A model generated the notes under the pieces. It was not told the origin of the DNA, searched no databases, and saw only the letters and a list, made by a program, of their open reading frames with translations. The position numbers and the translations under genes were made by a program. DNA of 64,000 bases, from assembly GCA_965603825.1 (NCBI GenBank), contig CBFDEM010000037.1, positions 62,001 through 126,000 of the forward strand, written 5' to 3'. Shown in pieces: positions 1 through 64,000 of this stretch; the first letter of the stretch is position 1; each line of letters begins with the position of its first letter. The stretch comes from Blepharisma stoltei ATCC 30299 (taxonomy: Eukaryota > Protista > Ciliophora).

Positions 1-3000
1 CTCAAACCGGAGTCTGCTCATGTGCTGACGGCCAATACTTTAACTCTACCCTTTCCAAATGCACAACTTGCAATGGTCTCTGCGACACCTGCTCCTCATA
101 CTCAACCTGCATAACTTGTGTTGATAAGACAAACCCAATCTCCAATGGTGTATGCACATGTGCAAACGGATACTATGCCTTAGATAAACAATGTGTTAAG
201 TGTCCTTCCCCATGCTCAACTTGTTCCAGCGCCACAGTATGTACTGGTTGTAAGAAACACGCAACTCTAAATAACTCAAGCAAAAAATGCACTTGTGACA
301 GAGGCTATGGCCTTAATAGCACTGATACTTCTGGATATTGTGTTGCTACTTGTAATAAGCTTTGCACTGTTTGTGACATTGATAATGCCAATCTTTGCTC
401 TAGTTGTGTGACAAATGCTGAGCTTACAGGAACAGCTTGTGCTTGTACTGCTAATTCTGCATATAGTAGTGCAGCTGGAGGGTGCGCTTGCAATGCAGGG
501 TATACTTTGTCAAATAGTAAGTGTGTGGTATGCAAGAGGTATCTTGCACCAAGTGACTTATTGTCTGCTGAATTCAGCTCGTCGTGGACGTCAATTTCTA
601 TTAATTTCAATACAAAGGTGGACACCTCAGTTGACCCGTCCTGCTCGAAAACTTTCACCGCAGCAACAGTAGCCTTGTTTGGAACTGGTGCAGTTTGCTC
701 ATGGACTGATAAAAAGACACTCAAAATAGCGTTAGGCACTGGCTTTTCACTGAGGTATAGCACTCTTTATTTGGATGGGACTTATATTCTGAAAGATTCT
801 ACTGATCCTTGCACTACTAACTATCAGCCTCTTTCGCTGAATCCAACAGCTACATCTAGTCCTGTTCCAGCAGCAGTTATAACTGGCCAATCCAGCTTTA
901 CTTTAGGCTGCGGATCTGATCCTCTTACATTCTCTGGTGACAAATCTACAGGATCTCTAGGAAATAATTTATCTTACCTCTGGGCCGTTACTTCAATATC
1001 TCCAGCTAACTCCAAAGTATCGGACGCCATCAATAAGAAAGCAACTGCTTCAATTTCTATAGACCGTTCCTACTTTGACTCAACTACCACGACTACAGTG
1101 ACTGTCAGTTTAACAGTGACCAATTTCTTGACCATTTCAAACACTGCTTCCTTTACAACCACAGTCACTGGTGGAAATGCATTGACAGTAATATTTGACC
1201 AAGGCAATACAGTCTCTATGAAATCTTCAACGTCTAAAACACTTAAAGCAAAAGTCACTTCTCTCTGTGGAACAACTACTGGAACTATCACTTGGGCATG
1301 GAGCTACGACAGCGGGCCGACAATAGACTCTGCCTCAATTCTTGCTAACGCAAATGCAGATAAGCTAACTATTAATGCGAATGCTTTGGCAGCAAGCTCT
1401 ACTCCATATGTATTTAAAGCAACTGCTTCACAAGTCAGCAATGGGTCGACAATTACAGGAAGTGCCACTATTTCAGTTACAGTAACCGCTTCACCATTAA
1501 GTGTTGGGCTATCTAAAACAAGTGGAGATGTTTCTCCTGACAGAGACTATACTGTTAACGCCCAAAATTCAAAAGACCCTGACAATCCTAGCTCGACTTA
1601 CAACGATTTCAAATATAAGTGGACTTGTTTGAATAGCTTAGATAACAGTGCATGTGTAGGAGCTGATGGCAAGACTCCTTTGAGTAGCGATACTGACTCC
1701 ACTTTGACTATTCCTTCATCACAAATGGTTAAAGGAGCCCAATGGGAGATTACTTGCACTATATCTAAAGACACAAGAACCGCATCTGCTACAATATCTC
1801 TAAATATTCTGAGCAAGACATCTGACGTCTCAATTGAAATTGAATACAAAGTCGAAAAGTTTAGCCTATCCTCGAATATTGTGATAACTGCTCAAGTCAC
1901 AGCTGCTTCTACAGCTACTTTGAAATGGACTGAAAATTCAGGATCAATCAGCATTTCTCCTAACTATTTGTCTACAATGTCTGTGCCTTCTAGTCAGCTA
2001 ATTGCAGGCTCGACCTATACATTTACCCTTACAATTACATCTAATGATGTTAGCATAACCGTTGAATATCCAGTCACCCTTAATCTTGGTGCAGTTTGTA
2101 CCAAAGATCCTAGTATAAGTCCAGATACTGGCACAGCAATCACTACAATATTTAAGCTAAGCATTGAGGACTGCTATGATAAAGACGAAGAAGACTACCC
2201 ATTATCATACACTTACTTAGACTACTCCAACAATAAAGCATACACTCTTGGCTACACCTCAGAAATTAATTCGCTCTCCACATACCTTTTCCCTCAGAAG
2301 AATACCATCACCATTCGTGTTTGTGATTACTTGAAGACTTGCAATGACTATAAGAAAGATGTCACAATTGGAAACTTTAATAGCAGGCGTTTAGAAACAA
2401 GCTCTTTAATGGATTCTTATAAAGAAAGCACGGTTGACGTTGATAATGTGCCTTCTACCATTTCGCTATTTTGCAGCTCAGCGACTATTGATAGTGATCT
2501 ATTCTCCCTTATGTGGACTGATTTGCAGAATTATATTTCCAGCAATGAGGTGAATAATGATGTATTGGAAAATGCATTAGGTGCAACTTACTCAATGACA
2601 GGCCAGACAGAACAGATGAGTGTAGACATGTTCCAGACATTTGCTTTATGGCTTTCTAAAATCATTGTGGATAACTCTGATCTTGTGCCAAGCCAAGATA
2701 ACATGAATACTATAGTGGCTCTTGCTGATAATTATTTGGCATATGGAAACATGACTGAGTTTTCTAGTCTGTCTCTTGAAGGATATATTATGAACATTGA
2801 TACATTCCTGACATATTGGGAAATAGCAGCTACTAAGGATGATTTGGTAACTCAAGGAGCTATGGATGGATCTCAAAACACTGATATAACTAAAATTTAT
2901 AAGTACAGAGACTTCCCGACCGCGATGGCCAATCAAACAGTCCCGCTCTCCAACAACCGCACTATTTCTATGCCTACAAAATTCAGCTATTCTGACACTG

Positions 3001-4325
3001 ACATCATGAATATTAAATTGCACTATTTCAACACCTCAAACGACTATTCTGACCTTGTTATGCTGAGCTTTGCACAGTCAGGAACTTATGAGAACTTAAA
3101 ACTTGAAACTACAAACGAGACGTATGTGCCATTCTCTACCACTGATTATCCAGTTATCTTGGAAATGCCGATATCTCAGAATATCACTGAAGAGTATGAA
3201 TGGACTTGCTTGTTCTATAATGAGACTAGTAAGGCATGGCTTCATGATGGCTGCACTGTAACTGAAATCAAAAATGATAGCGTTGTATTTGAAGTCTATC
3301 ACTTCTCTATGTTCAAGCTTGGACAAGCTGAACCCCAAGCTCCACCGAATCCATATCCTCAACCTTCTGGGCCTTCTTGTGGCGATAACTACGCTCCACT
3401 TTATATTCTGGTCGTCGTCCTCTTCATTTCTATGATTTTGGCTCCAATTATGATTATATATGATAGGCTTGAAAAGGTAGGAAAGACCGTGGAAGAAACT
3501 CCTCATCCTGCTCATGCTCCAAGACCTACTGAGCGAGCCTTGATGTCGCCTTCTACTGATGGCTTTGAAACTGAACAAAGAACCACAAGGCACTTCTTCA
3601 CAGGTGCTCAGCCTTCAGATTCAATCGAGCTCGCTGAAGGAGAAGAAATTGTTGAAGCATCAGAGCAAAGGAGTTCCGACAACGACAGTGACGAAATTGT
3701 AGACTCAGTAAACATTGATTTGACTGAAAACTCATATGCTCAGCCAGTTGCAACTGAAACTGAAGTAGAGAAACCTGAAGATGAGTCTAAGACAGAGCTT
3801 GCTGAATTGATTGAAGGACATTTGATATTTGGTTTGGTTTACTTCAGAAGCAACTTCTCAAGATGGGCTAGGCTATTCACGCTGACAACAATCATTATAT
3901 TTGAACTTTTACTTGAAGGATTGTTGCTATTTGGATTTGAAAACACTGACTCAGGATCCTCAGCATCCACTGAAACACTGTTCAATGACTATGAAGCTAA
4001 GTACTTCGGGTATACTATTTTGGCTCTTGCCATTGCAATTCCTATAGAAATTTTCATGATAATTGCGTTGAGTATTGATAGAACTAAAGCTCCAGCTTGG
4101 ACAGCTGCTGCAGTTGCACTAGGTATTACTATCATTATTGGCTCTATAATTGGAATTGTTATGCTTAGCTTCTCGTTCTGCTTCGAGTGGAGTGGATACT
4201 GGGCTATTTGCTTCCTCTATGGAATCTTGATACAGATATTCATATTTGAGACCTTCTACATGATTGTGAGATATTTTATTCTCCAAATGGTTCCACAGGT
4301 GGAAGAAACCAAGACTAAGGCTTAA
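1..4325 (+). CDS. Giant Cys-rich REJ/GPS 5-TM polycystin-1-like surface receptor, copy 1 (5'-partial)
   Basis: The frame is open from base 3 (QTGVCSC...) to TAA at 4323-4325. It encodes the last furin-like repeats, a Ser/Thr-rich REJ-like region, a GPS motif (CLFYNETSKAWLHDGC...YHFSMF, 3207-3314) and five hydrophobic helices. It is nearly identical to the ends of copies 2 and 3. Confidence 0.9.
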   Translation, partial: QTGVCSCADGQYFNSTLSKCTTCNGLCDTCSSYSTCITCVDKTNPISNGVCTCANGYYALDKQCVKCPSPCSTCSSATVCTGCKKHATLNNSSKKCTCDRGYGLNSTDTSGYCVATCNKLCTVCDIDNANLCSSCVTNAELTGTACACTANSAYSSAAGGCACNAGYTLSNSKCVVCKRYLAPSDLLSAEFSSSWTSISINFNTKVDTSVDPSCSKTFTAATVALFGTGAVCSWTDKKTLKIALGTGFSLRYSTLYLDGTYILKDSTDPCTTNYQPLSLNPTATSSPVPAAVITGQSSFTLGCGSDPLTFSGDKSTGSLGNNLSYLWAVTSISPANSKVSDAINKKATASISIDRSYFDSTTTTTVTVSLTVTNFLTISNTASFTTTVTGGNALTVIFDQGNTVSMKSSTSKTLKAKVTSLCGTTTGTITWAWSYDSGPTIDSASILANANADKLTINANALAASSTPYVFKATASQVSNGSTITGSATISVTVTASPLSVGLSKTSGDVSPDRDYTVNAQNSKDPDNPSSTYNDFKYKWTCLNSLDNSACVGADGKTPLSSDTDSTLTIPSSQMVKGAQWEITCTISKDTRTASATISLNILSKTSDVSIEIEYKVEKFSLSSNIVITAQVTAASTATLKWTENSGSISISPNYLSTMSVPSSQLIAGSTYTFTLTITSNDVSITVEYPVTLNLGAVCTKDPSISPDTGTAITTIFKLSIEDCYDKDEEDYPLSYTYLDYSNNKAYTLGYTSEINSLSTYLFPQKNTITIRVCDYLKTCNDYKKDVTIGNFNSRRLETSSLMDSYKESTVDVDNVPSTISLFCSSATIDSDLFSLMWTDLQNYISSNEVNNDVLENALGATYSMTGQTEQMSVDMFQTFALWLSKIIVDNSDLVPSQDNMNTIVALADNYLAYGNMTEFSSLSLEGYIMNIDTFLTYWEIAATKDDLVTQGAMDGSQNTDITKIYKYRDFPTAMANQTVPLSNNRTISMPTKFSYSDTDIMNIKLHYFNTSNDYSDLVMLSFAQSGTYENLKLETTNETYVPFSTTDYPVILEMPISQNITEEYEWTCLFYNETSKAWLHDGCTVTEIKNDSVVFEVYHFSMFKLGQAEPQAPPNPYPQPSGPSCGDNYAPLYILVVVLFISMILAPIMIIYDRLEKVGKTVEETPHPAHAPRPTERALMSPSTDGFETEQRTTRHFFTGAQPSDSIELAEGEEIVEASEQRSSDNDSDEIVDSVNIDLTENSYAQPVATETEVEKPEDESKTELAELIEGHLIFGLVYFRSNFSRWARLFTLTTIIIFELLLEGLLLFGFENTDSGSSASTETLFNDYEAKYFGYTILALAIAIPIEIFMIIALSIDRTKAPAWTAAAVALGITIIIGSIIGIVMLSFSFCFEWSGYWAICFLYGILIQIFIFETFYMIVRYFILQMVPQVEETKTKA

Positions 4326-4800
4326 ATAACCTTTTCTATTAAACTCTTGTTTTTAATAAATAATAATTATAAATTCTTCTATTTTAAATCTAATAAAAAT
4401 AACTCATATTTAAGTAAATTTACAAGAGATTATTTGTTTGTCTAAAGTAATTTGATAAAATCTCGAAGCTTATTAATATTTTATAACTAAAATTTGCATT
4501 TAAAGAGAGGTATAACTTTTACTATTCAGCAACGCTAGTCAGGATTATTGCCCCTCTGAAATTTTTATGCATAATTATTGATAATAGAGAAAAAAGTCAT
4601 CAAATATATAAATATTAAAATTTTTGTTTTCTCATATACTAAAATCTAAAGCAATATTATACATGAAAATTATAAAAAATTGATTTATTTGCCTTCAATC
4701 ATAAGGTGAATATTTTTAAATGCATCAAATCCTCACTATATAGTGTAGAAAGAATTATTTTTTATTTTTATTTCTAAAGATAAATGTTAAAGTCAATGTT

Positions 4801-7347
4801 TTATATGCCTTGCTGAAACATAAATGGCCTATAGCATTTGCATTCTTGGATGCTAAATTTATTCTTTTCTATTTTCTGGATAGCTTTGCCTGGCAAACTG
4901 TTATTAAGCTCAAGAAATTGTATCGCCCTTTTGATAATGTTGGAAATTTGAGCTTTAACTGTTTCATTAATCCCTCTATTATTTTCATTTGGAACCGAAT
5001 TTTTAATAGAATTTTTGAATTCCTGGTATTCCTCTTTAGAAATAAAACTATTATCCGGCAATTCAAAAAACTTTTTAATCAATTCAATCCAATCTTGATT
5101 TAATGTGTCAATAGTGCATTTATATCTTTCCTCAAAGGAGATTTCATGTGATTCAATACTTATTTCACCTGCTTGGTTATCTTTTATCAAATCATATGCC
5201 GCACGAAGATCCTCCAGCGCTTGCACTTCAAATCCTATATCATTGAGAAGGCTAGCCCTATAACAAAGATACAGAGGGTTAGTAGCTTTACTTCATACTG
5301 CTTCATTATAGCAATCTATTGCGTCATAGTACTTTCCTAATCTGGAAAGAGCATGCCCTTTATTATTCCAAATAAAAGCATGTCTCTCAAAAAGTTTAAT
5401 TGCCTCGTCATAACATACTATTGCATCTGAAAATTTCCCCATATCGCAAAGAGCATTAGCTTTATTAAAGTAAGCTAAAATCTTGCCAGTTTTGGATATT
5501 GCTATATTTTTATTACTTTCTATTAATTTAGCTTTTCTCTTTGACCTTAACGGCTTTTTAGGTTTTTCCTCAAGCAATTTGTCGTAGCATTCAATTGCTT
5601 CATCATTTCTCCCCAATTCATAAAGTGCGCATCCTTTATTATAGTAAATTTCATCGTCTGTAGGGTCAAGTATAATTGCATTATTATAGCACTCTATTGC
5701 TTCCTCATTTCTATCCAAATCATAAAGGGCACGCCCTTTTTTGCTATAAAGTTTAAATGCATCTCGAGGATTGAGTGCTAGTTTTTTGTTGTAGCGTTCT
5801 ATTTTTTCAAGCCTTCTGCACAAATCATAAAGTCCGTATCCTTTATTAATATAATCTGCTGCTTCATCAGGACTGAGTTTATAGGTTCTATCACAGCACT
5901 TTATTGTTTCGAGCTTGGTATCTGACCTTTTAAGAGCAACATGCTTATTATAGCAAGCAATTTCAATAAGAACTTTTCGATCTAAGTCAAATTTTAAATA
6001 TTCTCTTCCAGAGCCGCTATCAATAGCTGAGATATAAATCCCTCCTTTATTATATGAACAATATGTGAGAAAAGGATTAAAATTTATATTTGACTCTGCA
6101 ACTCGACTTCAGGTAGTGTAGCTTGAGATTTTACTCTCATAGATTCATCCACCTTCAAATTCAATCAAATACAGTCTCTCTTCTGTATTTACTAACACAT
6201 TTGTTTTGTTTCCATAAAACGGAAGAGGAATATCTGAGAATGAGTCAATATCAATTGAGTAAAGTAAAAGATAGTTTGGATTATGAGTAAAATTTATGGA
6301 AATTAAAATATTTCCATTAAAAATTATGCAATGACAGCAGTTGTCATATACTCTTTTTATAGTTAATTCACGCCATATGTTTAAATCCATATCATATCTA
6401 CTAGATATAAAATCGTATCCCCCAAAGCAATAGACACTCCTGTTGAAATAGACAGCAACAGCGTAGCCATGGGGCTTCTGATATGGCAATAAGCGGACTT
6501 TATAATTTCTATCAACTATAAAGGCACTGAAAGCATGCTTTTCTGATTCATATGTACCAAATAGCTCACCATTTGGAAGCTGAGCAATGCAATGTATTTT
6601 ATCTAATTTTCATTGGTATCTAAAGTCTTTCATATCTTCTCTTTCATTTTCAGTGTCATAAATAAACAGCTTAGTTTTTTCATTACTTTCACCTATAAGA
6701 TAGAGAGATGCGTTCTGATGATAAGAGTTGACAAAACCTTGATAAGCTTGGCTGAATAAAAAACCATAGGCATGATTCTCATATAATAAGCAATTTTTCC
6801 TGAAATTTTGCTCTGCTTTTGCGCTATTGGGTTTACTTAATAAGGAAATTCTTTTTGATTGCAATTCATTTAAAGAGCAAATATACTTAAAGCTGGTATA
6901 ATGTTCTAAGTCATCTGGAATTGTTGCTCTTGCGATCTTAAAATCATCATAAGGCTGTAAAAGCATGAGATCAGAAATGGGGGCTTCTTGTTTTGAAGTA
7001 TTTGATATCTTTGCAATTGATTCATTTATTTCTTCTAAATCAGTATTTAGCTTTGATAAAGTTTCTTCAACACTCTTTTTTGAGCTATAAAGATTTACTC
7101 TAAAAGAACCCAGGACAACCTTCTTAAGTTTCTCTTTCTTAGACTTTTCTCTTGAAAGGAATCTAAGAATTGCATCTTTAGTTCGTTTGCAAGGCTCTAC
7201 ATAAATAAAATCAAAGGCATGAGCTCTGCATGGGAGTTTGAGATGATCTCCAAGATGGATCTCGCAGCAGTAAGTTTCAGGAGATGAACAACAGCAAACA
7301 ATTTGAGGTTCAAGTTCACAGCCTAGTTTAAAGCATAGGTGCGCCAT
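4801..7347 (-). CDS. 848-aa protein: N-terminal Cys/His (B-box-like) Zn-binding motif, coiled coil, Kelch-like propeller, TPR repeats (TGA=Trp)
   Basis: Track ORFs 6610-7359, 6145-6489, 5293-5823 and 4801-5226 are all in one frame. They are interrupted only by TGA at 6610-12, 6145-47, 6109-11 and 5293-95. Hand translation of the gaps gives continuous protein (..HCIAQLPNGELF.., ..EGGWIYES..YTTWSRV.., ..YNEAVWSKATNPLYLCYRASLL..). ATG is at 7347 and TAA at 4801-03. Confidence 0.85.
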
Positions 7348-8453
7348 TATATTAATCACAATTAGAAGCCCCCCAATTTTAATTTAACTGATATTCCTAA
7401 CATTCAGGCATTAAGTTTATATTGATATCATTTTAGCTAACAGATTCTATTGTTTTAGATCTCTTAAATTGAGCTTTAAGCTCTTCAAAAACTTAGCTAA
7501 TCTAAATCAAAGCTCTGCTTTATAATACTATCAGCTTTTTTCTATTGAATTCATTAAGCCTCTTTGCAGCAAATGGGCTAATCAGAGGAAAAATTGAGGC
7601 AAGGCTCAACAAGATCTAAATAGTGCAAATCTTTTAGTTAGAGAGGGTTCCAGATATAATGAAATCTGGCAAGCTCCTTAGGGTTGGCTAGAACGGCTCC
7701 GAAGTTGGAAATAATATTACCCAGAATAATAGAATGCGAACTACTGAAAACCCTGGGGTTTCAGATTAGGCTCTAAAAGCCTTGGATAAAACCACTCCTC
7801 AGCGTCCCCATAGCTGGATTGCTCTGGAGTAGGCACGCCCTAAAATAGCATATCACCAACTTATTCTATCAAAAAAGTTAAATTTCTTCAAGAAAATAAA
7901 AATTAAAGAATAGTCATAGCTTAGGATTGCTTATGACTTGACTCTCATAAGATTTCCAACTCATAGAGAAACTTATATTTAAAATTTTTTTTTGGGCTTT
8001 ACATATTTAAATATGTAAATACTTGAAACAATAAATTATAAAATATATTTTAGATTGCAATTTATAATTTTTTACTTTCCTAATTATTTTCAATTTAGCA
8101 GGTGAACACACTCAAGATTCAGAATTGAAGAAGCTTAAGAAATTTTTAAAACTTTTGTAGAAAAGAAAACTGTAATTTTAAATTGCTGATTGCAGTCGGA
8201 AAATCATGCAGAATTCCTAGATCATGGTGTTTATTCGTCGACTTATACTGGAAAGTCTTATGGCCATATTAAACTTTAATCTTAGATTTTTTATAAATGC
8301 AATTCTTAATAAATAATTTAGTGCTTAACTTAATTATGATTTTAGTCAGATATATGCTTTCTTATATCTATGATCAATTAGTAGGCTCAAATTGTTCTAA
8401 AAGCTGCTATTTTTTCGCAATATCATTTGCCTTTATAAGCTTTATCAAGTAAA

Positions 8454-8884
8454 ATGGCATTGTGCACAGTTACGCAACGTCAAAATATTCAAGTTAAAAT
8501 GCCTCAAAAGAAGATCAAAAGCGTTAAAAATATGAAAAAAAGAAAAATGCCTAAAAAATTTATAAAAAACTTCCACCCTCGCAGAGGATGAAAGATAAGT
8601 TTGTGGCGCAAAGTGAGATGAGAGTATAATGGATGAAACTCATCAGATTTTATGGATTTCGATTTTCAACCCAGCTTTGGAAAAATGTTGACAACCAGAT
8701 TGAAGAATCTAGAAAAAAAATAGAAGATAATAAGGTTTTAGAGCAAAAATTGACAGAAATAAAAGAGTCTAATAAAGAAAAGAAAATTTATATTGCAAAA
8801 AATATAGCAAGCGATGGAAAATCTGGTTGTTTTAAGTTGTCAAGCATTGAAGATGCTATGCTGAAAGCAATGATTAAATTATAA
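8454..8884 (+). pseudogene. Small basic Trp-motif gene, paralog A (1-nt frameshift in an A-run; pseudogene or homopolymer error)
   Basis: With TGA=W it reads MALCTVTQRQNIQVKMPQKK...NFHPRRGWKISLWRKVRWEYNGWNSSDFMDF. There are 5 A's at 8681-85 versus 6 in the duplicate (33728-33). Restoring one A joins it to the ...LSSIEDAMLKAMIKL-TAA end, which is homologous to paralog B. Confidence 0.6.
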
Positions 8885-8990
8885 TTTTAGACTAGGAGAT
8901 TAGTAATTTTCTTTCTATTATAAGCCAATTTTCAGTTTAATTATGTCACCATTGGAAAGACATATTAAAAAATTTCATAATAAAAATTAA

Positions 8991-9434
8991 ATGACATTTT
9001 GGATAGCAACAGAAAGTAAAAATATTTATGCTTCAGAGCCTAAAAAGAAGCCTAAAGCTGTAAAAAATATGAAAAAGAGAAAAACTCCAAAGAAATTGGT
9101 GAGAAACTTCCATCCCCGTTGTAGAGGATGAAGGGTAAGTCATTGGCGCAAAATGAGATGGGAGTATAATGGATGAGACTCATCACAATTTATGGATTTC
9201 CCTTCTCACTTAAGCTACGGGGAAAATGCTGAAAAAGAAATTAAAAACGCCCGAGCAAAAATAGAAGAAAATAAGGATTTGGAGCAAAAACTTACAGAAA
9301 TAAAAGAGTCTAATAAAGAAAAGAAACTTGATAAGGCAAAAAAATATAAAAGGCGAGGAGAATATTTAGATGTTTATAAGTTTAAGCTGTCAACCATTGA
9401 AGATGCTATGCTGGAAATATTGTCAAAGATATAA
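8991..9434 (+). CDS. 147-aa small Lys-rich protein with a Trp-rich motif and C-terminal coiled coil, paralog B (unknown function, TGA=Trp)
   Basis: ATG 8991 is in frame with track ORF 9192-9434 through TGA at 9129 and 9174: MTFWIATESKNIYASEPKKKPK...NFHPRCRGWRVSHWRKMRWEYNGWDSSQFMDF...LEILSKI-TAA. It is a tandem paralog of 8454-8884. Confidence 0.65.
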
Positions 9435-11161
9435 ATATTGATATTTTTAAATTATATGAATAATTTATTTAGTTCTCAATATTTAATGAATTTTGATTCT
9501 ATCGATCAAAAGCATAATGCACAAAATTAATGCTAAAATATTGATATTTGGTTATAAGGTAGATTCATCTTCGATTAGTCGCTTTCAAGACATATTGCAT
9601 CTAAAGGCTTAGCCACGAGGTCGGCTTCCTCAACCTAGCTTTACGGTAGAGTAATTTCCATAATCGCTCAGAGATCTCCGTTTCCTACTCGAGCACCAAA
9701 TTACAAACCCTGCTTAGCCCGTTCAGATTGAGTTTTTTTCGACAGAAGAGACTCTCACTTCTTTACTACTTGCTCTCTGTGGAGCCTAGTCTTTCATCCT
9801 TTCAATTGAGTCCTTTTCAAATGTAATCAAAACCGCTTATGCAATTCCTGACAAAATCACTTAGCAGTTGAGGCAGGTAAGCCACTTTGCCTCTTTCGAA
9901 CACGCATTCTGGACAAAAAAGCTCAAGCCAGCCACTGATCAGTGGAAATAGTTCTTAGACAGCTTCTTGCGCCAAAATACTACTTTGGTATGCATAAGAT
10001 AAGAGTCACTGACCATTTTATGCATATTACGAATAAATTCTCATAATGCCAAAGCTCATAGCAGACTGCCAAAGCTTTCAGATGGACTTATTAGGTTCAC
10101 CGGTTTGACCACAAATCTGCTAAATTTATATAAATAAATTCAATATAAACAAATAAACATTCATCTCTCTGTTGCTATTATTTTAAAATGAATTTTAGCA
10201 GGTTAAGTTATTTGAAATTATTAATTTAAAGTAAAATCAAATAATCCTAAACAATTTTCAAAATTCACAAAAAAGCTATTTAAAAGCGATGCAAAATTTC
10301 TATGTAAAATGAAGGAATTAATTTTCCCTTTTATCAATTTATCTAAATAAATTTCAATTACATTAAATTTTAAAATTTTTAATCAAAACATTTATTAAAT
10401 TTATATTTATTTAACTCGATAAATAATTTTCTTAAATAAAATACCAAAGGCTTGGCGAAATATTTTTACTAACCATCTTTTATTTAGAAATTGCTAAAAA
10501 TTTACTGATTGTCAATAATTCAGCCCAAAGTCTTCCTGATTGAATAATTACTCAAATTTAATTTGTTTTATCTAATGCTCAAAAAAATCTTTCCTTTAGC
10601 TTTTCTCCATATCGAGGATGGGTTCGTTTTCTATTTAAAATATAAAGACCCTCATTTAAACTAAAAGTTCATAAGGAAACAAGAAACTTTAAAATTGTCA
10701 TTAATTCATTTGTCTCAAATACTTTAAATAGAAATTATTAGTGGCGAATTATTAGAAATTCGACATCTTTTGGTCAATTGTCTATTGATTTCTTGATTCT
10801 AGCTAATATTTAAGATTCAAAGGAAGTTGTTGATAATTTTTGTTTGTAAAATTTATCAAAAGATATCAAAAGTTTATCTCAATTCTACGTGTTTCTTATA
10901 ATTTAATCTAATTAATAACTATATTAATCTTTTAATCCCTTATCAGGTCCTTAGCTTAATGCTCCCATAATTATAAAAATAACTTTATTTGTCTTTGGAA
11001 TTGCGCCATTCTTATCCAGCCAATAATTTTATCATCTTAATTTAAGCCTCTCGTCCAACAACCTTTCATAATTTAAGTTTATAAGCTAAATTTTATTGAT
11101 AAAAAGGGTCACTTAAATTATAGGAATTTTGCCATTGATCTAAAGCCACGATTTATAAAAT

Positions 11162-14100
11162 ATGTCTAAGCGATTTCTTCTTTGCTTTATCGTAGCTTTT
11201 ATGCAGCTTCATGCTGCTGAAGTCGCTGATTCGAACGTTCCTCTTGCTAAAATCAGTGATAAGTTTAACTTTACGTTGACATCTGACTATGTGGCTAATG
11301 AAGACCCTCCTCCAGAAAATATACCTGTGATGAGAGAGCCTCAAGGAGCAAGGTATGAAAGAGCTCTTTCGGCCACTCCCTGCTCTCCTGGGAATTATGA
11401 CAACTCAGGTACTTGCTCCCCTTGTGGGACAATGTGCGCTTATTGTGATGACAATGGAAACTGTTTAGGCTGCCAAAACAACTATACAATGAAAATCAGC
11501 TCAAATAAAAAGGGCTGCGAGTGTAAAGATGCTACTGCTACAGCTGGAACCTGCGTTTGTCCACAAGATAATCCTTGGTTTGATGGATCGACTTGCCAAA
11601 CTTGTGAATCAGGCAGTTATTATGGAAGCTCTGGATGCATTGCTTGCTCAATATCAGGGTCTATTAGAGTTAAATCAATAATCAAAGCCAAGAAAAGTCC
11701 AAGCTGCTGTCCTGACGGCAAATATTTAGATAGCTCAACTTCAAAATGTTCAACTTGTGATACAAACTGTGAGCTTTGTGAAGATGGAACTGCTGGCCGT
11801 TGTGATAAATGCATTAATAAATTAAGGTTGGTGTCACAGGTTAAAATAAAGAAAACTTCTTGCTGTGGCGATGGACAATTTAGAAGTAGCGATGTTAGTC
11901 CATGTAAAGATTGCCCTGATAAAAATTGCAAAAACTGTGAAGACAGTGGAAGTGGGGATAATTGTCTCCAATGCAAAAAGAAATTATCCTTCAAGAATGT
12001 ACTTGGAATTAAAAAAACGTCTTGCTGTGACGAAGGATATTATGTTAGTAGTGATCAGACTTCATGTGCACTCTGCGATGATAGTGTGAATTGCAAATAT
12101 TGTGAAGACAGCGGAAAAGGGGAGACTTGCATCCAATGCTCTAATCTCTTAACGATAGCTGCCAAGCTGAGATTAAAGAAAACAACTTGCTGTCTTGATG
12201 GATATTTCATTAGCAGCACTACCACTGAATGCTCAAAATGCCCTGATGATAAATGCAAGCTCTGTGAAGATAATGGAAGTGGGGATACTTGCATTCAATG
12301 CTCCAAAATTTTAACTGTTACAGATACTTTGAGAATAAAGAAAACATCATGCTGTAGCGTTGGAAACTTTGTTAGTGACAAGCATTCTTCATGCATCGCC
12401 TGTAAAGACTCAAACTGCCAATACTGTGAGGATAGTGGAGACGGAGAAAATTGTCTTCAGTGCCCAAAGACATTTTCTTTTACAGATAAACTTCAAATAA
12501 AGAAAACTTCATGCTGTCAAGAAGGAAAATTTGTAAGCAGTGATCAGCCTTCTTGTGGAGACTGCTTTAACTTAAATTGCAAATACTGTGAAGACAGTGG
12601 AAGTGGAAAAAATTGTCTCCAATGCAAAAAGAAATTATCCTTCAAGAATGTACTTGGAATTAAAAAAACGTCTTGCTGTGACGAAGGATATTATGTTAGT
12701 AGTGATCAGACTACATGTGCACTCTGCGATGATAGTGTGAATTGCAAATATTGTGAAGACAGCGGAAAAGGGGAGACTTGCATCCAATGCTCTCATCTCT
12801 TAACGATGACTGCCAAACTGAGATTAAAGAAAACAACTTGCTGTCTTGATGGGTATTTCATTAGCAGCACTACCACTGAATGCTCAAAATGCCCTGATGA
12901 TAAGTGCAAGCTCTGTGAGGACAAAGAAAGTGGCTCAAGTTGTCTTCAATGCTTAAAGACCTTATCCTTCACAGATACACTTCAAGTAAAGAAAACTTCA
13001 TGCTGTCAAGAAGGAAAATTTGTAAGCAGTGATCAACCAACTTGTGGAGACTGCTTTAACTTAAATTGCAAATACTGTGAAGACAGTGGAAGTGGAAAAA
13101 ATTGTCTCCAATGCAAAAAGAAATTATCCTTCAAGAATGTACTTGGAATTAAAAAAACGTCTTGCTGTGACGAAGGATATTATGTTAGTAGTGATCAGAC
13201 TACATGTGCACTCTGCGATGATAGTGTGAATTGCAAATATTGTGAAGACAGCGGAAAAGGGGAGACTTGCATCCAATGCTCTAATCTCTTAACGATGACT
13301 GCCAAACTGAGATTAAAGAAAACAACTTGCTGTCTTGATGGGTATTTCATTAGCAGCACTACCACTGAATGCTCAAAATGCCCTGATGATAAGTGCAAGC
13401 TCTGTGAGGACAAAGAAAGTGGCTCAAGTTGTCTCCAATGCCATAAAACTTTATCTATTTCAGATACTTTGAATGTTAAGAAAACCACTTGTTGCGAAGA
13501 AGGAAAATTTGTTAGCTCTTCTCATTTACAATGCAAAGACTGTGCTGATTCAAATTGCAAACACTGTGAAGACAGCGGAGACGGTACAGTTTGTAAACAA
13601 TGCAAAAAGAAATTAAGCTTTACAGATACTTTGGAGATAAAGAAAACATCATGCTGTCAGGAAGGAAAATTCGTTAGCAGTACTCACACTGCATGCACAA
13701 CTTGTGATAGCCTGAATTGCAAGTACTGCGAAGATAGTGGAGACGGGCAAAAATGTCTTCAATGCTATAATCTCTTAAGCTTTAGCAGCATCCTCAAAAT
13801 AAAGAAAACGACTTGCTGCCCAGATGGACAATATGTTAGTAGCACTCAAACAACCTGCAAGCCATGTGATGACGATAAGTGCAGCATTTGTGAAGATAGT
13901 GGATCTGGCACAACTTGTCTTAAATGTTCTGGCATCTTAACTATTTCTGGCACTTTGAAAATAAAGAAAACGACTTGCTGTGAAGATGGGAAATTTGTTA
14001 GCGGCACTAATCCTACATGCACTAACTGCTTTGACAGCAACTGCAATATCTGTGAAGATAGCGGGGAAGGAAAAGTTTGTCTTGACTGTGCTAAAAAGCT

Positions 14101-17100
14101 TAAATTTACAGACACCCTCAATATCAAAAAGACCACATGCTGCTCTTTAACTACTTACCGAAATGGCGATAATTGTGATCCTTGCCCTAGCAAATGTGAT
14201 GCCTGTGGAGATGTGACCGGTGAATGTATAACATGTTCAGACAAAATCAGGTTCACTGGCACCTTAGTGAATCCATCATCGTGCTGTGAAGATGGAACTT
14301 ATTACAGCGCTGGCTCTTGTGTGGCCTGTGACGAAACTTGTGCTACTTGCGATAAAGATACTGGAAAATGCCTTACTTGTCTGGATAAGATGAAAAGAGA
14401 CTCAGATAGCAATGATATGAAATGCAAGTGTATAGGTGACCAAATTCAGACGGGGAAAGTCTGCTCATGCCCAACTGGGGAGTTTTTCAATGGGCAAGTA
14501 TGCTCAGTCTGTGGCCATTTCTGCGACACCTGCACTTTGGATAGCGTCACTTGCGAAACTTGTGTTGATCAATCAAGAATGATGTTGAATCCCGATAAGC
14601 CTGCTGAATGCAAGTGTAAAGGAGATAATCAACAAGAAAAAGCAAATGGATCCGGCTGTATCTGTAAAACCCCAGACACTTATTTCAATAATGGTGACTG
14701 TACTCCTTGTGACGTAAACTGTTTAATTTGTAATGATGCTGGCGGATGCACAAGCTGCACTAAAAAGGTATCATTCCAAGGCTCCTTGATAGACCCTGCT
14801 TCATGCTGCAGTACAGGGACATTTTATGATAAAACTACTTCTGCTTGCATTTCTTGCAAAGATAATTGCGCTACTTGTAATGTGCACACTGGAGTGTGCG
14901 ATACCTGTAAAGACGATTTTACAATGGAGAAAAACCCAGATGATGATAAAACATGTAGATGTAAATCAACTATGACTTGGGATGGGACTGCTTGCAAGTG
15001 TCCAGGCACTGGAGAAAAATGGTCTGGAACTGCATGTATAACCTGTGGCCACTTTTGTTCTACTTGTAATGCAGACGGTACAGTTTGTAGTGCTTGCACT
15101 GATCTTTCAAGAATGATGCTGAATCCCGCTAAGCCAGCTGAATGCATGTGTAAAGGAAATAATCAACAAGAAAATGGAGCCGGCTGTACCTGTAAAACCC
15201 AAGACACCTATTTCAACAATGGCGACTGTATTTCTTGCGGCGCAAACTGCTTAATTTGTGATGATGCTGGAGATTGCACGTCTTGTGTGAAAAATATAGC
15301 GATGACAGATATTTTAACTGATCCAGCTTTATGCTGCGTATCAGGGACTTATTATGACTCAGTAAATCTAGTTTGCATTTCTTGTGAGGAAAATTGTGCT
15401 ACCTGCGATGCCCACACTGGAGTATGTGATACTTGCAAGGAAACGAAGATGGAGGTGGACCCAACAAATACCAAAACTTGCCACTGCATCGGAGACCAAG
15501 TATTAGTTGGAGGAGAATGCACATGCGCACAAGGATCTTTTAACGGGCAAAAATGCTCAACTTGCGACACTTTCTGCAAAACTTGTGATGAAACCGGTAA
15601 ATGCTTGTCGTGCATTGACAGCGACAGAATGATTTTAAGCACTACCGATAATAAAGTATGCGAATGCAAAGGATTCAATCAAATACCAACTGAATCCGGC
15701 TGCAGCTGTGCTGCAGGCAAATATTTCAGCAATGGCGACTGTGTTTCATGTGATATCACTTGTCCTGACTGTGACGCTAACACTGGAAATTGCAAGACTT
15801 GCGTTGATCCTTCTCCAAGAATGGCAGTCTCTCAGTCTGACTTAAAGAAATGTCAATGTCTCGGATCACAACAGCTTGTCTCCAATCAATGCTCTTGCAC
15901 CTCAGGCTCTTATTATACAGGCAGCACTTGTGAGGCATGTGGTGACAACTGTCAAATCTGTGCCGATCTCTCAGGACAATGTAGCTCTTGCAAATCTCCA
16001 AGAATGATTTTTGACTCAAATGACTCAAAGAAATGCGTCTGCAAAGCTGGCCAACATCTAGTAGGATCGGACTGTGTCTGTGATGATGGAACTTATTATG
16101 ACACAAACAATAAAGTTTGCATACCATGTGAGGCTAGATGTGCCACCTGCTCTGACGATGGAGCTTGCATTACTTGCAAAGAGGGGAGAAAAATGGATTT
16201 AGACTCAAATCAGCCAAAGACTTGCAAATGCAAATCAGATCAAACTACTGGACTTGACTGTTCTTGTGCTACTGGAAGCTACTTTGATACTTCTATTTCT
16301 AATTGCAAACCATGTGAAACCAACTGTTTAGCTTGTTTAGATTTCACTGGCGACTGCACATCTTGCAAAAAGAATATAGATCTGGAAGGAGATCTGATTG
16401 ACCCAGCAACGTGCTGTGGAACAGGAACTTATTATAGCGATGGAGGCTGTGTGTCCTGCTCAAACAAATGTGCAGAATGTGACATACATACTGGGAAGTG
16501 TACTAAATGCAAGGAGGAAAGCAAAATGATATTTGATGATACTGATGAGAAAAATTGTAAATGCGCGGGTGACCAACAGTATGCGTCAGGACAATGTACA
16601 TGCCCTGACAATCAAGAGTTTAACGGATTAAAATGCTCCAGTTGTGGCACTTTTTGTAAAGTCTGTGCATCTGATTCTTTGGTTTGTACAGAATGCATTG
16701 ATAGCTCAAGAATGCAATTTAGTGCATCAGATAATAAAATCTGTGAGTGTAAAGGATCCAGCCAAATTACAACTGTGACTGACTGTGCATGTGCTGTTGG
16801 AAAATACTTTACAAACAACGACTGCGCTCCATGTGGGTCACTTTGTGCAGCCTGTGCAGATACCACTGGAATTTGTAGCTCTTGCAAAGATGCCACTATG
16901 ACAAAAAGTGATGATAGTTTAAGCTGCAAATGTAAACCAGGTCTTCAGCTCGATGATCAAGCAGGTACTTGTAAATGCCCTTCAGGATACTACTTCGACA
17001 GTAACACCTGCCAGCCTTGCGGAACTCATTGTTCTGTTTGCGACTCAACTAGATGCTCTGTGTGTGATAGCATCAGCCATCTTATAGTTGATCCATCAAA

Positions 17101-20100
17101 CAGCAACAACTGTATTTGTGAAAGCAGCTATTATTGGATTGTAGCAAATAATGACTGTGAGCAATGCACTGATGGAACTTACTATGACGGAAGCAAATGC
17201 TCTAGCTGTTCCACTAACTGTAAAGCCTGCGATAATTTCACTGGGAAATGCAATACTTGTGTTGGCGGAGATAGAATGGAATTTCATCCTACGGATGACA
17301 AAGCTTGCAGATGTAAAGGAACTCAAATTCTTAGCGGGCTGACTTGCTCTTGCAGCTCAGGGTCTTATTTTGATAACCTTACTTGCTCTCCATGCTCTGA
17401 CTTATGCGATATCTGCACAGATTTGACTGGAGATTGCACACAATGCAAAGATTTATCTTTAATGACTATCGACCCACAAAACATTAAAAACTGCAAATGC
17501 AAGCATTTTGACCTAACAGCTGTATCAGGTCAGTGTGTCTGCACTGGAGGCAAACAATGGAATGGATCTGAATGCTCTATTTGTGGAAACTTCTGTAAAA
17601 CTTGCGATTTAGGAAACAATGTCTGCACTGCGTGCATAGACAGCACAAGAATGGACCCAGTAAGCAGCAGTGTTACTTGTAAATGCAAAGCTGGCTTAAT
17701 AACCTCAACAGCTGGCTGCAGTTGTGCTGCAGGCTCTTACTATGACAGCTCATCATGCTCTACTTGTGGAGATTTATGCACGGATTGTACAGATGTTTCA
17801 GGCGATTGTACTGCTTGTAAAGACAGCTCTATGGAATTCGATCCTACTAATAAGAAAATATGTAGATGCAAAGGAACTCAACAGTATAGCACCGTGCTAA
17901 GTACTTGTACATGCCCAATTGGATATTACGACGGCTCGACTTGTCAAAGCTGCACAACTCTTTGTTTAACTTGTGATTCAACTAAGTGTTTAACTTGTCA
18001 AAATATTCCCCATCTTGTTGTAGACACCCAAAACCCTAAAAATTGCGTCTGCGCTAGCGGCTACAATTGGATTACAGCAAGCGGCAGTTGTGAGCAATGC
18101 TCTGTTGGAACTTACTACGATGGCAACAAATGTGCTAGCTGCTCGGCTATGTGTGCTACTTGCTCTGGGCTGACTGGAACTTGCGATACTTGTAAAGACA
18201 CCGCTAGGATGGATCTTAGTGGAACCACATGCATTTGTAAAGGAAATCAAAAGTTAACCGGATCAACATGCTTTTGTGATGCTGGGTATTACTTTGATGG
18301 CTCGACATGTGTTAAATGTTCAAACTTATGCAGTGCTTGCACAGATTATACCGGAGTATGCACAACATGTAAGGATTCGAAAATGACATTCGACATAAAC
18401 GACAACAAAAACTGTAAATGTATCGGAGATCAGATTCTTAGCGGAGAGACTTGCACCTGCCCTAGCAACCAACAATTCAATGGAATTGGTTGCTCTGCTT
18501 GCGGCGAATTCTGCAGTACTTGTGATGTTAATGCTAAAATCTGCAGCACTTGTGTAGATGGAAATAAGATGTCACCTGTGAGTGGTACAGTAACTTGTGC
18601 CTGCAAAGGGAATCAACTTAAAACAAATACCGGCTGCACTTGCCCTTCAGACTATTACTTTGACAGCTCAACTTGCTCGACTTGCGGCGATTTATGTACT
18701 ACATGCACAGATATATCAGGTGCATGCACTGCCTGTAAAAGTGATAAAATGGAAGTTAACCCTACTAATCAGAAAGTTTGTAGATGCAAAGGAACTCAAC
18801 AATATAGCTACACGCTATCCTCCTGCTACTGTCCTACTGGATACTTCGATGGCTCGACTTGTCAGAGTTGCACAACTCTTTGCTCGACCTGCGACTCGAC
18901 TAAGTGTTTAACTTGTCAAGGTATTGCCAACCTTATAGTAGACCCTCAAAACCCAACTAACTGTGTCTGTGCGAGCGGCTACAATTGGATTACAGAATTG
19001 GGCAAGTGTGATCAATGCTCTGTTGGAACTTACTACGATGGCAACAAATGTGCTAACTGCGCTGCTATGTGTGCTACCTGCTCTGGGCTGACTGGTACTT
19101 GTAATACTTGCAAAGACACTGCTAGGATGGATCTTAGTGGAACCACATGCATTTGCAAAGGAACCCAAAAACTAACTGGATCAGCATGTTCTTGTGATAC
19201 AGGGTACTATTTTGATGGATCTAATTGTATTCAATGCTCAAGCCTGTGCGCCTCTTGCTTCGATTACACTGGTGAATGCAAATCTTGCAAAGATTCGAAA
19301 ATGACATTTGACCCAGCCAATAAGAAGAACTGTATATGTATCGGAGATCAGACTCTTGACAATGGAGCATGCACTTGCCCTCTCGGCCAACAATTTAATG
19401 GTGTCAAATGTTCTGAGTGCGGAACATTTTGCGATTCCTGCAATGTTGCAGGAATAATATGTAACATTTGTATTGATTCTACAAAGATGCTTGCAGTTAC
19501 CGGAACTACTACTTGTTCATGCAAAGGCGACCAAATTGCAACAGTAAGCGGCTGTTCTTGTCCTACTGGATATTACTTTAAAGACACAAAATGCACTCAA
19601 TGCGGCAGCTTATGTGCTTTATGTGCAGATACAACAGGAATTTGCAGCACCTGCAAGAATGATTCTACAATGGAAGTAAACCCTAGCGACACCACAACTT
19701 GTAGGTGTAAAGGAACCCAGCAATACAACAACGCTTTATCGGCTTGTGCTTGCCCTATTGGCTATTTTGATAATAGCAACTGTAAGAGCTGCACAACTCT
19801 TTGCTCGACCTGTGACTCCACCAAGTGTTTAACTTGCCAATCTATTGCCCATCTTGTAGTTGACACTCAAAACCCTAAAAACTGTGTTTGTGCCAGCGGC
19901 TATAACTGGATTACCTCTAAAAGTGAATGTGAGCAATGCTCTGCAGATACTTATTATGATGGCAACAAATGTGCTAGCTGCGGGACTAATTGCGCAACTT
20001 GTTATGATGGGACTGGAGTTTGCAAAACCTGTAAGAGCTCAAGAATGGAAAAAGGAAGTGACCCCACTAAATGCATTTGCAAAGGAACTCAAAAGTTAAC

Positions 20101-23100
20101 CGGATCTACATGCTCTTGTGATGCAGGGTACTACTTTGATGGAGATACATGTGTTCAATGCTCAGATTTATGCAGTACTTGTGAAGATTATACTGGAGCA
20201 TGCGAAACATGTAAAGACTCGAAATTAATGACATTCGACTCAAACGATAATAAAAAATGCAAATGTATTGGAGATCAGATTCTTAGTGGAGATACTTGCA
20301 CTTGCCCTAGCAGCCAGCAATTCAACGGATATGTATGCTCTACTTGCGGTGTATTTTGTAGTACTTGTAATGTCAATGGTCAAGTCTGCAGCACTTGCAT
20401 AGATGGAAATAAGATGTCACCTGTAAGCAATTCTGTTACTTGTGCCTGCAAAGGGAATCAAATACCAACAAACACTGGTTGTACTTGCCCTTCAGGCTCT
20501 TACTTTGACAGCACAACTTGTTCGACTTGCGGCGATTTCTGCACAACATGCACAGATACATCTGGTGTCTGCACTGCATGTAAAGATAGTAAAATGGAGG
20601 TGGACCCTGCTAATCAAAAAGCTTGCAGATGTAAAGGAACTCAAAAATATAGCTACACGCTATCTTCTTGCTATTGTCCAACTGGATACTTCGATGGCTC
20701 AACTTGTCAGAGCTGCACAGCTCTTTGCTCGACCTGTGACTCGGCCAAATGTTTAACTTGCCAGTCTATTGCAAACCTTGTAGTCGACACCCAAAACCCT
20801 AAAAACTGTGTCTGTGCATTAGGCTATAATTGGATTACTGCAAGCAGCTCCTGTAATCAATGCTCTGTTGGAACTTACTACGATGGAAGCAAATGTGCTG
20901 ACTGTTCAGATAATTGTGCAAGTTGTTATAACGGCAGTGGATTTTGCGCTGTCTGCAAAGACTCAAAAATGATAATAAGCACCAGCGACCCAACAAAATG
21001 CATCTGCAAAGGAAACCAAAAGATTAGTGGATCTACATGCTACTGCGATTCAGGCTACTACTTTGATGGCTCAAATTGTGTCCAATGCTCAAGCTTATGC
21101 ACATCTTGCTCTGATTATACTGGAGAATGTCTTTCATGCAAAGATTCTACAATGACTATTGATCCAGCCAATAAGAAAAACTGTATTTGTATTGGAGACC
21201 AAATTCTTGATGGTAACAACGCATGCACTTGTACTGGAACTAAACAATTCAATGGTGCTATATGTTCTGATTGTGGAACCTTCTGTACGACTTGCAATGT
21301 AAATCAAAATGTATGTAGTGTCTGCTTGGGAAACAGAATGGAGCCAGTAAGCAGCACTGTTACTTGTGCTTGTAAAGGAAATCAGCTAGTCTCAGCCTCT
21401 GGCTGCAGTTGTCCTGCAGGCTCTTACTTTGACAGCACAACATGTTTGGCTTGTGGCACTTTTTGCACGGCTTGTGACGACTTAACTGGAAAATGCAATA
21501 CATGTAACTCTGCAACTATGGAAGTAAGCGACAGTGATTCAAAATCTTGTAAATGCAAAGGAACTCAAGTATATAGCAGCGTTTTATCCTCTTGCTACTG
21601 CCCTACTGGATACTTCGATGGCTCTACTTGTCAGAATTGTACAACTCTTTGCTCAGCCTGTGACTCGACCAAGTGTTTAACTTGCCAAGGTATTGCAAAC
21701 CTTATAGTAGACCCTCAAAACCCAACTAATTGTGTCTGTGCAGCAGGCTATAATTGGATTACCGCAACCAGCAGCTGTGAGGTATGCGAAACTGGAACTT
21801 ACTATGATGGAAACAAATGTGCTAGCTGCACAACGAATTGTGCAAGTTGTTATTACGGCACTGGATTCTGTGCTTTATGCAAAAACGTCAGAATGACAAT
21901 AAATGTCAATGACTTGATGAGCTGCATCTGCAAAGGAAACCAAAAGATTAGTGGATCTACATGCTACTGCGATTCAGGCTACTACTTTGATGGCTCAAAT
22001 TGTGTCCAATGCTCAAGCTTATGCACATCTTGCTCTGATTACACTGGAGAATGTCTTTCTTGCAAAGGTTCAAAAATGACTATTGATCCAGCCAATAAGA
22101 AAAACTGTATTTGTATTGGGGACCAAATTCTTGATGGTAACAACGCATGCACTTGTTCTGGAACTAAACAGTTTAATGGCAAGGAATGCGTGGACTGCGG
22201 ATATTTCTGTAGCACTTGCGATGTATCTGGTAATGCATGCAACACCTGTATTGACTCAGTCAGAATGGAACAAGTAAGTAGCACTCTTACCTGCCAATGC
22301 AAAGGAAACCAAATCGCAAATATTGGCTCTTGCACTTGTCCTTCAAGCAACTATTTCGACAGTTCAAATTGTGAAGCTTGTGGCGATTTATGTGCTGCAT
22401 GCGATGACTCAACTGGGAAATGCAATACATGTATAAACACTGCAACTATGGAACCGAGCGGCACATATTTAAAGACTTGCAAATGCAAAGGAACCCAACA
22501 ATATAGCAGCCTAACGAAATCTTGTTCCTGCACTTTAGGCTACTTCGATGGCTCAACTTGTCAGAGCTGCACAACTCTTTGTTCTTCTTGTGATGTAACT
22601 AAGTGTTTAGCATGTCTTAGTATTACCAATCTTGAAGTAGATCCTAACAACCCAACAACTTGTCATTGTGCCGCTGGATATAACTGGATAACTGCGACTA
22701 GCACTTGTGAGCAATGCCAAACTGGAACTTATTATGATGGAGATAAATGCGCTCCTTGCTCTACTAACTGTGCAAAATGCTACAATGGTTCTGGAATCTG
22801 CAGCGTCTGCGTAGATACAAGAATGGATATTAGCTTAAATGATTTGACTAGTTGTACATGTAGAGGAAACCAAAAGATCAGCGGATCCACATGTTCTTGC
22901 GACTCAGGCTATTACTTTGATGGTTCCAATTGCGTGAAATGCTCTGACTTGTGTGCTACTTGCCTTGATTACACTGGAGTTTGTACAGCATGCAAGGATT
23001 CTGCGAAGATGACCTTTGATACAGCAAACAAGAAGAATTGCAAGTGCATTGGAGACCAAGTACTTAGCAACAATGTATGTACTTGCACTGGAACTAAGCA

Positions 23101-26100
23101 ATTCAATGGCTCTGAGTGCTCTGATTGCGGAACGTTCTGTTCCACTTGCAATGTAAACGCGAAAGTCTGCGACATTTGCATTGATACAGTTAAAATGACA
23201 GCAGTTTCTGGCACAGTAACTTGCTCATGCAAATCTGGTCAGCAAGTCACAGCGACAGGCTGTATTTGTGCTTCAGGATCATATTTCGACACTACAACGT
23301 GCTCAGCCTGTGGTAGCTTATGTGCTACATGTGCTGAAACAACTGGCAAATGTTTAACATGCAAAAACTCGGTAACTATGGAATTCGGCACTGATCCAAA
23401 GACTTGCAAATGCAAAGGCACTCAGCAGTACAACAGTGATACAGCTTCATGCTACTGCGCTTCAGGCTACTTCGATGGCTCAACTTGTCAGAGTTGCTCT
23501 GTCCTTTGCTCTACATGCGATTCTAGTAAGTGCTTAACTTGTCAAAATATTGCTAACCTTGAAGTTGATCTTACAAACCCTAAGACTTGCCATTGTGGGG
23601 CTAGCTATAAATGGATAGTAGCAACTAGTACCTGTGAGCAATGCGCTACCGGAACTTATTATGATGGAAGCCAATGTGCTTCCTGCTCTACCAACTGCGC
23701 AAGCTGCTTTGACGGGCTTGGAATATGCGGAAAATGCACTGATTCAAGAATGACACCAAACCTACTTGACTTAACTAAATGCATTTGCAAAGGAAACCAA
23801 ATTGTCAGTGGATCAACATGCACCTGTGACTCAGGGTTCTACTTCAATGGCGAAAATTGTGTGCAATGCTCCAGCTTATGCAGCTCTTGTTTAGATTACT
23901 CTGGGCAGTGCACATTGTGTAAAAATCCTCAAACAATGATATTCAACCCAATCAACAATAAAGCTTGTAAATGCATAGGTGATCAGTATCTTAGCAATGA
24001 TGCATGCACTTGTGATGCTGGCAAACAATTTAATGGTGAAATTTGCTCTACCTGCGGAAACTTTTGTAAAACTTGCAATGTCGCAGCAAATTCCTGTAGC
24101 GCCTGCATAAATGATAGCACAATGACAGCAGTTGCTAGCACGGTAACTTGTTCATGCAGACCTGGTCTAAATACCTTAACAACAGGCTGCACGTGTAATT
24201 CAAACTTTTACTTTGACGGCTCCAAATGCTCTGCCTGTGGTGATTTATGCGATACTTGCACTGATATCTCTGGAAAATGCAATGCATGCAAAAATATGGT
24301 AACTATGGAATTCACTACTGATCAAACGAATTGCAAATGCAAAGGCACTCAGCAGTATAACAGTGATACAGCTTCATGCTACTGCGCTCCAGGCTACTTC
24401 GATGGCTCAACTTGTCAGAGTTGCTCTGTCCTTTGCTCTACATGCGATTCTAGTAAATGTTTGACTTGTCAAAATATTGCTAACCTTGAAGTTGATCTTA
24501 CAAACCCTAAGACTTGCCATTGTGCCATCGGATACAAATGGATTGTAGAAGGTAACACCAGCACCTGCGGGAAATGTTTAGCTGGCACTTATTATGATGG
24601 AATCAAATGCTCTAGTTGCTCGACCAACTGTGCTACATGCTATGAAGGAGCTGGATTATGTGAAACCTGCAGTGACTCTTTGAGAATGAAAAAGAATCCA
24701 AATGAATTAACTAAATGTATTTGCAAAGGAAACCAAAAGGTCACTGGATCAACATGCTCTTGCGATGCAGGCTACTATTTTGATGGTGACAATTGTGTCC
24801 AATGCTCAGACTTATGCAAAACCTGCAAAGATTACACTGGTGAGTGTCAGGAGTGTGTTGATTCAACTAAGATGATGGTTGATACAACAAATAAGAAAAA
24901 CTGTAAATGCATAGGCGATCAAACTCTTTCTAATAAGCAATGCACTTGCTCAGGAAATAAACAATTCAACGGTTCTGTATGCTCTGATTGCGGCTATTTC
25001 TGCAGCACTTGTAACACTGAAACTAAGACATGCTTAACTTGTGTTGATTCTAGAAGAATGGCACCAGTCAGCGGCACCACTACTTGTGCATGTAAGTCAA
25101 ATCAAATTACAAATACTAACTCTTGTTCCTGTGCTTCTGGCTCTTACTTTGATGACACAACATGTCCTAGCTGCCAAAACAAATGTGTAAGCTGTAAAAG
25201 CTTGTGTGCTACCTGCGATGATTACACTGGATATTGTCAAACTTGTAAAGACACTGCAAGAATGGATACCGACCCAGCAGATAAAACAAAATGCATATGC
25301 AGAGGAACTCAACAGCTTGTCATTGCAACCTCTACTTGTAGCTGTGCAGCAGGTACCTATTATAATGGAACTACATGTCTTAAATGTGGAGATCGCTGCA
25401 CCACATGTGAGGACTATACTGGAAAATGCAAGACTTGCCTTGATCCTTCCAGAATGGACCTTTCTGATAAGATTTGCCAATGTAAAGGAAACCAGCAATC
25501 CAGTTCTGACGCATGCTCTTGTCTTTCAATGCAATACTATGACGGATCAACTTGCCAATCTTGTGGCAAAAACTGTAAGACTTGCAAAGACATGACTGCA
25601 GAATGTACATCATGTTATAGTAATTATGCCCTTGAACAATTAGCTCTCCCATTAGTTTGTTCTTGTCCTGCTAAAACCTATGATATCATTTCAGGCTGCA
25701 ATCCTTGTGGAACAATGTGTGCTTCTTGTTTGAATGCAGGAATTTGTTCAACTTGCAACGATGATACAGTTCAAGAACTAGACCAAAATAATAACCAGAA
25801 CTGTAAATGTAAAGCTGCTAACTACTATGATGGCATAACTTGCCAAAGCTGTGGAACTTACTGTTCTGCATGTGAAGCAACCAAATGTACTCAATGTGTG
25901 GACACAGATAATATGGTTTACAATGTTATTAGCGCTCACAATTGTGAATGCAAACTCGGAATGTACTATGACGCTAATTCAGGCAAATGCTTCAGTTGTA
26001 TAGATAAATGCAATGTTTGTAGCAGTGGCACAAGCTGTACTACTTGTGAAAGCGGATATTATTTCGATGTGCCTACGTCTAGCTGTAAAGTAACTACATG

Positions 26101-29100
26101 TACCTCTGGAACTTATTATGATGAAAACTCGTGTAAAGCATGTTCTGCTCCTTGCTTGGCTTGCTCCAGCTCAGCTTTCTGTTATACTTGCATTACAGCT
26201 GACCTTTCAATTGACGCCAGAGCTGGAACTTGTAACTGTGCGGCTGGTAAATGGTATAAGTCTTCTAGTAAGACTTGTGAGCTCTGTGGACAATACTGCT
26301 CAACTTGTACAGGAACTGCTGATTTCTGCTCAACTTGTATTGATTCTACTATGACTTATAATGCAGTCACAGGAGTGTGCACATGTCCAGCGAAAACTTA
26401 TTTCAGTGGAGGAGTTTGTAAGAGCTGCGCTGATCCTTGCTCGAATTGCAGCAGCCTGACATTCTGTTTAAGCTGTGTTGATGCTACAATGACCTTGACA
26501 ACAGCTACTGGAGTTTGTAGGTGTAAGGATGGATTTTACTTTGATTCAACAAGTCATAAGTGTTTGGCTTGCGATGCTACATGTGCTACCTGCTCTAGCT
26601 CATCAAGCTGCTCTACTTGCAAAGATCCTACAATGACTCTTAGTTCTGGTGTTTGTACTTGCTCTGCTCGCCAATATTTCGACACTCAATCTCTGTCCTG
26701 CAAGAACTGCGATGCTACCTGTGGAAAATGCACAAGCTCTTCTTCATCATCTTGCACTGCTTGCAGAGATCCAGCTATGACTTTGACCAATGGAGTTTGT
26801 ACTTGTCCAAGCACCCAATATTTCAATTTGGTTACAAACGCCTGTAAGACCTGCACTGGACCTTGCAAGAGCTGTACTTCTGATACTTTCTGCACATCTT
26901 GTCTTGATACAGCTACTCTCAATTCTCAAACTGGAGTCTGCTCATGTGCTGACAAACAATACTTTAACTCTACCCATTCCAAATGCACAACTTGCAATGG
27001 TCTCTGCAACACCTGTTCCTCATACTCAACCTGCATAACTTGTGTTGATAAGACAAACCCAGTCTCCAATGGTATATGCACATGTGCAAACGGATACTAT
27101 GCCTTAGACAAGCAATGTGTTATGTGTCCTTCCCCATGCTCAACTTGTTCTAGCGCCACATCATGTACTGGCTGTAAGAAGCACGCAACTCTAAATAACT
27201 CAAGCAAGAAATGCACTTGTGACAGAGGCTATGGCCTTAATAGTACTGATACTTCTGGATATTGTGTCGCTACTTGTAATAAGCTTTGCACTGTTTGTGA
27301 CATTGATAATGCCAATCTTTGCTCTAGTTGTGTGACAAATGCTGAGCTTTCAGGAACAACTTGTGCTTGCACTGCTAATTCTGCATATAGTAGTGCCACT
27401 GGAGGGTGCGCTTGCAATGCAGGGTATACGTTGTCAAATAGTAAGTGTGTAGTTTGCAAGAGGTATCTTACACCAAGTGACTTATTGTCTGCTGAATTCA
27501 GCTCGTCGTGGACGTCAATTTCTATTAATTTCAATACAAAGGTGGACACCTCAGTTGACCCGTCATGCTCGAAAACTTTCACCGCAGCAACAGTAGCCTT
27601 GTTTGGAACTGGTGCAGTTTGTTCATGGACTGATAAAAAGACACTCAAAGTAGCGTTAGGCACTGGCTTTTCACTACAGTCTAGCACTCTTTATTTGGAT
27701 GGAACTTATATTCTGAAAGATTCTTCTGATCCTTGCACTACTAACTATCAGCCTCTTTCGCTGATTCCCACATCTACATCTAGTCCTGTTCCTACAGCAG
27801 TTATAACTGGCCAATCCAGCTTTACTTTAGGCTGCGGGACTGATCCTCTTACATTCTCTGGCGACAAATCTACAGGATCTCTAGGAAATAATTTATCTTA
27901 CCTCTGGGCCGTTACTTCAATATCTCCAGCTAACTCCAAAGTATCGGACGCCATCAATAATAAAGCAGATTCTTCAATTTCTATAGACCGTTCCTACTTT
28001 GACTCAACTGCCACAACCACAGTTACCGCCAGCTTAACAGTGACCAATTTCTTGATCATTTCAAACACTGCTTCCTTTACAACCACAGTCACTGGTGGAA
28101 ATGCATTGACAGTGATATTTGACCAAGGCAATACAGTCTCTATGAAATCTTCGACGTCTAAAACACTTAAAGTAAAAGTCACTTCTCTATGTGGAACAAC
28201 TACTGGAACTATCACTTGGGCATGGAGTTATGACAGTGGACCGACTATAGACTCTACCTCAATTCTTGCTAACGCAAATGCAGATAAGCTAACCATTAAT
28301 GCGAATGCTTTGACAGCAAACTCTAATCCATATGTATTTATAGCAACTGCTTCACAAGTCAGCGATGGGTCGACAATTACAGGAAGTGCCACTATTTCAG
28401 TCACAGTAACTGCTTCACCATTAAGCGTTGGGCTATCTAAAACAAGTGGAGATGTTTCTCCTGACAAAGACTATACTGTTAACGCCCAAAATTCAAAAGA
28501 CCCTGACAATCCTAGCTCGACTTACAACGATTTTACGTATAAGTGGACTTGTTTGAATAGCTTAGATAACAGTGCATGTGTAGGAGCTGATGGCAAGACT
28601 CCTTTGAGTAGCGATACTGACTCCACTTTGACTATTCCTTCATCACAAATGGTTAAAGGAGCCCAATGGGATATTACTTGCACTATAACTAAAGACACAA
28701 GAACTGCTACTGCTACAATATCTCTAAATATTCTGAGCAAGGCATCTGACATCTCAATTGAAATTGAATACAAGGTCAAAAAATATAATCCATCCGAGAA
28801 TATTGTGATAACTGCTCAAGTCACAGCTGCTTCTACAGCTACTTTGAAATGGACTGAAAATTCAGGTTCAATCACCATTTCTCCTAGCTATTTGTCTACA
28901 ATGTCTGTGCTTTCTGGTCAGCTAACTCCAGGCTCAACATATACATTTACCCTCACAATTATATCTAATGATATTAGCTTTAAAGTTCATTATCCAGTCA
29001 CCTTTAATCTTGGTCCAGTTTGTAGCAAAGATGTTAGTCTAAATCCAGATCATGGCACAGCGATCATTACATCATTTAAATTAAGCATTGAGGGCTGCTA

Positions 29101-31249
29101 TGATAAAGATGAAGAAGACTACCCATTATCATATACTTACTTAGACTACTCCAACAATAAAGCATACACTCTTGGCTACACCACAGAAATTAACTCGCTG
29201 TCCACATACCTCTTCCCTCAAAAGAATACCATCACCATTCGTGTTTGTGATTACATGAAGACTTGCAATGAATATAAGAAAGATGTCACAATTGATAACT
29301 TTAATAGCAGGCGTTTAGAAACAAAATCATTGATGGATTATTATAAAGAAAGTACGGTTGACGTTGATAATGTGCCTTCTACCATTTCGCTATTTTGCGG
29401 CTCAGCGACTATTGATAGTGATCTATTCTCCCTTATGTGGACTGATTTGCAGAATTATATTTCAAGTAATCAGGTGAATAATGATGTATTGGAAAATGCA
29501 TTAGGTGCAACTTACTCAATGACAGGCCAAACAGAGCAGATGAGTGTAGAAATGTTCCAGACATTTGCTATATGACTTTCTAAAATTATTGTGGACAACC
29601 CTGATCTTGTACCAAGCCAAGATAACATGAATACTATTGTGGCTCTTGCTGATAATTATTTGGTGTATGGAAACATAACTGAGTTTTCTAGTCTGTCTCT
29701 TGAAGGATATATTATGAATATTGATGCATTCCTGACATATTGGGAAATAGCAGCCACTAAGGATGATTTGGTAACTCAAGGAGCTATGGACGGATCTCAA
29801 AACACTGATATGACTAAAATTTATAAGTATAGAGACTTCCCAACCTCGATGGCCAATCGCACAGTTCCGTTCTCCAACAACCGCACTATTTCTATGCCTG
29901 CAAAATTAAGCTATTCTGACACTGACGTCATGAATATTAAACTGCACTATTTCAACGCATTAAATGACTATTCTGACCTTGTTATGTTGAGTTTTGCACA
30001 GTCAGGAACTTATGAGAACTTAAAACTTGAAACCACAAACGAGACTTATGTGCCATTCTCTACCACTGATTATCCAGTTATCTTGGAAATGCCGATATCT
30101 CAGAATATCACTGAAGGGTATGACTGGACTTGCTTATTCTATAATGAGACTAGTAAGGCATGGCTTCATGATGGCTGCACTGTAACTGAAATCAAAAACG
30201 ATAGCGTTGTATTTGAAGTCTATCACTTCTCTATGTTCAAGCTTGGACAAGCCGAACCCCAAGCTCCACCGAATTCATATCCTCAACCTTCTGGGCCTTC
30301 TTGTGGCGATAACTACGCTCCACTTTATATTCTGGTCGTCGTCCTCTTCATTTCTATGATTTTGGCTCCAATTATGATTATATATGATAGGTTTGAAAAG
30401 GCAGGAAAGACTGTTGAAGCAACTCCTCGCCCTGTTCATGTTCCAAGACCTACTGAGCGAGCCTTGATGTCGCCTTCTACTGATAGCGTTGAAACTGCAC
30501 CAAGAAGCGCAAGGCACTTCTTCCCAGGTCCTCAGCCTACAGATTCAATCGAGCTCGCTGAAGGCGAAGAAATTGTTGAAGAGTCTGAACAAAGGAGTTC
30601 AGACTACGACAGTAACGAAATTGTTGACTCAGTAAGCATTGATTTGACTGAAAACTCATATGCTCAGCCAGTCGCAGCTGAAACTAAAGTAGAGAAGCCT
30701 GAAGATGAGTCTAAGACTGAGCTTGCTGAGCTCATTGAAGGACATTTGATAGTTGGTTTAGTTTACTACAGAAGCAACTTCTCAAGATGGGCTAGACTAT
30801 TCACACTGACAACAATCATTATATTTGAACTTTTACTTGAAGGATTGCTGCTATTTGGATTTGAAAATACTGACTCAGGATCCTCAGCATCCACTGAAAC
30901 TCTGTTCAATGACTATGAAGCTAAGTACTTCGGGTATACTATTTTGGCTCTTGCCATTGCAATTCCTATAGAAATTTTCATGGTAATTGCGTTGAGCATT
31001 GATAGAACTAAAGCTCCAGCTTGGACAGCTGCTGCAGTTGCGCTAGGTATTACTATCATTATTGGCTCTATAATTGGAATTGTTATGCTTAGCTTCTCGT
31101 TCTGCTTCGAGTGGAGTGGATACTGGGCTGTTTGCTTCCTCTATGGAATCTTGATACAGATATTCATATTTGAGACCTTCTATATGATTGTGAGATACTT
31201 TATTCTCCAAATGGTTCCACAGGTGGAAGAAACCAAGACTAAGGCTTAA
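11162..31249 (+). CDS. Giant Cys-rich REJ/GPS 5-TM polycystin-1-like surface receptor, copy 2 (6,695 aa, one TGA=Trp)
   Basis: ORFs 11162-29575 and 29591-31249 are in frame. The single TGA (29573-75) aligns with TGG/Trp in copies 1 (2649-51) and 3 (56729-31). The protein has a signal peptide (MSKRFLLCFIVAFMQLHA), CxxC furin-like repeats, a REJ-like region, GPS (30131-30238) and 5 TM helices. Confidence 0.9.
11690..14143 (+). repeat. Coding tandem repeat of ~54 aa (KKT[ST]CC-type Cys repeat), 15 units plus one KKSPSCC variant
   Basis: Units were counted in the translation. The block includes a near-identical 489-bp three-unit duplication (12501 vs 12990; 12662 vs 13151). Confidence 0.9.
16600..25100 (+). 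repeat. Higher-order coding repeat, 918-933 bp (~308 aa, ~6 furin-like subunits), 9 units; boundaries approximate
   Basis: The marker Trp of the Y[NYK]WI motif recurs at 17135, 18068, 18986, 19907, 20831, 21755, 22685, 23612 and 24539. Confidence 0.9.
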
Positions 31250-31677
31250 ATAACCTTTTCTATTAAACTCTTGTTTTTAATAAATAATAATTATAAATTC
31301 TTCTATTTTAAATCTAATAAAAATAACTCATATTTAAGTAAATTTACAAGAGATTATTTGTTTGTCTAAAGTGATTTGATAAAATCTCAAAGCTTATTAA
31401 TATTTTATAACTAAAATTTGTATTTAAAGAGAGGTATAACTTTTACTATTCAGCAATGCCAGTCAGGATTATTGCCCCTTTGAAATTTGTTTAGCATAAT
31501 TATTGAAAATAGAGAAAAAAGTAATCAAATATATAAATATTAAAATTTTTGTTTTCTCATATATTATTTATTATATATAAAAATTATAAAAAATTGATTT
31601 ATTTGCCTTCAATCATTTTTAAATGCCTCGAATCGTCACTATAGATTGTAGAAAGAATTATTTTTTATTTTTATTTC

Positions 31678-33066
31678 CAATTTCAATAAGAATTTTTCGA
31701 TTTAAGTCAAATTTGAAATATTCTCTTCCAGAGCCGATATCAATAGCTGAGATATAAATACCTCCTTTATTATATGAACAATATGTGAGAAAAGGATTAA
31801 AATTTATATTTGACTCTGCAACTCGGCTTCAGGTAGTGTAGCTTCCGATTTTACTCTCATAGATTCATCCACCTTCAAATTCAATCAAATACAGTCTCTC
31901 TTCTGTATTTGCTAACACATTTGTTTTGTTTCCATAAAACGGAAGAGAGATGTCTGAGAATGAGTCAAAATCAATTGAGTAAAGTAAAAGATAGTTTGGA
32001 TGATGAGTAAGATTTAAGGAAATCAAAATATTTCCATTAAAAATGACACAATGACAGCAGCCGTCATATGTTCTTTTTGAAGTTAATTCACGCCATGTAT
32101 TTAAATCTATATCATATCTACTAGATATAAAATCGTTTCCCCTAAAGTAGTAGACACTCCTGTTGAAATAGATAGCAGCAGCGTAGCCATGGGGCTTTTG
32201 ATATGGCAATAAGCGGACTTTATAGTTTCTATCAACTATAAAGGCACTGAAAACACGCTTTTCTCATTTGTATGTACCAAATAGCTCACCATTTGGAAGT
32301 GAGCAATGCAATTTATTTTATCTAATTTTCATTGGTATCCAAAGTCTTTCATATCTTCTCTTTCATTTTCAGTGTCATAAATAAGCAACTTCGTTTTTTC
32401 ATTATTTTCACCTATAAGATAGAGAGATGCGTTCTGATGATAAGAGTTGACAAAATCTTGATAAGCATGGCTGAATAAAGAACCATAAGCATGATTCTAA
32501 TTTAATAAGCAATTTTTCCTGAAATCTTGCTCTGTTTTTGCGCTATTTGGTTTACTTAATAAGGAAATTCTTTTTGCTTGTAATTTATTTAAAGAGCAAA
32601 TATACTTAAAGCTGCTATAATGTTCTAAGTCATCTGGAATTGTTGCTCTTGAGATCTTAAAACCATCATCAGGCTGTAAAAGCATGAGGTCAGAAATGGG
32701 GGATTCTTGTTTTGAAGTGCTTGATATCTTTGCAATCGATTCATTTATTTCTTCTAAATCAGTATTTAGCTTTGATAAAGTTTCTTCAACATTCTTTTTT
32801 GAGCTATAAAGGTTTACTCTAAAAGAAGCCAAGACAGCCTTCTTAAGTTTCTCTTTCTTAGACTTTTCTTTTGAAAGGAATCTAAGAATTGCATCTTTAG
32901 TTCGTTCGCAAGGCTCTACATAAATAAAATCAAAGGCATGAGCTCTGCATGGGAGTTTGAGATGATCTCCAAGATGGATCTCACAGCAGTAAGTTTCAGG
33001 AGATGAGCAACAGCAAGCAATTTGAGGTTCAAGTTCACAGCCTAGTTTAAAGCATAGATACGTCAT
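31678..33066 (-). pseudogene. Pseudogene copy of the Zn-finger/Kelch-like/TPR gene retaining only the N-terminal half
   Basis: It is colinear with 5958-7347. Lesions are a GAG>TAG nonsense change at 32497-99, a 1-nt deletion at ~32300, and loss of the TPR half through a deletion (equivalent to 4775-5957) at junction 31677/31678. Confidence 0.85.
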
Positions 33067-33616
33067 TATATTAATCACAATTAGCAAGCCCCCGATTTTA
33101 ATTTAACTAATATTCCTAACATTCAGTCATTAAATTTATATTCATATCACATTACTAACAGATTCTATTTTTTAGATCTCCTAAATTGAGTTTTAAACTC
33201 TTCAAAAACTTAGCTAATCTAAATCAAAGCTATGTTTTATAATATATCAGCTTTTTTCTATTGATTTCATTAAGCCTCTTTGCAGCAAATGGCTAATCAG
33301 AGGAAAAATTGAGGCAAGGCTCAACAAGATCTAAATAGTGCAAGTCTTTTAGTTAGAGAGGGTCCCAGATATAGTGAAATCTGACAAACTCCTTAGGGTT
33401 GGCTAGAACGGCTCCGAAGTTGGAAATAATATTGCCCAGAATAACAGAATGCGAACTACTGAAAACCTGGGGTTTCAAATGGATCTCTGAAAGCCTTGGA
33501 TAAAACCACTCCTCAGCGTCCCCATAACTGGAGTAGGCACGCCCTAAAACAGAAACCTAAAATAGCATATCACTAATTTATTCTATCAAAAAAAGTTAAA
33601 TTTCTAATTAATAAAT

Positions 33617-33935
33617 ACTTCCACCCTTGCAGAGGATGAAAGATAAGTTTGTGGCGCAAAGTGAGATGAGAGTATAATGGATGAACTCATCAGATTTTAT
33701 GGATTTCAATTTTCAACTCAGCTTTGGAAAAAATGTTGGCAACCAGATCGAAGAATCTAAAAAAAAAAAAGAAGATAATAAGGTTTTAGAGCAAAAATTG
33801 ACAAAAATAAAAGTGTTTAATAAAGAGAAGAAAATTTATATTGAAAAAAAAGATAGCAAGCGAAGGAAATGCTCTGGTTGTTTTAAGCTGTCAAGCATTG
33901 AAGATGCTATGCTGAAAGCATTGATTAAATTATAA
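33617..33935 (+). pseudogene. 5'-truncated duplicate of small gene paralog A
   Basis: It is homologous to ~8569-8884. About 0.7 kb upstream, including the start codon, is missing, and there is a 1-nt deletion at ~33685. Confidence 0.7.
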
Positions 33936-34134
33936 GCATATATAAATTTAGTTAATTATGATGGTATGCATACTCTATTTTCAATGATGCAGTTCCATAT
34001 ATGGAGCGGAATCTAAAATAAATAATAATTTTAGACTGGGAAATTAGTAAGTTTCTTTCTATTATAAGCCAATTTTCAGTTTCAATTATGTCACAATTGG
34101 AAAGACATATTAAACAATTTCATAATAAAATTAA

Positions 34135-34530
34135 ATGGTATCTTGGGATAATAACAAAAAATAAAAATATTTATGCTTCAGAGCATCAAAAGAAGCCTAA
34201 AGCTGTGAAAAATATGAAAAAGAGAAAAAATCCAAGAAGTTGGTGAGAAACTTCCATCCCCGTTGTAGAGGATGAAGGGTAAGTCATTGGCGCAAAATGA
34301 GATGGGAGTATAATGGATGAGACTCATCACAATTTATGGATTTCCGTTCTCACTTAAGCTACGGGGAAAATGCTGAAAAAGAAATTAAAAAAGCAAGAAC
34401 AAAAATAGAGGAAAATAAGGATTTGGAGCAAAAACTTACAGAAATAAAAGAGTCTAATAAAGAAAAGAAACTTGATAAGACTTTAACGTTTAATGAAGAT
34501 TCTATGCTGGAAATAATGCCAAAGATATAA
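34135..34530 (+). pseudogene. Degenerate duplicate of small gene paralog B
   Basis: It is homologous to 8991-9434. A +1/-1 indel pair near the 5' end creates in-frame TAA stops, and there is an internal deletion near the 3' end. Confidence 0.7.
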
Positions 34531-36358
34531 ATATTGATATTTTTAAATTATATGAATAATTTATTCAGTTCTCAATATTTAATGAATTTTGATTCTATTG
34601 ATCAAAAGCACAATGCACAAAATTAATGCTAAAATATTGATATGTGGTTATAAGAAAGATTCATCTTCGATTAGACGCTTTCAAAAATATTGCATCTAAA
34701 GGCTTAGCCTCGAGGAGGGCTTCCTCAACCTAGCTTTACGGTAGAGTAATTTCCATAATCGCTCAGAAATCTCCGTTTCCTACTCGAGCACCAAATTACA
34801 AACCCTGCTTAGCCCAGTCAGATTGCCCAATAAAGAGATCCTTTTCGATAGAAGAGGCTCTCATTTATTTACTACTTGCTCTCTTTGGAGCCTAGTCTTT
34901 CATCCTTTCAATTGAGTCATTTTCAAATGAAAATCAAAACCGCTTATGCAATTCCTGACAAAATCACTTAGCAGCTGAGGTAGGTAAGCCACTCTGCCTT
35001 TTCGAATACGCATCCTGGACAAAAAAGCTCAAGCCAGACACTGATCAGCGAAAATAGTTCTTAGACAGCTTCTTGCACCAAAATATTACTTTTGGTATGC
35101 ATAAGATAAAATTCACTGTTGACTGAGAATTTTATGCATATTACGAATGAATTCTCATAATGCCAAAGCTCATAGCAGACTACCAAAGCTTTCAGATGGA
35201 CTTATTAGATTTAGCTACTAGTTAGGTTCACCGGTTTGACTGCAAATCTGCTAAAGTTATATAAATAAATTCAATATAAACAAATAATCATTCATCTCTC
35301 TGTTGCTATTATTTTAAAATGAATTTTAGCAGGTTAAGTTATTTGAAATTATTAATTTAAAGTAAAATCAAATAATCCTAAACAATTTTCAAAATTCACA
35401 ATAAAAAGCTATTTGAAAAGCAATATAAAATTTATATATAAAATGAAGGAATTAATTGTTCCTTTTATCAATTTATCTAAATAAATTTCAATTATATTAA
35501 ATTTTATTAATTCAAAATATCGATCTAAAATTTTTAATCAAGCATTTACTAAATTTATATTTATTTAACTCGATAAATAGTTTTCTTAAATAAAATACCA
35601 AAAGCTCGGCTAAATATTTTTACTGACCATCTTTTATTTAGATTTTTGTTAAAAATTTACTGATTGCCAATAATTCATCCCAAGGTCTTCCTGATGAATG
35701 TTTTACTCAAATTTAATTTCTTTTACCTAATGCTCAAAAAAATCTTTCTTTAGCTTTTCTCCATTTCGATGGTGTATTCATTTTTTATTTAAATATAAAG
35801 ACCTTAATTTAAACTAAAAATTCATAAGGAAACAAGAAGCTTTAAAATTATCATTAAGATAGAAATATTAAATTATAAATTCATTTCTCTCAAATTCTTT
35901 TAATCGAAATTATTAGAGGTGAATTATATAAAATCTGATTAGAAATTTGACATCTTTTTGTCAATTTTCTATTGATTTCTTAGCTCTAGGTAATATTTTA
36001 GATCTAAAGGAATGATAATTTTTGATTATAAATTTATCCAAAGCTATCAAAAGTTTATCTAAATTCTACGTGTTTCTTATAATTTAATCTAATTAATAAC
36101 TATATTAATTTTTTAGTCCCTTTTCAGGTCCTTGGCTTAAGGCTTCCATAATTCCCATAATTATAAAAATTACTTAATTTGTCTTAAAAATTCCGTCATT
36201 TTTATCCAGCTAATAATTTTATCATCTTAATTTAAGCGTCTCGTCCAACAACCTTTCATAATTTAAGTTTATAAGCTAAACTCTATAGCTAAAAAGGGTC
36301 GTTAGGATTTTTTCCATTCACCTAAAGCTCACTAATTAATCCTATGGCTTATAAAAAT

Positions 36359-39300
36359 ATGTCTAAGCGATTTCTTCTTTGCTTTATCGTAGCTTTTATG
36401 CAGCTTCATGCTGCTGAAGTCGCTGATTCAAACGTTCCTCTTGCTAAAATTGGTGATATGTTTAACTTTACGTTGACATCTGACTACGTGGCTAATGAAG
36501 ACCCTCCTCAAGAGAGCATGCCTGTGATGAGAGAGCCTCAAGGATCAAGATATGGAAGAGCTCTTTCGGCAACTCCCTGCTCTCCTGGGAATTATGACAA
36601 CTCAGGTACTTGCTCCCCTTGTGGGACAATGTGCACTTATTGTGACGACAACGGAGGCTGTTTGGGCTGCCAAAACAACTATACAATGAAAATCAGCTCA
36701 AATAAAAAGGACTGCGAGTGTAAAGATGCTACTAATACAGAAGGAGCCTGCACTTGTTCACAAGCTAAACCTTGGTTTGATGGATCGACTTGCCAAACTT
36801 GTGAATCAGGCAGTTATTATGGAAGGTCTGGATGCACTGCTTGCTCAACATCAAGGTCTATAAGAGTTAAATCAATAATCAAAGCCAAGAAAAGTCCAAG
36901 CTGCTGTCCTGACGGCAAATATTTAGATAGCTCAAATTCAAAATGTTCAGGTTGTGATGCAAACTGTGAGCTTTGTGAAGATGGAACTGCTGGCCGTTGT
37001 GATAAATGCACTAATAAATTAAGGTTGGTGTCACAGGTTAAAATAAAGAAAACTTCTTGCTGTGGCGATGGAAAATTTAGAAGTAGCGATGTTAGTTCAT
37101 GTACAGATTGCCCTGGCAATTGTAAACAATGTGCAGACAGTGGAAGTGGGGAAATTTGTCTTCAATGCGCAAAGACCTTTAGAGTTAGATCAATACTTAA
37201 AATAAAGAAAACTTCTTGCTGTGGCGATGGACAATTTAGAAGTAGCGATGTTAGTCCATGTAAAGATTGTCCTGATAAAAATTGCAAAAACTGTGAAGAC
37301 AGTGGAAGTGGGAATACTTGCATTCAATGCTCCAAAATTTTAACTGTTACAGATACTCTTCAAGTAAAGAAAACATCATGCTGTCAAGAAGGACAATTTG
37401 TAAGCAGTGAGCAACCTTCTTGTAGAGATTGCTTTGACTTAAATTGCAAATACTGTGAAGACAGTGGAAGTGGGAACAATTGTTTCCAATGCAAAAAAAC
37501 TTTATCCTTCAAGAATACACTTAGAATTAAAAAAACTTCTTGTTGTGGCGAAGGATATTATGTTAGTAGTGATCAGACTACATGTGCACCCTGCGATAGT
37601 GCTAATTGCAAATATTGTGAAGACAGCGGAAAAGGGGAGACTTGCATCCAATGCTCTAATCTCTTAACGCTGACTCCCACGCTGAGAGTAAAGAAAACAA
37701 CTTGCTGTCTTGATGGGTATTTCATTAGCAGCACTACCACTGAATGCACAAAATGCCCTGATGATAAGTGCAAGCTCTGCGAGGACAGTGAAAGTGGCTC
37801 AAGTTGTCTCCAATGCCATAAAACTTTATCTATTTCAGATACGTTGAATGTTAAGAAAACCACTTGTTGCGAAGAAGGAAAATTTGTTAGCTCTTCTCAT
37901 TTACAATGCAAAGACTGTGCTGATTCAAATTGCAAATACTGTGAAGATAGCGGAGACGGTACAGTTTGTAAACAATGCAAAAAGAAATTAAGCTTTACGG
38001 ATACTTTGGAGATAAAGAAAACATCATGTTGTCAGGAAGGAAAATTCGTTAGCAGTACTCACACTACATGCACAACTTGTGATAGCCTGAATTGCAAATA
38101 CTGCGAAGATAGTGGAGACGGGGAAATATGTCTTCAATGCTATAATCTCTTAAACTTTAGCAGCACTCTCAAAATAAAGAAAACGACTTGCTGCCCAGAT
38201 GGACAATATGTTAGCAGCATTCAAAGTACCTGCAAGCCTTGTGATGACCATAACTGCAGCATTTGTGAAGATAGTGGATCTGGCACAACTTGTCTTAAAT
38301 GTTCTGGCATCTTAACTATTTCTGACACTTTGAAAATAAAGAAAACGACTTGCTGTGAAGATGGAAAATTTGTTAGCGACGCTCATTCTACATGCACTAA
38401 CTGCTTTGACAGCAACTGCAATATCTGTGAAGATAGCGGGGATGGAGAAGCTTGTCTTGACTGTGCTAAAAAGTTTAAATTTACAGACATCCTTGATATC
38501 AAAAAGACCACATGTTGCTCTTTAACTACTTACCGAAATGGCGATAATTGTGATCCTTGCCCTAGCAAATGCGATGCCTGTGAAGATGTGACCGGTGAAT
38601 GTATAACATGTTCAGACAAAATCAAGTTCACTGGCACCTTAGTGAATCCATCATCATGCTGTGCAGATGGAACTTATTATAGCGCTGGCTCTTGTGTGGC
38701 CTGTGACGAAACTTGTGCTACTTGCGATAAAGATACTGGAAAATGCCTTACTTGTCTGGATAAGATGAAAAGAGACTCAGGTAGCAATGACATGAAATGC
38801 AAGTGTATAGGTGACCAAATTCAGGCAGGGAAAGTCTGCTCATGCCCAACTGGGGAGTTTTTCAATGGGCAAGTATGCTCAGTTTGTGGCCATTTCTGCA
38901 ACACCTGCACCTTGGATAGCGTCACTTGCGAAACTTGTATTGATCAATCAAGAATGATGTTGAATCCCGATAAGCCTGCTGAATGCAAGTGTAAAGGAGA
39001 TAATCAACAAGAAAAAGCAAACGGATCCGGCTGTATCTGTAAAACCCCAGACACTTATTTCAATAATGGTGACTGTACTTCTTGCGGCGATAACTGTTTA
39101 ATTTGTGACGATACTGGTGGATGCGCAAGCTGTACTAAAAAGGTATTATTTCAAGACACCTTGATAGACCCTGCTTCATGCTGCAGTACAGGGACATTTT
39201 ATGATAAAACTACTTCTGCTTGCATTTCTTGCAAAGATAATTGCGCTACTTGTGATGTACATACTGGAGTGTGCACTACCTGCAAAGACGATTCTACAAT

Positions 39301-42300
39301 GGAGAAAAACCCAGAAGACCTTAAAGCATGTAGGTGCAAATCACCTATGACTTGGGACGGAACTGTTTGCAAGTGTCCAGACGCTGGACAAAAATGGTCT
39401 GGAACTGATTGTATAACCTGTGGCCACTTCTGTTACACTTGTAATGCAGACGGCACAGTTTGTAGTGCTTGTACTGATCTTTCAAGAATGATGTTGAATC
39501 CCGATAAGCCAGCTGAATGTAAGTGTAAAGGAGATAATCAACAAGAAAATGGAAATGGTTGTATCTGTAAAACCCAAGACACTTATTTCAACAATGGAGA
39601 CTGTACTTCATGCGGCGTGAACTGTTTAATTTGTGACGACACTGGAGGTTGCACATCTTGTGTGAAAAATGTAGCGTTAGAATGGAGCCTAATTGATCCA
39701 GCTTTATGCTGCGCATCAGGGACTTATTATGACTCAGTAAATTCAGTTTGCATTTCTTGTGAGGAAAATTGTGCTACCTGCGATGCCCACACTGGAGTAT
39801 GTGATACTTGCAAGAAAACGAAGATGGAGGTGGACCCAACAAATACCAAAACTTGCCACTGCATCGGAGACCAAGTATTAGTTGGAGGAGAATGCATATG
39901 CGCACAAGGATCTTTTAACGGGCAAATATGTTCACCTTGCGGCACTTTCTGCAAAACTTGTGACGAAACCGGTAAATGCGAGTCCTGCATTGACAGCGAC
40001 AGAATGATTTTAAGCACTACCGATAATAAAGTATGTGAATGCAAAGGAATCAATCTAACACCAAATGACTCCGGCTGCAGCTGCGCTGCAGGCAAATATT
40101 TCAGCAATGGCGACTGTGTTTCATGTGATAGCACTTGTCCTGACTGTGACGCCAATACTGGAAATTGCAAGACTTGCGTTGATCCTTCTCCAAGAATGGC
40201 AGTCTCTCAGTCTGACTCAAAGAAATGCCAATGTCTCGGATCCCAACAGCTTGTCTCCAATCAATGCTCTTGTACCTCAGGCTCTTATTATACAGGCAGC
40301 ACTTGTGAGGCATGTGGTGACAACTGTCAAATCTGTGCCGATCTCTCAGGACAATGTAGCTCCTGCAAATCTTCAAGGATGACTTTTGACTCAAATGACT
40401 CAAAGAAATGCGTCTGCAAAACTGGCCAACATCTAGTAGGATCGGACTGTGTCTGTGATGAAGGGACTTATTATGACACAAACAATAAAGTTTGCATACC
40501 ATGTGAGGCTAGATGTGCCACCTGCGCTGACGATGGAACTTGTATTACTTGCAAAGAGGGGAGAAAAATGGATTTAGACGCAAATCTGCCAAAGACTTGC
40601 AAATGCAAATCAGATCAAACTACTGGACTTGACTGTTCTTGTGCTACTGGAAGCTACTTTGATACTTCTATTTCTAATTGCAAATCATGCGAAACTAACT
40701 GTTTAGCTTGTTTAGATTTCACTGGTGACTGCACATCTTGCAAAAAGAATATAGAACTGGAATGAGATCTGATTGACCCAGCCACGTGTTGTGGAGCAGG
40801 AACTTATTATAGTGACGGAAGCTGTGTGTCCTGCTCAGACAAATGTGCAGAATGTGACATACATACTGGGAAGTGCACTAAATGCAAGGAGGAAAGCAAA
40901 ATGATATTTGATGATACCGATGAGAAAAATTGTAAATGCGCGGGTGACCAACAGTATGTGTCAGGACAATGCACATGCCCTGCAGGAAAAGAGTTTAATG
41001 GATTAGTGTGCTCCATTTGTGGCACTTTTTGCAAAGGTTGTGCATCTGATACTTTGGTTTGTACAGAATGTATTGATAGCTCAAGAATGCAATTTGGTGC
41101 ATCAGATAATAAAATCTGTGAGTGTAAAGGGTCAAGCCAAACTAAAACTGTGACTGGCTGTGAATGTGCCATTGGAAAATACTTTACAAACAACGACTGC
41201 GCTCCATGCGGGTCACTTTGTGCTACCTGTGCAGATACCACTGGAATTTGTAGCTCTTGCAAAGATGCCACTATGACAAAAAGTGATGATAATTTAAGTT
41301 GCAAATGTAAGCCGGGTCTTCAGCTTGATGCTCAAGCAGGCACTTGTAAATGCAGTTCAGGCTACTACTTTGATGGTAACACCTGCCAGCCTTGCGGAAC
41401 TCACTGTTCTGTTTGCGACTCAACTAGATGCTCTGTGTGTGATAGTATTAGCCATCTTATAGTTGATCCTTCAAACAGCAGCAACTGTATTTGTGAAAAC
41501 AGCTATTATTGGATTGTGGCAAATAATGACTGTGAGCAATGCCCTGAAGGAACTTACTATGACAGAAGCAAATGCTCTAGCTGCTCTACTAACTGTAAAG
41601 CCTGCGATAATTTTACTGGGAAATGCAATACTTGTGTTGGCGGAGATAGAATGGAATACGATCCTTTAGATAATACAGCTTGCAGATGCAAAGGAACCCA
41701 GACTCTTAGCGGATTGACTTGCACTTGTGGACAAGGAAAGTATTTTATTAACGGTGATTGTGCTGAATGTTTAGACTTATGTAAGTCTTGTAAAGACAAT
41801 ACTGGCGAATGCACAATGTGCAACGATCATACTCAAGCCACAATGACATTTGATACTAATGATAACAGAAAGTGTAAATGCAGAGGAGACCAAGTCGCAG
41901 TTTCAGGACAATGTACATGTCCTGCAGGACAAGAGTTTAACGGATCAATGTGCTCCGTTTGTGGCCATTTTTGCAAAGTTTGTACAGCTGAAACTTTGGT
42001 TTGTACTGAATGCATCGATAGCTCCAGAATGCAATTTGGTTCATCAGATAATAAAATCTGTGAGTGTAAAGGATCAAGCCAAACTACAACAGCTAATGGT
42101 TGTATATGCGATGCTGGAAAATACTTTAAAAACAATGACTGCGTTTCATGCGGGTCACTTTGTGCTGCCTGCGCAGATACCACTGGAATTTGCAGCTCTT
42201 GCTTTGAGGATACTATGACAAAAAGTGATGACAATTTAAGTTGCAAATGCAAACCAGGTCTTCAGTATGATGCTGAAGCATACACTTGTTTTTGCACTTC

Positions 42301-45300
42301 AGGCTACTTTGACGGTAACACCTGTCAGCTTTGTGGAACTCACTGTTCTGATTGTGACTCAAATGGATGTTCTATGTGTAAGGCTATCGACCATCTTATA
42401 GTTGATCCATCTAACCGCAAAAACTGTATTTGTGAGAGTGGATATTATTGGATTGTGGCAAATAATGACTGTGAGCAATGCCCTGAAGGAACTTACTATG
42501 ACGGAAGCAAATGCTCTAGCTGTTCTACTAACTGTAAAGCCTGCGATAATTTTACTGGGAAATGCAATACTTGCGTTGGCGGAGATAGAATGGAATTTCA
42601 TCCTACGGATGACAAAGCTTGCAGATGCAAAGGAACTCAAATTCTTAGCGGGCTGACTTGCTCTTGCAGCTCAGGGTCTTATTTTGATAACCTCACTTGC
42701 TCTCCATGCTCTGACTTATGCAGTGTCTGCACAGATTTGACAGGAGAGTGCACAAAATGCAAAGATTTATCTTTAATGACAATCGACCCACAAAACAATA
42801 AAAACTGTAAATGCAAGCATTCAGACCTAACAGTCGTATCAGGTCAGTGTGTCTGCACTGGAGGCAAACAATGGAACGGATCTGAATGCACTCTTTGTGG
42901 AAACTTCTGTAAAACTTGCGATTTAGGAAACAATGTCTGCACTGCGTGTATAGACAGCAAAAGAATGGACCCAGTAAGCAGCAGTGTTACTTGTAAATGC
43001 AAAGCTGGCTTTATAACCTCAACAACTGGCTGCACTTGTGCTGCAAGCTCTTACTATGACAACTCATCATGCTTTACTTGTGGAGATTTATGTACTTCTT
43101 GTGCAGATATTTCGGGCGATTGTACTGCTTGCAAAGACAGCACTATGGAATTCCATCCTACTAATAAGAAAATCTGTAGATGCAAAGGAACTCAGCAGTA
43201 TAGCACTGTGCTAAACACTTGTTCATGCCCAATTGGATATTTTGACGGCTCGACTTGTCAGAGCTGCACAACTCTTTGCTTAACTTGTGATTCAGCTAAG
43301 TGTTTAACTTGCCAAAATATTCCCCATCTTGTGGTTGACAACCAAAATTCTAAAGACTGCGTCTGTGCTAGTGGCTATAACTGGATTACAGCAGCGGGTA
43401 GTTGTGAGCAATGCTCTGTTGGAACTTACTACGATGGCAACAAATGTGCTAGCTGCTCGGCTATGTGTGCTACTTGCTCTGGGTTGACTGGCACTTGCGA
43501 TACTTGTAAAGACCCTGCTAGGATGGATCTTAGTGGAGCCACATGCATTTGTAAAGGAAATCAAAAGTTAGCGGGATCAACATGCTTTTGTGATGCAGGG
43601 TACTATTTTGATGGAGATACATGCGTTAAATGCTCAAACTTATGCAGTGCTTGCAATGATTATACCGGAGTATGCACAACATGTAAGGATTCGAAAATGA
43701 CATTCGACTCAAACGACAACAAAAACTGTAAATGTATTGGAGATCAGATTCTTAGTGGGGAGACTTGCACCTGCCCTAGCAACCAACAATTCAACGGAGA
43801 TGGGTGCTCTGCTTGCGGCGAATTCTGTAGTACTTGTGATGTTAATGCTAAAATCTGTAGCATTTGTATAGATGGAAATAAGATGTCACCTGTGAGTGGT
43901 ACTGTAACTTGTGCCTGCAAAGGGAATCAAATAAAAGCAAACACTGGCTGCACTTGTCCATCAGGCTCTTACTTTGACAGCACAACTTGTTCGACCTGCG
44001 GCGATTTCTGCACTACATGCACAGATTTATCAGGTGCATGCACTGTCTGTAAAAATGATAAAATGGAAGTTAGCCCTAGTAATCCGAAAGTTTGTAGATG
44101 TAAAGGAACTCAACAGTACAATCCCTTAACATCCTCTTGCTACTGTCCCACAGGATATTACGATGGCTCGACTTGTCAGAGCTGCACAACTCTTTGCTCA
44201 ACCTGTGAGTCGACCAAGTGTTTAACTTGTCAAGGTATTGCCAACCTTATAGTAGATCCTCAAAACCCAACTAATTGTGTCTGTGCCAGTGGCTACAATT
44301 GGATAACAGCAGAGGGCACTTGTCAGCAATGCTCTGTTGGAACTTACTACGATGGCAACAAATGTGCTAGCTGCGCTGCTACGTGTGCTACTTGCTCTGG
44401 GCTAACTGGTACTTGCAATACTTGCAAAGACACTGTTAGGATGGATCTTAGTGGAGCCACATGCATTTGCAAAGGAACCCAAAAACTAACTGAATCAGCA
44501 TGTTCTTGCGATGCAGGGTACTACTTTGATGGATCTACTTGTGTTCAATGCTCAAGCCTGTGCGCTTCTTGCTCCGATTACACTGGTGAATGCAAATCTT
44601 GCAAAGATTCGAAAATGACATTTGACCCTGCCAATAAGAAGAGCTGTATATGTATCGGAGATCAGACTCTTGACAATGGAGTATGCACTTGCCCTATCGG
44701 TCAACAATTTAATGGTGTCAAATGTTCTGAGTGCGGAACATTTTGCAATTCCTGCAATGTTTCAGGAAAAATATGTAACATTTGTGTTGATTCTGCAAAG
44801 ATGCTTGCAACTGCCGGAACTACTACTTGTTCATGCAAAGGCGACCAAACTGCAACAGTAAGCGGCTGTTCCTGTCCTACTGGATTTTACTTTAAAGACT
44901 CAAAATGCACTCAATGCGGCAGCTTATGTGCTTTATGTGCAGATACAACAGGAATTTGTAGCACCTGCAAGAACGATTCTACAATGGAAGTAAACCCTGA
45001 CGACACCACAACTTGCAGATGTAAAGGAACCCAGCAATACAGCAACGCATTATCGGCTTGTACTTGCCCTGTTGGCTATTTTGATAACGGCACCTGTAAG
45101 AGCTGTACAACTCTTTGCTCGACCTGTGACTCAACCAAGTGTTTAACTTGCCAATCCATTGCCCATCTTGTAGTTGACACCCAAAACCCTAAAAACTGTG
45201 TCTGTGCTGGCGGGTACAACTGGATTACCGCTAAAAGCATTTGTGAACAATGCTCTGCAGAGACCTATTACGATGGCAACAAGTGTGCAAGCTGTGGGAC

Positions 45301-48300
45301 TAATTGCGCAACTTGTTACGACGGTACTGGAATTTGCAAAACCTGTAAGAGCTCAAGAATGGAAAAAGGAGGTGACCCCACTAAATGCATTTGCAAAGGA
45401 ACTCAAAAGATAAGTGGATCAACATGCTCTTGTGATGCAGGGTACTACTTTGATGGAGATACATGTGTTCAATGCTCAGATTTATGCAATACTTGCGAAG
45501 ATTATACTGGAGTATGTAAAACATGTAAAGACTCGAAATTAATGACATTCGACTCAAACGATAATAAAAAATGCAAATGTATTGGAGATCAGACTCTTAG
45601 TGGAGATACTTGCACCTGCCTTAACAACCAACAATTCAACGGATATGTATGCTCTACTTGCGGTGAATTTTGTAATACTTGTGATGTTAATGCTAAGGTA
45701 TGCAGCACTTGTATAGATGGAAATAAGATGTCACCTGTGAGTGGTACTGTAACTTGTGCCTGCAAAGGGAATCAAATAAAAACAAACACCGGCTGCACTT
45801 GTCCGTCAGGCTCTTACTTTGACAGCACAACTTGTTCGACCTGCGGCGATTTCTGCACTACATGTACAGATACATCAGGTGCATGTACTGTCTGTAAAAA
45901 TGATAAAATGGAAGTTAACCCTAGTAATCCGAAAGTTTGTAGATGTAAAGGAACTCAACAGTACAATCCCTTAACATCCTCTTGCTACTGTCCTACTGGA
46001 TATTACGATGGCTCGACTTGTCAGAGCTGCACAACTCTTTGCTCAACCTGTGACTCGACCAAGTGTTTAACTTGTCAAGGTATTGCCAATCTTATAGTAG
46101 ACCCTCAAAACCCAACTAACTGTGTCTGTGCCAGTGGCTACAATTGGATTACAGCAGAGGGCACTTGTCAGCAATGCTCTGTTGGAACTTACTACGATGG
46201 CAACAAATGTGCTAGCTGCGCTGCTAATTGTGCAAGCTGTTATAACGGGTCTGGCACTTGTAATACTTGCAAAGACCCTGCTAAGATGGATCTTAGTGGA
46301 ATCACATGCATTTGTAAAGGAACCCAAAAGCTAACTGGATCAACATGTTCTTGTGATGCAGGGTACTACTTTGATGGATCTACTTGTGTGCAATGCTCAA
46401 ACTTATGCTCCTCTTGCTCCGATTACACTGGTGAATGCAAATCTTGCAATGATTCGAAAATGACTATTGATCCAGCCAATAAGAAGAACTGTATATGTAT
46501 CGGAGATCAGGTACTTAACAATAATATGTGTACATGCCCTGCAAGTAAACAATTTAACGGCTCTGGATGTTCTGATTGCGGGACTTTCTGTTCAACTTGC
46601 ATTGTTAGCTCTAATACCTGCAACACTTGTATAGATGGAAATAAGATGTCTCCTGTAAGCAGCACTGTAACTTGTGCCTGCAAAGGGAATCAAATATCAA
46701 CAAATGCCGGTTGCAGTTGCCCTTCAGGCTCTTACTTTGATAGCTCAACTTGCTCAACTTGCGGCGATTTATGCACTACATGCACAGATACATCAGGTGT
46801 ATGCACTGCCTGTAAGGATAGTAAAATGGAAGTGGATCCTAGTAATCAGAAAGTTTGTAGATGCAAAGGAACTCAAAAATATAGCTACGCGCTATCCTCT
46901 TGCTACTGTCCTACTGGATATTACGATGGTTCAACTTGCCAGAGCTGCACAACTCTTTGCTCAACCTGCGACTCGACTAAGTGTTTAACTTGCCAAAGTA
47001 TTGCAAACCTTATAGTAGACCCTCAAAACCCAACTAACTGTGTCTGTGCCAGCGGCTATAACTGGATTACCGCTAAAAGTACTTGCGAACCATGCCTTGT
47101 TGGTAGTTATTATGATGGCAACAAATGTGCTACCTGCTCAGATAATTGTGCAAGCTGTTACGATAGAACTGGTTTCTGTAAAGTATGCAACTCAAGATTT
47201 ACTCCAAGTACTGTCGACCCAACTAAATGCATTTGTAAAGGAACTCAAAAGATAGCCGGATCAACATGCTCTTGTGATGCAGGGTACTACTTTGATGGAG
47301 ATACATGTGTTCAATGCTCAGATTTATGCAGCACTTGTGAAGATTATACTGGAGTATGTAAAACTTGTAAAGACTCGAAATTAATGACATTCGACTCAAA
47401 CGATAATAAAAAATGCAAATGTATTGGAGATCAGATTCTTAGTGGAGATACTTGCACCTGCCCTAGCAACCAACAATTCAACGGAGATGAGTGCTCTGTT
47501 TGCGGTGTATTTTGTAGTACTTGTGATGTTAATGGTCAAGTCTGCAGCACTTGTTTAGATGGAGATAAGATGTCACCTGTGAGTGGTACTGTAACTTGTG
47601 CCTGCAAAGGGAATCAAATACCAGCAAACACTGGCTGTACTTGCCCTTCAGGCTCTTACTTTGACAGCTCAACTTGCTCGACTTGCGGCGATTTCTGCAC
47701 TACATGCACAGATACATCTGGTGTCTGCACTGCCTGTAAAGATAGTAAAATGGAGGTGGACCCTGCTAATACAAAAGCTTGCAGATGTAAAGGAACTCAG
47801 AAATATAGCTACACGCTATCTTCTTGCTATTGTCCAACTGGATACTTCGATGGCTCAACTTGTCAGAGCTGCACAGCTCTTTGCTCGATCTGTGACTCGG
47901 CCAAATGTTTAACTTGCCAGTCTATTGCAAACCTTGTAGTCGACACCCAAAACCCTAAAAACTGTGTCTGTGCAGTAGGCTATAATTGGATTACTGCAAG
48001 CAGCTCCTGTAATCAATGCTCTGTTGGAACTTACTACGATGGAAACAAATGTGCTGACTGTTCAGATAATTGTGCAAGTTGTTATAACGGCAGTGGATTT
48101 TGCGCTGTCTGCAAAGACTCAAGAATGATGATAAGCACCAGCGACCCAACAAAATGCATCTGCAAAGGAAACCAAAAATTAACTGGATCAGTATGCTCTT
48201 GCGATTCAGGCTACTACTTTGATGGCTCAAATTGTGTCCAATGCTCAAGCTTATGCACATCTTGCTCTGATTACACTGGAGAATGTCTTTCATGCAAAGA

Positions 48301-51300
48301 TTCTACAATGACTATTGATCCAGCCAATAAGAAAAACTGTATTTGTATTGGAGACCAAATTCTTGATGGTAACAACGCATGCACTTGTCTTGGAACTCAG
48401 CAATTCAATGGCGCTATATGTTCTGATTGTGGAACCTTCTGTACGACTTGCAATGTAAATCAAAATGTATGTAGTGTCTGCTTGGGAAACAGAATGGAGC
48501 CAGTAAGCAACACCGTTACTTGTGCTTGTAAAGGAAATCAGCTAGTCTCAGCCTCTGACTGCAGTTGTAAATCAGGCTTTTACTTTGACAGCACAACATG
48601 TTTGGCTTGTGGCACTTTTTGCACGACTTGTGAGGACTTAACTGGAAAATGCAATACATGTAGCTCTGCAACTATGGAAGTAAGCGACAGTGATCCAAAA
48701 ACTTGTAAATGCAAAGGAAATCAAGTATATAGCAGCGTTTTATCCTCTTGCTACTGTCCTACTGGATACTTCGATGGCTCGACTTGTCAGAGCTGCACAA
48801 CTCTTTGCTCGACCTGTGACTCAGCCAAATGTTTAACTTGTCAGTCTATTGCAAACCTTATAGTAGACCCTCAAAACCTAACTAAATGTGTCTGTGCAGC
48901 AGGCTATAACTGGATTACCGCAACCAGCAGCTGTGAGGTATGCGAAACTGGAACTTACTTTGATGGAAACAAATGTGCTAGCTGCACAACGAATTGTGCA
49001 AGTTGTTATTACGGCACTGGATTCTGTGCTTTATGCAAAGACGTCAGAATGACAATAAATACAAATGACTTGACGAGCTGCATCTGCAAAGGAAACCAAA
49101 AGATTAGTGGATCTACATGCTACTGCGATTCAGGCTACTACTTTGATGGCTCAAATTGTGTCCAATGCTCAAGCTTATGCACATCTTGCTCTGATTACAC
49201 TGGAGAATGTCTTTCTTGCAAAGGTTCGAAAATGACTATTGATCCAGCCAATAAGAAAAACTGTATTTGTATTGGAGACCAAATTCTTGACGGTAACAAC
49301 GCATGCACTTGTTCTGGAACTAAACAGTTTAATGGCAAGGAATGCGTGGACTGCGGATATTTCTGTAGCACTTGTGATGTATCTGGAAATACATGTAATA
49401 CCTGTATTGACTCAGTCAGAATGGAACAAGTAAGTAACACTCTTACCTGCCAATGCAAAGGAAACCAAACGAAAAATATTGGCTCTTGCACTTGTCCTTC
49501 AGGCAACTATTTCGACAATTCAAATTGTGAAGCTTGTGGCGATTTATGTGCTGCATGCGATGACTCAACTGGAAAATGCAATACATGTATAAACACTGCA
49601 ACTATGGAAATAAGCAGCACTGATTCAAAGACTTGTAAATGCAAAGGAACTCAGCAATATAGCAGTTTAACGAAATCTTGTTCCTGCACTTTAGGCTACT
49701 TCGATGGCTCAACTTGTCAGAGCTGCACAACTCTTTGTTCTTCTTGCAATGCAATTAAGTGTTTAGCTTGTCTAAGTATTACCAATCTTGAAGTAGATCC
49801 TACCAACCCAACAACTTGTCATTGCGCCGCTGGATATAACTGGATCACTGCGACTAGCACTTGCGAGCAATGCCAAACTGGAACTTATTATGATGGAGAT
49901 AAATGCGCTCCTTGCTCTACTAACTGTGCAAAATGCTATAATGGCTCTGGAATCTGCAGCGTCTGCGTAGATACAAGAATGGATATTAGCTTAAATGATT
50001 TGACTAGTTGTGCATGTAGAGGAAACCAAAAGATCAGCGGATCCACATGTTCTTGCGACTCAGGCTATTACTTTGATGGTTCCAATTGCGTGAAATGCTC
50101 TGACTTGTGCGCTACTTGCCTTGATTACACTGGAATTTGTACAGCATGCAAGGATTCTGCGAAGATGACCTTTGATACAGCAAACAAGAAGAATTGCAAG
50201 TGCATTGGAGATCAAGTACTTAGCAACAATGTATGTACTTGCACTGGAAATAAACAATTCAATGGCTCTGGGTGCTCTGATTGCGGAACGTTCTGCTCCG
50301 CTTGCAATGTAAACACGAAGATCTGCAACACTTGTATTGATACAGTTAAAATGACAGCAGTTTCTGGCACAGTAACTTGCACATGCAAATCTGGTCAGCA
50401 AGTCACAGCGACAGGCTGCATTTGTGCTTCAGGATCATATTTCGACACTACAACGTGTTCAGCCTGTGGTAACTTATGTGCTACATGTGCTGAAACAACT
50501 GGGCAATGTTTAACATGCAAAAACTCGGTAACTATGGAATTCGGCACTGATCCAAAGACTTGCAAATGTAAAGGCACTCAGCAGTACAACAGTGAAACAG
50601 CTTTATGTTACTGCGCTTCAGGTTACTTCGATGGCTCAACTTGTCAGAGTTGCTCTGCCCTTTGCTCTACATGCGATTCTAGTAAGTGCTTAACTTGTCA
50701 AAATATTGCTAACCTTGAAGTTGATCTTACGAACCCTAAGACTTGCCATTGTGCGGCTAGCTATAAATGGATAGTAGCAACTAGTACCTGTGAGCAATGC
50801 GCTACCGGAACTTATTATGATGGGAGCCAATGTACTTCCTGCTCTACCAATTGCGCAAGCTGCTTTGATGGGCTTGGAATATGCGGGAAATGCACTGATT
50901 CAAGAATGACACCAAACCTACTTGACTTAACTAAATGCATTTGTAAAGGAAACCAAATTGCCAGTGGATCAACATGCACCTGTGACTCAGGGTTCTACTT
51001 CAATGGCGAAAATTGTGTGCAATGCTCCAGCTTATGCAGCTCTTGTTTAGATTACTCTGGGCAGTGCACATCGTGCAAAAATTCTCAAACAATGATATTC
51101 GACCCAGACAGCAATAAAGCTTGTAAATGCATAGGTGATCAGTACCTTAGCAATGGTGTATGCGCTTGTGATGCTGGCAAACAATTTAATGGTGAAATTT
51201 GCTCTACCTGCGGTAAATTTTGTAAAACTTGCAATGTCGCAGCAAATTCCTGTAGCGCCTGCATAAATGATAGCACAATGACAACAGTTGCTAGCACGTT

Positions 51301-54300
51301 AACTTGCTCATGTAGACCTCGTCTAAATACCATAGCAACAGGCTGCACCTGCAATTCAAACTTTTACTTTGACGGCTCCACATGTTCTGCCTGTGGAGGT
51401 TTATGCGATACTTGCACTGATATCTCTGGAAAATGTAACGCATGCAAAAATATGGCAAATATGGAATTCACTGCTGATCAAAAGAATTGCAGATGTAAAG
51501 GCACTCAACTGTACAGCGTGTCAAAAGCTTTATGCTACTGCGCTTCAGGTTACTTCGATGGCTCTACTTGCCAGAGGTGTTCTGCCCTTTGCTCAACTTG
51601 TAATTCTGCTACGTGCTTAACTTGTCAAGCCATCGACAATCTTGTAGTTGACTCCACGAATCCAAAAACTTGCAAATGTGCCAGCGGATACAAATGGATT
51701 GTAGAAGGTAACACCAGCATCTGCGGGAAATGTTTAGCTGGCACTTATTATGATGGAACCAAATGCTCTAGCTGTTCAACCAACTGTGCTACATGTTATG
51801 AAGGAGCTGGACTATGTGAAACCTGCAGTGACTCTTTGAGAATGCAAAAGAATCCAAGTGACTTAAGTAAATGTATTTGCAAAGGAAACCAAAAGGTCAC
51901 TGGATCAACATGCACTTGCGATGCAGGCTACTATTTTGATGGTGACAATTGTGTCCAATGTTCAGACTTATGCAAAACCTGCAAAGATTACACTGGTGAG
52001 TGTCAGGGGTGTATTGATTCAAGTAAGATGATAATTGACACAGCAAATAAGAAAAACTGTAAATGCATAGGCGATCAAACTCTTTCTAATAAGCAATGCA
52101 TTTGTTCAGGAACTAAGCAATTCAACGGTTCTGTATGCTCTGATTGCGGCTATTTCTGCAGCACTTGTAACACTGGAACTAAGACATGCTTAACTTGTGT
52201 TGATTCTAGGAGAATGTCACCAGTCAGCGGCACCACTACTTGTGCATGCAAGTCAGGCCAAATTACAAATCTTAACTCTTGCTCCTGTACCTCTGGCTCT
52301 TACTTTGATGACACAACATGTCCTAGCTGCCAAAACAAATGTGTAAGCTGTAAAAGCTTGTGTGCTACCTGCGATGATTACACTGGAAATTGTCAAACTT
52401 GTAAAGACACTGAAAGAATGGATCCTGACCCAGCAGATAAAACAAATTGCAAATGTAGAGGAACCCAACAGCTTGTCATTGCAACCTCTAGTTGCATCTG
52501 TGCAGCAGGTACCTATTATAATGGAGCTACATGTCTTAAATGCGGAGATCGTTGTGCCACATGTGAGGACTACACTGGAAATTGCAAGACTTGCCTTGAT
52601 CCTTCCAGAATGGACCTTTCTGATAAGATTTGCCAATGCAAAGGAAGCCAGCAATCAAATCCTGACGCATGTTCTTGTCTTTCAATGGAATACTTTGACG
52701 GATCAACTTGTCAATCTTGTGGCAAAAACTGTAAGACTTGCAAAGATACGACTGCAGAATGCACGACATGTTATAGTAATTATGCCCTTGAACAAATAGC
52801 TCTCCCATTAGTATGTTCTTGTCCTGCTAAAACCTATGATGTCATTTCAGGCTGCAATCCTTGTGGAACAATGTGTGCTTCTTGTTTGAATGCAGGAGTT
52901 TGTTCAACTTGCAACGATAATACAGCTCAAGAACTAGACCAAAATAATAACCAGAACTGTAAATGTAAAGCTGCTAACTACTATGATGGCACAACCTGCA
53001 AGAGCTGTGGAACTTACTGTGCTGCATGTGAAGCAACCAAATGTACTCAATGTGTGGACACAGATAATATGATTTACAATGCTATTAACGCTCGCAACTG
53101 TGAATGCAAACTCGGAATGTACTATGACGCTAATTCAGGCAAATGCGTCAGTTGTATGGATAAATGCAATGTTTGTAGCAGTGGCACAAGCTGTACTACT
53201 TGTGAAAGCGGATATTATTTCGATGTGCCTACGTCTAGCTGTAAAGTGACTACATGTGACTCTGGAACTTATTATGATGAAAACTCATGTAAAGCATGTA
53301 CTGCTCCTTGTTTGGATTGCTCGAGCTCAACTTTCTGTTATACTTGTATTACAGCTGACTTTTCAATTGACGCCAGAGCTGGAACTTGTAACTGTGTGGC
53401 TGGTAAATATTATAGGTCTTCTAGTAAGACTTGTGAGCTCTGTGGACAATACTGCTCAACTTGTACAGGAGCAGCTGATTTCTGCTCAACTTGTATTGAT
53501 TCTACTATGACTTATAATGCAGTCACAGGAGTGTGCACATGTCCAGCGAAAACTTATTTCAGTGAAGGAGTTTGTAAGAGCTGTGCGGATCCTTGCTCGA
53601 ATTGTAGCAGCCTGACGTTCTGTTTAAGCTGTGTGGATGCTACAATGACTTTGACTGCAACTACTGGAGTTTGCAGGTGTAAGGATGGAACTTATTTTGA
53701 TTCAACAAGTCATAAGTGTTTGGCTTGCGATGCTACATGTGCTACCTGCTCTAGCTCATCAAGTTGCTCTACTTGCAAAGATCCTACAATGTCTATTAGT
53801 GCTGGTGTTTGTACTTGTCCTGCTCGCCAATATTTCGACACTCAATCTCTGTCCTGCAAGAACTGCGATGCTACCTGTGGAAAATGCACAAGCTCTTCTT
53901 CATCATCTTGCACTGCTTGTAGAGATGCAGCTATGGCTTTGACCAACGGAGTTTGTACTTGTCCAAGCACCCAATATTTCAATTTGGTTACAAACGCCTG
54001 TAAGACCTGCACTGGACCTTGCAAGAGCTGTACTTCTGATACTTTCTGCACATCTTGTCTTGATACAGCTACTCTCAATTCTCAAACTGGAGTCTGCTCA
54101 TGTGCTGACAAACAATACTTTAACTCTACCCATTCCAAATGCACAACTTGCAATGGTCTCTGCAACACCTGTTCCTCATACTCAACCTGCATAACTTGTG
54201 TTGATAAGACAAACCCAGTCTCCAATGGTGTATGCACATGTGCAAACGGATACTATGCTTTAGACAAGCAATGTGTTATGTGTCCTTCCCCATGTTCAAC

Positions 54301-57300
54301 TTGTTCCAGCGCCACAGTATGTACTGGTTGTAAGAAACACGCAACTCTAAATAACTCAAGCAAGAAATGCACTTGTGACAGAGGCTATGGCCTTAATAGC
54401 ACTGATACTTCTGGATATTGTGTTGCTACTTGTAATAAGCTTTGCACTGTTTGTGACATTGATAATGCCAATCTTTGCTCTAGTTGTGTGACAAATGCTG
54501 AGCTTACAGGAACAGCTTGTGCTTGTACTGCTAATTCTGCATATAGTAGTGCAGCTGGAGGGTGCGCTTGCAATGCAGGGTATACTTTGTCAAATAGTAA
54601 GTGTGTGGTATGCAAGAGGTATCTTGCACCAAGTGACTTATTGTCTGCTGAATTTAGCTCGTCGTGGACGTCAATTTCTATCAATTTCAATACAAAGGTG
54701 GACACCTCAGTTGACCCGTCCTGCTCGAAAACTTTCACCGCAGCAACAGTAGCCTTGTTTGGAACTGGTGCAGTTTGCTCATGGACTGATAAAAAGACAC
54801 TCAAAATAGCGTTAGGCACTGGCTTTTCACTGCGGTATAGTACTCTTTATTTGGATGGAACTTATATTCTGAAAGATTCTTCTGATCCTTGCACTACTAA
54901 CTATCAGCCTCTTTCGCTGATTCCCACATCTACATCTAGTCCTGTTCCAACAGCGATTATAACTGGCCAATCCAGCTTTACTTTAGGCTGCGGATCTGAT
55001 CCTCTTACTTTCTCTGGTGACAAATCTACAGGATCTCTAGGAAATAATTTATCTTACCTCTGGGCTGTTACTTCAATATCTCCAGCTAACTCCAAAGTAT
55101 CGGACGCCATCAATAATAAAGCAGATTCTTCAATTTCTATAGACCGTTCCTACTTTGATTCAACTACCACGACAACAGTGACCGTTAGCTTAACAGTGAC
55201 CAATTTCATGACCATTTCAAGCACTGCTTCCTTTACAACCACAGTCACTGGTGGAAATGCATTGACAGTGATATTTGACCAAGGCAATACAGTTTCTATG
55301 AAATCTTCAACGTCTAAAACACTTAAAGCAAAAGTCACTTCTCTCTGCGGAACAACTACTGGAACTATCACTTGGGCATGGAGCTATGACAGTGGACCGA
55401 CAATAGACTCTGCCTCAATTCTTGCTAACGCAAATGCAGATAAGCTAACTATTAATGCGAATGCTTTGGCAGCAAGCTCTACTCCATATGTATTTAAAGC
55501 AACTGCTTCACAAGTCAGCAATGGGTCGACAATTACAGGAAGTGCCACTATTTCAGTTACAGTCACTGCTTCAGCATTAAGTGTTGGGCTATCTAAAACA
55601 AGTGGAGATGTTTCTCCTGACAGAGACTATACTATTAACGCCCAAAATTCAAAAGACCCTGACAGTCCTAGCTCAACTTACGAAGATTTTACTTATAAGT
55701 GGACTTGTTTGAATAGCTTAGATAACAGTGCATGTGTAGGAGCTGACGGCAAGACTCCTTTGAGTAGCGATACTGATTCCACTTTGACTATTCCTTCATC
55801 ACAAATGGTTAAAGGAGCTCAATGGGAGATTACTTGCACTATATCTAAAGACACAAGAACCGCTGCTGCTACAATATCTCTAAATATTCTGAGCAAGACA
55901 TCTGATGTCTCAATTGAAATTGAATACAAGGTCCAAAAATATAACCCGAACTCCAATATTGTGATAACTGCTCAAGTCACAGCTGCTACTTCAGCTACCT
56001 TGAAATGGGCTGAAAGTTCAGGGTCAATCAGCATTTCTCCTGGTTATTTGTCTACAATGTCTGTGCTTCCTAGTCAGTTAACTGCGGGCTCGACATATAC
56101 ATTTACCCTCACAATTACATTGAATGATGTCAGCATTAATGCTGAATATCCAATCACCCTTAATCTTGGGGCAGCTTGTACAGGAGAAGTTAAACTAAAT
56201 CCAGAAACCGGCACAGCGATCACTACATCATTTAAGCTAAGCATTGAGGGCTGCTATGATAAAGATGAAGAAGACTACCCATTATCATACACTTATTTAG
56301 ACTACTCCAACAATAAAGCATACACTCTTGGCTACACCACAGAGATAAATTCGCTCTCCACATACCTTTTCCCTCAGAAGAATACAATCACCATTCGTGT
56401 TTGTGATCACTTGAAGACTTGCAATGACTATAAGAAAGATGTCACAATTGGAAACTTTAATAGCAGGCGTTTAGAAACAAGCTCTTTAATGGATGCTTAT
56501 AAAGAAAGCACGGTTGACGTTGATAATGTGCCTTCTACAATCTCGCTATTTTGCAGCTCTGCAACTATTGATAGTGAGCTATTCTCCCTTATGTGGACTG
56601 ACTTGCAGAATTATATTTCCAGCAATGAGGTGACTAATGATGTATTGGAAAATGCATTAGGTGCAACTTACTCAATGACAGGTCAGACAGAACAGATGAG
56701 TGTAGACATGTTCCAGACATTTGCTTTATGGCTTTCTAAAATTATTGTGGACAACCCTGATCTTGTGCCAAGCCAAGATAACATGAATACTATTGTGGCT
56801 CTTGCTGATAATTATTTGGCGTATGGAAACATGACTGAGTTTTCTACTCTGTCTCTTGAAGGATATATTATGAATATTGATGCATTCCTGGCATATTGGG
56901 AAATAGCAGCTACTAAGGATGATTTGGTAACTCAAGGAGCTATGGACGGATCTCAAAACACTGATATGACTAAAATTTATAAGTACAGAGACTTCCCAAC
57001 CTCGATGGCCAATCGCACAGTTCCGTTCTCCAACAACCGCACTATTTCTATGCCTGCAAAATTCAGCTACTCTGACAATGACGTCATGAATATTAAACTG
57101 CACTATTTCAACACCTCAAACGACTATTCTGACCTTGTTATGCTGAGCTTTGCACACTCAGGAACTTATGAGAACTTAAAACTCGAAACCACAAACGAGA
57201 CCTATATGCCATTCTCTACAACTGATTATCCAGTTATCTTGGAAATGCCGATATCTCAGAATATCACTGAAGGGTATGACTGGACTTGCTTGTTCTATAA

Positions 57301-58405
57301 TGAGACTAGTAAGGCATGGCTTCATGATGGCTGCACTGTAACTGAAATCAAAAACGATAGCGTTGTATTTGAAGTCTATCACTTCTCTATGTTCAAGCTT
57401 GGACAAGCCGAACCCCAAGCTCCACCAAATCCATATCCTCAACCTTCTGGGCCTTCTTGTGGCGATAACTACGCTCCACTTTATATTTTGGTCGTCGTCC
57501 TCTTCATTTCTATGATTTTGGCTCCAATTATGATTATATATGATAGGCTTGAAAAGGTAGGAAAGACCGTTGAAGCAACTCCTCACCCTACTCATGTTCC
57601 AAGACCTACTGAGCGAGCCTTGATGTCGCCTTCTACTGATAGCGTTGAAACTGCACCAAGAAGCGCAAGACACTTCTTCCAGGGTACTCAGCCTAGAGAG
57701 TCAATCGAGCTTGCTGACGGCGAAGAAATTGTTGAAGAGTCAGAACAAAGGAGTTCAGATGACGACAGTAACGACATTGTTGACTCAGTAAGCATTGATT
57801 TGACTGAAAACTCATATGCTCAGCCAATCGCAACTGAAACTGAAGTAGAGAAGCCTGAAGATGAGTCTAAGACTGAGCTTGCTGAGCTCATTGAAGGACA
57901 TTTGATATTTGGTTTGGTTTACTTCAGAAGCAACTTCTCAAGATGGGCTAGACTATTCACACTGGCAACAATCATTATATTTGAACTTTTACTTGAAGGA
58001 TTGTTGCTATTTGGATTTGAAAATACTGACTCAGGATCCTCAGCATCCACTGAAACCCTGTTCAATGACTATGAAGCTAAGTACTTCGGGTATACTATTT
58101 TGGCTCTTGCCATTGCAATTCCTATAGAAATTTTCATGGTAATTGCGTTGAGCATTGATAGAACTAAAGCTCCAGCTTGGACAGCTGCTGCAGTTGCGCT
58201 AGGTATTACTATCATTATTGGCTCTATAATTGGAATTGTTATGCTTAGCTTCTCGTTCTGCTTCGAGTGGAGTGGATACTGGGCTATTTGTTTCCTCTAT
58301 GGAATCTTGATACAGATATTCATATTTGAGACCTTCTACATGATTGTGAGATACTTTATTCTCCAAATGGTTGCACAGGTGGAAGAAACCAAGACTAAGG
58401 CTTAA
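36359..58405 (+). CDS. Giant Cys-rich REJ/GPS 5-TM polycystin-1-like surface receptor, copy 3 (7,348 aa; alternative ATG at 36344; one in-frame TGA)
   Basis: ORFs 36344-40765 and 40826-58405 are in frame, and the gap is open and colinear with copy 2 (..IELE*DLIDPATCCG..). The TGA at 40763-65 replaces GGA of copy 2 (16388-90), and a sibling repeat has TGG at the equivalent position (ALEWSLIDP, 39683-85). GPS is at 57287-57394. Confidence 0.85.
36887..38518 (+). repeat. KKT[ST]CC-type ~54-aa coding repeat, 10 units plus one KKSPSCC variant
   Basis: Units were counted in the translation. There are five fewer than in copy 2. Confidence 0.9.
40950..52250 (+). repeat. Higher-order ~308-aa coding repeat, 12 units; boundaries approximate
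   Basis: The marker Trp recurs at 41510, 42449, 43382, 44300, 45221, 46145, 47063, 47987, 48911, 49841, 50768 and 51695. Confidence 0.9.
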
Positions 58406-58852
58406 ATAACCTTTTCTATTAAACTCTTGTTTTTAATAAAAAATAATTATAAATTCTTTTATTTTAAATCTAATAAAAATAACTGAATATAAATATCATA
58501 TGTAAGTAAATTTACAAGAGATTATTTGTTTGTCTAAAGTGATTTGATAAAATCTCAAAGCTTATTAATATTTTATAACTAAAATTTGTATTTAAAGAGA
58601 TATAACTTTTACTATTCAGCAATGCTAGTCAGGATTTATTCCCTCTAAAATATTTAAAATGAAGAAAAAAGTCATGAAATATAAAAATATTAAAATTTTT
58701 GTTTTCTAATATTATTTATTATTATAAAAAATTGATTTATTTACCTTCAATCATATGGTGAATGTTTTTAAATGCATCAAATCTTCACTATATATTGTAG
58801 AAAGAATTATTTTTTATTTTTATTTCTAAAGACGAGTGCTAAAGTCAACGTT

Positions 58853-59695
58853 TTATATGCCTTGCTGAAGCATAAATGGCCTATAGCATTTGCATTCTTG
58901 GATGCTAAATTTATTCTTTTCTATTTTCTGGATAGCTTTGCCTAGCAAACTTTTACCAAGCTCAAGAAATTTTATTGCTCTTTTGAAATGTTGGAAATTT
59001 GAGCTTTAACTGTTTCATTAATCCCTCTATTATTTTCATTCGCAACCGAATTTTTGAATTCCTGGTATTCCTCTGTAGAAATAAAACTGCTATCCGGCAA
59101 TTCAAAAAACTTTTTAATCAATTCAATCTTGATTTAATGTGTCAATAGTGCATTTATATCTTTCCTCAAAGGAGATTTCTTGTGAGTCAATACTTATTTC
59201 GCCTGCTTGGTTATCTTTTATCAAATCATATGCCACACGAAGATCCTCCAGTGCTTGCACTTCAAATCCTATACCATTGAGAAGGTTAGCCCTATAACAA
59301 AGATGCAGAGGGTTAGTAGCACTACTTCATACTACTTCATTATAGCAATCTATTGCTTTATAGTACTTTTCTAATCTGGAAAGAGCACGCCCTTTATTAT
59401 TCCAAATAAAACCATGTCTCTCAAAAAGTGTAATTGCCTCGTCATAGCACACTATTGCATCTGAAATTTTCCCCATCTCGCAAAGAGCATTAGCTTTATT
59501 AAAGTAAGCTAAAATCTTGCCAGTTTTGGATATTGCTGTATTTTTATTAGTTTCTATTACTTTAGTTTTTCTCTGTGACCTTAACGGCTCTTTAGGTTTT
59601 TCATCAATTAATTTGTCGTAGCATTCAATTGCTCCCCAACTCATAAAGTGCGCATCCTTTATTATAGTAAATTTCATCGTCTGTAGGGTCAAGTA
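58853..59695 (-). pseudogene. Pseudogene fragment of the Zn-finger/Kelch-like/TPR gene retaining only the TPR/C-terminal part
   Basis: It is colinear with 4801-5672 but has several small deletions (about 1, 5, 11 and 12 nt, some frameshifting). It is 5'-truncated at the array edge and keeps the TGA at 59327-29. Confidence 0.85.
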
Positions 59696-60416
59696 GCTTT
59701 CTCAAAGCATTCTTGATCCATGCAGTCAGAGAAACTCGTGCAAGCTAAATAAGACCTACTGTAATTTTATCACTTTGTGAATGTTTGATAATTCCCCTTA
59801 ATTTTGCTCAAGGGAAATAAATCTAGTGCATAATTCTCTTAAATGGCTAATTATATGATCTCTGAAATTTGCTGTCTAAATAGCAATTTATTTAAAAGTA
59901 TCTCTCTAAAGATATCTTAATAATTTTTTGAATAGTATATAAAGTGCAACCATTTTAATTAATAAGGACTCAAGATATGTAAGGGAAATTTCAAAATTTT
60001 GTTTATTTCAAGCTCAGTATAATTTCTATTAAGGCAGTACCAAGTGATTGAAGAGAATTGATGAAGCCATTTTAATCACTTAGACAAGAACAGCCTTCTA
60101 CGTCACCATTTTAATTGGTGACAATGCCTTATTTAATTGAATCAACTAAAAAATAAAACCTTTAAACTATGAAAACTTTAGATAATTTAAAAATTTTAAT
60201 TCTCCGACAATTAAATTTGCTCAAAAAAAGCAATTTTAAAAAAAAAATTATTTAAGTTATTTCAAACATCAAATCTAAGCTTGACTCACTTATTAGTGCA
60301 TAATGATCTAATATAAGCTTATTATTTATCTCAATTTTTGACGAAACTTATATGATTGCTTACATGGTATTCCATTTTAGAAATATTTTGAACTATATGG
60401 CGAATCTAATAATATA

Positions 60417-61304
60417 ATGGCTATTCTTAAACTTTCCTTTGTCTTCCTGGCACTTTTATCCTTTGTCATTGCAGATGGCTTCATGCCTTATGCCCGCTAT
60501 ATCATGACATCGAAATACCTAACAGATGATGGTAAGAAGATAAAAGATTCAATCGGGGAAGGCAAAAACTTATATGAGCTTAGTGGCAAACCGATACCTG
60601 CTCAATGTGAATATACTAAAGTAAAAGGTGATGGTTTTAGACTAATTGGGGATCTTAGAGACTTTGTGTCGTTTTTCACAACAGATATTACTATTTCGGT
60701 TTGGTATTATAATGATGATTATAATAAGGGCGGGCGGCCTTTTTCCTTTTTAGACTCCCTCAGTAAGCTTAATGATGGTTACCAGATAATGGTAGAATAC
60801 GATAAACTTAAAGCTTCTTATAAAGATTTTCATGAAGTGCACAATAAGAAGCATGATTTTTCTTTTCCGACTCCCTGTAAATTTTATTTAGATGGTTGGA
60901 ACCTCTTCACATTTCATTGGAACGACAACTTGGGTGCAGTTACATGGTCAATTTATACACAAGATTTTTCAAAGAGAATAACATCTGAAAATCCTTGGTA
61001 CGAATTGCCTAATTATTTTAGCCTTGGGTATAATACTTTTGGATACTTTTATGAGATACAGATTACCAAGGGTGCGTTAGCCAGCTATGATAAGCTTCAT
61101 CATGAATATTCAATAAAGCTGATTGATGGCAGAGGCAATGAAGCTGCTGGAGCTATTAATTCTGATATAGGACCTTGTAATTTAAAACATCCTGAAATGG
61201 GATGCTTGAGCGTAACATGCTGCCAGTTTCCAGAAAACTGTGACATATTTGAAGTCTATGGAAACTGCAAGGCATGCAGCGATTTACTTCCAAGAAATCA
61301 ATAA
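60417..61304 (+). CDS. Secreted protein with a probable LamG/concanavalin-A-like fold and short Cys-rich tail (290 aa if the 15-nt intron is spliced)
   Basis: It has a hydrophobic signal peptide (MAILKLSFVFLALLSFVIA), LamG-like motifs (DITISVWYY; GWNLFTFHW), a Cys-rich C-terminus and a TAA stop. The fold call is by eye. Confidence 0.65.
   Translation: MAILKLSFVFLALLSFVIADGFMPYARYIMTSKYLTDDGKKIKDSIGEGKNLYELSGKPIPAQCEYTKVKGDGFRLIGDLRDFVSFFTTDITISVWYYNDDYNKGGRPFSFLDSLSKLNDGYQIMVEYDKLKASYKDFHEVHNKKHDFSFPTPCKFYLDGWNLFTFHWNDNLGAVTWSIYTQDFSKRITSENPWYELPNYFSLGYNTFGYFYEIQITKGALASYDKLHHEYSIKLIDGRGNEAAGAINSDIGPCNLKHPEMGCLSVTCCQFPENCDIFEVYGNCKACSDLLPRNQ
60877..60891 (+). other. Candidate 15-nt spliceosomal intron GTAAATTTTATTTAG
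   Basis: It is 15 nt, GT..AG, AT-rich, with A at position 10, matching the tiny-intron pattern of heterotrich ciliates (Stentor, Blepharisma). Removal gives ...PTPYGWNLFTFHW. Confidence 0.75.
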
Positions 61305-61715
61305 GGTAACTTTTAGCTAATATTATAATAAACAAATTTTATAAGTATAGTGTGAAAACTTTTTGCGTGATATTAAGCTTAGCCTAATTTCATAGTTATG
61401 CACAAATTTTTATAGAAACTTAAAATAGACCTACGACTTGGAGTTTTGAATTTCCTGAACTTCCTTTTTGAGCCCCTTAACTATTAACCTTAGTGTACAG
61501 TTAATTTGATTTTTCACTTTATATAGATTCTTAATGTGCTCATAAGCGAGTAAGGATTTCTGCTCTTTAAATATTTTTTTCAGAAACCATTAATATAGCT
61601 TTTAAATTTAAAGCTTATCTTTTTTATCATATCTCATAATATTAAATTCTATTAGCTTAAGCAGCATTATATATTTCATTAAAATCAAAAAACTTTACTT
61701 CTTAAATTCTTAAAA

Positions 61716-63287
61716 TTATCTAAATTCTTGTATTGGCACTTCTCTATTCCATAAATCCTGCAAATAATCATAAAGATTGCTTGAAAGCGAAATCTTATAA
61801 GGTGTTGGATTAATAGCTCTCGTGATATCATTTCTCATCGCCTCAATCTGCATTTGCAATCTTTCTCTGCCTTCGCTCAAGCTCGGTATTTTTTCAACTA
61901 ATCTTCCATCCCATATCAACTTATGCAATTTTTCCACCTTGCTTGGCACCACAAACATTCTTTTTCTTTCATCAAATGGATGTCTGACTAACATTCTAGT
62001 CCCTACCTGTGGCTCTGCTTCATCACTCATCATCAATACATCACAAATAGCTTCCCCTGACTCTCCAAACAGCCTAAAGGCATTTTTCTTGCATGGGATC
62101 GTGATTTTGTCCTTCTCGTTAGACAGCTTTATTCTGGGGTGTTCTCTGATTTCTACAAGTTTATATACCATTCCTAAAGCTGGCTGAGACTGACAAGTAA
62201 CTAAATTAGTCCCGACTCCAAATACGTCAATTTGGTGCTTTTGGTCATTTAAGGAATGAATTACTGTTTCGTTTATATCATTGCTAGCGACGATTTTAAG
62301 ATCTTCAAAAGGAACGTTAAATTTTTCACTGGTTTTTTTGAACATGGCTCGGGCTTGTATAGACAAATAAGCCAGATCTCCAGAATCCAGTCTGATTCCT
62401 ACTGGCTTGTGGCCGATTTTATATAGCGCGAGTGCTACACATAAGAAATTAGGAATTCCTGAGCCTAGAGTATCATACGTATCAACTAAAGCAAGAAAAG
62501 CATTCGGAAAAGCCTTTGCGTATGAGGCAAATGCAGTTAATTCGCCATCGTTTGTAGTAAATCCGCTTTCCCGGCGGTAATCTAAAGCTAGCTGCAGAAT
62601 ATCTTGTCCATCAATCAATCTATCTCTAAAGTCGCTATAATCCACATATGAGGCAATATAAGAGTGAGCATGAGTTCCAGAGACAGGAATTCCATAAATC
62701 ATCCCTGCAAGTGCGTTGCTGGTGCTATCAAAACCTCCTAAATAACTGTATTTACTAGCTGTCATAGCCCCATCAGGTCCTTGAGCTCTTCTGAGGCCAA
62801 ATTCTAGCATAACCTTATCTTTTCCGGCTGCTTTTCTAAATCTTGCTGCATTAGTCGTGATCAAAGAGGCATAATTGCATAAGACCAGCATAGTAGTTTC
62901 ACAGAGCTGAGCAATAGCTAGCGGTCCTTCAATTCTTAATAAATTTATTCTGGGAAACACCAAAGTGCCTTCTGGGATCGCATATACTTTTAGCTGGCTA
63001 GCATCAATTGAGAGAAGCCAATCAAAAAATTCTGACTCTGCATGAGGGATTAGGGTACGAATATAGTTGACTTCTTCCTGGTTAAACCTAAAATTCTCAA
63101 GAAATTCAATGACTTCAGAAAGTCCAGCAAATACTGTGTACTCGCCTTTGAAAGGGCATTTCCTAAAAAATGCATCAAAGACAGCGTGGTCCATATGATG
63201 CCCGTTTTTCCAGTAAGCGTAGCACATTGTGATTTGGTAAAGATCTGTTAGAAGCGGACGAATGTATTGGTTGTGAGGTCTCTCCAT
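61716..63287 (-). CDS. NAPRT: Nicotinate phosphoribosyltransferase (Preiss-Handler NAD salvage)
   Basis: The 523-aa ORF has hallmark motifs LLTDLYQITM, EFGLRRAQGPDG, SGTHAHS, ALVDTYD, GIRLDSGDL, ASNDINE, GVGTNLVTC and VYKLVE. Confidence 0.97.
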   Translation of the reverse strand: MERPHNQYIRPLLTDLYQITMCYAYWKNGHHMDHAVFDAFFRKCPFKGEYTVFAGLSEVIEFLENFRFNQEEVNYIRTLIPHAESEFFDWLLSIDASQLKVYAIPEGTLVFPRINLLRIEGPLAIAQLCETTMLVLCNYASLITTNAARFRKAAGKDKVMLEFGLRRAQGPDGAMTASKYSYLGGFDSTSNALAGMIYGIPVSGTHAHSYIASYVDYSDFRDRLIDGQDILQLALDYRRESGFTTNDGELTAFASYAKAFPNAFLALVDTYDTLGSGIPNFLCVALALYKIGHKPVGIRLDSGDLAYLSIQARAMFKKTSEKFNVPFEDLKIVASNDINETVIHSLNDQKHQIDVFGVGTNLVTCQSQPALGMVYKLVEIREHPRIKLSNEKDKITIPCKKNAFRLFGESGEAICDVLMMSDEAEPQVGTRMLVRHPFDERKRMFVVPSKVEKLHKLIWDGRLVEKIPSLSEGRERLQMQIEAMRNDITRAINPTPYKISLSSNLYDYLQDLWNREVPIQEFR

Positions 63288-63609
63288 TTTATAACTTTCT
63301 ATTCTTTTTTGATGTAAATGGATTCTGATGCTTAAGTTTATTTAATTTTGAAAACAACCAGTTGAAGCTGATATTAAGTTTTGCATAATTATAAACGCTA
63401 TTATGATTATTAGTATTTTAAAGCTAGCTTTCTTCAATCTTATTAATTGTATTATATTAAATCAGTTTAGATTAATTTCTTAAAAAATAAGAAATTTCAA
63501 ATTCAATATCTTTTCAAAATGAATAAAAATATATTAAAGAGTATTCCAAAAATCTCATTTTTATATATATTTTATTCAAAGTAAAAAATTATAAAATTAA
63601 AACTTATAA

Positions 63610-64000
63610 ATGGCAATAAAGATTTTATTAATCGCAACTTTAGCTTTTATTTGTCTTGCAATAGAAGAAGACAGCTCACAGTTTTTGAAAGAAGATGCAT
63701 GCATGAATTTATTAGAAAGCATGATTAGGGTAGAGAAAGCAAAATTCACTGAAATTTTCAATCTTAGGCCAAATTTAAGGAAAAAAGAACTTCGAGATAA
63801 ACTCAGTGAAAATGCATTCAATTTCTGCACAAAACAAATCACTGATATAGAAGCTCACGAAATTTTGAGGGCAAAATCAAGCAAGCTGCCTTCATATTTC
63901 CATCTCTTGCCTTTAAATATTGATAGCATTCATTTTCCTGAAGATTTATCGCCAGACAAAGCTTGGCCTTCACATAGACGAGCAATTAAGAAAAGACTCA
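63610..64000 (+). CDS. Secreted/ER protein of unknown function (3'-partial)
   Basis: The ORF is open from ATG 63610 to the window end: MAIKILLIATLAFICLAIEEDSSQFLKEDACMNLLES...AIKKRL, with a signal-peptide-like N-terminus. The track missed it because there is no stop in the window. Confidence 0.75.
   Translation, partial: MAIKILLIATLAFICLAIEEDSSQFLKEDACMNLLESMIRVEKAKFTEIFNLRPNLRKKELRDKLSENAFNFCTKQITDIEAHEILRAKSSKLPSYFHLLPLNIDSIHFPEDLSPDKAWPSHRRAIKKRL

Follow-up and report, generated by a model that had tools for sequence, protein, structure and literature searches.

Tandem genes for giant polycystin-1-like membrane proteins in the ciliate Blepharisma stoltei

We observed three tandem paralogous genes (copies A, B and C) in the somatic genome of Blepharisma stoltei and consider it very likely that they encode giant membrane proteins, with the N-terminus outside, akin to polycystin-1 and to the sperm receptor for egg jelly (REJ). 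Each copy joins a long Cys-rich rod to a REJ module, a GAIN domain and five transmembrane helices (TM1-5); the copies are members of a heterotrich REJ-GAIN-5TM family defined in this analysis.

The three-copy array and its reading frames

The window, the whole stretch of DNA analysed here, is 64,000 nt long (C37:62001-126000). The genome searched comprised 41.46 Mb in 64 contigs. Its source assembly was made with PacBio HiFi reads and UGA is read as Trp in B. stoltei (PMC9942806); open frames were called with TAA and TAG as the sole stops. On the + strand of the window there are three giant open frames, all closed by TAA. Copy B (11162..31249) is a complete gene of 6,695 codons and copy C (36344..58405) a complete gene of 7,353 codons, while the open frame of copy A (3..4325 within the window) runs off the left edge. 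The two complete copies contain one in-frame TGA each: the TGA of copy B (29573-29575) is aligned to TGG in copies A and C, and that of copy C (40763-40765) to GGA in copy B. Since the copy B TGA pairs with TGG in both paralogues, we take UGA to be Trp in these genes; re-translated in this way, as the earlier note had proposed, the giant frames are open. In all tools, a protein interrupted by an in-frame TGA was submitted as pieces; the table 4 read-through, as well as copy A joined across its breaks by an X, served only for counting, alignment and dN/dS.

An earlier note on this DNA had described an amplified, length-variable tandem array of giant receptors, in three units of ~27 kb. The array is borne out by the three tandem paralogues (6,695 aa in copy B, 7,353 aa in copy C), and the variation in length by indels between copies that have the size of one or two 308-aa super-repeats of the rod. 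The unit length is not: copies B and C start 25.2 kb apart. Moreover, copy A differs from the other two, spanning 37.8 kb in three reading frames (conceptual product 12,603 aa). The divergence among copies is 7-13%, in genes and spacers alike; therefore, the array represents a segmental duplication that has since diverged rather than a simple artefact of duplication, the note having raised the possibility of an assembly artefact. A TPR gene is linked to the array; in the second and third spacers it is already disrupted.

Copy A starts at window coordinate -33485 (C37:28516), 33.5 kb past the left edge. Its three frames are connected by two +1 shifts, near -16610 and -10350, each due to a single extra A in comparison with the paralogous repeats. 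Introns at the frame changes were ruled out, as there is one extra A per site and no intron-like segment; programmed +1 frameshifting was ruled out as well, as no stop codon occurs in the old frame at the first junction. Given two frameshifts, copy A may be dead or misassembled. We see the chances as evenly balanced that copy A is an artefact or a pseudogene, or that the precise number of repeats is an artefact; this doubt is limited to A, it leaves two working genes of ~7,000 aa and it is compatible with any functional reading. Besides the shifts themselves, the presence of about ten 1,848-bp repeats with 92-98% identity, which are difficult to polish, and the state of the linked TPR gene point in this direction. 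However, misassembly is argued against by the use of HiFi reads (PMC9942806), and decay by the C-terminal 1,440 codons of copy A (1..4325, +; the rod end, REJ, GAIN/GPS, TM1-5 and the TAA, delimited by the frame, a TM scan and Pfam REJ), where dN/dS is 0.27-0.31, the same as in B and C. Also, all three frames are open for 2,100-5,700 codons each, thus any inactivation would be very recent. If intact at 12,603 aa, the product of copy A would be among the longest proteins known to us.

We obtained dN/dS values of 0.27-0.32 over 1,440 codons (the tails of A, B and C) and 6,421 codons (B versus C, 0.32). These codon comparisons show purifying selection on copies B and C, with dN/dS of about 0.3. 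The lowest dN was seen in TM2-5 (0.005-0.01) and the highest dN/dS, 0.58, at the distal tip of the rod. A sliding Nei-Gojobori comparison of A, B and C revealed a variable patch within the REJ module (1800..2250, +; tail aa 600-750), with dN up to 0.195 versus 0.01-0.05 elsewhere and dN/dS still <1.

Probable RNA-seq contigs cover 27001-31200, the last 4.2 kb of copy B, with no joints seen; they stop short of the spacer, which is covered by DNA runs. In all four probable RNA runs the gene is present to a similar extent. That these runs are RNA is a guess, and only the 4.2 kb of one copy were looked at.

Rod, REJ-GAIN region and membrane part

The N-terminus of copy B (11162..11218, +) resembles a signal peptide, with a basic start, a hydrophobic core and small residues ahead of the predicted cut; it was read by eye from the translation, with no predictor. 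The location at the cell surface is inferred from this segment and the topology only. The earlier note had placed here a signal peptide and, further down, TM1, an acidic loop and four further TMs; we found all of them at the claimed places, as well as the Cys-rich stalk claimed for the complete copies, where CxxC motifs extend over aa 85-5,432 (B) and aa 90-6,090 (C).

This rod, delimited in copy B by its repeats and an AF2 model (11414..27457, +; about 5,350 aa with 285 CxxC), makes up 80-90% of the protein mass and has a length of 5,350-11,000 aa over the copies; the Cys content is 13%. In copy B the tip consists of 54-aa units, which are followed by ~62-aa units with 8 Cys each, gathered into super-repeats of 306-312 aa (308 aa). 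Rods differ in length by entire 308-aa super-repeats, the pattern that unequal recombination would be expected to leave. The rod modules are disulfide-knotted CxxC modules; one super-repeat, modelled by AF2 with pLDDT 88.6, has short beta hairpins throughout. Foldseek with the rod model gave no match at E <= 0.001, and such fold matches as we saw were weak (EGF, furin-repeat or TNFR-like). A Pfam scan of eleven rod pieces (two of 3,000 aa and nine of 300-400 aa) yielded nothing usable, thus the furin-like or growth-factor-receptor-like nature of the rod, which the note had wished to see checked, has no confirmation at the sequence level and rests on the weak fold matches alone. It should be said that a 3,137-aa rod piece lost even its REJ match in Pfam, for which the HMMER composition filter is perhaps responsible.

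Downstream of the rod lies the REJ module, a series of PKD/Ig-like beta sandwiches (27647..29311 in copy B, 54803-56467 in copy C, both +). The claim of a REJ-like region stands firmly: Pfam REJ (PF02010) was matched with E-values of 1.6e-26 (copy A) and 4e-30 (copy B), at 93-105 bits versus a cut-off of 25. The family profile matched the PKD domains of KIAA0319L (E 2.7e-15). When the shape of the REJ-GAIN region was compared with a structure atlas, it matched animal clusters of ‘sperm receptor for egg jelly’ (TM 0.68 and 0.58), and its language-model features matched a GPS cluster with a score of 0.94.

The GAIN domain (29321..30253 in copy B, 56477-57409 in copy C, both +) was recognized by its modelled fold and structure matches. 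Ahead of TM1 the model contains seven helices (subdomain A, 29321-29755 in copy B, +) and then a beta sandwich (subdomain B, 29813-30253, +) ending at the triad H-F-S. With pLDDT of about 90, this part of the model (residues ~585-870) has Z-scores of 12.5-14.3 to the GAIN folds of CD97, CELSR1, GPR110, GPR126, GPR56, BAI3 and latrophilin-3. The His-Phe-Ser triad (30224..30232 in copy B, 57380-57388 in copy C, both +), by its motif a putative site of autoproteolysis between Phe and Ser, sits at the turn ahead of the last beta strand. The family profile matches the GPS region of CELSR1 (E 0.008), and H-x-[S/T] is kept in 32 out of 49 family members, the His being gone in about one third. The residue before a GPS cut is usually Leu; here it is Phe. 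Therefore, the GPS named in the earlier note is supported by the GAIN fold and the triad but not by Pfam GPS alone, which remained below threshold (14.4 versus 22.5 bits). That the GAIN domain cuts itself is inferred from the motif only; jointly with the channel mechanism discussed below, we think of it as a tentative proposal with somewhat less than an even chance.

The membrane part was modelled by AF2 within the last 1,200 aa, from an alignment of 49 sequences and with no templates (mean pLDDT 82.6). TM1 (30317..30409 in copy B, 57473-57565 in copy C, both +) has a hydropathy of 2.93 and corresponds to model helix 891-921. TM2-5 (30785..31213 in copy B, 57941-58369 in copy C, both +) were delimited by the fold match, with the stop of copy B 11 codons past the last helix of the model. 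In an exhaustive VIA search of 48,161 solved chains, the top match to the bundle was TM1-5 of polycystin-1: model residues 884-1182 superpose on residues 3069-3610 of 8z6b_A with Z 18.6 and rmsd 3.5 Å over 184 residues. The modelled five-helix bundle is thus homologous in fold to polycystin-1 TM1-5, which agrees with the polycystin-1-like membrane part expected from the earlier note. A single-sequence search of solved structures gave no match, and Foldseek, run on the 1,200-aa model as one piece, gave a list filled by multi-Ig chains, which is silent on GAIN and TM parts. A secretin-like seven-helix domain was not met; there are five helices, and the sole GPCR chain spanning the membrane part had an rmsd of 20.5 Å.

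The note had spoken of a ‘half-polycystin-1’, and this label is right because PLAT and PKD_channel are missing and the ORF ends after TM5. The TM1-TM2 loop (138 aa) occupies the place of the PLAT domain in polycystin-1. It is net acidic (28 D+E versus 15 K+R), and ~100 of its residues, on the cytoplasmic side (30413..30709 in copy B, +), are disordered in the model with pLDDT 31-38. PLAT had no match genome-wide, in a search that lacked a positive control, and no Pfam match in these genes; a degenerate PLAT in the loop can be set aside, given the disorder of the loop and the negative genome-wide search. These genes did not match PKD_channel either. In all three copies the ORF ends at a TAA ~10 residues past TM5, as in 63 relatives. 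A channel exon hidden after the stop was rejected, as there is no ORF downstream and the probable RNA contigs do not continue into the spacer. These observations show that the TM1-5 half of polycystin-1 is able to exist as a separate protein.

Relatives and known systems

The genome of B. stoltei contains at least 52 REJ loci and, separate from the REJ genes, at least 35 PKD2-like (PKD_channel) loci. We saw no REJ-PKD_channel fusion, no PKD_channel locus (of at least 35) downstream of a REJ locus and no channel gene near the array on its contig. In 63 of 159 retrieved relatives the region from REJ to TM5 is collinear and the protein ends within a few residues of TM5; the C-terminal five-helix bundle is kept in these 63 down to 19% identity, and across the family one Trp is invariant and charged residues in or next to the helices are conserved. 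Homologues in Blepharisma and Stentor, for which the earlier note suggested a survey, do exist: the members that bear a species name belong to B. stoltei and Stentor coeruleus, with most relatives coming from environmental assemblies. Among the Stentor relatives are OMJ71464 and OMJ85287. One relative already found carries the source label MMETSP1395. A profile search of 5.8 billion proteins returned mostly bacterial PKD-domain proteins; the only new finds were two B. stoltei paralogues.

With polycystin-1, PKD1-like proteins, PKDREJ and sea-urchin REJ the copies share the order of REJ, GAIN/GPS, TM1 and a four-helix continuation, as well as the GPS triad His-x-Ser/Thr; the superposition on polycystin-1 was given above. 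Unlike polycystin-1, the copies lack PLAT, the TM6-11 channel-like half, the TOP domain and the C-terminal coiled-coil tail, and Phe stands in place of its pre-cut Leu. Their ectodomain is a CxxC rod of 5,000-11,000 aa, whereas that of polycystin-1 is composed of LRR, C-type lectin and PKD repeats. The adhesion GPCRs (latrophilin, CD97, CELSR, GPR56) also have GAIN directly before TM1 and a long modular ectodomain, and the tethered last strand is probably common to both. However, they have seven helices and the copies five, in a membrane part that matches polycystin-1 and no GPCR comparably; on the cytoplasmic side the copies have no structured region, only the disordered loop and a short tail.

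GAIN/GPS domains were reported in ciliates by Arac et al. 2012, in at least eight Tetrahymena proteins (PMC3321182). As far as the accessible part of that report goes, it concerns the domain alone, with no REJ, polycystin-like five-TM bundle, giant size or tandem arrays. We found no paper on the five-TM architecture or these giant genes. Thus, the opinion that this is not a described system appears to hold for the architecture but not for the ciliate GAIN domain, in print since 2012 (PMC3321182), nor for the relatives in UniProt, already auto-labelled PKD/REJ-like or EGF-like. In Chlamydomonas the PKD2 channel holds a long extracellular hair of Cys-rich glycoprotein on the cilium, with a proposed mechanosensory role (PMC7265326). 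The fold match of the rod model to the mastigoneme protein MST1 is weak (E 0.06), and that hair is a separate polymer, whereas the Blepharisma rod belongs to a GAIN-tethered membrane protein; the likeness is one of analogy only.

Possible working and significance

How such proteins work can only be proposed. Cleavage within GAIN, between Phe and Ser, would leave a huge ectodomain held non-covalently on a membrane stub. The rod, ~0.3-0.7 micrometre if extended, would act as a tether standing out from the surface of the cell or its cilia; when a partner cell, prey, the substrate or flow pulls on it, either the ectodomain or the tethered last strand would be displaced, which would alter the five-helix bundle. 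Because the cytoplasmic side is almost solely one disordered loop, the signal would most likely travel laterally within the membrane to another protein, for which one of the at least 35 PKD2-like channels would be the best candidate; this would amount to a polycystin complex encoded in two genes. Architecture and mechanism taken together, we hold this to be the best explanation, with a probability slightly above even; a role in contact, mating or prey recognition, as the earlier note had it, is inference only. The mechanism has to live with Phe in place of Leu, a sub-threshold Pfam GPS and a His lost in a third of the family, and there is no evidence for a link to any PKD2-like channel. In the human complex, whose structure is solved, it is mainly the TM6-11 half, absent in the Blepharisma copies, that connects polycystin-1 to the channel.

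The proteins could instead be mainly structural or adhesive filaments of a surface coat, comparable with Giardia VSPs, Paramecium surface antigens and bacterial giant adhesins; REJ-GAIN-5TM would then be an anchor with a GPS shedding device, and the copies, with the at least 52 loci, would provide surface variation. Dense CxxC repeats are indeed common to the rod and to VSP-type and ciliate CxxC surface proteins, and the rod accounts for most of the mass. The rod of one relative (P0014) matches Pfam VSP, length varies by whole repeats within a large family, and variation is elevated at the distal tip and in the REJ patch. Nevertheless, one helix would be enough for an anchor, yet conservation is highest in the five-helix bundle, and its retention in 63 relatives, with the invariant Trp and conserved charges, is difficult to reconcile with a mere anchor. 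The VSP profile had no Pfam match in the eleven rod pieces, and the anchor here is REJ-GAIN-5TM rather than a single helix. We thus regard a coat or adhesin as unlikely, at about one chance in several.

REJ proteins function in the sperm of sea urchins and mice. In Cryptosporidium, an alveolate too, REJ-like GGC proteins mark the male-gamete attachment site (bioRxiv 10.64898/2026.10.13.757955). By these precedents, and by the fast divergence of the paralogues at the tip and one REJ patch, the copies might serve in conjugation as a ciliate counterpart of sperm REJ, recognizing the partner after gamone stimulation; we find this improbable, as the gene appears to a similar extent in all four probable RNA runs, with no stage-wise data, and at least 52 loci are more than such a system would seem to need.

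Returning to the receptor reading, the function of polycystin-1 TM1-5 is, to our knowledge, unresolved, and so is the coupling between GAIN cleavage and the channel; we know of no natural protein consisting of this half alone that was available before. RNAi is established in the relative Stentor. The half-polycystin-1 is a conserved module under purifying selection, present at no fewer than 52 loci alongside 35 or more PKD2-like loci, in culturable organisms. The finding corrects an assumption of ciliate physiology, stated for Paramecium as a working one, that Pkd2 is present without any Pkd1 relative (PMC6627415). One could speculate, with a probability well below even, that heterotrichs may run a two-gene polycystin system, in which free-standing REJ-GAIN-TM1-5 receptors, some with half-micrometre Cys-rich tethers, gate separate PKD2-like channels after force-driven GPS release. 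If this were true, such a receptor and a TRPP channel subunit would have fused to give animal polycystin-1 (or fission of the latter would have given the ciliate form), and TM1-5 would be an independent signalling module, not a mere appendage of the channel half.

Giant open frames in a diverged duplication

The window (contig C37, positions 62001-126000) belongs to a genome of 41.46 Mb in 64 contigs, and Blepharisma stoltei is the name attached to the nearest database relatives of its proteins. For strain ATCC 30299 a somatic genome has been published, assembled with Flye from PacBio HiFi reads; in this species UGA encodes Trp and introns are mostly 15-16 bp long (PMC9942806). In a scan with TAA and TAG as the sole stops we observed three giant open frames on the plus strand: the in-window part of copy A (3..4325), cut by the left window edge, copy B (11162..31249; 6,695 codons) and copy C (36344..58405; 7,353 codons), each with TAA as the stop codon. 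In-frame TGA occurs once in B and once in C. The TGA of B (29573) is aligned with TGG in both A and C; the TGA of C (40763) stands opposite GGA in B and is followed by 5,880 more open codons. The products begin with a signal-peptide-like stretch and have a Cys share of 13%; at their end, a net-acidic loop of 138 aa links a strongly hydrophobic helix to four further helices.

Copy A is much larger than is visible inside the window. Within the 60 kb examined to the left, its start was located at window coordinate -33485, where it encodes the signal peptide of the other copies. It spans three reading frames (about 5,630, 2,080 and 4,890 codons) which, when joined, give a conceptual length of 12,603 aa; the two shifts may be genuine or may be errors of the consensus. 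Both frame changes have one extra A relative to the paralogous repeats; an intron was rejected at either site, as comparison with these repeats gave no intron-like segment. The middle of the gene carries about ten 1,848-bp repeats with identity of 92-98%. Since the last 1,440 codons of A show the evolutionary pattern of their counterparts in B and C (dN/dS 0.27-0.31, dS about 0.12), any inactivation of copy A, judging from sequence alone, must be recent.

The genome search produced only three REJ matches on contig C37, therefore the array contains exactly three genes. The array arose by segmental duplication and has since diverged: the intergenic spacers are duplicated too, with identity of 85-94%. 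A TPR/Kelch-motif gene of 848 codons with four in-frame TGA lies in the first spacer, between A and B (4801-7347, minus strand). Of this gene, only 189 codons from the N-terminal part and a TPR portion remain, on the minus strand of the second spacer, between B and C (32497-33066), and of the third, right of C (59117-59710). Thus, this gene was copied along with the duplication and two of its three copies have decayed. Homology of the third spacer ends after 1.3 kb, which sets the right-hand limit of the duplicated unit.

Short Lys-rich ORFs of 77-147 codons, whose status as genes is unknown, recur on the plus strand of the first two spacers (8454-9434 and 33681-34530); a Pfam search with one piece of them gave no match. 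Two of those in the first spacer have in common a basic N-terminal stretch (a K/R run with VKNMKKRK), and an Arg/Trp-rich motif ending in WEYNG is common to ORFs of both spacers. In two DNA runs belonging to different studies, the contigs omit 238 bases of the second spacer (32041-32280), with a shorter-side anchor of just 20 bases; possible explanations are an alternative somatic form, a strain difference or an alignment artefact. The right flank of the array holds a complete nicotinate phosphoribosyltransferase gene (61716-63287, minus strand) with NAPRTase N-terminal, catalytic and C-terminal domains; at 60417-61304 lies an ORF of 295 codons that looks secreted and has no Pfam match. The contig holds another small tandem family some 10 kb upstream of copy A (C37:11700-18600; window coordinates -50261 to -43446): its three paralogues of about 306-316 codons all begin with the same multi-TM-looking N-terminus.

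The membrane-proximal region

The earlier note had read the array as 'half-polycystin-1' adhesion-type receptors with REJ, GPS and five TM helices, and this reading of the architecture was correct. The REJ-like region is supported by Pfam REJ with E-values up to 4e-30; the family profile also matches PKD domains of KIAA0319L (E 2.7e-15). The AF2 model of the last 1,200 aa, made from a 49-sequence alignment without templates (mean pLDDT 82.6), predicts beta sandwiches (model residues 1-555), seven helices (559-703), a beta domain ending at a His-Phe-Ser triad (860-862) plus one last strand (723-869), TM1 (891-921), a loop of about 100 residues with pLDDT 31-38, and four helices (1047-1189). In the exhaustive structural aligner the GAIN region (model ~585-870) had Z of 12.5-14.3 to CD97, CELSR1, GPR110, GPR126, GPR56, BAI3 and latrophilin-3; these seven structures, along with the triad, support GAIN/GPS before TM1. 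The His-x-Ser/Thr GPS motif is kept in 32 of 49 members of the family alignment; the others have lost it, like uncleaved adhesion GPCRs. The ESM Atlas clusters nearest by shape to REJ and to REJ with GPS were animal 'sperm receptor for egg jelly' families (TM 0.68 and 0.58 by target), and the cluster nearest to REJ-GAIN by language-model features was a GPS-domain family (0.94).

Ranking just under true GAIN domains, at Z of 11.4-12.1, three axonemal doublet-microtubule proteins (9y6s_9f, 9fqr_Hn and 8glv_AE; sources Leishmania, bovine sperm and Chlamydomonas) match the GAIN region (model 578-882; window about 2454-3368). This model-based comparison hints at a GAIN-like fold inside cilia.

For the TM bundle the top match of the same aligner was polycystin-1 of the human PC1/PC2 complex (8z6b_A; Z 18.6, rmsd 3.5 A over 184 residues), with model 884-1182 superposed on chain residues 3069-3610; this Z is well over the level for chance helical bundles. 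Foldseek with the whole 1,200-aa model returned multi-Ig chains only.

PLAT had no match in the array genes or anywhere in the genome, in a search without a positive control, and PKD_channel had none in the array genes. The genome has at least 35 PKD_channel loci, none of them downstream of any of at least 52 REJ loci; as inferred from this gene order, Blepharisma stoltei carries the two halves of animal polycystin-1 in separate genes only. HMMER, run exhaustively against 1.84 billion representatives, yielded only 305 relatives of the membrane-proximal 1,200 aa; among the 159 retrieved, 63 were collinear from REJ to TM5, ending within a few residues of TM5.

Other genomic REJ loci, e.g. C25:329477-330661, lie in open frames reaching 9,202 codons, hence giant members are not limited to this array. 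Clustered REJ loci were also seen on contigs C25, C60, C57, C3 and C28.

The rod

The N-terminal 1,000 aa of the rod, the Cys-rich stalk, consist of 54-aa units; its centre is built of ~62-aa units with eight Cys apiece, which in fives form super-repeats of 306-312 aa. Copies B and C, ~90% identical, differ by three large indels (274, 313 and 614 aa), two of which match one and two super-repeats and the third five tip units; as the indels are whole repeat units, rod length varies through repeat gain or loss. Along the rod, dN/dS between B and C is 0.17-0.58, with the maximum at the tip. There was no Pfam match to the rod. For one super-repeat the AF2 model has high confidence (pLDDT 88.6) and contains short beta hairpins only; all its fold matches were weak (E >= 0.01), to EGF-like, laminin-EGF, furin-repeat, TNF-receptor and mastigoneme modules. 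Given these matches, 'disulfide-knotted rod of EGF/furin-repeat kind' is a fair label for the predicted structure, with no particular family shown. From the usual rise of such modules, the extended rod would presumably measure 0.3-0.7 micrometre, an estimate that was not computed.

Expression, known systems and possible role

One study includes four runs that were guessed to be RNA, their assemblies measuring about 30 Mb; 71-76% of sampled words of window 27001-33000 were present in them, about the genic share of that stretch. At 98% identity, two probable RNA runs covered every 200-base bin of 27001-31200 without joints and had nothing at 31201-31600, although DNA runs cover the latter. This agrees with a transcript whose end lies at the stop of B or shortly beyond it, and with the absence of introns from the final 4.2 kb of the gene; still, a full-length mRNA is not proven, given the short contigs and an RNA label that is only a guess. 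A relative of 1,151 aa with 52% identity has the source label MMETSP1395, which we take to be Blepharisma japonicum in a transcriptome project.

A 2012 paper reports GAIN domains from Tetrahymena (PMC3321182). Paramecium is stated to have no Pkd1-homologous sequences (PMC6627415). REJ-like proteins were reported in 2026 at the gamete contact site of Cryptosporidium (bioRxiv 10.64898/2026.10.13.757955), and PKD2 serves in Chlamydomonas as the anchor of Cys-rich surface hairs (PMC7265326). In UniProt the B. stoltei relatives carry automatic annotations as domain proteins of the EGF-like or PKD/REJ-like type; our literature search turned up no publication that deals with a REJ-GAIN-5TM protein or with the giant genes of this array.

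The array genes and their architecture are real. In comparison with polycystin-1 proper, the proteins lack three defining features, PLAT, the channel half and the C-terminal tail; they are relatives that have the polycystin-1 N-terminal half in common. The main rival to a receptor function is a role as coat or adhesin, with REJ-GAIN-5TM serving as an anchor and release device. As receptors, by inference from homology, these proteins would cleave themselves at the GPS, force would then act on the long tether, and the signal may pass via a separate PKD2-like channel.
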